From Okamejei kenojei (lineage: Eukaryota): a stretch of 64,000 nucleotides of DNA. Within the stretch, counting starts at the first letter, position 1; the number at the start of each line of letters is the position of its first letter. The position numbers and the translations under genes are program-made. The notes under the pieces are model-generated. The model was given only the letters and a program-made list of their open reading frames with translations, had not been told where the DNA came from and ran no database searches. Where the stretch lies: NCBI GenBank assembly GCA_035221665.1, contig CM069148.1, positions 46,996,001 through 47,060,000 on the forward strand. Direction: 5' to 3'. Below, piece by piece: positions 1 through 64,000 of the stretch.

Positions 1-165
1 CAGATCCTGTTCCAAGTATTGGCCGTTGTATAACGCGATCACTGGTTCTCCCCAACCCATTGAACTTACAATTTAAATCCGTAACTTCCATCTGTTATTT
101 AAATACATCGGGATCATCAGCATTGATTTCTTTTGTGGTGGTGATATTTGAATCCTTTTCCCCAG

Positions 166-198
166 CAGACCATGGCAGATACCAACCACCCAGTGAAG
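166..198 (+). CDS. Micro-exon type B (33 nt, phase 1-1), ADHGRYQPPSE, of a putative Pro/Tyr/His-rich repeat protein
   Basis: ccttttccccag|CAGACC...AGTGAAG|gtcagt; polypyrimidine tract with AG acceptor and GT donor; repeated in each tandem unit. Confidence 0.75.
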
Positions 199-1317
199 GT
201 CAGTCACAGTTTGAATGTTCTTCAATTTGGGAAAATAGTGATGGATCCACTTGTTCCCGGAGTCAGAACCCTTTGTCTCTGACACTGGCTGTGGAGCTGG
301 TGAAGATCTGCTTGTCCAATTAATTTATCTTCTCAGGCGCTCCCGCAGGTTGGAGGGTGACTCACTTCCACTCAGACGCAGGTCACACAGCGTGGAAACG
401 GGCCGTTTGGCTAAAACTGACCACAATACTCCAAATATGGCCTCACCAATGTCTTGTACCGAATTTACACAACCTCCCAAGTTCTGTCCTTAATACTCCG
501 ACTGAAGAAGGCCAATGTGCTGAATGCTTTCTGAAACATGATATATTCCTGTGACGCCACTTTCAAGGCCCTATGTGCATGTGCGCCCAGATCCCTCTGT
601 TCTACAACACTCCCCAGAGACCGTCTACTTTGTGCAGGTCCTCAAATTTCAATGTACCTTAATTGGTACATGTGACAATTAAATTGAATCTTGAATCTTG
701 CCCTGGTGAGACTTTCAAAAATTCAACAGCTCACATATCTCTATTAATGTCCTTCAAGGTTAAAATTTAACATTTGGTTCCCTCACTTAAAATGGGTAGG
801 AAGGAATTGCAGATGCTCGTTTACACCGAAGATAGACAGAACAATGCTGGAGTAACTCAGCGGGACAAGCAGCATCTCTGGATCGTAGGAATGGGTGTGG
901 TTTCGGGTCGCGATCTTTCTTCAGTCTCTAGCAGGGTCTCGACCCAAAAGGTCACCCATTCCTTCTCTCCTGTAAGGAAGCCTGTCCCTCTGTTACTCCA
1001 GCAATTTGTGTCTACCCCTCACCCAAAACATTCATGACATTGAATGTCTGAGGACCAAGCATTGATCCCGATAGCACCGTTCAGTCACTGCCATCGAACC
1101 CGACACTCATGCTTATTTCCTCATGCTTGTTTCTTGTACGCTTGTCTGATTTCAAATTTCATTACCAATCTGCATGCAGATTTACATATTCTCATATTTT
1201 AATAAAATGTAAGTTTATCGAGATATTAATCTGCATCTTTCCCATGTGTTATTTGAATTTCTGAGTATACGCAGTTCGTTCTTGATAATGTTTAATATCT
1301 GACTTTCTATTTCACAG

Positions 1318-1356
1318 CACCACCCCACGAGCATTATCCACCAGCTTATGAACCAG
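1318..1356 (+). CDS. Micro-exon type A (39 nt), APPHEHYPPAYEP
   Basis: ctgac branch-like motif, tttctatttcacag| acceptor, CAG|gtaaga donor. Confidence 0.8.
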
Positions 1357-1664
1357 GTAAGATCTGGTCTGGCCAGAGTCAGATATTCACACCTCGAGCT
1401 CTGTCCATATTCTACTGTTGGTTTTCCTCCAGTGTTTCAATGTGTCCTTTGAAAAGAAAATCCAATTATCCTTTTGAATGCAGCATCATTCTGCGATGTG
1501 ATCCGTTAACCTTCCCAGCAATGTCCTTCCTTTCACTGTGAACTGACCTTGTTATCCTTCATCACTAGACAGACCAATCCACGTCGTTCCCCAGACGTAA
1601 AGTCCTTTGTTTTTGAAACGTGTTTCCCTTGTTCCAGCGGTGGAATACTTCATGATGAGAGTTA

Positions 1665-4093
1665 AACCCCTGTCTCACGGTGTGAGTTTGCCCACAAGTG
1701 ACCCCGAATTTTCACTCGTGGTGATCACGTAGCGGGTACGTCGGAACTCGCACGAGCAACTTATCGACTCGTGGCGCTAACGGCAGGTACTCGGGAAACT
1801 TGTTAGCTTGTGAAAAAAATCAAACATGTTTGATTTTTTCCACGAGTCAAATTGTTTCCACGAGTCAAAGTAAAAAATTGAATCACTTAAACTCTTTGTA
1901 ATAACGTAGTGGCCCGTGCGTTTAACTTAGTGACTCGTGAGTCTCTGTGGGAACTTTCTTATAATCTGTTCGTTCACTCGAGTAAAGACTGAACCAAAGA
2001 TAGACACAAAATGCTGGAGTAACTCAGCGGACCAGGCAGCATCTCTTGGAGAGAAGGAATGGAATCGAGACATTTCTTCAGACTTACCCGAAACGCCACC
2101 CATTCCTTCTCTCCAGAGATGCGGCCTGTCCCGCTGAGTTCTCCATCATTTTGTGTCTATCTTCGACCTTTCTGCGATGATCTGCCACTTGTCCTTTATT
2201 ACTGAGGCGCCTGCCCCGCGGCTTCGTATTCATCACTGTCTCAATGAACAGCTTCGCGGTTAAAGACCTGCCGGAGGGGCAAGTCTGGGGCAGTGGGTGG
2301 GATGTGTCCACATGTGATGCTCCATCCATCACCCCGGGGCCGTGAGTGTGGGATTGGGAAGGAACTGCAGATGCTGGTTTACACCGAAGATAGACACACA
2401 CGATGCTGGAGTAACTCCGAGGGACAGGCAGCATCTCTGGAGAGGTGGGATGGGTGAGATTTCGGGTCGAGACCCTACTTCAGACTTCTCCAGAGATCCC
2501 GCTGAGTTTACTCCAGTAGTTGGTGTCTATCCCGGCGTCGGGGAGCTGGACTTGGCCGACCCGCCACCTCTACTTGCCGGTCAGTCCGGTGATCATCGCC
2601 CTCCGCCCGGGATGCAGCGGAGGTTTGCACCCAGTAAGTTGTCCAGCTTCACGGTGGACAAGGGAGGACAGCAATAGGCCAGGTGAATGAATAGCAGCAG
2701 CATTTCTTGATTTTGTGTTTTAATTTACAAGCCACTTCACGTGAGGCAAATTTTATTTTCAGTCCTGAAGAAGGGTCTCGACCCGAAACGTCACCCATTC
2801 AACGATAGACACAAAAAAGCTGGAGTAACTCAGCGGGTCAGGCAGCAACTCTGGAGAGAAGGAATAGGTGACTTTTCGGGTCGAGATCCTTCTTCAGAAG
2901 ACGAGCCCTTATCTGAAACGTCACCTATCCACGTTCTCCAGAGATGTTACCTGGCCCGCGTTGTTACTCCAGCTTGTTGCGTCTGCCTTCCGTCTAAAGC
3001 CTTGGGATCGTCGCCGACGTGAAGACGGTGCGAAGCCCCCGCGCCCGGTGCAATGGGCGGGGAGCTGGAGAGGGGAGGGAAGGGGTCACACACATGGCCG
3101 GGAAGCAGAGGGGTGGGGAGTGGGGACGTGGCGATGGCGGGTGATTGTCGCCTCACTGGGCCCCTAAAATGATCTAAGTAAATGCAATAAGATACTAAGA
3201 TGGAGAAATAACAGAGAGATTTGGGCCAGAAAATGGCATGCAGTGACGTAGGACGTACATGGTTAAAGGAGACCTACAATAGCGCATGATATCTTTGGTG
3301 TGCTGGCCTTTATAAATCAGAGCTTTGGCGGGTGTACAATTGGTCGCCTGCCAGAGGAGCTAGAATGTTGCCTTTCCAGCAATATGTTACCAAGTTAGGT
3401 CTTTATTCTTTAGGTTAAGACCTTTAAAATTGGGATCGAATTGCTTTACCAGAGGTGGTTCGTAGGTATATGGACGTGAAGGAATGGAGGGGTATGGTCT
3501 GTGATGGACTAGGGGGGTGCTGTACTATGGGGGCGTGGGGGGTGAGGGGGTATTGTGCTGCTTGATTGCCCCCTGCTATCATAGGGACAGGGAGACACAG
3601 CGGCTTTGAGACTGGTGGGCAATCACTACCAAAGTGTCTGCCTGCAGTCAGAACTCCTCTCCTACACATGTCTCCCGCACTAAGACCATCCCGCAGAGAA
3701 TAATCCCAGCACCCAAGAGCCTTGTCTGTCACCCCCCACCCCCAACCACCCTCCACCTCAACTTACGCCTGGGCACCAAAGCAGCTCAGGAGGCGAACCC
3801 TGAGCTTCCTCTCCCAACAATCTGATGTGCAACTGATGTGAAAGTACAGCGGCTGCGGCCGGCACCCGGACACCCTCACACACTTACCTTCATTCACGGT
3901 TGGCCCAAGAGTAACGGGAGAGGAACTTGGTAACTCGGGAGAGGAACTTGGAACATCGCAGCAATGACATACCCGTGGGAACTCAGTTAAACACTTGATC
4001 ATAAACTTGAAATCTCGTACATAACCACAAGTCTGTTTTTTTTCTTTCACTTGGGGTCACTCGTGGAATGACTCGCACTGTGAGACAGGGCCT
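1665..4093. mobile_element. Non-autonomous PIF/Harbinger-like DNA transposon with nested Penelope pLTR fragments
   Basis: Imperfect TIRs (aacccctgtctcacggtgtgagt / actcgcactgtgagacagggcct); TTA duplicated at 1662-1664 and 4094-4096; empty site gagttagcgag present in the paralogous unit near 14970. Confidence 0.7.
2765..2792 (+). ncRNA. Putative minimal hammerhead ribozyme core in a Penelope pLTR fragment
   Basis: CTGAAGA-a-GGGTC tc GACCC-GAAACGTC matches CUGANGA, stem II, GAAA and a GUC cleavage triplet. Confidence 0.55.
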
Positions 4094-4642
4094 TTAGCGA
4101 GAGGCTCCTTGAGGCTGACAAGGTGACAGGAAGCTTGAGCTTTCCTTGTGCTCCCTCTGCACGAGCTGTTGGGTTCAGCAACCTGTCCACCGTTTAAATT
4201 CAGCTTACCTCTGGTGAACACAAGCATGTGTCCACACCATGACATAGGAGTCCGCCTGTCCCTTGTCAACATGCCCTTGAGGGAGCAGTGTTGGCTGAAC
4301 AGGAACTGGGGGCTGAAGTCAGTCCCCACTGAGACAGGGCTGGGTCAGTGAGAGATCCTGTTAGGAGGCTGGTTCCCTCTTGTTGCCAAATTCCTTCTCA
4401 GATTATTGTCTGGTGCAGTGACTGCTCGCCGGTGGACATCATGAGCAGCGGTAGAGCTGTTCAGAACAGGGGTGTCTCCAGATCCTGTTCCAAGTATTGG
4501 CCGGTGTATAATGGGATGACTGGCTGTCCCCATCTCATTGAATTACTAATTACATCCGTAACTTCCATCTGTTATTTAAATACATCGGTATCATCAGCAT
4601 TGATGTCATTTATGGTGGTGATATTTGAATCCTTTTCCCCAG

Positions 4643-4675
4643 CAGACCATGGCAGATACCAATCACCCAGTGAAG
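4643..4675 (+). CDS. Micro-exon type B (33 nt), ADHGRYQSPSE
   Basis: ccttttccccag|...GAAG|gtcagt. Confidence 0.75.
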
Positions 4676-6178
4676 GTCAGTCAGAGTTTGAATGTTGTTG
4701 AATTAGGGAAAATAGTGATGGATCCACTTGTTCCCTGAGACAGAACCCTTTGTCTCTGACACTGGCTGTGGAGCTGGTGAAGATCTGCTTGTCTAGTGAA
4801 TTTGTCTTCTTCTCAGGCGCACCCTCAGGTTGGAGGGTGACTCACTTCCACTCAGACTCATAGTCAAACAGCGTGGAAACGGGCCCTTTGGCAAGATCTG
4901 ACCATAATATTACAAATTTGGCCTCACCAATGTCTTGTACCACAGAAACAAAACCTCACAAGTTCTGTCCACAATACTCTGACTGAAGAAGGCCAATGTG
5001 CTGAATGCTTTCTGAAACATGATATATTCCTGTGACGCCATGTTCATGGCCCTGTGTACCTGTGCTCCCAGATCCCTATGTTTTACAACACTCCCCAGAG
5101 CCCGACTACACTGTGCAGGTAGATGGTACATGTGACAATTAAATTGAATCTTGAATCTTGCCCTGTTTCAAAAATTCAACAGCTCACATATATCTATTAT
5201 CGTCCTTCAAGGTTAAAATATAACATTTGGTTCCCTCACCTAAAATGTGTAGGAAGGGATTGCAGATGCTCATTTAAACCGAAGATACACAGAACAATGC
5301 TGGAGCAACTCAGCTGGACAGGCAGCATCTCTCAATGATATGAATAGGTGTTGATTCGGGTCATGATCTTTCTTCAGTCTAGAGCATGGTCTCGACCCAA
5401 AAGGTCACCCATTCCTTCTCTCTTGTGAGGAAGCCTGTCCCTCTGTTACTCCAGCAATTTGTGTCTACCCATCACCCAAAACATTGATGACATTGAATGT
5501 CTGAGGACCAAGCATTGATCCCTACAGCACCGTTCAGTCACTGCCATCGAACCCGACACTCCCATTATTTCCTCATCCCTGTTTCTTGTTCGCTTGTCTG
5601 ATTTCAAATTTCATTACCAATCTGCATGCAGATTTACCTATTCTCATATTTTAATAAAGGGTAAGTTCAAAGTTTATCGAGATATTAATCTGCATCTTTC
5701 CCATGTGTTATTTAATAGTAAGATTACCAAGTTCGAAGGTTGATCTTTATTTAATGAGGAGTTGCGGTGAGGGATTTTGTGAAGACCCCGCCAGCACGCA
5801 TGCACGACATCCTTCAAAGCAGCGGTGTGGAATCACAGAACGCACCATGACTGAAAATAGTAAGATGAAGAACGTAGAACATACCAGTTGACCTGATGAT
5901 AGAGGGTGGGAGCGGAGGGGATGAAATCCCTCACCGCAACTCCTCATAAAATAAAGATCAACCTTCGAACTTGGTAAGTTCTCGTTTAATCTTACTGTTT
6001 TACTTCGGAGTCACCAAAGATTTCAAAGCTCTGTGATTTCACGGCCTGGACAACGTCCATGCTATTACACAGCCGCAATCCTGATGGAGGAAGGCTATTA
6101 ATGCAGTTCAGTCGGAACAGGCTGAAAAATAATGCATATTTATTGCACAAATAATAATAAACAAATAACCCCTAACAT

Positions 6179-7996
6179 TCACTGAACGGCTCCCAGCACA
6201 GCTTCTACGAATGTTGCGGGGGCGACCAGTGGTTTGTTGTAGAATCTTTGGAAGGTTGCTTCACTAGCCCAGCCCGCGGTGGCGAGGATGTGGTCCATGG
6301 GCACCTCCATGGCCCTCGCCACTGATGTGGATGCAGCCCTAGTAGAGTGAGATTTAAAAATGTTAGTAGCGACTCCTGCTGCACCCAACACCGCCCTGAG
6401 CCACCTGGCGATAGTCTGCACAGTCACCCAGTGATGCGGAGGTTTGTGGCTCATGAGGAGCCCCTGCTCCATCTTCCTGATGGTTCGTGTAATGCGGATG
6501 TAGAGGTGGAGATGGGTGACTATGCAGAGGGTGGCATCAATAGGGTACGCCCAAACCTCCAACTGCAGCCCATGAGCCCCAGGTCTGTGCTGCTTCAATA
6601 AGTCCTGGACTAAGAAAATCACCTGTGTAGGGGTGGAGACCATGCTATCCAGCCGCAGCTTTTGTAATGCCTGGACTCGTTGAGCTGTAGTCAGTGCCAT
6701 CAGCATCACCACTTTGAGGGTGAGCTGTTTGAGTGGTAACTTGGTCATAGGAGACCAGCTCCTCAGTAGGGTCAGAACGATCCCTAGATCCCAGGTGAAG
6801 TTGTATCTGGGCCGTGGAGGGTTGGTGTTAAACACTCCCCTCATGAATTTAGACACCAGGTGATTGGAGCCTATGTCCAGGTATGAGGACAGTGCACTCC
6901 TGACGCTGTTGATGGCACTGTAGCTAAGGCCAGCATCGAAATGAAGGCCCGCTAGAAATTCCAGAACATCAGGGATTGTTGTCGAGTTGGAAGTCGTGTT
7001 GGTACGAGAGCAGAATGCCTCCCACTTCCTGATCTGTGTGAGGTACTGCCTCTGGGTTGATACTCGGCATGATGCTGAGATGAGTTCCATGGCTCGTGGT
7101 GAGATGCCGGCCTTGACGAGCTGTCTTTTTAGAACCTGCAGGCCAACAAGTTTAGGTGACCATGGCACGGGTGACTGTCCCCCGTAATGGGATGAGTAAT
7201 TAATCAGAAGCCATGGATGTTTCAAGATTTTAAGGACCATCGGGTACCATGGCTGTGTAGGCCAGTCGGGAATGATCAATATGCCAGTTGCAGAATCCAG
7301 TTTAATTTTCTGGAATACCCGACTGATGAGGCAAAATTGGGGAAATGCGTAGCAAAACCATTTCCCCCAATGGATAGAAAACGCATCCATTGCTATTGCC
7401 CCAGGGTCTGGTTCCCAAGACACATACGTTGGTATCTGATGGTTCAACCTGGACGCAAAGAGGTCAATATCTGGTGTCCCATAGTGAGCTATAATGTTAG
7501 CAAAAATTTTGGGGTTCAACATCCACTTGATGTTGTCATTGAACACTCGTGACCTGGTGTCCGCCACTGTATTGAGCTTCCTTGGCAAATAGGTCGCTGT
7601 AATCCAAATATTTCTCTCGATGCACCAGTGCCAAATTGTGTTTGCCAATTCATCACAAGATAACGACCTGATACCACCCATATGATTGATATAAGCCACC
7701 ATTGTGTTATCTATTTGGAGGCGGACATGTAAGTCCCGTGAGTTAGTACAGTAAGCCCATAGTCCATGGAATGCCCCTAACATCTCCAGATAATTTATCC
7801 CTTGTGACTGGCGAAGGGTAGACTCATGAGAGTCCCATCTGCCACCACAACTGGACATGGTGTCAGTTGCACCCCAGCCTTGTGCGCTTGCATCAGTCTG
7901 TAGCACGGCGGATGGGTTGCTTACAATGATGGGTCTGTAACACTTGCTAATATTGTCAATCCACCATTGTAGCTCGGCTCTAGCCTGTTGTGGCAA
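6179..7996 (-). pseudogene. DIRS RNase H / methyltransferase plus tyrosine recombinase (fused in one frame, probably by a frameshift)
   Basis: TDASAQGWG, INYLEM, DNT and ADTRSR (RNase H); DLFAS...YAFPQF (DAM-like MT); TAQRVQAL, HSTRAAS and AGWASEATFQRFY (YR catalytic motifs). Confidence 0.9.
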
Positions 7997-8005
7997 CCAG
8001 ATTGG

Positions 8006-8322
8006 TCAATCAAAATGCCCAGCATTTGCTTTAAATGCTGCGATCTTTGTTCTTTGTAAATTTTGGTAATGTAATGGGCCGAATTGCGCAGCTGAGAATG
8101 TAGCTACCAGCTTCTCAATCACTTTTGCCGTTTGCCGGATGGTCGGAACCCTGGCGCAAGCAAGGCTGTGGCACGCTTCTTCTATGGCGATAGCTTTGTG
8201 GGTTGGGATAGTGATCAGCACTAAGGTTGTGTCAAGGGTGAAACCCAGGTAATCCATAATTTGAGAGGGGTGCAGTTTGGATTTGTCTGGATGGGTTACA
8301 AACCCTAGCATCTCGAATAAAG
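8006..8322 (-). pseudogene. DIRS reverse transcriptase, C-terminal part
   Basis: LGFVTHPDKSKLHPSQIMDYLGFTLDT; continues the 9951-10317 RT across the Penelope insertion. Confidence 0.85.
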
Positions 8323-9950
8323 TGTTGAAGAAGGAACTGCAGATGCTGGAGAATCGAGGGTACACAAAAGGCTGGAGAAACTCAGCGGGTGCAGCAGCAT
8401 CTAAGGAGCGAAGGAGATAGGCGACGTTTCGGGTCGAGACCCTTCTTCAGACAGGTCAGGGATCAGGGAAACGAGAGATATAGACGGTGATGTGGAGAGA
8501 TAAAGAACAATGAATGAAAGATATGCAAAAAAAGTATCAATGATAAAGGGAACAAGCCATTGTAAGCTGTTTGTGGTGTGAAAATGAGAAGAGGGTGCGA
8601 CTAGGGTGGGGGAGGGAGATAGAGAGAGAGGGAATGCCATTTCACCACCAACTTCCATCCGGCACTCAAATACACTTGGACCATTTCCGACATTTCCCTA
8701 CCATTCCTTGACCTCACAATCTCTATTGCAGGTGATACACTCCTGACCGACATCCACTACAAACCAACTGACTCCCACAGCTACCTGGACTACTCTTCCT
8801 CCCACCCTGCTTCCTGTAAGGACTCCATCCCCTATTCCCAATTCCTCCGCCTACGCCGCATCTGCTCCCAGGATGGGGTGTTCCACACCAGGTCATCACA
8901 AATGGCCTCATTCTTCGGAGAACGGGGTTCCCCTCCCCCACTGTAGATGAGGCTTGCACCAGGGTCTCCTCCATACCCCGCAACACTGCCCTCTCTCCCC
9001 ATTCCCCCATTCGCAAACAGGGCAGAGTCCCCCTGGTCCTCACCTTTCACCCCACTAGCCGGCAAATACAACACATAGTCCTCCACGAGTTTCGCCACCT
9101 CCAACGTGACCCCTCCACTCGCCACATCTTCCCATCTCCCCCCCTGTCTGCCTTCCGCAAAGATCGCTCCCTCCACAACTCCCTTGTCAATTCTTCCCTT
9201 CCCTCCCGCTCTACCCCTTCCCTGGGCACTTTCCCTTGCAACCGCAAGAAATGCTACACTTGTCCCTTCACCTCCCCCCTCCACTCCTTCCAGGTCTGAC
9301 AGAGGTTCACCTGCACCTCCTCCAACCTCATCTACTGCATCCGCTGCTCCAGATGCCAGATGATCTATATCGGTGAGACCAAGCGGAGGCTTGGCGATCG
9401 TTTCGCCGAACATCTCCGCTCGGTCCGCATTAACCAACCCGACCTCCTGGTGGCTCAGCACTTCAACACCCCCTCCAATTCCGTATCCGACCTCTCGGTC
9501 CTGGGCCTCCTCCACGGCCAGAGTGAGCAACACCTCAAGTTGGAGGAACAGCACCTCATATTCCGCTTGGGGAGTCTGCATCCTCTGGGCTTGAACATTG
9601 AATTTTCTCAATTCTGTTAACCCTTGCTGTCTCCCACCCTTCCCACCTCTCCCTCAGCCCTCGGGCCCTGGCATTCCCTCTCTCTCTATCTCCCTCCCCC
9701 ACCCTAGTCGCACCAGCTTCTCATTTTCACACCACAAACAGCTTACAATGGCTTGTTCCCTTTATCATTGATACTTTTTTGCATATCTTTTATTAATTGT
9801 TCTTTATCTCTCCACATCACCGTCTATATCTCTCGTTTCCCTGATCCATGACCAGTCTGAAGAAGGGTCTCCACCCGAAACGTCGCCTATCTCCTTCGCT
9901 CCTTAAATGCTGCTGCACCCGCTGAGTTTCTCCAGCCTTTTGTGTACCCT
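8323..9950 (+). mobile_element. 5'-truncated Penelope-like element (RT C-terminus plus GIY-YIG endonuclease) with inverted pLTRs
   Basis: YIGETKRRLGDRFAEHLRSV...VAQHFN...GLN at 9360-9620; ~8357-8640 is inverted against ~9670-9950; 12-bp duplication tctcgaataaag at 8311-8322 and 9951-9962. Confidence 0.9.
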
Positions 9951-10600
9951 TCTCGAATAAAGATTTAGTCGCTGTAACTGCCAGTGTAGCCAATTGGAGG
10001 GTCTGACCCACGATAAGGATATCGTCTAAATATGCCATGACGATATCATTTTGTTGTCGGAGGAGGGCCAATATAGGTTTCACTAATTTGGTAAATAGTC
10101 TGGGGGCTGTGGTGAGCCCATTAGGAAATGCTTTGTATTCCCACAACTGTCCCTTCCAGACAAATTTCAGAAACTTTCTGTGCGATTCAGTGATGGGCAC
10201 TGTATAGTATGCATCTTTTAAATCGATACAGGCCATTAAGTACCCCGGGTAAAGCATCTGCTTAGCTGTTTCGAAGGTATCCATTTTAAAGTGGGTATAT
10301 TGTACAAAAGTGTTCAACTCGGTTAGGTCTATGATAATCTGACACTCCCATCTTTTTTGGTTTTGGTGAAGATGTTGGACACATACTCAAGAGGTTCATG
10401 CGAGCCGTAAGATTTCGGCATGTCCTGCCTCAATCTCATTTTGAGAGAGTGTAAATTTTCGATGAGGTGCATGCTGGGTAGGGGGAAGTTGACCATCAAT
10501 GAATTCTATGACATAACCTTGAACACTTTGTAGAATAAATGCGTCAGTGGTGATAGTGTCCAGGGCTCCCCTAAATGCCCACAACCGTCCCCCAATTTGT
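9951..10600 (-). pseudogene. DIRS reverse transcriptase, N-terminal and core region
   Basis: HFKMDTF, IDLKDAYYTVPI, PNGLTTAPRLFTK, YLDD. Confidence 0.92.
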
Positions 10601-10652
10601 GCAGGAAGAGATGCTACTGCCTGAGAGGAACCAGACCCCCTTACCTCCATGG

Positions 10653-12395
10653 TTAGCGGCAGGTCCTGGCGTATGGCGTTTTGGGGGGACGTTGCGGTGG
10701 TTGTCGGGATGGCGGCCGCATCTTCCATGCGGGCCGCTGCAGGTCTTGCCCTACAAAAGGCCGCTGTGGTTGGGGAAGTGGAGGGGGATAGGTCCTTGGC
10801 GTCCTGTCCGGCTGGCGCTGCTTCCAAGTAGAGTGTGGTTGTTGACGGTGATATGGGTGGGGTTTAGCCGGAGGAGGTTTCATAAGGCCCACAGTCTTGG
10901 CCTCCTCGTCGAGTTGTTTGACTTGTTTGGAGAGATCTTTTCCAAACAGTTGATGAGGTGGTGGAGCGGTGGAGGGACGGCACAACCCCGCAAATTTCGG
11001 GTTGAGAGTGGGCTTGTTGGAGCTCTTGCGCAGGCAGTTGATTTCAAACTGGGCGTTGCATAGAAGTGCCAGGGCATCCTGCTGCTCGCTGGACACATTA
11101 TCCCCATCGAGGGTCCTGGCATACGCTGTAATGCCCGTCGAGAGGAGCTTCAGGATGCGCTGGAGACGGACGTCCTGCATCTTGGTGGTCGTGCTCAAAT
11201 GTCCCCAGATCTGAGCATTGACCGTAGGAACACTGAGATTGATGCAGTTCTCAGGCGGTTTGAATTTATCCATGGTCTCATTAAGTACCTGACCCTGAAG
11301 TTGGTGAGTGGTCAGGTAATTAATGGTGCCCGCCAGTTTGTGGTGCAGAGTGTGTGGCTGTGGCAAATTTGCCCACCACGTCCAGCATGTCCTCATCGTA
11401 CCCTGGCTCTGCGGTCTCCGGCAATCCCGGATCATCTTCGAAAGCAGCGGCCGGGCAACTGCTGGCACTCCTGGCTGGGGATGACGAGAGGCTGAGTGGG
11501 CTCCTGGCGTGGCTAGTTGAGGCCCGAGAGTCCCGTTCATCCCGGTCCCTGTCCAGCTGGAGGAGTTGCTCCACCAAGAGTTCCAACCGCTCAATGCGAC
11601 CTCCCCCGCTACTCGCAGCGGACAAGCCGAGTTCCCCAGGCCCTGCAAATTCTCTGGGGCTTCCACCATCGGACCACACCTCCATAAGATGCAAACTAGT
11701 TGTCGTGGCCTACCGCCCCTGTAGGCTCATACGACTCCCGCACGGACTCTCCAATAGTCTGCCTTCGAGCAAACTGTGGCGGCCCACCTGCCTGGTAGGA
11801 AGGCAGGTGAGTTGGATCGGCGTCGGCCCCCGGAACCTGGCTCCCCGGAGTCCGTGCAGGCTTACCTCCACTGTCGCCCAATGTTCTGCATGAAGGTGCA
11901 TGGTCAGCAGCTGCCAGAGCTGAGCTAATCGACCGTCTACTGCTGACACCAACGCCCATGACTGCAGCCTGACGAGGTGTTATGCCAGCAGCACCTGCTC
12001 CTGCAGATATCCCTGGCAGTTGTACGTGGCGGAAGTGCGGCTGCAGGGCTCCCCTGTAGCGCAGGCGTTCCCCGGCCCGGTCCCCGTGGGTCTACTGCAA
12101 CTCGGGGTGAGGTCGCTGGCGACGAGCGAGGCTCCTGTCCACATACCTGTCTGCTCCCCCACTTCCAGGGGGATGGGGGCACGAAGTCTCGGTCGGCAGT
12201 ATCCAGCTCCTGTGCGGTGAGCCATTCAGGTGATAAGTCTGGCGCTGGTGTAACGGGAGCGCCCGACTTCTGCACTCTTACCCCCGAGCGTACGGATGCT
12301 GCTGGTGGTGCTTGCAGCTCCGGTGACAAAGGCCGCTGGCTTGTCGATGCCCCGCGGCTCCTGGAGAGCATCGCCTTCCGTTTGCCTTTGTCCAT
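10653..12395 (-). pseudogene. DIRS ORF1 (gag-like), frameshifted
   Basis: PENCINLSVPTVNAQIW...QDVRLQRILK...LFGKDLSKQVK is typical of vertebrate DIRS ORF1; lies upstream of RT. Confidence 0.75.
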
Positions 12396-12598
12396 CCCGT
12401 TGGAAGTAAGGTTAGTAACTTACCTGACGGCCTTTTGAGGAACTGGTGGAGAGAGCGCACTCCCCCCCCAGCCTGTCGATATGCCGCGCATACGTGCTGG
12501 CGGGGTTTACACGGTCACTCAGAAGTAAAATTTCTGTGTATACGCAGTGTGGTACTTTGTTCTTGATAATGTTTAATATCTGACTTCCTATTTTACAG

Positions 12599-12637
12599 CA
12601 CCACCCCACGAGCATTATCCACCAGCTTATGAACCAG
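12599..12637 (+). CDS. Micro-exon type A (39 nt), APPHEHYPPAYEP
   Basis: ctgacttcctattttacag|...CAG|gtaaga. Confidence 0.8.
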
Positions 12638-13474
12638 GTAAGATCTGGTTTGGGCCAGAGTCAGATATTTACACCTCGAGCTCTGTCCATATTCTACTGC
12701 TTGTTTTCTTTGAAAAGGAAATCAAATTATCCTTTTGAATACAGCGTCATTCTGAGATGTGATACCTTAACCTTCCCAGCAATGTTCTTCCTTTCACTGT
12801 GAACTGACCTTGTTATCCTTCATCACTAGACAGACCAATCCACGTCGTTCCCCTATGTAACAAACTCGATGACCAGACGTAAAATGTCTTTGTTTTTGAA
12901 ACATGGTTCCCTTGTTCCAGCAGTTAAATATTTCATGATGAGAGGTAGTGAGGGGCTCCTTGAGGCTGGCAAGGTGACAGGAAGCCTGAGCTTTCCGTGT
13001 GCTCCCTGTGCGCGAGCTGTTAGGTTCAGCAACCTGTCCACCATTTAAATTCAGCTTACCTCTCGTGAATGGTGTCCACACCATGACATAGGGGTCCACC
13101 TGTCCCTTGTCAACATGCCCTTGGGGGAACAGTTGGCTGAAAATGAACTGGGGGCTGAAGTCAGTCCCCAAGGAGACAGTGAGAGCTCCTGTTAGGAAGC
13201 TGGTTCCCTCTTGTTACCAGGTTCCTTCTCAGATTATTGTCTGGTGCAGTGACTGCTCGCCGGTGGACATCATGAACAGCGGTAGAGCTGTTCAGAACAG
13301 GGGTGTCTCCAGATCCTGTTCCAAGTATTTGCCGTTGTATAACGGGATCACTGGCTCTCTCCATGCCATTGAACTTACTATTTAAATCCGTAACCTCCAT
13401 CTGTTGTTTAAATACATCGGGATCATCAGCATTGATGTCATTTATGGTGGTGATATTTGAATCCTTTTCCCCAG

Positions 13475-13507
13475 CAGACCATGGCAGATACCAACCACCC
13501 AGTGAAG
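13475..13507 (+). CDS. Micro-exon type B (33 nt), ADHGRYQPPSE
   Basis: ccttttccccag|...GAAG|gtcagt. Confidence 0.75.
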
Positions 13508-14624
13508 GTCAGTCACAGTTTAAATGTTCTTGAATTTGGGAAAATAGTGATAGATCCACTTGTTCCCCAAGACCGAACCCTTTATCTCTGAGACTGCCTG
13601 TGGAGCTGGTGAAGATCTGCTTGTCCAATGAATTTATCTTCTCAGGCGCTCCCTTAGGTTGGAGGGTGACTCACTTCCACTCAGACGCATAGTCATACAG
13701 CGTGGAAACAGGCCCTTTGGCTAAAACTGACCACAATGCTCCAAATGTGGCCTCACCAATGTCTTGTACCAAATTTGCATAACCTCCCAAGTTCTGTCCT
13801 TAATATTCCGACTGAAGAAGGCCAATGTGCTGAATGCTTTCTGAAATATGATATATTCCTGTGACGCCACTTTCAAGGCCCTATGTACCTGTGTGCCCAG
13901 ATCCCTCTGTTCTGCAACACTCCCCAGAGCCCGACAACTTTGTGCAGAACCTCAAATTTCACTGTACCTTAATTGTTACATGTGACAATTAAATTGTATC
14001 TTGAATCTTGCCCTGATGAGACTTTCAAAAATTCAACAGCTCACATATCTCTATTAATGTCCTTCAAGGTTAAAATAACACATTTGGTTCCCTCACTTAA
14101 AATGGGTGGGAAGGAATTGCAGATGCTCGTTTACACCGAAGATAGACAGAACAATGCTGGAGTAACTCAGGGGGACAGGCAGCATCTCTGGATGGTAGGA
14201 ATGGGTGTGGTTTCGGGTCGCGATCTTTCTTCAGTCTCTAGCAGGATCTCGACCCAAAAGGTCACCCATTCCTTCTCTCCTGTAAGGAAGCCTGTCCCTC
14301 TGTTACTCCAGCAATTTGTGTCTACTCCTCACACAAAACATTCATGACATTGAATGTCTGAGGACCAAGCATTGATCCCTACAGCACCGTTCAGTCACTG
14401 CCATCGAACCCGACACTCCCATTATTTCCTCATTCCTGTTTCTTGTACGCTTGTCTGATTTCAAATTTCATTACCAATCTGCATGCAGATTTACATATTC
14501 TCATATTTTAATAAAGGGTAAGTCCAAAGTTTATCGAGATATTAATCTGCTTCTTTCCCACGTGTTATTTTAATTTCTGAGTTTGTTCTTGATAATGTTT
14601 AATATCTGACTTCCTATTTTACAG

Positions 14625-14663
14625 CACCACCCCATGAGCATTATCCACCAGCTTATGAACCAG
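14625..14663 (+). CDS. Micro-exon type A (39 nt), APPHEHYPPAYEP (synonymous CAC>CAT)
   Basis: ttcctattttacag|...CAG|gtaaga. Confidence 0.8.
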
Positions 14664-16147
14664 GTAAGATCTGGTCTGGGCCAGAGTCAGATATTCACAC
14701 CTCGAGCTCCGTCCATATTCTACTGTTGGTTTTCCTCCAGTGTTTCAATGTTTTCTTTGAAAAGGAAATCCAATTATCTTTTTGAATACAGCATCATTCT
14801 GAGATGTGATACCTTAACCTTCCCAGCAATGTCCTTCCATTCACTGTGAACTGACCTTGTTATCCTTCATCACTAGACAGACCAATCCACGTCGTTGATG
14901 ACCAGACGTAAAATGCCTTTGTTTTTGAAACATGTTTCGCTTGTTCCAGCGGTGAAATACTTCATGATGAGAGTTAGCGAGGGTCTCCTTGAGGCTGGCA
15001 AGGTGACAGGAAGCCTGAGCTTTCCTTGTGCTCCCTCTGCTTGAGCTGTTGTTTCAGCGAACTGTCCACCGTTTAAATTCATCTTACCTCTGGTGAACAC
15101 AAGCATGTGTCCACACCATGACTTAGGAGTCCGCCTGTCCCTTGTCGACATGCCCTTGGGGGAGCAGTGTTGGCTGAACAGGAACTGGGGGCTGAAGTCA
15201 GTCCCCACTGAGACAGGACTGGGTCAGTGAGAGATCCTGTTAGGAGGCTGGTTCCCTCTTGTTAGCAGATTCCTTCTCAGATTATTGTCTGGTGCAGTGA
15301 CTGCTCGCCGTTGGACATCATGAGCAGCGGTAGAGCTGCTCAGAACAGGGGTGTTTCCAGATCCTGTTCCAAGTATTGGCCGTTGTATAACGGGATCACT
15401 GGCTCTCTCCATCTCATTGAACTTACTATTTTAAATCCGTAACTTCCATCTGTTATTTAACGTTGTTATCCTTCATCACTAGACAAACCAATCCACGTCG
15501 TTCCACTTGGTAACAAACTCGATGACCAGACGTAAAATGCCTTTGTTTTTGCAACATATTTCCCTTGGTCCAGCAGTGAAATACTTCATGATGGGAGGTA
15601 GTGAGGGGGCTCCTTGAGGCTGGCAAGGTGACAGGAAGCCTGAGCTTTCCCTGTGCTCCCTCTGCGCGAGCTGTTGGGTTCAGCAACCTGTCCACAGTTT
15701 GAATTCAGCTTACCTCTGGTGAACACAAGCATGTGTCCACACCATGACATAGGGGTCCGCCTGTCCCATGTCAACATGCCCTTGGGGGAGCCGTGTTGGC
15801 TGAACATGAACTGGGGGCTGAAGTCAGTCCCCACGGAGACAGGACTGGGCCAGTGAGAGCTCCTGTTAGGAGGCTGGTTGCCTCTTGTTACCAGATTACT
15901 TCTCAGATTATTGTCTGGTGCAGTGACTGCTCGCCGGTGGACATCATGAGCAGCAGTAGAGCTGTTCAGAACAGGGGTGTCTCCAGATCCTGTTCCATGC
16001 ATTTGCCGTTGTATAACGGGATCACGGCTCTCTCAATGTCATTGAACTTACTATTTAAATCTGTAACTTCCATCTGTTGTTTAAATACATTGGTATCATC
16101 AGCATTGATGTAATTTATGGTGGTGATATTTGAATCCTTTTTCCCAG

Positions 16148-16180
16148 CAGGCCATGGCAGATACCAACCACCCAGTGAAG
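16148..16180 (+). CDS. Micro-exon type B (33 nt), AGHGRYQPPSE
   Basis: cctttttcccag|...GAAG|gtcagt. Confidence 0.75.
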
Positions 16181-16750
16181 GTCAGTCACAGTTTGAATGT
16201 TCTTGAATTTGGGAAAATAGTGATGTATCCACTTGTTCCCGGAGACAGAACCCTTATCTCTGACACTGGTGTTAGAGCTGGTGAAGATCTGCTTGTCCAG
16301 TGAATTTGTTGTCTTCTCAGGCGCTCCCTCAGATTGGAGGGTGACTCACTTCCACTCAGGCTCATAGTCATACAGCGTGGAAACAGGCCATTTGGCAAAA
16401 GCTGACAACAATATTCCAAATGTGGCCTCGCCAATGTCTTGTACCAAATTTACATAACCTCCTAAGTTCTGTCCTTAATAATCCGACTGAAGAAGGCCAA
16501 TGTGCTGAAAGCTTTCTGAAACATGATATATTCCTGTGACGCCTCTTTCAAGGCCCTATGTACCTGTAGGCCCAGATCCCTCTGTTCTACAACACTCCCC
16601 AGAGCCCGACAACTTTTTGCAGAACCTCAAATTTCACTGTACCTTAATTGGTACATGTGACAATTAAATTGAATCTTGAATCTTGCCCTGGTGAGACTTT
16701 CAAAAATTCAACAGCTCACATATCTCTATTAATGTCCTTCAAGGTTAAAA

Positions 16751-19700
16751 TAGTAAGATTAAACGAGAACTTACCAGTTCGAAGTTTGATCGTTATTTTA
16801 TGAGGAGTAACGATGAGGGATTACGTGAAGAACCCCGCCTGGCGCTGGGAAACGGCATACTTCAAAGCAGCGGCATGAAAAACACAGAACACAAATAGCC
16901 GGAGTAAGATAGTAAGGCTCATCATAGATTTAGAACTCCAGATGATCATTTATTTTATGAGGGTGGGGAGTGGAGGGCACGTAATCCCTCATCGTTACTC
17001 CTCATAAAATAACGATCAAACTTCGAACTGGTAAGTTCTCGTTTAATCTTACTATTTTACTTCGGAGTCACGTGAGTGACTACGTGAAGAGTTTGAAGCT
17101 TTCTGTGTTTTTCGTGTCGTGGAATTTATTCCATACGACAGTACGGCTCATTTAACACAATAACGAGCGAATAACACATTTTCCCCAAACATTGCCTCAA
17201 ATTATGTGATAAATTATTTTACATTATAAAAAATGAAAATAATGCCCTTTCCATTGAAAGGCAAGTTTATCACAAATACCAATTGATATATATATTTTTA
17301 TGGCATGACAAAGCAACAATTATAGAGAACCGAACATTGCGTGTCTAAATCTGACACCATGACTGGTTCCTTTTACTTTAACAGTAATCTACAGCCTCCT
17401 GCGGCCTTGCATCTTTGCTCGAGTGGCTCATCCTGTGCCATTCCTGTGAATGTATTTTCCTCATTAACAGAGTGATTTTCCACCTTTCAGTGTCTAGTTC
17501 CTACTGAATGTATCCAATTTTTAACCATCTAGAAATACATTCCTCTATAACCATCAGTTTTTACTGAACCCAATGTGGTTTTTGTGTGTAATAAGCAGTC
17601 TCATTGACACAGAGACTCTTACCTACTGCAACATTTTCATCAATGTTCACACACACATACACACACAACTTAAAGCCGGCATGGATATGCTTATAGGTTT
17701 ACCTTCGTTTCAGGTCTTCTTGGTGTGCTTTGTTTGGTAGATTCATAAACATATATGATAATGCAATTTGTATCCACATGCAATTATAATGTAACATTTG
17801 CAATGTTTGCACTCTTATATTGATACTAAAGTTATCAAAATTATTATTTTCAATGTTTAAGTTTTTTGTATCATAGATAGAGTTAGAGTCCATTTCTTAT
17901 ACAAACTTAAAGCATACGGTATTAGGGGTTCAGTATTGATGTGGATAGAGAACTGGCTGGCAAACAGGAAGCAAAGAGTAGGAGTAAACGGGTCCTTTTC
18001 ACAATGGCAAGCAGTAACTAGTGGGGTACCGCAGGGCTCAGTGCTGGGACCCCAGCTATTTACAATATATATTAATGATCTGGATGAGGGAATTGAAGGC
18101 AATATCTCCAAGTTTGCGGATGACACTAAGCTGGGGGGCAGTGTTCGCTGTGAGGAGGATGCTAAGGAGACTGCAAGGTGACTTGGATAGGCTGGGTGAG
18201 TGGGCAAATGTTTGGCAGATGCAGTATAATGTGGATAAATGTGAGGTTATCCACTTTGGTGGCAAAAACAGGAAAGCAGACTATTATTTAAATGGTGGCC
18301 GATTAGGAAAAGGGGAGATGCAGCGAGACCTGGGTGTCATGGTACACCAGTCATTGAAAGTAGGCATGCAGGTGCAGCAGGCAGTGAAAAAAGCGAATGG
18401 TATGTTAGCTTTCATAGCAAAAGGATTTGAGTACAGGAGCAGGGAGGTTCTACTTCAGTTGTACAGGGTCTTGGATGAGACCACACCTGGAGTATTGCGT
18501 ACAGTTTTGGTCTCAAATCTGAGGAAGGACATTATTGCCATAGAGGGAGTGCAGAGAAGGTTCACCAGACTGATTCCTGGGATGTCAGGACTGTCTTATG
18601 AAGAAAGACTGGATAGACTCGGTTTATACTCTCTGGAATTTAGGAGATTGAGAGGGGATCTTATAGAAACTTACAAAATTCTTAAGGGGTTGGACAGGCT
18701 AGATGCAGGAAGATTGTTCCCGATGTTGGGGAAGTCCAGGACAAGGGGTCACAGCTTAAGGATAAGGGGGAAATCCTTTAAGACCGAGATGAGAAAGACT
18801 TTTTTCACACAGAGAGTGGTGAGTCTCTGGAACTCTCTGCCACAGAGGGTAGTTGAGGCCAGTTCATTGGCTATATTTAAGAGTGAGTTGGATGTGGCCC
18901 TTGTAGCTAGGGGGATCAGAGGGTATGGAGAGAAGGCAGGTACGGGATACTGAGTTGGATGATCAGCCATGATCATATTGAATGGCGGTGCAGGCTCGAA
19001 GGGCTGAATGGCCTACTCCTGCACCTAATTTCTATGTTTCTATGTTTCTAATATGCCACATCTGTTTACTTAGATAATCCCATGATTGTTATTTGACTTA
19101 TCTTGTGAACCACAAGAAACATTTGAAAGATCAGTGATTTAATCTGTATACAACCAGATTAATCGTAAGTAATGCAAAATAATGACAATATGTTTTCCTC
19201 CCAAATTTGAACATTGTTAACATATGTCACAGCCGTGGTATTGTTCATCTTGATACGACATGGACAGTTCCATAATAAAACAATCGATCTTTTAATCCAT
19301 AACTCCTTATACTTCAACAATTAATACGAATGTTTGGAAAATTTCTTAGGACAAACCATTTATGTTCGCCTGGTATTATTGTCTGCAGTCCGAACAAGAG
19401 ACATATCAATTATTGTTATAATAGATAATATTCTTATCTTTACCCAAACATTCACAGAAGCTGTACATCATCTGTAACACTTGCTTCAGTTTGCAACAGC
19501 TGTTAATCTTATAGTTGAAGCAGCTTATGAACCTTTTTTACATTACTTTAATAATGATAACGTATCATTTGATATTTTGCATAAGCCTCTTCACACGGCA
19601 TACATATTCTTATAAGCTTCTGTATTCCTTCTTTTGGAACTTTATTTATTTTTACCTAATCCTAATGGAGGGACAAAGTATGTCAACAACAATTAGACAT

Positions 19701-21725
19701 ATTTGTATCATGGAACAATTTTCCCCCTCTCTTATGGTGCTTGAATTACTTCTAAATTCAGAATAGTAATTTATAAATATTTTATTAATGCCTGAGCATA
19801 TGCTTTATGTAATGGGTCAGGTCCTTACCTACCACCAGGTTTGTAATGGCAGGCACTAATTTGCAGCTGCTCTTATCTCTTCCAATTTAAATGTAATCGA
19901 GATAACCCATGACCATGACCTCATTAGTGCAAATGCTGATCTTTTATCAGTATAATTGTTCCTTCAGTATTCGGTTTAACAGCCTTGAACTGATTGATTG
20001 TTTGGACAATGTTTTAACTTGCACAGCTTGACCCACTTTAATTAATTTCAAGCACCTGTAATATTGATTAACACTTTGTTAATCACAACAGTTTTTCCAT
20101 GTTCTAGATGTTTCCATTTTCTTACACTGTGAAAGTGTAAATATAATGATGTTTTGTATGGTTTATACCATGAAATCTTTACACTGAGGTAATTTTATAA
20201 TATACATGTACATACCCCTTCTTATTAAAATTACTTTTGAGTGCAAACCTGAAATCAATTTTTAAAGTTTTCTTATACAGGTGAACCAATCCTTCCTTAG
20301 TTATATTGGTTAACAATCATAATACACCTGTAATTCCCCATAATTGGAGATTTCATGAACTTATTTTGTAACCAGATGTTTGCACCTTTTCAACGTACTT
20401 CAAGCCTTCTTTCCCCAATTATATAGGTTTAGATAAGGCTATGTTTGGTTATACCACTTCTGCCTTTGTTTTGATCCATTATCAAATCTTTCATTGGATC
20501 ATAGTTTTTTTTTTCACCGCAAGTTAAAAGATCTTTGCCTTTGTTTTGATCCATTATCAAAATTTTTCATTGGATCATAGTTTTTCTCCCCAAAGTTTAA
20601 AGATCAGTAGTCTGTTATTTTGTAATTAATATCTTTGATTTATCATAAGGCAGGTTTATTCTATAATAATCAGGAGTTTAATATCCTGATTTGTATTTAT
20701 CTGCAAACCTATAGTGCAGATTCGGTAAATTATATATTTCTTCCTATTGAGCTCCACAACTGATGGCAATTTATTTTATTTTGAAAGTATTACATTTGCA
20801 CCATATTGAAATACTTTGAATTTGTATTTCTTATATCTCATATTATCTGCGATATGGATATTTATAAACGTATTTATCATTGATATTTTAAAAAACATAA
20901 AAGTTTTTATTGTATTCTTGAAGTTGGTGAGATACCATATAATTAATGTTGGCAGCTAGGTTTTCTTCCATAGCCTCACCACTTCCTTTAGATATAGCAA
21001 AATCTTTTGCTATCTCAGGCACATCTGGCCTCACTTTTTTATTTGTGGTGTGCATTCATAATTCACATCACCACTTGCAGGGTCTGTCTTTTGCAGCCCT
21101 GATCCACTTGGAATTATATCCAAAGAGACTTCCTCCACCCTTAAACCAGGGTTCAATTCTCAATTTGGCACATAGCCATATTTTGTATATTCAAGCCCCT
21201 CGGGGTCTTTTTTGGGCTGTTTGGGTACTGTGACCCTTGTCTCTTTTTATATTTTGGAGTACTTTCTCCATATCGCGATTTTTATTAACTTTTTTTAAAG
21301 TACAGCCTTTCTGTCTTTTAAAATTCCCTGCCAAAAGATTGTGGAGCATTTTTACCTCTCTACCGTATTTTTAACGGTACCAGTAATCGGAACCGGCCCC
21401 GTAATTAATCTCTCGTCCCGATCGCTGGGTATTCCCCTGGGACGTTCTTTTTTAAAATCTCCGTTATTTTAACAGAGTATATCTGTTCAATTTAAACTTT
21501 TTAGTTTGTTTTTTAAAAACCTTTAAAATCCTGGTTTCCACCAGGCACGGAGTTTTCCAGTCCTAAAAAATTTTTTCAACAGCACTTACCTGCCGGTTCC
21601 GAACCTACCGCTGTCGAGGAGCTGTCTGTGCAGCTCCTGCTTCTGCCGTCAGCGTCGACGTAATGCCGTTTCCAGCGCCAGGCGGGTTTCTTCACGTAGT
21701 CACTCACGTGACTCCGAAGTAAAAT
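16751..21725 (-). mobile_element. Non-autonomous AT-rich DIRS-like element with intact termini and ICR
   Basis: ICR at ~16978-17090 is a perfect reverse complement of both ends joined; ITRs ccgcctggcgctgg / ccagcgccaggcgg; TAAAAT at both junctions; ISRWLK (YR-like) remnant on the minus strand near 17530. Confidence 0.85.
17899..19050 (+). mobile_element. 5'-truncated CR1 LINE (RT C-terminus plus 3' UTR) nested in the second DIRS
   Basis: [38 protein letters not shown]; (tttctatg)n tail. Confidence 0.93.
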
Positions 21726-22292
21726 ATAACATTTGGTTCCCTCACTTAAAATGGTTCGGAAGGAATTGCAGATGCTCGTTTACACCGCAGATAGACAGAA
21801 CAATGCTGGAGTAACTCAGCGGGACAGGCAGCATCTCTGGATGGTCGTAATGAGTGTGGTTTCGGGTCACAATCTTTCTTCAGTCTATAGCAGGGTCTCG
21901 ACCGAAAAGGTCACCAGTTTCTTCTCTCCTGTGAGGAAGCCTGTCCCTCTGTTACTCCAGCAATTTGTGTCTACCCCTCACCCAAAACATTGATGACATT
22001 GAATGTCTGAGGACCAAGCATTGATCCCTACAGCACCGTTCAGTCACTGTCATCGAACCCGAGACACTCCCATTCTTTCCTCATTCCTGTTTCTAGTACG
22101 CTTGTCTGCTTCCAAATGTAATTACAAATCTGCAGGCAGATTTACATATTCTCATATTTTAATAAAGGGTAAGTCCAAAGTTTATCGAGATATTAATCTG
22201 CAACTTTCCCATGTGTTATTTTAGTGTCTAGGTATACGCAGTGTGGTAATTTGTTATTGATAATGTTTGATATCTAACTTCCTATTTTACAG

Positions 22293-22331
22293 CACCACCC
22301 CATGAGAATTTTCCACCAGCTCATGAACCAG
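22293..22331 (+). CDS. Micro-exon type A (39 nt), APPHENFPPAHEP
   Basis: ctaacttcctattttacag|...CAG|gtaaga. Confidence 0.78.
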
Positions 22332-22499
22332 GTAAGATCTGGTCTGAGCCAGAGTCAGATATTCACACCTCGAGCTTTGTCTATATTCTACTGTTGGTTT
22401 TCCTCCAGTGTTTCAATGTTTTCTTCGAAAAGGAAATCCAGTTATCCTTTTGAATACAGCATCATTCTGAGATGTGATACCTTAACCTTGTTCTTTCAC

Positions 22500-23100
22500 T
22501 GAATGAGGATGCAGACTCTTTATGCAGACTCTTCCATAGATGGCACAGTGTATGACGGGGCAGGAGGGCGGATCTATTGTCAGGTAGTTCACCCTTCCAG
22601 ACACACACTGTGGGCTTCTCACAACTTCTGTTCACGGACGAGAGGCTTACATTTCCATCCTGATTTCTTCCATCTCACTCTCAGCCATCACGGGCTGGGG
22701 ATTACCAGCAGTCAGTGCGGATGTTGCATTTTTTCAAAAAGTCTTTGAGCTCGGAATAGGGTGTCAACTTTGCGGAGTCTGGTATTAGATGTGTGAAAGG
22801 TGTGGCCTGCCTAGCAGAGGTGACTGCGTGTCCACTGGAGATGTTAGCCAGGGAGAGGATACTCACTGGTGATGCTTCACATCACCTTCACATTTCCGCA
22901 TTGTTCTGTATCTGGCTCATTTTTGGCAAATCACGCAATTTGTCTTTTGCCTTGTGGCCTCTTTACTTCCTGCTCACAATCCACATTCCCATCCTGTTTT
23001 ACACGTCCAGCAAGGCTGGAAATATCACCTTTGGTTCCCCTCAACCAAACCTGTGATGACAATGTCTAAGGCCCAGGCATCGCCAGCACGATACTCACCC
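22500..23100 (-). mobile_element. Degenerate RTE-clade LINE 3' fragment (second copy at ~25520-25810)
   Basis: Minus strand reads LKKCNIRTDCW.SPARD, resembling the C-terminus of RTE/BovB-type ORFs. Confidence 0.5.
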
Positions 23101-23167
23101 ATTTGTCATCCTTGGGTCCTGTGCATTTGCACATTTCCAAATTGTATTTCAAATTGGCATGCTCGTT

Positions 23168-23560
23168 TCAGTTTAGTTTATTGTCACGTGTACCGAGGTA
23201 CAGTGAAAAGCTTTTGTTGCATGCTAACCAGTCAGCAGAAAGACAAGACATGATTACAATTGAGACATTTACAATGTATAGATACATGATAAGGGAAAAA
23301 TGTTTAGTCCAAGGTAAAGCCAGCAAAGTCGGGTCAAAGATAGTCTGAGGATCATCAGAGGTAGATAGTAGTTCAAGACTGCTATCTGGAAGGATCATTC
23401 CATTGCCTGATAACAGTTGGGAAGAAACCGATCCCTAAATCTGGAGGTGTGCGTTTTCACACTTCTATACCTTTTGCCTGATGGGAGAGGGAAGAAGAGG
23501 AAGTGGCCAGGGTGTGACTCGTCCTTGATTATGCTGCTGGACTTGCTGAGGAGGTATAAA
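23168..23560 (-). mobile_element. Rex/Babar LINE 3' end (related copies at ~24335, 24980-25490, 41520-41830, 45925-46315, 47360-48055)
   Basis: Recurrent tttagtttattgtcacgtgtaccgaggtacagtgaaaagc tail and TSRFRDSFFPAAIRQLN-type C-terminus on the minus strand. Confidence 0.65.
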
Positions 23561-23695
23561 TAGAGTTTTATATGTTTTATTAATGTTCAATATTTATCGA
23601 GATATTGATCCGTGCCTTTCCCCTGTGTTGTTTAAGTCTGTGTATATACCCAGTGTGGCTCCTTGTTGACTCATATCTGACTTCCTCTTTTGCAG

Positions 23696-23734
23696 CGGGA
23701 CCACTTGAATATTTACCATCAGCTCCGCACACAG
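23696..23734 (+). CDS. Micro-exon type A' (39 nt), AGPLEYLPSAPHT
   Basis: ctgacttcctcttttgcag|...CAG|gtcagt. Confidence 0.75.
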
Positions 23735-24479
23735 GTCAGTCTTGCTCTGACCCAAAGGCGGACATTCACGCATCCAGCTCCTTCTATATCCACCTCCGAG
23801 GTCCGCCTGTCCGTTGTCAATGTGATTATGGGGAAGCAGTGATGGCTGAGTAGGAACTAGGGGCTGAGATTCACAGAGATCAGATTGTTGTCTGGTGCGG
23901 TGACTGCTCGCCAGTGGACATCACACCGGGGCAGGGGGAGGCCGCACAGCCCAGCAGTAATGTGGTGTCTCCAGCTCCTGGTCCAAGTATCTGCCATTGT
24001 ATTACGGGATCACTGGATCTTTTCATCATCGCTTTAACCTTGCAGATTAAATTGGCCTCTTACATCTGTTATATAAATACATTGGTATCATTTGTTGATG
24101 GATTTTACTGTGAAGTGATATTTGGTTTCTTCCCCCAAACTACTATCCACCCAGTGAAGGTGAGTCACAGATTGCATGTCCTTGAATGGAGATAATTGTG
24201 ATGTTCTCAGGGCCAGAATTCCTTGTATCTGACACTGACTGAGGAGCTGGTGAAATTCTATCTGCCCATTGAAGTGTCTTGGTTGATTGTCTCCACCCCC
24301 TGACACCCTAGTCCACCTCTCCCTTGTCAATATTAGTTAGTTAGTTTAGTTTATTGTCACGTTACTGAGGTACAGTGAAAAGCTTGTTGTTGCGTGCCAT
24401 CCAGTCAGCAGAAATGTTTCCAAATACATAGGTCAAGATGGTAAAAATCCAAAGTGGCAAATGTCAACTTGCTCCCGGT

Positions 24480-24975
24480 AGTGATGGGCGCCTTATGCAC
24501 TCACCTACGCTCCTCCGATGTTGAGAAAGGCTAGGCAGACACGTCATTGGGGTTATCAAGTGGGCACCTACTTTCATCTACGTCCCAGAACCACCCCTCT
24601 CTGCATCGGTCTAGTTGGTTATTTGGGAGACCAAATGGGGTCTTTCCTCTTCTGCCAGAGCCACTGGCTACTCCGCTCTGCCACCCGTGATGTTTCTTTG
24701 ATGGCCTGGCGTAGGGCTTGTCCGCTGATCCCCAGGTCCTTCATCAGTCTTACGGTTGATGTTGCCATGAAACCTCAACATTCACCTTTTAACGGGCAGA
24801 TCTTAGCTCTCCAGCCCCGATGTACTGCCTCCACTGCAAGCTCTGTATATCGCAGTTTCTTTCTTTCGAAGGTTTCCTGCACAGCATCCACCCAAGGGAC
24901 TGTGAGCTCCACATGATACACCATGTGCTGAGAGTTCGACCAGAGGACAAGATCAGGCCTCAAGTTGGTGAAAAC
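24480..24975 (-). mobile_element. 3' fragment of an R2/Hero-type non-LTR retrotransposon (restriction-like endonuclease)
   Basis: RPDLVLWS...VELTVPW...ERKKLRYTELA...GWRAKICP fits the PD-(D/E)xK-type REL motif. Confidence 0.75.
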
Positions 24976-25907
24976 AGTACTTGATTACAATCGAGCCATT
25001 TACAGTGTGTGGATACATGATAATGGAATAACATTTAGTGGAAGCTGAAGCCAGTAAAGTCTGTTCAAAGATTGTCCGATGGTCACCAATGAGGTAGAGA
25101 CTGGTTCAGGACTGCACTATAGTTGTGGTAAGATGATTCTGTTGCCTGATAACAGCTGGGAAGAAACTGTCCTTGAATCTGGTGGTGTGCGTTTTCACAC
25201 TTCTATACATTTTTGCCCGATGGAAGAGGGGAGGAGCGTGAGTGGCCAGGGTGCGACTCATCATTGATTATAATTCTGGCCTTGCTGTGCAGCATGAGGT
25301 ATAAATGGAGTCAATGGAAGGGAGGTTGGTTTGTGTGATCTGGGCTATGCCCACAATTCGCTGCAATTTCTTGCGGTCTTGGATGGAGCTGTTTCCAAAC
25401 CAAACTGTAAAGCATCCTGATAAAATGTTTTCTATGGCACATCTGTAGAAGTTGATGAGAGTTTTGTGGGGACATGCCAAACTTCTAAGAGATGATGGTG
25501 TGCTTATGTGGTCGTTGCTTCAATATGGGACAGCATATGATGGGACAGGAGGAAGGATACATTGTCAGGTAGTTCACCCATCCAACCACCCACTGCTGGC
25601 TTCTCACTGCTTCTGTTCACGGACGGGAGGTTTACATTTCCATCCTGATTCCTTCTATTTCACTCTCAGCCATCATGGGCTGGGAGTTTCCAAGAGTCAG
25701 TGGGGATGTTGCATTTTTTCAAAAAGGCCTTGAGCATGTTTCTGAATCTATTCCTCTGCCCAACTGTGTCAACTTTGGGGAGTCTGGTATTAGATGTGTG
25801 AAAGGTGTGCCAGTCCAATACAAACATTTTATTACAAATTTGCATGCGGTATTAAAATGCTCTTGTATGGAATGAAAATACAAGATGTTCAATGTTAATC
25901 CAGATAC

Positions 25908-26100
25908 TCCCTCTCCCTCTCTAACCCCCTCCCCCTCCCCCTCTGCCCCCCCTCCATCTCTACCGCCTTCCCCCTCTACCACCCCTCCCTCTCTACCACC
26001 CCTCTCTCTCCACCCCCCCTCCCGCTCTACCCCCACACCCCCCCCCCCCTCTACCCCCCCCCCTCCCTCTCCCCCTCTACCCCATCCCCTTCCCTCTCTA
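25908..26100. repeat. C/T-rich low-complexity tract
   Basis: ccctctctacc-like degenerate repeats. Confidence 0.9.
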
Positions 26101-26246
26101 GAGAGTGAAATATCTGCCATTGCATTACGGGATCACTGGATCTTTTCATCATCACTTGCATGTTTGATTGGTCTCTTCCATCTGTTATAAAAGTTCCTGT
26201 GTTGATGGATTCTACTGTGAAGTGATATTTGATTTCTTCTCCCCAG

Positions 26247-26279
26247 CAGAAGCTGACAACTATTATCCACCCAGTGAAG
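26247..26279 (+). CDS. Micro-exon type B' (33 nt), AEADNYYPPSE
   Basis: atttcttctccccag|...GAAG|gtcagt. Confidence 0.75.
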
Positions 26280-26531
26280 GTCAGTCACAGGCATTGCCAG
26301 CCTGATACACACACAGGCATCATCCTTCGTCCCTGTATGTTTCAACGTTTCTAAATTTTATTACAAATTGCATGCGGTTTTAAATGTTCTCATATTGAAT
26401 GAAATCAAAAGATATGTTCAATGTATATCGAGATATTGATCCGTTTCTGTCCCTGTGTTATTTAAGTTTGTGTATATACCCAGTATGGCCCCTTGTTCTT
26501 GGTGATTTTTATCTGACTTTCTCTTTTACAG

Positions 26532-26570
26532 CAGGACCCCACAAATATATTCCATCAGCTATACACACAG
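26532..26570 (+). CDS. Micro-exon type A' (39 nt), AGPHKYIPSAIHT
   Basis: ctgactttctcttttacag|...CAG|gtcagt. Confidence 0.75.
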
Positions 26571-27288
26571 GTCAGTCATGCTCTGACCCAAAGGTGGACA
26601 TTCACCGCTCCTTGTATATTCTTCCGTTGGTCTTCCTCCAGTATTTCAATGTTTGCTACAAGAAGAAGATCCAGTTGGATTTATGAACACAGCATTAGTT
26701 TGGGATATGATACTATTAGCTTCCCAACAATTTCCTATCTTTCATTGTGAACGGACTCAGTGATCCTCCATCACAAGAAGGACCGGTCTACTTCATTCCC
26801 CCAGGGAAACAAATGTGTTGACCAGAGGTGAAATGCATTTGGTTTTGAGACATTGGCCCCTTGCTCCAGCAGTGAAAGCCTTCAAGAGTGAAAAATGTAT
26901 CGAGGGGCTTCCTGAGGCTGCTGCGCAGGTGCCTGGTCTTTCCATCTGCTCGGGCAGGTAGACACAGGGACCTGTAATTTATTTTGAGAGGACTAGACTA
27001 CAAAAAGAAGGATGTAATGCTGAGGCTACATAAGGTGCTGGTCAAACTATATTTGGAGTATTGGGAGCAATTCTACGTCCCATATCTGAGGATAGATGTG
27101 CTGGCACTGGAGGGGGTCCAAAAGAGGTTTACGAGGTTTATGGTCTCGAGCAGGTTATCCTATGATTAATATTTAAGGGCACTGGGCCTGTACTCACTGG
27201 AGTTTAGAAGGTTGAGGGAGGACCTCATTGAAAGTTACCAAATAGTGAAAGGCGTGGATAGACTGCATGTGGAGAGGATGTTTCCACT

Positions 27289-29750
27289 AACCATATAACA
27301 AACCATATAACAATTACAGCACCGAAACAGGCCCTCTCGGCCCTTCCAGTCCGTGCCGACCATTTGTTTTCCCCTAGTCCCATCTACCTGCACTCAGACC
27401 ATACGCCTCCATTCCCTTCACGTCCATATACCTATCCACTTTACTCTTAAATGTTAAAATCGATCCTGCCTCCACCACTTCTGCTGATGTAGCACTTCAC
27501 ACTTATCAGCATTAAACTCCATCTGCCATCTTTCAGCCCACTTTTCCAAATGGCCCAAATCTCTCTGTAGACTTTGAAAATCTACTTCATTATCCACAGC
27601 ACCACCTATCTTAGTATCATCTGCATACTTACTTATCCAATTTTCCACCCCATCATCCAGATCATTGATGTACATGACAAACAACAGTGGACCCAACACA
27701 GATCCCTGAGGCACCCCACTGGTCACCGGCTTCCAACCTGACAAACAGCCATCCACCATTACTCTCTGACATCTCCCATTCAGCCACTGTTGAATCCATC
27801 TTGCTACTCCGCCATTAACACCCAAAGATTGAACCTTCTTAACCAACCTTCCATGGGGAACCTTGTCAAAAGGCCTTACTGAAATCCATATAACAAACAT
27901 CCACTGCTTTACCCTCATCAATTTCCCTAGTTACCGCTTCAAAAAATTCAAGAAGGTTTGTCAAACATGACCTTCCAGGCACAAATCCATGTTGACTGTT
28001 CCTGATCAGACCCTGTTTATCCAGATGCTTATATATATTATCTCTAAGTATCCTTTCCATTAATTTGCCCACCACTGACGTCAAACTAATAGGTCTATAA
28101 TTGCTAGGTTTATTCTTTGAACCCTTTTTAAACAATGGAACAACATGCGCAATACGCCAATCCTCTGGCACTATTCCCGTTTCTAATGACATTTGAAATA
28201 TTTCTGTCATAGCTCCTGCTATTTCTACACTAACTTTCCTCAATGTCCTAGGGAATATCCTGTCAGGACCTGGAGACTTATCCACTTTTATATTTTTCAA
28301 AAGTGTCAGTACTTCCTCCTCTTTGAATCTCATAGTTTCCATAGCTACTCTACTTTTTCCCCTTAACTCACCGAATTCAATATCCTTCTCCTGGGTGAAT
28401 ACCGAAGAAAAGAAATTGTTCAATATCTCCCCCATCTCTTTCGGCTCTGCAGATAGCTGTCCATTCTGGTTCTCTAATGGTCCAATTTTATCCCATGTTA
28501 TCCTTTTGCTATTAATATAGCTGTAGAAACCCTTTGGGTTTACTTTCACCTTTCTTGCCAAAGCAACCTCATATCTTCTTTTAGCCTTCCTAATTTCTTT
28601 CTTAAGATTCTTTTTACATTCTTTATACTCCTCTCGCACCTCATTTACTCCATGCCTCCTATAATTATTGTAGATATCTCTCTTCATTCGAAACAACTGT
28701 TCAATTTCCCTTGAAAACCATGGCTCTTTCCAATTTTTACTATTTCCTTTCAACCTAACAGGGACATAAAGATTCTGTACTCTTACAATTTCCCCTTTAA
28801 ATGTCCTCCATTTCTCTTCTACATCCTTCCCATGAAACAAAGTGTCCCAATTCACTCCTTTAAAATCCTTACGCATTCCCTCAAAGTTAGCCTTTCTCCA
28901 ATCAAAAATCTCCACCCTAGGTCCAGTTCTGACTCTCTCCATAATTATATTGAAACTAATGGTATTGTGATCACTGGTCCCGAAGTGCTCACCAACGCAT
29001 ACCTCCGTCACCTGACCTGCCTCATTTCCTAACAGGAGGTCCAGCACTGCCCCTTCTCTGGTCGATACCTCTATGTACTGCTGCAAAAAACTATCCTGCA
29101 CACATTTTACAAACTCCAAACCATCCAGCCCATTTTACAGAATGTGTTTCCCAGTCTATTTTTGGAAAATTGAAATCTCCCACAATCACTACCTTGTGCT
29201 TACTACTAATATCTGCTATCTCCTTACATATTTGCTCTTCCAATTCACGCTCCCCATTTGGCAGTCTATAATACACCCTAAAAGTGTTGCTACAACCGTT
29301 CCCACTTCTCAGTTCCACCCAAATAGCCTCCCTAGATGAGCCCTCTAATCTATCCTGCCAAAGCACTGCTGTAATATCTTCTCTGACAAGCAATGCAACA
29401 CCCCCCCCTCTGGTCCCTCCAATTCTATCACACCTGAAGCAACGAAATCCTGGAATATTTAGTTTCCAATCACAGCCCTCCTGCAACCATGTTTCACTGA
29501 TTGCCACAACATCATATTTCCAGGTGTCAATCCAGGCTCTAAGTTTGTCCACCTTACTTACAATGCTCCTAGCATTAAAATATACACATTTTAGAAACCC
29601 ACCATCCCTTATTCTCTGTCTATTATCTTTTTCATCTTTTTCATCTTTCTCGCCTACATTTTGGATCCGAGTGCTTCCCTTCTCTGCCTCTTGCCCCACA
29701 CCCTGACCCCTAGCCCCCTCTACCCGAGTCCCTCCCCCCAGCCTTTCTAG
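27289..29750 (-). mobile_element. CR1 LINE ORF2 (APE endonuclease plus RT), frameshifted, with an internal deletion before the 3' UTR
   Basis: YFNARS, ISETWL, GDFN, SDH, KSPGPD, NYRPISLTS, QHGF, DFSKAF, YADD; (gttatatg)-type tail at 27289-27312. Confidence 0.93.
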
Positions 29751-30021
29751 TTCAAAGAGAGGGTGGGAGTGAGGGTAGATAGGGAGGAGAATCATCGAAA
29801 ATATAGGTGGAAATGCGACGGGAAGATATTTATCGCCACGATGGGAAAAATGTGAGTAGGATCTGTGAAAATGGAAAGGCTGTGGCCTAGCGTTTGGAAG
29901 AAGATAGGAAAAGCAGATTGACACATCGTTGGCACAAACACAAACAATAGGAAGAGTTTTAGTATTATAGAGATTGCATGTGGTTTTAAATGTTCTCATA
30001 TTGAATGATATTAAATGATAT

Positions 30022-30238
30022 TGTGGCGGCTCCCAAGGGTCGGGCCATCCTAACTGTCAAACCCCTCGGCACGAGAATGGCTCAGTCCAGAGGCAGCCCT
30101 TAACCAGAGGGATAAAAGACAAGGGTTTTGGGTGCCATCTTTCTCTCGTGGTCTACCTTACGACATGGAAGGACATAACAAAAAGGTACTTCCCAATACA
30201 CCTGGCTTCTTTCTTTGATTTCAGGATCGTACCCCACA
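30022..30238 (+). mobile_element. Solo LTR of the Gypsy element
   Basis: TG...CA ends; ATAT on both sides; high similarity to 34816-35030. Confidence 0.85.
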
Positions 30239-30359
30239 ATATGTTCAATGTATATCGAGATATTGATCCGTGCCTTTTCCCTGTGTTATTTACGTATGTG
30301 TATATTCCCAATGTGGCAACTTGCTCTTGTTGACTCGTATCTGACTTTCTCTTTTACAG

Positions 30360-30398
30360 CAGGACCCCATGAATATTTTCCAGCAGCTCCGCACACAG
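30360..30398 (+). CDS. Micro-exon type A' (39 nt), AGPHEYFPAAPHT
   Basis: ctgactttctcttttacag|...CAG|gtcagt. Confidence 0.78.
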
Positions 30399-30935
30399 GT
30401 CAGTCCTGCTCTGAACCAAAGGTGGACATTCACCGCTCTAGCTCCTTCTATATTCTACCATTGGTCTCCTCCAGTATTTCAATGTTTGCTACAAGCAGAA
30501 GATCCAGTTGGATTTAAGAACACAGAATTAGTTTGGACTATTATCTTCCCAACAATTTCTTACCTTTCATTGTGAACGGACTCAGTGATCCTCCATCACT
30601 AGAAGGACTGGTCTGCTTCATTCCCCCAGGGAAACATATGTATTGACCTGAGGTGAAATGCATTTGGGTCTGAGATTGTCCCCTTGCTCCAGCAGTGAAA
30701 GCCTTCATGATGAGAGGCGTTGAGGGGCTTCCTGACATTAATGAGCTGAGCGGGTGCCTGATCTTTCCATATGTTCCCTCTGCTTGGGCCGCTGGACACG
30801 GGGACCTGTAATTTATTTTGAGAGGACTAGAATACTAAAACAAGAATGTCATGCTGATGCTCCATAAGGCGCTGGTCAGATCGCATTCAGAGTTTGTGAG
30901 CAATTTTACGCCACATATCTTAGGAAGGATGTGCT

Positions 30936-33900
30936 GGCCCTTAACCAGAGGGATTAAAGGCCAGGGTTTTGGGTGCCATCTTTCTCTCGTGGACTTCCTT
31001 ACGACACGGAACGACATAATAAAAGGTACTTCCCAATACACCTGGCTTCTTCCTTTAATTTCGGGATCGTACCCCACATTGGTGACCCCTGACGTTCCAT
31101 CGTCGTCATGATGGAGAATAAAGCACATCCTTCCTCCTCAAATGCCGACCCGGCCCTGTCTCTGGACGCGGACTCGGTAAAATTACTTACCTTTTGGACC
31201 ACCCGGCTGCACATCTGGTTTCAGCAGGCGGAGGCCCAATTCAATCTGCGGGGAATCACAGTCGACGACACCCGTTTCTATTACCTGGTGGGGGCCCTCG
31301 ACCAGGACACGGTCGAAGAGGTCACAGACTTCCTCGCAGCCCCACAGGCCACCGAGAAATACCGTGGTCTTAAGGAGCTCCTGCTCGAGACTTATGGGCT
31401 CTGCAGGATGGAGCGTGCTGCCAGGCTCCTTCATATGGAGGGCCTTGGCGACCGATGACCATCAAGCCTCCTACAGGAGATGGTCGCGCTTTTGGATGGG
31501 CACACGCATGCCTAATGTTTGAATATACATACCTGCATCTGCTGCCAGCCTACATCCGTCTTCAGCTCACGGATGTCTCCTTCGACGACATTAGGGCCCT
31601 CGGTAGGTGCGCCGACGCGTTGTGGATGATGCACTCTGATGATTACAACGTGCTGGCTGTTGCCAGGCATGGTGACGTGCTGCGGACGGCGCGCTCTGAT
31701 GACGTCACACCGGCAGCTCCCGAATTTCTCCGGTGGGGCGGGGGCGCTGTGGAAGGAGTTGCAGTTGCATCTTGGAGGCCGATATGATCGCCCCCCTGCG
31801 GCCGTGTCGGGTACTGCACCTGCAGTTCAGCGCCAGCAAGCTCCAAGCGCCACCAGCAGGAGGCTCTGGTGCTATTACCACCAGCGCTGGGGTGCTGCAG
31901 CACGGAGATGCTGTCAGCCTTGCACGTTCCCGGGAAACGCCTGGGCCGACTTCCAATAGTCCCCGCGGCTGCCGGCCAGATCCACCGCCTCTTCGCCCGG
32001 GATCAGCGCTCCGGGACCCGCTTCCTCGTCGATACCGGGGCAGAGCTGCACCCATCGCTGGCCGACATTCGTTCCGGTAAGCGGGGGCCCGTCCTCACCG
32101 TGGGGAATGGCAGCTCCATCCGCACTTATGTGGTTCGCTTGGTTCCGATCGTGTTCGGCTGCTGCCATTTCTCGTGGCGGTTCACCATTGCTGACCTCGC
32201 CCAACCGTTGCTCGGTGCCGACTTCCTCCGAGCGCATTCCCTCCTGGTGGATGTCAGGCGTCAGCGTTTGGTCAAAGCCGCCACGATGGAGACGATTACG
32301 CTGCGATAGGATGAGCAGCTGGGATGGCACTGGTCGTCCGTGGATTCCCGCTTCGCTCGGATATTGGCCGCGTTCCCAGATATCCTGACCCCACAGTTTC
32401 GGTCATCGACCCCCAGTCACGGGGTGGTTCATTTCATTCAAACTACTGGCCCACCTCTCCATGCACGAGCACGCCAACTTCCACCGGATAAACTACATCT
32501 GGCGCGGCAGGAGTTCCGCATGATGGAGTCGTTGGGGATCGTCTGCCCTTCAAGCAGCACATGGGCGTCCACACACCACATGGTCCCTAAGGCAAGTGGG
32601 GGCTGCCGACCTTGCGGGGTTTATCGGCGGCTGAATGCCGCAACAACCGCACATCCATACCCCGTACCCCACATCCAGGACTTCACCGCCCATTTGGCCG
32701 GCGCTACTATATTCTCCAAAGTGGACCTGGTACGGGGTTATAACCAGATCCTGGTCCACCCAAGATGTACCCAAGACGGCGATCATCACGCCGTTCGGCC
32801 TTTATGAATTAGTGCGGATGCCGTTCGGCCGCACGAACGCTGCGCAGGCATTCCAACGCTTGATAGACGGGGTGTGTCGTGGCCTTGACTTTGTTTTCGT
32901 CTACCTCAACGACATCCTGGTGGCCAGCCGCTCACAGCAGGAGCACTGCGCCCACCTCCGGCAGCTCTGTCAGCGTCTCAGCGAGCATGGCTTGGCTGTC
33001 AACCTCGCCAAGTGCCGTTTCAGGGTAACCAAAATCAACATCCTCGGCCACCGCGTGACTGCACAAGGCGCGGTTCCCCTACCGGACAGGGTCGACGCCA
33101 TCTGTCGGTTTCCCCGTCCATACACGGTGCGCGGCCTGCAGGAGTTTGTTGGGATGGTGGCATTCTATCATCGTTTTGTGCCATCCGCAGCCCACATCAT
33201 GCGGCCACTGTACCAACCTCTGGCGGGTGGGCAGCATAAGAACGTCGAGTAGACCAATGAGGCGGTGGCAGCATTTGACGGCGCGAAGGAGGCCTTTGCT
33301 CGGGCCGTACTGCTGGTGCACCCACGGGAAAATGCCCCGACGGCTCTCACGGTGGACGCCTCGGCGTCAGTGGTTGGTGCTGTGCTGGAGAAACTGACGG
33401 ATGGTGGTTGGCGGCCCCTGGCCTTCTTCAGCCGGCACCTCAACCGCGCTCAGACCAAATACAGCGCGTTTGATCGTGAGCTCCTGGCTCTGTACCTGGC
33501 AGTGTATCCACTTCCGCTACTTTCTGGAGGGCCGCCCATTCACTGCCTACACAGACCACAAGCCGCTCACTTTCACCCTGGCGAAGGTTTCCGACCCCTG
33601 GTCCGCACATCAGCAGCGGCAGTTGGCCTACATTTTGGAATATATCACATTCATCCGCTACGTCAAGGGGAAAGAGAACCGGGTGGCCGACGCTTTGTCC
33701 CACCCTGCCATCGACGCCGTTTTCACGGTGGCACCCGGAATTGACTATTCTGCCTTGGCGGATGCGCACCTCACGGACGGTGAGATTCCCGCCTATGGGA
33801 CTGCCATCTCCGACCTTTGCCTCGAGGATGTCCCTCTCGGTCCCGGAGGGGCAACGATCTTGTGCGATGTGTCGTCCGGTCAGCCGCACCCCATCGTCAC

Positions 33901-35030
33901 TGCCGCCTGGCGCCGGAGGGTCTTCGACATTATCCACGGGCTGGCTCACCCATCCATCCGGGCGACGACGGCACTAGTGGATGCTCGGTTCATGTGGCAT
34001 GGTCTGCGCAAGCAGGTTGGCCACTGGGCTCGCACCTGCATTCTGTGCCAAACGGCGAAGATCCAGCGCCGAGCTGTGGTCGGCCATGGCTCGAGGTGCG
34101 GCTGCACCACACCACAGCTTATCACCTGCAAGCTAACGGACTGGTGGAGAGGTTCCACCAGCAGCTCAAGGCAGCGCTGAAGGTGCTACTCTCCGGCCCG
34201 GACGGACGAGTTGCCATGGGTCTTATTGGGCATCCGGACTGCTCCTAAAGTGGACTTGGCCTCATCATCGGCGGAACTCGTATACAGGTCGCCGCTCACG
34301 GTGCCCGGGGAGTTCGTGCCGTCGGTGCAGGGGCACCTCGGCACCCGAGTTGGCAGGCTCGCACCCGTCCCGATGCCCCGCCATGGGACATTTCGCCTGC
34401 ATGCGCCATCAGCCCTCCGGGACTGCCCTTACGTTTTCCTGCACCGTGATGCCCACCAGACGCCACTCCAGAGGCCGTACAAGGGCCCGTTCCGCGTGCT
34501 GGAATGCGGGCAGACGACCTTTGTGTTGGATATGGGGGCCGGCCGGAGGCTGTGTTGATTGACCGGTGGAAGCCGACACATCTGGACATTGACCAGCCGG
34601 TGCTGGTTGTCCGACGTCGGCCTCGAGGGCGCCCCCCTTCACAGCTCCCTCCGCCTGTCACTCCACCGGTCTTCCAGCTTGTCCCTCCACCTGTCCCTCC
34701 ACCTGTACCTCCACCAGCCCCTCGGTCGGCTAACTTCCACACGTGGTCCGGCCGGGTTGTGCACCCGCTGGTGCATTTCGTCCCTCTGGTTCTGGGGGGG
34801 GGGGGGGGGGTGTCCTGTGGCGGCTCCCAAGGGTCGGGCCATCCTAACTGTCAAACCCCTCGGCACGGGGAATGGTTCAGTCCAGAGACGGCCCTTAACC
34901 AGAGGGATAAAAGACAAGGGTTTTGGGTGCCCTTTCTCTCGTGGTCTACCTTACGACACGGAAGGACATAATAAAAGGTACTTCCCAATACACCTGGCTT
35001 CTCGCTTTGATTTCGGGATCGTACCCCCCA
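30936..35030 (+). mobile_element. Ty3/Gypsy LTR retrotransposon (truncated 5' LTR 30936-31078, 3' LTR 34816-35030), degenerate gag-pol
   Basis: PBS tggtgacccctgacg (tRNA-Trp-like) at 31080; gag FW...WFQQAEAQF and CYYHQRWG...C..PC; protease FLVDTGA; RT (YLND); RNase H (VDAS, YSAFDRELLA); integrase HHCC and ANGLVERFH; poly-G PPT before the 3' LTR. Confidence 0.93.
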
Positions 35031-35148
35031 ATATGTTCAATGTATATCGAGATATTGATCCGTGCCTTTTCCTTGTGTTATTTACGTATGTGTAAATACC
35101 CAGTGTGGCAAATTGTTGTTGACACATATCTGACTTTCTCTTTTACAG

Positions 35149-35187
35149 CAGGACCCCATGAATATTTTTCACCAGCTCCGCACACAG
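35149..35187 (+). CDS. Micro-exon type A' (39 nt), AGPHEYFSPAPHT
   Basis: ctgactttctcttttacag|...CAG|gtcagt. Confidence 0.78.
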
Positions 35188-35614
35188 GTCAGTCCTGCTC
35201 AACCCAAAGGTGGACATTCACCACTCTAGCTCCTTCTATATTCTACCGTTGGTCTTCCTCCAGTATTTCAATGTTTGCTGCAAGCAGAATATCCAGTTGG
35301 ATTTATGAACACAGCATTAGATTGGGATATGATACTATTATCTTCCCAACAATTTCCTACCTTTCATTGTGAACTGACTCAGTGATCCTCCATCACAAGA
35401 AGGACTGGTCTACTTCATTCCCCCAGGGAAACACGTATTGACCTGAGGTGAAACGCATTTTGGTTTGAGAGATTGTCCCCTTGCTCGAGCAGTGAAAGCC
35501 TTCATGATGAGAGGCGTCGAGGGGCTTCCTGTCGTTGATGAGCTGAGCTGGTGCCTGATCTATCCATATGTTCCCTCTGCTTGGGCCGCTGGACACAGGG
35601 ACCTGTAATTTATT

Positions 35615-36425
35615 TTGAGAGGACTAGAATACTAAAACAAGAATGTCATGCTGATGCTCCATAAGGCGCTGGTCAGATTGCATTCAGAGTTTTTTGAGCA
35701 ATTTTATGCCCCAATTCTGAGGAAGGATGTGCTGGCACTGGAGGTGGTCCAGATGAGGTTTACGAAAATAATCCCATGTATGAGTGGGGTAACACATGTT
35801 GAAGATTTGAGGGCACTGGCCCAATACTCACTGGGGTTTAGATGGATGAGGGGGGACCTTATTGAAACTAGTGAAAGGCCTGGATAGAGTGGATGTGGGG
35901 AGAATGTTTCCACTAGTAGGAGAATCTAGGACCAGAGGCCATAGACTCAGAATTAAAGGATGTTCCTTGAGGAAGGAGATGAGGGATTTCTTTAGTTAGT
36001 GGATGGTGAATCTGCGGAATTCATTGTCACGGAAGGCTGTGGAGACCAAGTCAATGGATATTTTTAAGGCAGTAATAGATAGATTCTTGATTAGTACAGG
36101 TGTCAGGGGCTGTGGGGGGGGGGGGGAAGGCAGCAGAATAGCGTTAATAGGAAGATGTTCCTTGAGGAAGGAGATGAGGGATTTCTTAGGTTAGTGGATG
36201 GTGAATCTGTGGAATTCATTGTCACAGAAGGCTGTGGAGGACGTTGATGGATATTTTTAAGGCAGTGATAGATAAATTCTTCATTTGTACAGGTGTCGGG
36301 GGTTATGGGGAGAAGGCAACAGAATAGGGTTAATAGGGAGAGATATATCAGCCATGATTGAATGGTGGCATAGACTTGATGAGCTCCTGCCACTTATGAA
36401 CTGTTTTGCTCCTGTTGCTTATGAA
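35615..36425 (+). mobile_element. Old CR1 LINE 3' fragment (related pieces at ~26990-27288, 38815-39700, 40740-41510)
   Basis: LHKALVRLHSEF...LRKDVLALEVVQMRFTK...RGDLIET. Confidence 0.75.
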
Positions 36426-36878
36426 CTGTTGAACCTGTACAAATTTAAAATTAGATTACCTTGGTTGAATGTTTCCACATCCTCCTGTCCCTTGTCAACA
36501 TGCCCTTGGAGGAGCAGTGTTGGCCGAGCAGGAACGGGGGTTCTGAAGTCAGTCCTCACCATGACAGGACTGGGTCAGTGAGTGTTCCTGTTGGGAGGCT
36601 CCTTCCTTCTGGTGACCAGAATCATTCACGTGGGTCAGTTTGTTGTCTGGTGCAGTGACTCCTCACCAGTGGACATCACACGGGGACAGGGGGAGGCCGC
36701 ACAGCCCAGCAGTAATGTGGTGTCTCCAGCTCCTGGGCCAAGTATCTGCCATTGTATTACGGGATCACTGGATCTTTTCATCATCGCTTGCATGTTTGAT
36801 TGGTCTCTTCCATCTGTTATAAAAGTTCCTGTGTTGATGGATTTTACTATGAAGTGATATTTGATTTCTTCTCCCCAG

Positions 36879-37569
36879 CAGGCGCTAACAACTATTATTA
36901 CCCATATCAGACATCTGAGCTATGCTTTTACAAAATCGTATTCCCTTCGTTTTGAGTGCCAGCAGGGTTAACAGGGGAATATTTTCTTGTATTCCCCTTT
37001 CTTGCGAACGCCTATGGACTTTACGTGTTAAAACACCAGTAAATATAGTCTTATATTCCCCTGGTCTCACATCCGGGAACTTGGCAATGTGGCGCTGTGT
37101 GGGAAATTTAGAATTTGTTCTCGACAAAACAAGCAAAATGGCAGCCTCCTGCGAGAAGAGGTTCGCGACTTTTGACGAACAGCAATTTGACGAGATTTTA
37201 CAAAACAAAGACGCGCAGAACACGAAGAAGGCAACGAAACAAGCAGTAACAATATTCAAGGAATATTTGATGGAGAAGGGTCTAGATGTCGATATTCAAA
37301 CGGCAGACAGGAAGACTGCCGCGTCCATTTTGGCTAAATTTTACGTGGAAGTCCGCCGAGCTGAGATGTTGAGATTTTCCTCTAGATGTCTGATATGGGT
37401 AATAATAACAATAATGACTGTCCTCTTTCGGGGGATACGACATATATTGCCCTCACTAGATCCATATTGCCCTCGTCTTCGACTCGGGCAATATGAATCT
37501 ACTTCAGGCAATATATGTCGTATCCCCCTCAAGGCCAGTCAATATTCTATTATTATCCACCCAGTGAAG
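36879..37569 (+). pseudogene. Type B' micro-exon (AGANNYYPPSE) split by a Crypton-like insertion
   Basis: ctccccag|CAGGCGCTAACAACTATTAT ... TATTATCCACCCAGTGAAG|gtcaat. Confidence 0.75.
36899..37550 (+). mobile_element. Non-autonomous Crypton-like (DUF3504/KCTD1-type YR family) element
   Basis: MAASCEKRFATFDEQQFDEILQNKDAQNTKKATKQAVTIFKEYL...LAKFYVEVRR resembles the N-terminus of CryptonA recombinases; ctattatta at both ends; long subterminal hairpin. Confidence 0.65.
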
Positions 37570-38240
37570 GTCAATCACAGGCATTGCCAGCATGATACAC
37601 ACACAATCGTCATCCTCAGTCCCTGTATATTTCAACGTTTCCAAATGTTATTACAAATTGCATGCGGTTTTAAAATGTTCTCATATTGAATTAAATCAAA
37701 ATCAAAACATATGTTCAATGTATATTGAGATATTGATCCGTTTTTCTCCCGTGTTATTTAAGTATGTGTATATACACAGTGTGGCCCCTTGTTCTTGTTG
37801 ATTTATATCCGACTTCCTCAGCATTACATCCTTGTTTTCGTAGTCTAGTCCTCTCAAAATAAATTACAGGTCCGTGTCTAGCTGCCCGAGCAGAGGGAGC
37901 AGATGGAAAGACCAGGCACCTGCGCAGCAGCCTCAGGAAGCCCCTCGATACCTCTTTCACTCATGAAGGCTTTCACTGCTGGAGCAAGGGAACAATCTCT
38001 CAGTCCTGCTCTGACCCGAAGGTGGACATACACTGCTCTAGATCCTTCTATATTCTACCATTGGTCTTCCACCAGTATTTCAATGTCAGTGATTAAAAAA
38101 CAGATGAAATAGACAGATTTAACATGCAGGAGGCTGACGAGCTGAGCTGGTGTCTGATCTTTCCATCTGTTTCCTCTGCTTGGACCGCTGGGCACAGGGA
38201 CCTGTCCACATTTTGAATTAGGATACCTTGGTTGGTCAGT

Positions 38241-38268
38241 CTGAAGAAGGGTCTCGACCCGAAACGTC
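38241..38268 (+). ncRNA. Putative minimal hammerhead ribozyme core (Penelope pLTR)
   Basis: CTGAAGAAGGGTCTCGACCCGAAACGTC. Confidence 0.55.
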
Positions 38269-38736
38269 TCCCATTCCTTCTCTGCACAGATGCTGCGTGC
38301 CCCACTGAGTTGCTCCCGCGTTTTGTGTCTACCTTGCCTCCGCACCCCGTGACACTAGGTCCACCTGTACCTGGTCAATGTTTTTTCAGGGGAGCAGCGT
38401 TGGCTGAGCAGGAACTGGGGGTTGAAGTCAGTCCCCTCTGCAACAGGACTGGGTCAGTGAGAGCTGTTGTGAGGCTGGACCCCTCTGATGACCAGATTCT
38501 TTCACATGGATCAGATTGTTGTCTAGTCTGTGGTGACTGCTCACCAGTGGACATCACACGGGGACAGGGGAGGCCACACAGCCCAGCAGTACTGTGTTGT
38601 CTCCAGCACCTGTTCCAAGTGTCTGCTGTTGTATCACGAGATAACTGGACCCTGGATGCTAAATCTGTCTATTTCATCTGTTTTAATCAATATTGATGGA
38701 TTTTACTACGCTTAATATTTGAATCCTTCTCCCCAG

Positions 38737-38769
38737 CAAAACCTGGCAACTATTATCCACCCAGTGAAG
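38737..38769 (+). CDS. Micro-exon type B' (33 nt), AKPGNYYPPSE
   Basis: atccttctccccag|...GAAG|gttggt. Confidence 0.7.
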
Positions 38770-40027
38770 GTTGGTCACAGTTTGTACATCCTTAAATGTG
38801 GGATAAAGTAATGGACTGTTTTCTAAATGGGGAGAGGAATCAGAAATTGGAGGTGCAAGTGTATTTGGGAATACTGGTGCATAATTCCCAAAAAGTTAAT
38901 TTACAAATTGAATCGGTAGTAAGGAGGCCAAATGCAATGTTAACATTCATTCCACCATGGATAGAATATAAAAGCAGGGATGTAATGATGAGGGTTTATA
39001 TGCCACTGGTCAGACTGCATATGGAGTATTGTGAGCAGTTTTGGGCCCATTATATGAGGATGGATGTGCTGGCATTGGAGAGATCCCAGAAGAATTTACA
39101 AGAATGATCCCAGGGCTGATTGAGTAAATGTATGATGAGCATTTGATGGCACTGGTCATGTACTCACTGGAGTTTAGAAGGATGAGAGGGGAATCTCATG
39201 GAAAGTTACTAAATAATTAAAGGCCTGGATAGAGTGGATGTGGAGATGGTGTTTCCACTAGTGGGAGAGACTTGGACCAGACAGCTCAGCCTCAGAATAA
39301 AAGGACATACCTTTAGAAAGGAGATGAGGTGGAATTTCTTTAGTTAGAAGGTGGTGAATATGTGGAATTAATTGCCACAGACGGCTGTGGAGGCCAAGTC
39401 CTTGAGTATTTTAAAAACGGGGATGATGGGTCTTGTGTACGTAGGAACTGCAGATGCTGGAAGACAGACACAAAATGCTGGAGTGACTCAGTGGGACAGG
39501 CAACATCACTAGATAGAAGTCCTGGGTGACGTTTCGGTTTGAGACCCTTCTTCAGACTAGGTCTTCATTAGTGAGGGCATAAACGTTACAGATAAAAGGC
39601 AGGTGAATACTGTTGAGAGGGATGGACAGATCAGGATTGAGTGGTGGAGTACACTCGATGGGCCAAAGGGCCTATTTTTGCTCCTATGTGTCATGAACTT
39701 AGGAAAGTTTTTGCCACCAGAAATCTTTGAAATATCTCACATGGTCTCTCACCCTTTGGTCCCTCAACATGAATGACATTGAAGGTGTTTGAGGCCCAGA
39801 CACTGACACCTGCTGCATAATCCAGACAACTCGAGAAGCAGCCATTCATTCATCATCCCTTTCCTGTATGTCAAATTTGCAAGCAATTTTTTTTATGTTC
39901 TCATATTAAATATGAATAAAGTATTTTGATCCACGTCTTTTTTCCTTGTGATATTTCCCATGTGATATTTTCTACATATACCCAGTGTGTTCCCTTGTTG
40001 ACTCATACCTGTCTTCCTCTTTTACAG

Positions 40028-40066
40028 CAGGACCCCATGAATATTTTCCACCAGCACCACACACAG
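40028..40066 (+). CDS. Micro-exon type A' (39 nt), AGPHEYFPPAPHT
   Basis: cttcctcttttacag|...CAG|gtttgt. Confidence 0.72.
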
Positions 40067-41902
40067 GTTTGTCCTGGTCTGACAGAGACGACATTCAGCT
40101 CCAGCTCCTTCTGTTTTCTGCTGCTGATCTTCCCTCAGTCTTTCAGTGTTGGCTATAAGTAGAAATTCAAGTTGACCATTTGAACACAGCATCACTTTGG
40201 GGTACAATATCTTTACCTGCCCAAAGCTTTGCTTTCTTTCACTGTGATCTGACCTTGTGATACTCCACCACGAGAAGGACTGGTCCACTTCATTCCCCCA
40301 GGGAAGCAAACGCTTTGAGCAGAGGAGTAATCCCTTTGGTTTTGAGACATAGTGCCCTTGGCCGGGTGGTGAAGTCCTTCCTCATATGAGGTGCGATGGG
40401 CACCCTGAGGCCTGCGGGGTGCCTGAATGTCTGAACTTTCTGTGCACTGCCTCAGTTTGGGCTACTGAGCTGAGGGCCCGTCCACAGTTTAAAATCGACT
40501 TACCTCAGGTGAATACAGGCATGTCTCCACAACATAACACTGGGGTTTCCTGTTGTTTGTCAACATTACCCTAACAATGGTGGGCAAGCAGTATCTGGGG
40601 GCTGGAGTCAGTCTTCACTGCAGCAGGACTGGGTCAGTGAGAGATCCTGTTGGGATGCTGGTTCCCTCTGGTGACCAAAGTCCTTCACACGGATCAGATT
40701 GGTGTCTAGTGCAGTGGCTGCTCGCCAGTGGACATCACACGGGGGGGGATCTTATAGAAGTGTTAAAATCATGGGAGGAATAAATCAGGTAGATGCACAG
40801 TGTCTCTTGCCCAGAGTAGGTGAATCGAAGACCAGGGGGCATAGGTTTAAGGTGAAAGGGAAAAGATTTAATAGGAATCTGAGGGGTAATCTTTTCACAC
40901 AAAGGGTCATGGATGTATGGAGGAGGTAGTTGAGGCAGGATATGGACCAACACAGGCAAGTGTAGATGGGACATGTTGACCAATGTAGGCAAATGGGCCT
41001 GTTTCCACACTGTGACTATGACTCTATGTTGTATTTGAATCTTTTCCTCTGTTGACCTGGTAATCTTGTTGTGTCGGAGCTTCACATTTGCTTAGTCTAG
41101 CTTATTATTGTTGTCACATGAGCCGAGATACATTGTTAAGAGTTTGTTAAGAATGTTAAAGGCTTGGACACGCTCGAGGCAGGAAACATGTTCCCGGTGT
41201 TGGGGGAGTCCTGAACCAGGGGCCACAGTTTAAGGATAAGGAGTAAGCCATTTAGAACAGAGATGAGGAAACATTTTTTCTCACAGAGAGCGAGTCTGTG
41301 GAATTCTCTGTCTCAGAGGGCGGTGGAGGCCGGTTCTCTGGATGCTTTTAAGAGAGAGCTAGATAGGGCTCTTAAAAATAGTGGAGTCAGGGGATATGGG
41401 GAGAAGGCAAGAATGGGGTACTGATTGGGGATAATCAGCCATGATCACATTGAATTGCGGTGCTGGCTCGAACGGCCGAATGGCCTACTCCTGCACCTAT
41501 TGTCTATTGTTTATTTTGCCTGCTATCCAGTCAAAGGAAAGTCTATACATGAATACAATCAAGCCATCCACAGTGCATGGATAAAGGGTATGACATTTAG
41601 TGCTGGATAAAGTCGGACAAAGTCTGAGCAAAGATAATTCAAAGGTCTCCCATGAGGTAGATGGAGGTCAGGACCGCACTCTAATTGATGAGTCCATTCA
41701 GTTGTCTGATAACAGCTGGGATGAAATTGTCCCTGAATCTGGAGGTATGTGTTTTCAAATTTCTGTACCTCTTGCCTGATGTGATAGGGGAGAAGAGGGA
41801 ATGACCAGGGTGAGACTGCTCTTTGATTATGCTGGTCTTTCTGTGCAAGTTCAATGTGGTCCCTTGTTCTTGTTGACTGATATCTGACTTCCTCTTTTAT
41901 AG

Positions 41903-41941
41903 CGGGACCCCATGGGTATTTTCCAAAAGCTCAGCATACAG
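41903..41941 (+). CDS. Micro-exon type A' (39 nt), AGPHGYFPKAQHT
   Basis: ctgacttcctcttttatag|...CAG|gtctga. Confidence 0.68.
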
Positions 41942-42999
41942 GTCTGACCCAAAGGCGGACATTCACCCCCCTGTCGACGACAACCATTGCCTACACTCCG
42001 GCCTCCAGCTGTGACCAATGACTCCGCCAAATCTCACCATTCCCCCAGCCGCTAGTAGACCAGGGCCGTCAACACACCTAATTCCAGGCCCAGTTTCAGA
42101 CTGTCTGAGGAAGGGTCTTTTTCCAGAGCATCATCTCTCCATGTTCTCCAGAGATGCTGCCTGAGATCCCCCCCCCCCCCCCCCCCCTCACCCCATGGTC
42201 GTTATAATGAGGGTTTACTCTATGGACAAAGTTGGATTGTTTTCTCTGGAGAGGTTGAGGGGGAGACCTGATGGAAATATATAAAATACTGAGAGGCATA
42301 GATAGGGTAGACTGTCAGAATCTATCTCCCACAGTGAAAATGTCTAAGACCAAAGTGGTTCTCTAAAGTCAGAAAGGGAAATTTAATGGAAATTTGCTGG
42401 GCAGGTTTATTGGACAGAGTGCATTGGATGCCTGGAATGCACAGCTAGGAATGGTGGTGGAAGCGGATATGATAGCAATCATTGAAGAGGCTTTTAGATA
42501 GGCACGTGGATATGCACGGAATGGAGGGACATGTATCACAATGCGGCAGAGATTAGTTTAACTTGGCATCGTATTCACACAGTTTAATACCATCTGAAAG
42601 GCCTGTTCCTCTGCTACCCTATTCAAAGTTCTGTATTAAATCGTGATCATTTCCATCCATTACTTGTTGGATATTTAAAGGGATCTGAGGAAGCATTGTT
42701 TTCCCCAGTGATTGCTTGAGGAGCAAGCGTTGAGATGTAGTCTAGGGTAGCCTCATGCTTGCTTCATGGATACCCTTGGAAGCAGGTATAACAACTGATT
42801 ACAATAGCTAAATAATGGTTCCCTCACTATGAGCATCTCACTATACCCAGCATAATATGCAAAGGTTTTCAAACAAACAAGGATCAACATTTTATACTGT
42901 TGAAAAATACTCAGCATTTGATTCATTTGTGCTTCATGCAAGGGTGTTCAACTAATTCCAGCCGTTGGAGTAAGCATTGAAAATGCCTTTCTTTTCTAG

Positions 43000-43026
43000 G
43001 CGAACCATACTTCTACAGACCACCAG
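43000..43026 (+). CDS. Micro-exon type C (27 nt), GEPYFYRPP
   Basis: cctttcttttctag|GCGAACC...CCACCAG|gtacaa. Confidence 0.75.
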
Positions 43027-44266
43027 GTACAACAAATTGACCTGCAATGTTTGATAGTTTTTTTCGACTGTGATTACGTTTTGATTCTTTCCATTTAATA
43101 GATCACTACCTTACCTGACACAGTATGTGTGTGTATATAGACAAACTATTATCAGAATCTCTCATGACGACACAAACTCAGTGGGTGCGCTGAGAATATT
43201 TGCACCTTGTACACCAAGGATGTACTCTGAGCTTTGGTTTGAGACTAATACCATCAAATGCAGTCGCTAATATTTTGTCCAGACTGTTCATTTTTGACGC
43301 CAAGATGCTTTTGTCCCACTTTTCCCTCATTTCATCAATTATTTTTAAGTGACATTTTTTCAGAAGACTTGGATGGTGAGTTACCTTACCGCAGTGCTAA
43401 ATATTTTTTCCTTTGCCTGCTGAAAAAGGTTTGTTGCCAAAATATTGAATTGAGCTGCCTCCCTGCCAAAATGGATAAACTGGACTGTATTATACATTGC
43501 AATAGAACATAGAATATAGTACATTACAGCTCTGGAACTCGCCCTTCGGCCCATCATGTCTGTGCTGAACTTGAGGCCAAGTTAAACCAATGTTCTCTGT
43601 CTTCACGTGATCCATAACTCTCCATTCCCAGCGTATCCATGTGTCAATCTAAAAGCTTCTTAAATGCCACTCATAACCATTCATAACCATGCCTTCATCA
43701 GGTGAACTGTTCCAATCTGGTTGCGTGTGCCCTGATGTCTGACACGGCATTAGCAACAGGAAATCCACAGCACCCTTGGCTTTGACCGAGCATCCATTGC
43801 ATTTTGTTTTGTCGACTTTGTTATTAATTAACGGCCGCATTTGATTTGCACTCGAGTGCAAACCAACTGGCTGTTTGCACACACTCTTCAAAGTGTTTCC
43901 AAGTTTTCATCAAATGTAGCCAGAATCTCCAAAGGTGATTTAAGGGCTATTGTGATTCCAACAGGATGAAGGAGATTCTTATTGAGGAGCGAGCTGCGAA
44001 CCTGTACATCTGTTTCTTTGTTTTGATTAGTATCTGGCCAGACTGAGTCAACCCAGTTTTCAAGTCTGCGCCGTGTTGTTCTGAACACAGAGATCAGTTC
44101 CTGTTGTTGTAAGTTGACATTTTTTAACAAGCCAGTGTTGTCAGTTTATGTTGTACAGAGCTGGACAATATCATCAACTTATCAATGCTCATCAACTTAT
44201 TCATCTGTTCTGTAAGCAGCATGTCCACCTAATTCCTTCCTTTGGAAATGTCTTCCTGTTTTTCAG

Positions 44267-44293
44267 GAGAACCGTACTTCTACAGGCCACCAG
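44267..44293 (+). CDS. Micro-exon type C (27 nt), GEPYFYRPP
   Basis: cttcctgtttttcag|GAGAACC...CCACCAG|gtacaa; all three differences from 43000-43026 are synonymous in phase 1. Confidence 0.78.
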
Positions 44294-44334
44294 GTACAAC
44301 AAATTACCTTGCAATATTACCCTGCAATATTTGC

Positions 44335-45482
44335 AATATCGTGACTTTCAGAAAGCCTTTGATAAGGTCCCGCACGGGAGACTGGCGACTAAAATTAAAA
44401 CACATGGTATTGGGGGTAGGGTATTGACATGGATAGAAAATTGGTTGGCAGACCGGAAGCAAAGAGTAGGAGTGAACGGGTCCTTTTCAGAATGGGAGGC
44501 AGTGGCGAGTGGAGTGCCGCAAGGCTCGGTGTTGGGGCCGCAACTGTTTACCATATATATTAATGATTTGGAAGAGGGAATTAGGAGCAACACTAGCAAG
44601 TTTGCAGATGACTCAAAGCAGGGTGGCAGTGTGAACTGTGAAGAGGACGTTAGGAGGTTGCAGGGTGACCTGGACAGGTTGAGTGAGTGGGCAGATGCGT
44701 GGAAGATGCAGTATAATATAGATAAATGTGAGGTTATCCACTTTGCCGGCAAAAACAAGGGGGCAGATTGTTATCTCAATGGGGTTAGGTTAGGTAAGGG
44801 GGAGGTGCAGCGAGACCTGGGCGTCCTTGTACACCAGTCACTGAAAGTTGGCTTACAGGTACAGCAGGCAGTGAAGAAAGTTAATGGAATGTGGGTACAC
44901 AAAAAGCTGGAGAAACTCAGCGGGTGCAGCAGCATCTAAGGAGCGAAGGAGATAGGCGACGTTTCGGGTCGAGACCCTTCTTCAGACCCTTCTTCAAAGT
45001 TAATGGAATGTTGGCCTTCATAACAAGAGGATTTCTTCTGCAGTTGTATAGGGCTCTGGTGAGACCACATCTGGAGTATTGTGTACAGTTTTGGTCTCCT
45101 AATTTGAGAAAGGACATCCTTGTGATTGAGGCAGTGCAACGTAGGTTCACGAGATTGATCCCTTGGATGGCGGGACTGTCATATGAGGAAAGATTGAAAA
45201 AACTAGGCTTGTATTCACTAGAGTTTAGAAGGATGAGGGGGATCGTATATAGAAACATATAAAATTATAAAAGGGTTACACAAAAAGCTGGAGAAACTCA
45301 GCGGGTGCAGCAGCATCTAAGGAGCGAAGGAGATAGGCGACGTTTCGGGTCGAGACCCTTGTGTAACCCTCAATTCTCCAGCATCTGCAGTTTCTTCGTT
45401 AAAATTATAAAAGGTCTGGACAAGCTAGATGCAGGAATCTATGATGCAGGCTCCTCCTGCACCTATTTTCTATGTTTCTATC
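44335..45482 (+). mobile_element. 5'-truncated CR1 LINE containing two short Penelope pLTR insertions
   Basis: DFQKAFDKVPH...[11 protein letters not shown]...FADD; tttctatg tail; insertions at 44893-44995 and 45275-45399. Confidence 0.9.
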
Positions 45483-48065
45483 TAATATTCTGAAGCTTTT
45501 ATCTTTGATACGTTTAAGTCTCTTTACGTTTGCTTCTTACGCTTTATCAATTTCTTCTTGTTTATCTAATTATTTGGAAGTAGAAATGTTTCCAGATTTC
45601 ATCGAGGCATTGGTTCACTGACTAGAGTGATAGAGTGATACAGTGTGGAAACAGGCGCCTCAGCACAACTTGCCCACACCGGCCGACATGTCCCAGCTAT
45701 ACTCGTCCCACCTGCCTGCGTTTGGTCCATATCCCTCCAAATCGGTCCTATCTATGTACTTGTATGTTTCTTAAACGTTGGGATAAAGGGAAGTTACATC
45801 AAACCTTGACCCTTAATCCAGCTTTATGCATACTTGTTGTAGTTTGGTTCAGGAACTGAAAATTGACTTTTTTGCACTCAATTGAGTGAGGTCCAGTTGA
45901 TCTCTTCTCTTTCTCTGTGGCTTTCAGTTCAGTTCAGTTTAGTTTATTGTCACGTGTACCGAGGTACAGTGAAAAGCTTTTGTTGCATGCTATCCAGTCA
46001 GCAGAAAGACAATACATGATTACAATCGAGCCATTTACATTGTACAGAAACATGATAAGGGAAGAATGTTTAGTGCAAGGTAATGGCAGCAAAGTCGGAT
46101 CAAAGATAGTCCGAGGGTCACTAATGAGGTAAATAGTAGTCACAGACTGCTCTCTGGCTGTGATGTGATGGTTCAGTTGCCTGATAGCAGCTGGGAAGAA
46201 ACTGTCCCTGAATCTGGAGGTGTGCACTTTCAGACTTCTATATATTTTGTTCAATGGAAGAGGGGAGTAGAGGGAGTGGCAGGGTGCGACTCGTCCTTGA
46301 TAATGCTGCTGGCCTGCCAGTTTTGGACAAAATGATCCCATCGGTTCTTTATTCATGTTTCCGGTAATCTCCATCCTTTTCCAATTTCATTGAAAAATTT
46401 GACTTTTTCATAATTTAATAATTCCTTATGACATAGAAGGAAGCCATTCAACCCATCAATTATATACTGGCCTTCTAAGCAACCCTCTCAATTGCAGGTC
46501 CCTTTGTATTTCCCTTCTTTCTTGCACATGCCCATTTCCCACTCGTATTTAAAAAAAACCAGCATATTATAGTAGCCAATTGTCCTACCAACTCACATGT
46601 CTTTGGGATGTGTGAGAAGACTTGGGATCCCCCCTGGTCTCAGGAAGATCATGCAAACCTCACACAGAAAGCACCCAAAATTTGAAATCTAGGTCACTGA
46701 AATCTGTAAGACATTAGGAGACAGTCCAGAGTGAAAGAGCTAATAGTCAAATCTAATAGTCAAATCTAAAATGGAGTCATTCTTCCACAAAACCTTGATC
46801 GAGTAGAACAAAAGAATGGCTCGGTGCCAAGTCTGAATGACTTTGTAAATTATATGGAGCACAATAGGTTATCTTTTCAATAAAGCCATTAAGATGGCAG
46901 CTTGCAGTAATAACAGGTGCTCCTTTTCAAGGCCGTAAAGAAGCCAAGACTGAAAAAAATAGCTGACGCTCCAGAGATAAGTAATAACATGTTATTGGAT
47001 GAGCTTGATTTGGACCCAGCTTTTCTTATGTTCTGAAAGGCGACAGAATCTTTCAGTCATGCCATATTCGGACTTGGTAGGAGTGTTTTACTGATAAGAA
47101 AAATGTATAATTGTGCTAACTCTCCTTTGTTCTGTGAGTGGAGCCTGAGAAGCACTGAGCAACGTTTGTGCTCATTGTAGATCTTTGCCACTCTCGTCTG
47201 ACGAATCAATTAAAAATTGCCATGGTTTACCTTTTACAGTTGCTATCTGCTTTTCAAGAAACAAACCTTGACAAGAGGATGTTTATAAGAATGATCTCAG
47301 GGATAATTGGGTTAACAAACGAGGACATTTGAAGGCTCTGAGCCTGTGCTCGCTGGAGTTTAGTTTAGTAACAAGGTACAGTGAAAAGCTTTTTGTTGCT
47401 ATCCTGTCAGTGAAAAGACTATACTCAATTGACAGAATAAATGTGATTTCTGCAGAGGACCTCCAAGGAAGTGTAAAATGCATGAAGTTGATTGGATTAA
47501 AGCAAACTAAGTGTATATATTGTAAATAATGTTGCTAGACAGTTACCCTGCTGTTTGTTGATTGGCCAAAGTGTTGAGCCCCTGGTAGGTTTGCTTGGAT
47601 TCCAGGGTAATGTCAATAATATATGGTTGTAATTAATATGTTTGATTGGATTGTATTATTATCCTTATTAACAATACAAGATTACAATCAAGCCATCCAC
47701 AGTGCACTGATATAGGATAAAAGGTATAACGGTTGTGCAAGGTAAATTACAGTTTGAAGGTCTTCAATGGAGTAGATGGAAGCTCTCTAGTTGTTGAGAA
47801 GACCGAGGTGCCTGATAACATCTGGGAAGAGATTGTCCCTGATTCTCTGAGGTATGCATTTTCAAACTTCTGTACATCTTTCCTGATGAGCGAGAGGATA
47901 AGAGGGAATGACCGGGGGGAGATTGGTCCTTGGTTATGTCGGTGACCTTGCCGAGGCAGTGTGAAGTGTAAATGGAAGGGAGATTGACTTGTGTGATAGT
48001 CTAGGCTATGTCCAGAACTCTCTGCAGTATCTTGCAGTCTTGGTTGGAGCTGTTCCTGGCCTTAT

Positions 48066-48632
48066 TGGCCTGTCCCACTGCCGTCAACTGTCATAGTCGC
48101 AGTGGTTCGCCAAAAAAACGGTGACTGAACCCCCCTACGACAATGTCTACGTAAATGTCTACAGAACCTACCACCTGGTCGATGTCCAGCTACGGCAAGC
48201 TGCCGACAACTGGCAACACATTAGGAAGTCCACCTATGACCACACCTACGACAACCTACGTCCACCCGTGACAAGAAACGGCAAGGTCAGACAATTCAAT
48301 CGCCGATACCTGTCACCGGTTGCCGTAGGTAGTCGCCAATGGAATTCACCGAAGTCAGCACTGGCGACAACCTACCTCACCTGGCGACATCCTACATCAT
48401 CCTAGCGACAACCTACGGCAAGAGAAGACAACCTACGATAATTGGCATCAAGTACCACTCTGGCTGACTGTCGCAGAAAGGTTTTGAACATTTCAAAATC
48501 TAGTGGCGACCAGAAAAATGCTACGACTCTTTGGGCGACTGATGAGACCAGTCACAACCATACAGGCAACACCCCACGACCATGTGGCGACAGCCTAGTC
48601 ACCTAAAAAAATCACCTAAGTTGGACAGGGAG
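48066..48632. mobile_element. Probable Harbinger-like MITE
   Basis: Ends ggcctgtcccact / agttggacaggg resemble the TIRs of 1665-4093; internal gacaacctac repeats. Confidence 0.45.
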
Positions 48633-48639
48633 ATTATGT

Positions 48640-50710
48640 TAAATTCTTCGTTGTGCTGATGCAGTGGTCCTGTCCAACTCTTGCTCTCCGCACCTGGAAC
48701 ACCTGGTGGTGGGATCTCAATCAAAAGCATCCTTTGTCTGCAGAGATGCTGCCTGACCCGTTGAGTTACTCCAGTAAACGTGTCAATCTTGGGTGATGTG
48801 CCGTCCCTTCAATCTCCCGAGGGAATTCACCTCCATCATCATGACTGCGGTCTGCATCCCACCCCTGACAGATGTTCATCGAGCTCTGCAACATCTGCAC
48901 ACCATGGTCAGCAAACACCAGACGATGTATCCCAACGACCTTTCATATTGTAAACAAGGACCTCAACAAGGCCAGCTTGACGAAATCACTACCAAACTAC
49001 TAACTACGACCAAGTCCTGCAGCTTCAAAGAATCAAACACCCTTGACCACAGCTATTTTACCATCGGGATGCCTATCACTCCATCCCTCACCCTCACTTT
49101 AGGGAAATTTGACCATCTGTTTGCTCCTTCTTCCCTTGTACAAGCAGCGACTGGAGAGTGCAGCCCCTGTGGTGAGGATTGTGCAGAGCTGATCAGGGGA
49201 GGCAGAGGACTGAATCCAGGATTGCTTGGAGTCGGCAGACTGGCCAATGTTCAAGGACTCGGCCACACACCTGAACGAAAACATTACGGTTGTTACCGAC
49301 TTCATAATGAAATTTGTGGGGGAATGTGTTCCCATAAAAATAATCCAAGTGTTCCCCAAATGGAAGCCTGGGATGAATCGGGAGGTCCACAATCTTCTCT
49401 GGACCAGACCAAGTTCAAATACAACCTCCAAGGCCATCCAAAAGGCTAAAATTGATTTTTGCTCTAAACTGGAGGTTAAGCCAAACATTTTGCACCTATA
49501 GCAGGGCTTGCATGCCATGACTTCCTACAAGGCAAAACCAGGAGGCAGCTCAAGTGACAGCGAGGCATCACTCCCAGATGAGCTCAATGCATTCTATGCA
49601 TGCTGCAATCGAGAGAACATTAACGTGCCTTCTCATACCCCCGTAGTCCCCAATGGTATTGCAATCTCAATCACCGAGGCCAACGTGAAGCTCCTTCAGG
49701 AGGGTGAACCCTGGGACCTGATGGTGTATCTAGTTGCTTTCTCAAAACCTGCACAGACCAACTGCCTGGAGTTTTTGCAGTCTTATTTAACCCCTCGTTA
49801 TTGAGGTCTGATTGTCTTACCTGCTTTAAGTGAGAGTAAGGTGACGTGCCTCAATTACTATAGACCGATAGAAGTGTTGTTCATGGTGATGAGGTGCTTT
49901 GAGAGGTGTGTTATGGCGGATATCAACTTCTATCTCAGCAAGAACCTGGGCCCACTACAGTTTGCCTACTGCCACTATAGAGCAACGGAAGATGTGATCT
50001 TGCTGGCTCTCCACTCCGCACTAAACCATTCGGACAATATGAACACATGTCAGGCTGTGGTTCATAGAGACAGCGTGGCATTCAACATCATTATCCCCAA
50101 CGCACCTGTTACCAAGATCAGAAACGTGCATCCCTTTGCAACTGAATCCTCAACTTCCTCATCAACAGAGTAAAATTGGTGCAAATTGGCAACACTTCCT
50201 CCTTGATAACTATCAGCACAGGGGCACCTCAAAGCTGTGTGCTGAGTCATCCGTTCTACTCACTCTACACCCTGACTGTGTAGCCGGGTACAATTCCAAC
50301 CCTATTTTTTTAAATCGCTGACAACACCACCAATGTTGGATGAATTGCGGATAATGATGAGTACAAGATGATCGTCTGACTGAATGAATCGAGAACACCA
50401 ACTTTGTTCCCTAATTCAGAAAAACCAAGGAACTGATTGTTGACTTTAGAAGAGGAAGGCCAAGAATTCACAAACCTGTCTTTATTGACAGGACAGTGGT
50501 GGAGAAAGTCAACAAGTTCCTGGGCATACATATCTCTGTCCTGGACCCAGCACATTGATGTAATCATAAAGAAACCCCATCAATGCCTGCTTAGACTGAG
50601 GAGATTGTGTCGACAAATATCCTCTTGAACTTATACAGGTGCATGGTAGGGAGTATGTTGACTTATTGCATCATGGCCTGGAATGCCCAGGAATGAAGGA
50701 GATTGCACTA
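48640..50710 (+). mobile_element. Degenerate Rex1/Babar LINE (APE plus RT)
   Basis: CRPFNLPREFTSIIMTAVCIPP, SLPDELNAFYA, CLNYYRPI...MRCFER, PLQFAY. Confidence 0.8.
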
Positions 50711-50829
50711 ACCCAAACCAAAGTCCGATGGAGCTGCATCATGACTTCCTGACTCTTAATTTCGTTGCTCCTAGCAATGAAAGCAAGCATACCATATACA
50801 TTATTTGTTTTAATTTGTTTTAATTTTTA

Positions 50830-51310
50830 TTTATTAGAAGCCGTGTACAAAAATATAAGCAGCGGTATATGACATAACAGTTATTGTACAGCTTCAATTT
50901 TAATTTGTAGCTAAAGATGAAAGAAAAGAGAGAAAAAGCAAGAGAGAGAAAAAGTGGTTGTGCAAGAATAGAACCCCTGGACTACCAAATTAGTGTAGCC
51001 AAAGAGTGAGTAAGTAAAAGAAATAAGAAAGACGTAGAGAAATAAAAAGGACAAAAACAGAAAAGAAAACCTGCTTCGTATCCCTCCCCACCCATCACCC
51101 AGCAAAATTGTGTTGCACCATAGTATCCTTGTAATGAATCTATGAATGGTGTCCATGTCTTCGAAAAATACTCTGGTTTTTCTGCTAAGACAAGTCTCAT
51201 ATTTTCAAGATGTAGCATCTCAGACATGTTTGTAATCCACATTTTGAGAGTAGGGGCAGATGTATGTTTCCAAAATTTGTTTATTAGTTTTTTCGCCATT
51301 ATCGGACCAT
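50830..51310 (-). mobile_element. L1/Tx1-like LINE 3' fragment
   Basis: AKKLINKFWK...PTLKMWITNMSEMLHLE...WTPFI, similar to the 62530-62715 C-terminus. Confidence 0.65.
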
Positions 51311-52669
51311 AATTGAGTCATAGAGTGATACAGCGTGGAAACAGGCCCTTCGGTCCAACTTGCCCACACCGGCCAACACTGACCTAGCTACACTAGTTCC
51401 ACCTGCCTGTGCTTGGTCCATATCCCTTCAAACCTGTCCCATCCATGTACCTGCCTAACTGTTTCTTAAATGTTGGGATAGTCCCAGCCTCAACTAACTA
51501 ATCTGGTAGCTTGTTCCATTAACCCACCACCCTTTGTGTGACAAAGGTACCCCTCCAATTCCGATTAAATCTTTTCCCCTTCACCTTGAACCTATATTCT
51601 CTGGTCCTCGATCTCCCCTACTCTGTGCATCTACCCGATCAATTCCTCTCATTAATTTACACACCACTATAAGATCACCCCTCATCCTCTTGCGCTCCTA
51701 GGAATTGGGACCTAGCCTATTCAACCTCTCCCTATACATAGCTCACACTCTCTAGTCATGCCAACATCCTCATAAATCTTCATTGAACCCTTTCAAGCTT
51801 GACAATAGTTGAACCCTTTCAACTCTTATAGACTTGGACCCCAAGCATCTGAGCACTAATTACAAATTTTTGTGGATGTTGTTATCATTTTTTTCTCAAG
51901 TGCAAACCAACTGAATATATGCACAGGCTCTTCATAAAATTTCCAAGTTTTCATCAAATATGGCAAGAATCTGTGCTGCAGAATGTGAGGGATGATATTA
52001 ATTTCCATTGTGCAGGACTGGATGTGCAAGATTCTGTTGAGTTCATAAGAGATAGGAACAGAATTAGGCTATTCAGCCCATCAAGTCTACTCTGCCATTC
52101 AATCATAGCTAATCTATCTCTCCATCTTAACCCAATTCTCCTGCATTAATCCCATAACCCCTGACATCCATACTAATGATGAATCTGTCTATCTCTGCTT
52201 TAAAAAATATCCATTGACCTGGTCTCCACAGCCTTCTGTGGAGTGAGCTGTGAATTGGTATGTCTGATTCTTTGCTTTGATCAGTATCAGGCCTGGCTCA
52301 GACTGGGTTGACACCATTTTAAGTCTTCATCAAATGCAGCATGAATCTCCAAAGGAGCTACGGAATTTCGGGGCTAATGTGATTCCAACTGCGAAGGACT
52401 GGATGAGCGAGATTTTCATTCAGAAGTGATCTGTGATTTTTTTTTTGCTTTGATCAGTATCGGGCCTGAGTCGGCCAGACTGGTCGCCCAGTTTTCAAGT
52501 CTGTGTCCTGTTGCACTGAACACAGACATCAGGTCCTGTTGCTGTGATAGGACATCGTCTAACAAACCATGGTTGCCGGTTTTCATTATATCTAATGCTC
52601 AACAACTGGTTCATCTGATTGTAATGCCTAACTAACTTCTTCCTTTGGAAATGTAATTCTGTTTTCCAG

Positions 52670-52693
52670 ATGAGCCCTACTACAGGCTACCAG
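52670..52693 (+). CDS. Micro-exon type C (24 nt), DEPYYRLP
   Basis: ttctgttttccag|ATGAGCC...CTACCAG|gtacag; one-codon in-frame deletion. Confidence 0.7.
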
Positions 52694-52799
52694 GTACAGC
52701 AAATTGACCTACATTGTTCCATAGTATACATTTTAAGTTCTATCCATTTTTCCCATACCTCTAATTATTTAGAAGTATAAGTATTCCTAGATTATTTAG

Positions 52800-53272
52800 A
52801 CAATAGATGCAGGAGTAGACCATTCTGCCCTTCGAGCCAGCACCGCCATTCAATGTGACCATAGCTGATCATCCACAATCAGTACCCCGTTCCTGCCTTC
52901 TCCCCATATCCCCTGACTCCGCTATCTTTCAGAGCCCTATCAAGCTCTCTCTTGAAAGTATCCAGAGAACCGGCCTCCAGAGACTCACAACTCTCTCTGT
53001 GAAAAAGTGTTTGGTCATCTCCATTCTAAATGCCTTACCCCTTATTTTAAACTGGGGCCCCTGGTTCTGGACTCCCCCAACATCGGGAACATGTTTCCTG
53101 CCTCTAGCGTGTCCAAACCCTTAATTAACTTGTATGCTTCAATAAGATTCCCTCTGATCCTTCTAAATTCCAGAGTATACAAGCCCAGCCACTCCATTTG
53201 CTCAGCATATGACAGTCCCGCCATCCCGGGAATTAACCTTGTGAAACTACGCTGCATTCCTTCAGTAGCAAG
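52800..53272 (-). mobile_element. CR1 LINE 3' fragment (duplicated at ~55470-55965)
   Basis: QRSFTRLIPGMAGLSY...LGLYTLEFRRIRGNLIE on the minus strand. Confidence 0.8.
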
Positions 53273-55339
53273 AATGTTGACTATGACTGCCCAGGATGAA
53301 GGTTTGCTCCCTGACCTGATACAATGGGACGGATGTGTACACAAAGTATAAATGGCTTATCTGATTAAGACACAATCTCAATGTGTATATTGAAGAGTTT
53401 TGGACCTTGTGATTTGACGTTTTACTCAGACCAGATACTGGCCATACATTGACCCTTGACCTAGCATTAGTTAATTTTGTTGCAGTCTGTTTATTTATGC
53501 TTTGGGAACTGAACACATACAGGTTGCTCTCATTTTTGGGGCTATAGAGCGCAGAACAGATCAGCATAGGAACATGCCCTCCAGCCCGAAATGTTTTTGT
53601 GATCTTAATGACAACTTAAATGAACACCATCTGCCTGATGATGGTCTACCTCCCTGCATTCCCTGCCTGTCCATGCACCCGTCTAGATGCCTCTTAAACA
53701 ACAAGATTGAATCTGCTTCCACCAGCGCCACTGACATTCCACTTGCCCACCACTTGCTGTTCACATATCTCCTTTAAACTCCCCCCCCCCACCTGAAAGC
53801 TATGCCTTTGACATTTAGTCAAAGTATTTGACATTTCCACCTATCTTCCCTATCTATGCCCGTCATCATTTTATAAACAACTTTCCCCTCAGCCTCCGAT
53901 GCTCATGAGAAAACATTGCAATTTAGTCTAAACTCTCCTTATAGCCAATACCTTCTAATACAGAAAACATCCTGACGAACCTTTTCTTACCCATGTCAAA
54001 GCCTTCACATCCTTCCTGTAATCCGCCCTGTAAACAGAATAGTACACAATACTCCAAATGAGGCATAGCCTAAGTTTTATGAAGCTGCAACATGACTTCA
54101 TAACTCTTATCCTCAATGCCCTGCAGATGAAGGCAAGCATACCATATGTCTTATTTACTACTCTATCTAACTGTTACACCATTTTCAGGAAGCTGTGAGT
54201 ATGCACCACAGGATTCCATTGCACATCAATGCTCCTAAGGGTCCTGCCATTTACTGTACACTTTCCTATTGCGTTTGATCTCTCAACACTCGCACTGGTT
54301 TGGATCAAGCACCATTTGCTAATTTCTGACCATATCTGCAACTGATGTATATCCTGCCGTATGTTCGATGGCCTTCTTCACTGTCCATAACTGATTTTTG
54401 TGTTGTCTGCAAATTTCCTGATCATTCCTTTTGCATTTTCTCCAAATCATTTAAATATATCACAAACATTCTCAACAGTTAGAGAGGCAATTAGGTCAGA
54501 GGTGTATGCGGCAGGATTTTCATAGAGCATTAGTCGGAGAGCGGTGAATTTGTGGGATACTTTGCCACATAAGGCTGTGGAGGCCAAGTCAGTCGATATT
54601 TTTAAGGCAGAGGTAGATACATAGAAACATAGAAAATAGGTGAACGAGGAGGCCATTCGGCCCTTTGAGTCAGCACCGCCATTCATTGTGATCATGGCTG
54701 ATCGTCCGCTATCAATAACCCGTGCCGCCTTCCCCCTATCCTCGACACCACTAGCCCTGAAGCTTACCAACTCTCTTTAAATCCATCCAGTGATTTGGCC
54801 TCCAAATGCCCCTGTGGCAGGGAATTCCATAAATTCAAAACTCCTGGGTAAAAAAGAGATTTATTCTCACCTCAGTCTTAAATGACCTCCTTCTTTATTC
54901 TACAGTGGGCCCCTGGTTTGAACCTCGTCCGCCAACATTCGGGAACATTTATTACCTTTATAGATAGATTCTGTTAGTACTGGTGACAAAAGGTTATGGG
55001 GAGAAGGCAGAAGAATGGGGTTAGGAGTGAGAGATAGATCAGCCATGATTGAATGGTGGTGGAAGCAGATATGATAGTCAAGGTCAAGGTCAGTGGAATG
55101 GCAGATTATTATATCATTCAAGGAATCTTTCCTCTAGCCACTATGATTGAAGACACAGATAAGGAGATAGTTTTGTTACGCATCTACGAGGTTTTCAAGA
55201 CATTCAATGCCGTCCAAGGATAAATCTTGAAAACATATTAATTCCAGGTGCAACAGAGGTTCACCAACTCAACAACTGGTTCATCTGATTGTAATGCCTA
55301 ACTAACTTCTTCCATTGGAAATGTAATTCTGTTTTCCAG

Positions 55340-55366
55340 ATGAGCCCTACTCCTACAGGCTTCCAG
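55340..55366 (+). CDS. Micro-exon type C (27 nt), DEPYSYRLP
   Basis: ttctgttttccag|ATGAGCC...CTTCCAG|gtacaa. Confidence 0.68.
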
Positions 55367-58300
55367 GTACAACAAATTGACCTACATTGTTACATAGCAT
55401 ACATTTTAATTTCTATCCATTTTTCTCATACCTCTAATTATTTAGAAGTATAACTATTCCTAGATTACTTAGACAATAGATGCAGGAGTAGGCCATTCGG
55501 CCCTACGAGCCGAGCCACACGCCATTCATAGTGAACCTATGGATTATCTGCAATCAGTACCCCGGTTCCTGCCTTCTCCCCATATCCCCATGACTCCGCT
55601 ACCTTTCAGAGCCATATTTTTTTTTCAAAGCTCTCTCTTGAAAAGTATCAGAGAACCGGCATCAGAGACTCTACAACTCTCAGTGTGGAAAAAAGTGTGT
55701 GGTCATCTCCATTCTAAATGCCTTGCCCCTTATCCTTAATGTGGCCTCTGGTTCTGGACTCCCCCGAAATAACGGGGTACATGTTCCTGCCTCTATACCA
55801 TGGTCCCAAACCCTTAAGAATTTTATATGCTTCAATAAGAATCCCCTCTCTCCTCTAAATTCCAGAGTATTACAAGCCCACCACTCCATTCTCTCAGGCA
55901 TATGACAGTCCCGCCATCCCGGGAATTAACATTGTGAAACTACGCTGAATTTACTTCCAGTGCAAGAAGTTGACTCTATGGATGGCCCTCGATGAAGGTT
56001 TGCTCCCTACTGATACATGGGGCGGATGGTGTACACAAAAAAATGATGCGTCTCTGATAAAGTCAACAATCTCAATGGGTATATTGAAGAGTTTTGGACT
56101 TTGTATGTTGACGTATTTACTGAGACCAGTACTGGCCATACATTGACCATGACCTAGCATTAGTTAATTTTCTTGCAGTCTGTTTTTTTATGCTTTTGGG
56201 ACTGAACCACCAACATGTTGCGCTCATTTTTGGGGCTATAGAGCGCAAGAACAAGATCAGCCTAGGAACATCCCCTCCAGCCGATATGGTCTTTTGTGAT
56301 TCTTAATGCACATAAAGTAAGCACCATCTGCCTGCATGATGGTTACCTCCCCTGCCTGTCATTGCACAATCTAGATACTCAAAACTCAATAAATGAGGCT
56401 AGCCTAAGTTTGTATGAAGCTTGCTGCACAACATGACTTCCTACTCTGATCCTCAATGCCTGCAGATGAAGGCAAAGCATAACATATGTCTTATTTACTA
56501 CTCTATCTAACTGTTACACATTTTCAAGGAAGCTCGTGTGTATGCACACAGGGATCCATTGCACATTATATTCCTAAGGGTCCTGGCCATTTACTGTTCA
56601 CTTTCCTCTTGCGTTTTATCTCTCAAAGTGCAAAAATCGCTACGGTTTGGTTCATGCAATTGCTAATTTTCTGACCTTATCTGCAAACTGATGTATATCT
56701 GCCATTATTTGATGGCCTTCTTCACTGTGCAATATAATCAACTGATTTTTGTGGTTGTCGGCAAACTTCTTGATCTTTCTATTGCATTGTGCGCAAATCA
56801 TTTATATATCAAATTATGGGTGTAATTTTGGTCGCCTAGTTGGAGTTACAATTTTGGTCGCTTGTTATAGGAAGGATGTCAATAAAAATAGGAGAGTACA
56901 GAGGAAGATTTACTAGAATGTTGCCAGGGTTAGAACTATGTTACAGAGAAAGGTTGAAACAAAGTTAGGTCTTTATTGCTTTGGAGCGCAGAAGGTTAAG
57001 GGGGGGACTTGATTGAGGGTTTTAAAATGATGAAAGGGGATAGTCAGAGTTGACGTGGATTACGTTTTTCCCATTGAGCGGTAGGGAAGATTCAAACAAG
57101 AGGGCATGAAGAGAATTAAGGGACAGAAGAGGGGGGTAACGGAGGGGGTATTCTCATTACTCAGAGGATGGTGGCGGTGTGTGGAATGAGCTTTCAGCAG
57201 AAGTGGTGGAGGCAGGATCGATTTTTAACATTCTAAGAGTAAAGGTGGGGATAGGGCTATCATGGACGTAAGGGGAATGGAGGGGTATGGTTGAGTGCAG
57301 GTTAGATGGGGACTAGGGGAAAACAAATGGTCGGGCACGGCGCTGGAAGGGTCGAAGAAGGGCCTGTTTCCGGTGCTGTAATGTTATTTGGTTATATAAC
57401 ACAAACATCTTAATAGTTAGAGAGGCAATTAGCCTGAGGAGTATGCGGCGGATTTTATCATAGACATTATCAGAGAGCGGTGAATCTGTGTGATACTTTG
57501 CACAAAATAATTAAAGGCTGTGAGGCAGTCAGTCCGATATTGTTACGGCAGAGGTAGATACATAGAAACATAGAAAATATGTGCAAGTAGGAGGCCATTC
57601 GGCCCTTCGAGCCAGCAACCTGCCATTCATTGTGATTCATGCTGACGTCCGCTATCAATAACCCATGCCTGCCTCTCCCCATATCCCGACTACTCCACTA
57701 GCCCTTAGAGCTCTATCCTAACTCTCTCTTAAATCCATCCAAGTGATTTGCGCTCCACTGCCCTCTGTGGCAGGAGGGAATTCCATAAATTCACAACTCT
57801 CTGGTAAAAACTTTTTTCACACTAAATGACCTCCCGTTTATTCTAAGACACAGTGCCCCTGGTTTCTGGACTCACCCAACAATGGGAACATTTTATCCGT
57901 TTATAGATAAGATTCTTGATTAGTACTTGTAAAAGGTTATGGGGAGAAGGCAGAATAATGGATTAGGAGTGAGAGATAGATCAGCCATGATTGAATGCGT
58001 GGAAAAGCAGATATGATAGTCAAGGTCAAGGTCAGTGTATTGATTATTATATCATTCAATGCATCTTTCCTCCTAACCACTATGAATTGAAGACACCGGA
58101 TAAGGAGATAGTTTTTGTTACGCATCACGACTTTTCCACAAGACTTCAATGCCGTCCAAGATAAATCTTCAAAACATAGTCCCTTTGATTTGAATTCCAG
58201 TTCACGCTGCATCGTCTCCAACCTCATCTATTGCATCCGCTGCATGGATGTCAGCTGAGGTACAACGATGAGACCAAGCGTATTCCCCCCCTACCAGTCT

Positions 58301-59050
58301 AAGAAAGGTTTAAGGGTTTCGGCCCGAAACGTTGCCTATTTATTTTGCTCCATAGATGCTGACTCACCCGCTGAGTTCTTCTCCAGCATTTTTGTCTCCC
58401 TTGATTAATAGCTTTCTTTATTGTCATGGTAAAACAAGTAAGAAATTCATCAAAAACATCTCCTTAAGTACATTTTGAGTCTACTCGTAGTCAAACTCGT
58501 GCATGGTCCCAGAAAGCAGTGCCTTCCTCATGCTTCAATAACTAAACTAAAAACTACTAGCGCGTTTGCGCGAGAATCCCAGCACTCCAACTACTTAAAG
58601 ATCCCACCCTCATAATTACAGGCAGATAAAATTTAAAGTAATGGTTAATCGTTATATCATCACTGAGTTACGCTAAATGGCTACTACATACCTGCCTCCA
58701 ATTGTTCTGAGTATATAGCGAGGCAAATTACTCATCAGACATCAAAAGGTAGCTATAAAGGCTTAACATATATAAAAAAAACAAAAAAATTGCATGCATT
58801 AATATCCGCATTCAGACTTCTAGCGCATTCTTCCATCTTCACCTACTAGAAGCAAGCATAATCTTGGTTATTGGTCTTATTTAAAACATTGTTTCATAGT
58901 TCCTGAAGTCATACGTGCGCTAACAAACCCTAAATATCATGCATGATACCCAGTATAATAGTCCAAAAAACAAAATTCCAGAGTTTGATAGCAGAAACTT
59001 CTTCCTCCACCCACGATCCGATCAATTAATGATCTAATCTATCTCTATAG

Positions 59051-59550
59051 NNNNNNNNNNNNNNNNNNNNNNNNNNNNNNNNNNNNNNNNNNNNNNNNNN
59101 NNNNNNNNNNNNNNNNNNNNNNNNNNNNNNNNNNNNNNNNNNNNNNNNNNNNNNNNNNNNNNNNNNNNNNNNNNNNNNNNNNNNNNNNNNNNNNNNNNNN
59201 NNNNNNNNNNNNNNNNNNNNNNNNNNNNNNNNNNNNNNNNNNNNNNNNNNNNNNNNNNNNNNNNNNNNNNNNNNNNNNNNNNNNNNNNNNNNNNNNNNNN
59301 NNNNNNNNNNNNNNNNNNNNNNNNNNNNNNNNNNNNNNNNNNNNNNNNNNNNNNNNNNNNNNNNNNNNNNNNNNNNNNNNNNNNNNNNNNNNNNNNNNNN
59401 NNNNNNNNNNNNNNNNNNNNNNNNNNNNNNNNNNNNNNNNNNNNNNNNNNNNNNNNNNNNNNNNNNNNNNNNNNNNNNNNNNNNNNNNNNNNNNNNNNNN
59501 NNNNNNNNNNNNNNNNNNNNNNNNNNNNNNNNNNNNNNNNNNNNNNNNNN
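59051..59550. other. Assembly gap (500 N)
   Basis: Run of N. Confidence 1.
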
Positions 59551-59649
59551 ATAATTAAAAATATGTGGTTAGGTTTGGGATGGTTTATGATGTATTTGGG
59601 GTTTTAAGTGGTATTTTTTTTTGGTGTGTTACTTAATGACAAACTGGAA

Positions 59650-62600
59650 TTAATTGTTCAATTTCATTTCACCATCATTTTGCTCTGGGGATACATTTAA
59701 AAAACAAGAATTTTAAAAAAAAGCAGTTAATGGCGTGGTGCATAATTTATCAGCACCACATCACATAAATATTTTAATTAAAGAAAACAAAAGAGACTCA
59801 ACAAAAGTTCGAAAATGAAATAAAACTATTAGATATTAAAAATGTCAATATCCCCCCTTCTTAAGGGATTAAGTAAAAAAATTGCAATGCAACAATCATT
59901 AAAATACAAGCTAAATAAAATATAAAATATACTTCAAAACAATCAATTATTAAACTTTTTCAACAGACTAAACAAGTACACTTAGAATTTGGGGATAAAC
60001 CACAACAATTACTAGCACGACAGCTTAGAAAATTAGATGAGGATAAAATGATACCATAAAGTTAGATCTGATCAAGGAGAAATATTGACTTTACCAAAGA
60101 ATATCACTGACACATTTTTACAATATTATCAAAATCCTTTACTTATCTAAACTAGCAGACAATCAATGGAATGGAAACATTCCTACAAGAATGTCATTTT
60201 AATAGTTTAGATCAGGAAGGTAGAGACTTGTTAAACGCTGATATATCAGTAAAAGATATTGAAAATCGAAATAATTGGATCATCTAAATAACGGAAAAGC
60301 TGCAGGCCCTGATGGGCTTAGGTGTTGAATTTTATAATAGGTTTCATGATCTGATCTCTCCACGCTTACATACAATAAAACACATATGCTTATGAACAAG
60401 GAAAGTTACCAGAATCATAAATGATCTACAATTACACTTATCCCTAAAGCTGATAAAGATTTGGAAGACCCTGGATCATACAGAGTAATAGCTCTTTTAA
60501 ATACTGATCAAAAAATACTAACTAAAATTTTATCTCGGAGGTCTAAGTTTAGTGATTAATAAATTAATACAATCAGGACCAAAAAGTTTTACTCCAAAAC
60601 GCTATTTCATATCCTTAATCTGAGACGTCTATTCATGTCATGTACTCAAAAAAGTGAATGATACTGAACTAGTTGTCATATCCTTAGATGCTGATAAAGC
60701 ATTTGACCAGGTTGAATGGTCAATAGTTTATTTAAAATAATGCAGAAATTTTCAACTAGGGGATATTATTCTCCAAATGGGTAAAAATCATATACTTCGA
60801 ATCCAACTGCAAGAATATTACAAATCAATGCTATCAGCAAAATTTTAAACTAATTTAGGGGTTTAGACAAGGGTGCCCGTTTATCACCATTACTTATTTG
60901 CTCTGGTAATAGAACCATTAGCCGAAATTCATTAGATCAGAAACAAGAAATATATCCGATATAATACCAAACTACAAAACGACTAAAATATCACTATATG
61001 CAGATGACATCTTAATTTAATATTACAAAACCGGAGATTTAATATTCCCCAATCTATTTAAATGTTAATAACTAATTTAGTACATTTTCATGGGTAATAG
61101 AATTAAATTGGAATAAAAAGTGAAATAGGGCCTATAACTGAAAAAACTGGAATAAAATTAAATATATTAGAACGATTCCCACTGTAAAATAGTCCACGGA
61201 CAAACTCAAATATCTAGAATTAATGTATCTAAATCGTATAACTGTCTATTTAAAATATAAATTACCCTCATTATTAAATAAAACTGAAAATATATATTTT
61301 AAAATTGGAAAACACTACCTATGATCAATGATCGTAGAATAAATGCTATAAAAATGAGTTTTTTATACCACCAATTGCTATATTTTGTATTTCAAGCAAT
61401 CCCCTTATAGCTCCCAAAAATGTTTTTTTAAAAATATAGATACTTTGGTTAATATTTATTTGGGACTATAAACACCATCGGAAAAGTAAAAAAACATCTA
61501 AGTAAATCTAAAATAAAATGGGTGGAACTATCACTACCAAATTTCCTATATAATTTTCTGGGCAGTTCAGATTAAGAAATATGAATTTTTGGTTGGTAAA
61601 TTTTAGATCATGAACCAAGCTGGCTAAAGATGAAAAGGAAGACTGGTTGCCTTTGATGTAGGTTCCGATTCTTTTTGCACACAAGGGGAAGTACAAAAAA
61701 AAAATGTATGGAAACCACCCTATAATTCCATAGCCAATAGACGTATTTGGAAACAAAAGTTACGACCCCTAACGTATGGATAATTTTGTCACTTTTTTGC
61801 CAATTATATGAATAATCCTTTGTTTAAGCCCTCTGTAGTTGGACAAGGTTTTTAAACATTGAATGATTTTAGGAATTAAAAGGATAAGAACACCTTTTAT
61901 AAGGAAAGGAAAATTTCTTTCATATCAAGAGTACAGGATATCTATGGATTGCAGTCAAATAACATATTTAGGTATTTACAAATTAGAAATTATATTTAAG
62001 TCAAATACCCAAGACTATAAAAATAGAAAACCCAGGATTATTAAGATGAATTTTTAATAAACACCCAAATACAGAAAAATTTAATAGCGTATATATATAA
62101 TATACTATTTTGGGAAAGGAAATTCCAACTTCGAAAATATCGACAAACATGGGACAATGACATGGTTTATCAATAACGAAGGGACATTTGGAAGAAAGCC
62201 ACAATGTAACATCGTTGCTCCATATAAATGCTAGACATATATTGATACAATTTTAAAGGTATTACACAGATTACATATTCAAAAACGAAATTAAATATAA
62301 TTTATTCTAACATTTCACCTATTTGTGATAAATGTCAGACATGGAAGCTAATTGAACGCATAGTATTGTAACATTTTGAAACTTAATTAATTATTGGATA
62401 GTATCTGTTTAGAGTTATTCTGAAGTTCCTTAAAATTAAACTAGACCCGGATCCAAATTTTATTAATAATATTAGGAGTTCCGGATTCAAATCTAACATT
62501 AACCGTAAACCATATAAATTTTCTTGGATTACTGTTTGATAATAGGAAAAATTAATATTGAAATTTTGGAAGGTAACATTATCCCCCACAATTAAAATGT

Positions 62601-63050
62601 GGACAGTGGAAAATGTTGGAGTCGTTGCATTTGGAAAGAATCAGATTTGTCCTAATGGACAAATACGAACTCTTTGAACAGATATGGTCTCCATATACAG
62701 AATATTTGAAGGGGTAGCTGTTCTTGGGCATCACAACTCAATGGGTACCCGGGCAGATTAGATGAAAATAACTCTCTGTTTTCTCTATTTTGATTTGTAT
62801 ACATGTCTCCATTAATATCGCTATTTTGAAATTGTGTTATTCACTATTAGGAAGTGTGTAGTATGAATAATCTCTCTCTTTTTCTATATAATACTTTATT
62901 TTTAATAAATACATATAACAAGAATATTACATATACACATATTTTTTTATCCTTTTTTTCTTTTTTCTTTCTTTATAATCAAAATTATTATTTAATCACC
63001 ATTCTATTGATTAAAATCTATTCTTTTCATTTTCTACTTTAAAAAAAAAT
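59650..63050 (+). mobile_element. L1/Tx1-like LINE ORF2, heavily frameshifted, with an A-rich 3' end
   Basis: NGKAAGPDG, SYRVIALLNTDQKILTKIL, SLDADKAFDQVEW, RQGCP, YADDIL and a C-terminal CDKC motif, read across frames. Confidence 0.82.
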
Positions 63051-64000
63051 AGAAGTTTATAAGGCTATGGCGTAACATTCGTATCTTAATGAAATATGTT
63101 GGCTTGTATTTTAAAAGTTTTTTTTTGGGGTTTTTTTTTCTTTTTTTGAAATACCCGTTGTTTATGATGGATTCCTTTTAATAAAAATATTATTACAGAA
63201 GTCCTTTCTAGGCTGCATCGGGACATGGGCCTGCTGGAAAGTAGCATAGTGGTAGTTGATGAAATTTAATCTACATATGTGAGAAGATAATGCTATTTGG
63301 GACTAATTGTGTAGGACAATGGAGTAAATGGCATGGCACGTTAGCAGTATTGATGCACAGAAGGACCTTGGTGATGTATTTCTCATCTACAACCAAATAT
63401 TTCTCTCCATCCACACAACCATATTTTTTAATGCATTCCTCTCTGTCCTAAAAAGCTAAAACCCAATAGCCAGCAGTCCACCCCGCATTCAAACTCCCCA
63501 TTCCCCGTTCAAGACCCTTGACTTTAAACATTATCCATTCCTACCAATCTGAAGAGGTCTCGATCCGAAACGTCACCCATTCCTTCTCTCCAGAGATGCT
63601 GCCAGTCCTGCTAAGTTAACTCCAGCATTTTGTGTCCATCTCCATGCTTACAGGTCCACTATCGATGACACCTTTGGGTTTTCTGTGTCCCTACTCTTAC
63701 ATTCGCTCCCTATGGCCTTCTGACCATTCAGAGGGTGCACACCCCACCCAGTGGGCCATACATCTTGCCGTAAGCCTCACCCAAGACGTGAATGGTCTCA
63801 ACCAGAGTGTGTAGGTCTTCCCAGATGCTTCACTCCTCGCTGGTTTAGGACCCCCTTCCCAGTGCTGCTTCAGCCCATGGTTCCCATTATTACAACAAGC
63901 ACTGTTGGCCCAGAATTTACTACCTTTTGCGTAAGGAATAGCAGTAGAATTAGGCCATTCGGCCCTCCAGGTCTACTCTGCCATTCAATCATGGCTGATC

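Follow-up and report, generated by a model that had tools for sequence, protein, structure and literature searches.

Micro-exons in a skate genome probably encode the distal central domain of a Muc6-like gel-forming mucin with a Pro/His/Tyr-type core

The defining feature of gel-forming mucins is a glycosylated PTS domain; in human MUC2 and MUC6 it lies in large central exons. The threshold given for such a domain in PMC4948705 is a Ser+Thr content of at least 40%. In Muc6 (human MUC6, chicken beta-ovomucin, and two Callorhinchus milii Muc6), three VWD-C8-TIL units are followed by a long repetitive central domain. The two C. milii paralogues are assigned to Muc6 by Lang et al. 2016 (PMC4948705), and chicken Muc6 has been found in egg white, according to PMC1552070 and PMC4948705. 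Here we describe a skate gene, gene A, that likewise has three VWD-C8-TIL units followed by a long repetitive central domain. Judging from sequence, micro-exons in the window analyzed are likely to be the distal part of the central domain of this Muc6-like gel-forming mucin.

The window is a stretch of 64,000 nt from Okamejei kenojei (C18:46,996,001-47,060,000). The initial annotation had proposed that it hides a series of phase-1 micro-exons for a Pro/Tyr/His repeat polypeptide, and our analysis supports such a series in a cartilaginous fish. All 20 micro-exons were found where they had been placed, on the + strand, with AG acceptors, pyrimidine tracts, and GT donors, and with the lengths given (6 of 33, 10 of 39, 3 of 27, and 1 of 24 nt; 693 nt in sum). 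Joined in phase 1 they are stop-free, and the product contains 25.7% Pro, 12.2% Tyr, and 10.0% His, with Cys, Trp, Met, and Val absent. The branch-like motif noted upstream of type A is borne out over the whole array, where CTRAY precedes 45 of 52 type-A exons, and the introns do contain mobile elements: 6 of the 12 long window ORFs scanned match Pfam (RT, endonuclease, integrase, tyrosine recombinase). As a chance control, a single filter returned 22 segments on the + strand of the window and one on the − strand; the same filter in five 64-kb windows outside the arrays returned (+/−) 1/1, 2/0, 2/1, 1/0, and 6/1. Three broken copies in the window (near 24,140; 36,879/37,554; and 37,828/37,998) had been overlooked. 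The features, in window coordinates, are as follows.

1–55,366, +, gene A micro-exon array, distal part (remainder upstream of the window)
166–198, +, type B micro-exon, 33 nt, tandem NAGNAG acceptor
1,318–1,356, +, type A micro-exon, 39 nt
4,643–4,675, +, type B micro-exon, 33 nt
12,599–12,637, +, type A micro-exon, 39 nt
13,475–13,507, +, type B micro-exon, 33 nt
14,625–14,663, +, type A micro-exon, 39 nt
16,148–16,180, +, type B micro-exon, 33 nt
22,293–22,331, +, type A micro-exon, 39 nt
23,696–23,734, +, type A micro-exon, 39 nt
24,130–24,159 (start approximate), +, broken type B copy, donor intact, acceptor and 5' part deleted
26,247–26,279, +, type B micro-exon, 33 nt
26,532–26,570, +, type A micro-exon, 39 nt
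30,360–30,398, +, type A micro-exon, 39 nt
35,149–35,187, +, type A micro-exon, 39 nt
36,879–37,569, +, broken type B copy, apparently split by a ~650-nt insertion (5' half at 36,879; 3' half to 37,569)
37,828–37,998, +, broken type A copy, exon replaced by other sequence, both flanks kept
38,737–38,769, +, type B micro-exon, 33 nt
40,028–40,066, +, type A micro-exon, 39 nt
41,903–41,941, +, type A micro-exon, 39 nt; with flanks, 73% identical to the fourth exon after D3 (E 5e-9)
43,000–43,026, +, type C micro-exon, 27 nt (Tyr-rich, His-free zone)
44,267–44,293, +, type C micro-exon, 27 nt
52,670–52,693, +, type C micro-exon, 24 nt
55,340–55,366, +, type C micro-exon, 27 nt, last exon found, GT donor
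59,051–59,550, no strand, assembly gap of 500 N, expected site of the gene A 3' end and the 5' part of paralogue B

Because the exon at 55,340–55,366 ends in a GT donor, gene A should continue beyond it. In the other direction the array reaches 272 kb upstream of the window, which had also been overlooked. The array comprises at least 119 phase-1 micro-exons (24–39 nt), of which the 20 in the window are the last; it is spread over ~327 kb and encodes 1,338 residues, whose freedom from stops is partly a selection effect, as the 119 exons were selected as intact. The first 99 intact micro-exons, with ~22 broken copies, lie at C18:46,724,121-46,995,353; they begin 6 kb past the final D3 exon of gene A, with which they agree in strand and phase. 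Flanks included, the fourth micro-exon after D3 is homologous to 22 other copies, including one in the window. Type C has four matches genome-wide, all in the window, so that the 3' end cannot be traced by that route. A second array block (C18:47,141,858-47,219,245, 17 exons) was considered as a separate gene and rejected: it sits between gaps, and 95% of it aligns to the gene A array, largely in order, with differences that are mostly indels. Phase-1 stops occur in none of the 119 array exons and phase-2 stops in 107, while phase 0 is open in 118, including all 20 in the window. The absence of stops alone therefore does not set the frame, a point that the initial annotation had passed over; the upstream D3 exon does, as it ends in phase 1.

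Upstream of the array, D1-D2-D'-D3 exons occupy C18:46,593,274-46,718,104 and map in order at 46.598–46.718 Mb on the + strand, the last D3 exon being 63 nt long. Single head exons match Pfam TIL and C8, and the D3 of a gene A orthologue matches VWF, MUC2, MUC5B, and MUC5AC structures. In a tree of 298 columns, with three teleost outgroup rows and no tetrapod Muc6 or Muc19, gene A falls with skate, shark, and chimaera proteins, apart from its paralogues, genes B and C (bootstrap 98); the RefSeq name of the orthologues is mucin-6-like. Gene A keeps an Asp-Cys motif where MUC2 has Cys1088 (PMC7599080). In place of the Cys of C-x-W-H-Y, taken as MUC2 Cys1130, gene A appears to have Thr, as judged from an alignment with MUC5AC that is short and weak; gene C still has Cys. 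Such a change should weaken head-to-head disulfide linkage; for MUC2 Cys1130Ala, PMC7599080 describes a monomer/dimer mixture in which filaments nevertheless form. The initial annotation had taken the micro-exons for a stand-alone unknown gene. The D3 position, the phase, the skate models described below, and the tree instead make it most likely that they belong to a Muc6-like mucin gene, as its central domain. An SCPP-type gene was also considered (SCPP exons are phase 0) and dropped, since the VWD head settles the identity.

The signal-peptide and stop exons that had been expected nearby were not found: no signal-peptide exon was seen in the 17 kb scanned upstream (C18:46,576,001-46,593,300), and no terminal exon downstream, where the array runs up to an assembly gap. 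By eye, the orthologue model of the zebra shark starts with a hydrophobic stretch. A hydrophobic ATG frame at 46,593,916 was rejected as a signal peptide, as it lies downstream of the probable second exon. A Muc6-type gene would end in a C-terminal cystine knot, with no D4; of 25 matches to the cystine knot PF00007, none lies on C18 downstream of gene A, and genes B and C have none either. One Cys-rich ORF (C18:47,270,738), cystine-knot-like by eye, was rejected, as Pfam and PDB gave no match for it and it lacks a clear splice acceptor. At C18:46.02 and 45.88 Mb the − strand carries cystine-knot matches; these, together with an alpha-adaptin exon at 44.97 Mb, would be consistent with a Muc6-Muc2-Muc5 cluster arranged head-to-head with Muc2.

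At least three tandem paralogues (genes A, B, and C) are present. In neighboring gene C, 40 phase-1 micro-exons of Thr/Ser type come after D3 (none on the opposite strand); these were picked by a PTS filter, which bears on their Ser+Thr content of ~80%, and the end of the gene was not reached. The gene A array occupies exactly the place of this PTS domain, yet its core, which is of low complexity, has 8.7% Ser+Thr, below the PTS threshold, with 23% Pro, 12% His, 12% Glu, 10% Tyr, and 5% Gly. Among skates, Leucoraja erinacea XP_055505837 joins D3 in phase 1 to the first two micro-exons, and Amblyraja radiata XP_032894463 joins it to the equivalent of the fourth and contains more array exons; these RefSeq models are predictions and break off early, one of them with most array exons read in phase 0. 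Shark orthologue models XP_038661963 and XP_078405719 carry EKPxxYYPP-like repeats after D3 (two of the six full shark models examined extend into the repeat region). A protein search with the catshark repeat region alone matched only itself, and one with a 41-aa window frame gave no candidate. A 32-aa window frame compared with 1.84 billion representatives matched one unrelated-looking repeat protein (E 6e-4), and a repeat-only search of the Atlas gave no usable match.

These results start from direct observation of position, strand, phase, composition, and orthology, and of the same architecture with PTS content in gene C. It is very probable that the window micro-exons belong to gene A, and rather likely that its product is made as a secreted polymer with a Pro/His/Tyr-type core. 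The best reading of the sequence is that this would be a secreted mucin-type polymer whose core is largely unglycosylated, pH-switchable, and possibly cross-linkable; the secreted, disordered chain of the initial annotation is plausible. The oviduct or oviducal gland can tentatively be named as the site of expression; another tissue is also conceivable, and the stomach or gut rather unlikely.

A narrower version of this reading, not exclusive of it, is that the protein might be a quinone-tanned structural component of the egg capsule, an idea already raised in the initial annotation. Elasmobranch capsules undergo catechol-oxidase tanning and contain Tyr-rich material, Muc6 is an oviduct product in chicken, and the gene A core has the Tyr and His to suit, with a distal zone in the window that reaches 24% Tyr. 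Skate capsule proteins are, however, small and Gly-rich, whereas Gly makes up 5% of this core, and a literature search gave no paper connecting a mucin with the capsule wall; we consider this version unlikely.

Less probable still is that transcription of gene A reaches no further than D3 or a few exons past it, most of the array being a neutrally expanding intron-exon repeat whose exons are skipped, or that the gene is decaying. The expectation that exons would be better conserved than their flanks holds only modestly (identity of 0.72–0.80 versus 0.62–0.72 in the most diverged pairs). Substitutions among paralogous exons are spread evenly over codon positions (49/49/44), and pN/pS is 0.86 in phase 1 and 0.97 in phase 0, so that no clear selection on residues is seen. 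Insertions, stops, 1-nt indels, or the loss of splice sites have broken some 25 further copies, RefSeq models stop at D3 or shortly past it, and the 3' end was not found. On the other hand, many of the 1-nt indels lie where the assembly appears poorly polished. Donors of types B and C are 89%–100% identical in the most diverged pairs, in which far flanks fall to 62%–72%, and 30-nt type-B variants, which arise when the acceptor shifts by 3 nt, keep the frame. Two other skates have homologous exons and two sharks have related repeats, and gene C encodes a canonical domain with the same architecture. As for transcript data, window 34,900–44,400 gave no RNA run, only four runs of one study with shares of 0.06–0.07 and a guessed kind. 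At the D3 end these covered only repeats and give no evidence either way; bins 1,671–2,338 with the last D3 exon have zero cover, and two of the four runs are probably DNA.

It is very improbable that the micro-exons form a gene apart, one that lies between two mucin genes and has signal-peptide and stop exons of its own. The window exons are 278–333 kb from D3, and the link between them consists of gene models and homology; but two independent skate models splice D3 onto array exons, and the array sits at the place of the gene C PTS domain. Between D3 and the array, non-repeat DNA holds micro-exon candidates only and no first or terminal exon candidate, in a scan that sought internal phase-1 exons only. 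Finally, a phase-0 reading as a Thr/Gln/His/Met-rich chain, as in most of XP_032894463, is scarcely credible despite its open frame and a nearly identical pN/pS, since D3 ends in phase 1, every exon is a multiple of 3, that model enters phase 0 solely via intron-derived pieces, and phase 1 of the gene C exons is PTS.

In the secreted-polymer reading of gene A, at least 119 symmetric phase-1 micro-exons after the head, each carrying one repeat, would replace the O-glycosylated PTS domain with ~1,340 residues rich in Pro, His, Glu, Ala, and Tyr, all spliced into a single mRNA. Skipping of any array exon would keep the frame, and exon number may be altered by tandem duplication of intron-exon units. 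As in other mucins, the D1-D3 head would assemble and become disulfide linked in the acidic secretory pathway. The core has a computed pI of 5.47 and charges of +48 at pH 5 and −128 at pH 7; presumably low in glycan, it may be packed in granules while close to its isoelectric point (pH ~5.5) and swell or set on release, being strongly negative at pH 7–8, possibly with metal binding or oxidative cross-links via His and Tyr. It can be speculated, with doubt, that in sharks and skates one Muc6 paralogue was converted to a structural polymer nearly free of glycan, an ancestral Thr/Ser bottle-brush being swapped exon by exon for a His/Glu/Tyr/Pro chain. This polymer might condense at granule pH and set or cross-link in seawater, with length and composition tuned by exon skipping, and supply the egg envelope with a Tyr-rich matrix or bonding component; Thr/Ser-type exons may persist in the chimaera orthologue.

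Genes A and C are two neighboring paralogues with central domains encoded as long arrays of 15–39 nt exons, and the exchange in gene A of PTS for a His/Tyr/Pro/Glu chain suggests a mucin converted to a different kind of secreted material. They form a natural pair for asking how the mucin scaffold alters material properties, and a test of splicing fidelity across more than 100 near-identical micro-exons. The micro-exon core also explains why chondrichthyan "mucin-6-like" database models halt at D3 or turn to nonsense, and exact peptides and junctions are now available for egg-case, jelly, gut, and skin proteomes.

In His/Tyr-rich load-bearing or adhesive secreted proteins, composition suits pH-triggered condensation, metal binding, and oxidative cross-linking, and schistosome micro-exon genes have symmetric micro-exons. 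Gene A is like these in composition or exons; they are without mucin D assembly, and we claim no sequence kinship. Chicken Muc13 (Lang et al. 2006, PMC1552070) likewise has each repeat in an exon of its own, and splicing has been proposed to vary its length; it is, however, a transmembrane mucin of SEA type whose true PTS repeats, of 20 aa, number at least 12, whereas gene A is a gel-forming mucin with 8–13 aa per exon and repeats that are not PTS. The ovomucin alpha subunit, as described in PMC1552070 and PMC4948705, shares with gene A a gel-forming-mucin head without a PTS domain and is secreted around eggs, as the gene A product may be; it belongs to the Muc2/Muc5 side and has no central domain, where gene A has a long substitute repeat. 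Compared with Muc6 itself, the central domain of gene A is Pro/His/Glu/Tyr-rich with little Ser+Thr (8.7%), is split into at least 119 micro-exons instead of one large central exon (abstract of PMC6269512), and follows a head in which one of two D3 interchain cysteines is apparently lost, in a gene with at least three tandem paralogues. Candidate cystine-knot exons of other genes lie upstream of gene A on the opposite strand, as would be expected from a head-to-head Muc2/Muc5 arrangement.

The 20 short segments that the initial annotation described in the window are present as claimed (693 nt in total, every length a multiple of three, AG/GT ends). Joined in phase 1 they are free of stops and encode 25.7% Pro, 12.2% Tyr and 10.0% His. 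A uniform filter finds 22 segments on the + strand of the window and 1 on the - strand, while five control windows give between 0 and 6 on either strand. Phase 0 of the 20 exons is likewise stop-free, so the choice of frame required outside evidence.

Upstream of the array, exons in unique sequence encode TIL, VWD and C8 domains. A search with one of them gave 15 hits: a Leucoraja erinacea 'mucin-6-like' protein matches it at 100% identity, and 11 other chondrichthyan records match at 78-96%. A full D1-D2-D'-D3 mucin head lies with its exons in order on the + strand of contig CM069148.1 (here C18), at C18:46,598,436-46,718,104, probably with two earlier exons from C18:46,593,274. Its last D3 exon terminates in phase 1; from there it is 6 kb to the first micro-exon. 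All shark and skate database models are predictions, not transcripts. In XP_055505837 (L. erinacea) the phase-1 reading continues from D3 through micro-exons one and two; in XP_032894463 (Amblyraja radiata) D3 is joined to the equivalent of the fourth micro-exon, and further array exons are read in phase 0, after intron-derived pieces. This fourth exon and its flanks align to 22 other copies, including one at window position 41,903. The predicted catshark and basking shark proteins have EKPxxYYPP-like repeats after D3, and the remaining four shark models examined stop at D3 or close to it. A tree of 298 shared columns groups the skate gene with the proteins of these skates and sharks and with those of chimaera (bootstrap 98), while two local paralogues and three teleost rows fall outside the group; it holds no tetrapod Muc6. 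The exons of the proposed hidden gene are confirmed, and its status as a separate gene is not: by D3 phase, models and tree, the series is most likely the central domain of a Muc6-like gene (gene A), made of very many micro-exons and not PTS-like in composition. No signal-peptide exon was found in the 17 kb before gene A's head, and no 3' end was found downstream. Its last micro-exon carries a GT donor, and an assembly gap starts 3.7 kb beyond it, in visibly degraded sequence. Directly after the gap, window 59,551-63,000 is AT-rich (26-30% GC), degraded and repeat-like, and contig ends appear poorly polished.

One array unit compared with its own genome gave 29 matches, all on C18 at 46.77-47.21 Mb. 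Across C18:46,576,001-47,540,000, a splice-and-peptide scan yielded 171 candidate clusters, of which 132 were retained by family pattern and 38 discarded as non-family; four linker exons, one already among the 171, were added to those retained. The array comprises 119 intact micro-exons (C18:46,724,121-47,051,366) and ends with the 20 of the window; the same scan found 17 exons in a second block. Introns range from 124 to 16,840 nt (median about 1,490). Searching with profiles of the flanking sequence, exons left out, adds about 25 broken copies (14 of the 39-nt type A and 11 of the mostly 33-nt type B), three of them in the window. Distal zones of the array fall inside the window, including four Tyr-rich, His-free exons. 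At window 12,830 and 15,483, translated segments resemble the second linker exon (KPVHIIPP-like) and the upstream letters are similar; blastn gave no link. The 119 exons encode a stop-free core of 1,338 residues, with Pro 22.9, His 12.4, Glu 11.5, Ala 10.8, Tyr 10.3, Ser 6.3 and Thr 2.5%, and no Cys.

Array block and Muc6-like paralogues downstream of gene A:
C18:47,061,151-47,123,439, + strand: gene B, D2-D3 exons, starting just past the window's gap, on a contig between gaps
C18:47,141,858-47,219,245 (77 kb): second array block, a partial copy of gene A's array differing mostly by indels
C18:47,362,772-47,457,277, + strand: gene C head, D1-D3, Muc6-like
C18:47,463,120-47,538,276, + strand: gene C array, at least 40 phase-1 micro-exons of 12-30 nt with Thr/Ser/Pro repeats, running past the analysed region

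Given its position between assembly gaps and its mostly indel differences, the second block is probably an uncollapsed haplotype or a misplaced contig or copy. On gene B's contig, likewise between gaps, neither D1 nor a central domain was found. Applied as a control, the PTS filter used for gene C returned 0 exons on the opposite strand of gene C and 5 in gene A's array; the 80% Ser+Thr of gene C is inflated, its exons having been chosen by that same filter. A non-PTS exon (FVVGGTPG) recurs, interspersed, in gene C's array. Ser+Thr make up 8.7% of gene A's core versus the 40% PTS criterion cited in PMC4948705; gene C retains canonical PTS content, whereas gene A falls short of that of a canonical mucin. 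With gene C's phase-1 Thr/Ser micro-exons beside gene A's array, Muc6-like central domains in this skate would seem to be built from phase-1 micro-exons. The phase-2 frame of gene A's whole array is Thr/Ser/Pro-rich (about 48%, as expected from CCA-rich Pro codons) with many stops, and it is conceivable that the core arose by frame shift from PTS-coding exons. In the Callorhinchus milii protein model XP_042197479, one C-terminal repeat peptide, back-translated and read one frame over, gives mostly Ser/Thr/Pro/Ala choices, a hint that the chimaera orthologue may carry misread Thr/Ser-type micro-exons; two other repeat peptides give no such reading. Far upstream of gene A, cystine-knot exons (C18:46,018,494-46,018,900 and 45,882,516, -) and an alpha-adaptin exon (C18:44,969,562, -) are consistent with a Muc2/Muc5/AP2A2 neighbourhood.

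The expectation that exons are better conserved than flanking intron holds only modestly: in the most diverged pairs, which are non-independent, exons are 72-80% identical and far flanks 62-72% (unrelated DNA, 57% with this aligner). Donor identity in such pairs is 89-100% for type B and the 24-27-nt type C, and only 70% for type A. Differences between paralogous exons fall 49/49/44 by codon position, with pN/pS of 0.86 in phase 1 and 0.97 in phase 0. This mixed evidence is compatible with a low-complexity chain under weak constraint and does not prove use.

The window's introns also hold mobile elements, and the long ORFs at window 6,179-11,726 (-), with a tyrosine-recombinase match, are probably a DIRS-like retroelement.

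Other intronic insertions:
window 27,454-30,056, - strand: LINE-like, endonuclease and RT
window 31,788-35,095, + strand: LTR-type, RT, RNase H and integrase
window 44,118-44,939, + strand: RT-containing

Outside the window, C18:47,268,045-47,271,750 (about 4 kb, hardly any local repeat matches) holds a Cys-rich ORF of 113 aa lacking any Pfam or PDB match, and is possibly a degraded transposon.

In ordinary mucins, glycans and calcium govern packing and expansion; in gene A, His titration would take that role. With 211 acidic residues, 69 Lys/Arg, 166 His and 138 Tyr, the core has a computed net charge of +48 at pH 5, -56 at pH 6 and -143 at pH 8; it might be compact in acidic granules and expand, or become cross-linked, outside them. 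We infer that the head works as in a gel-forming mucin. MUC2 heads are reported to form filaments at acidic pH, linked via Cys1088 and Cys1130 (PMC7599080). Gene A keeps the Cys1088-equivalent position and has Thr at the position taken, from a short, weak match to MUC5AC, as equivalent to Cys1130. That Cys is absent in the shark and chimaera orthologues reaching that place and present in gene C; in gene B, too, the W/S-H-Y motif is not preceded by that Cys. Since all array exons are symmetric, the frame survives when one is duplicated, lost or skipped, and 70 of the 119 exons start with a tandem NAG acceptor.

Chicken Muc6 is reported from egg white (PMC1552070, PMC4948705), human MUC6 is described as gastric, and the oviducal gland is described as the source of mucin-type jelly and case alike (PMC8471067); shark skin-mucus proteomics reports Muc5B- and Muc2-like and unnamed VWD proteins (PMC10707392). 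A full-text literature search, covering few subscription journals, found no description of this array or of a non-PTS central domain in chondrichthyan Muc6. The nearest precedents are chicken Muc13, whose PTS domain has one exon per repeat, and ovomucin, which is PTS-less.
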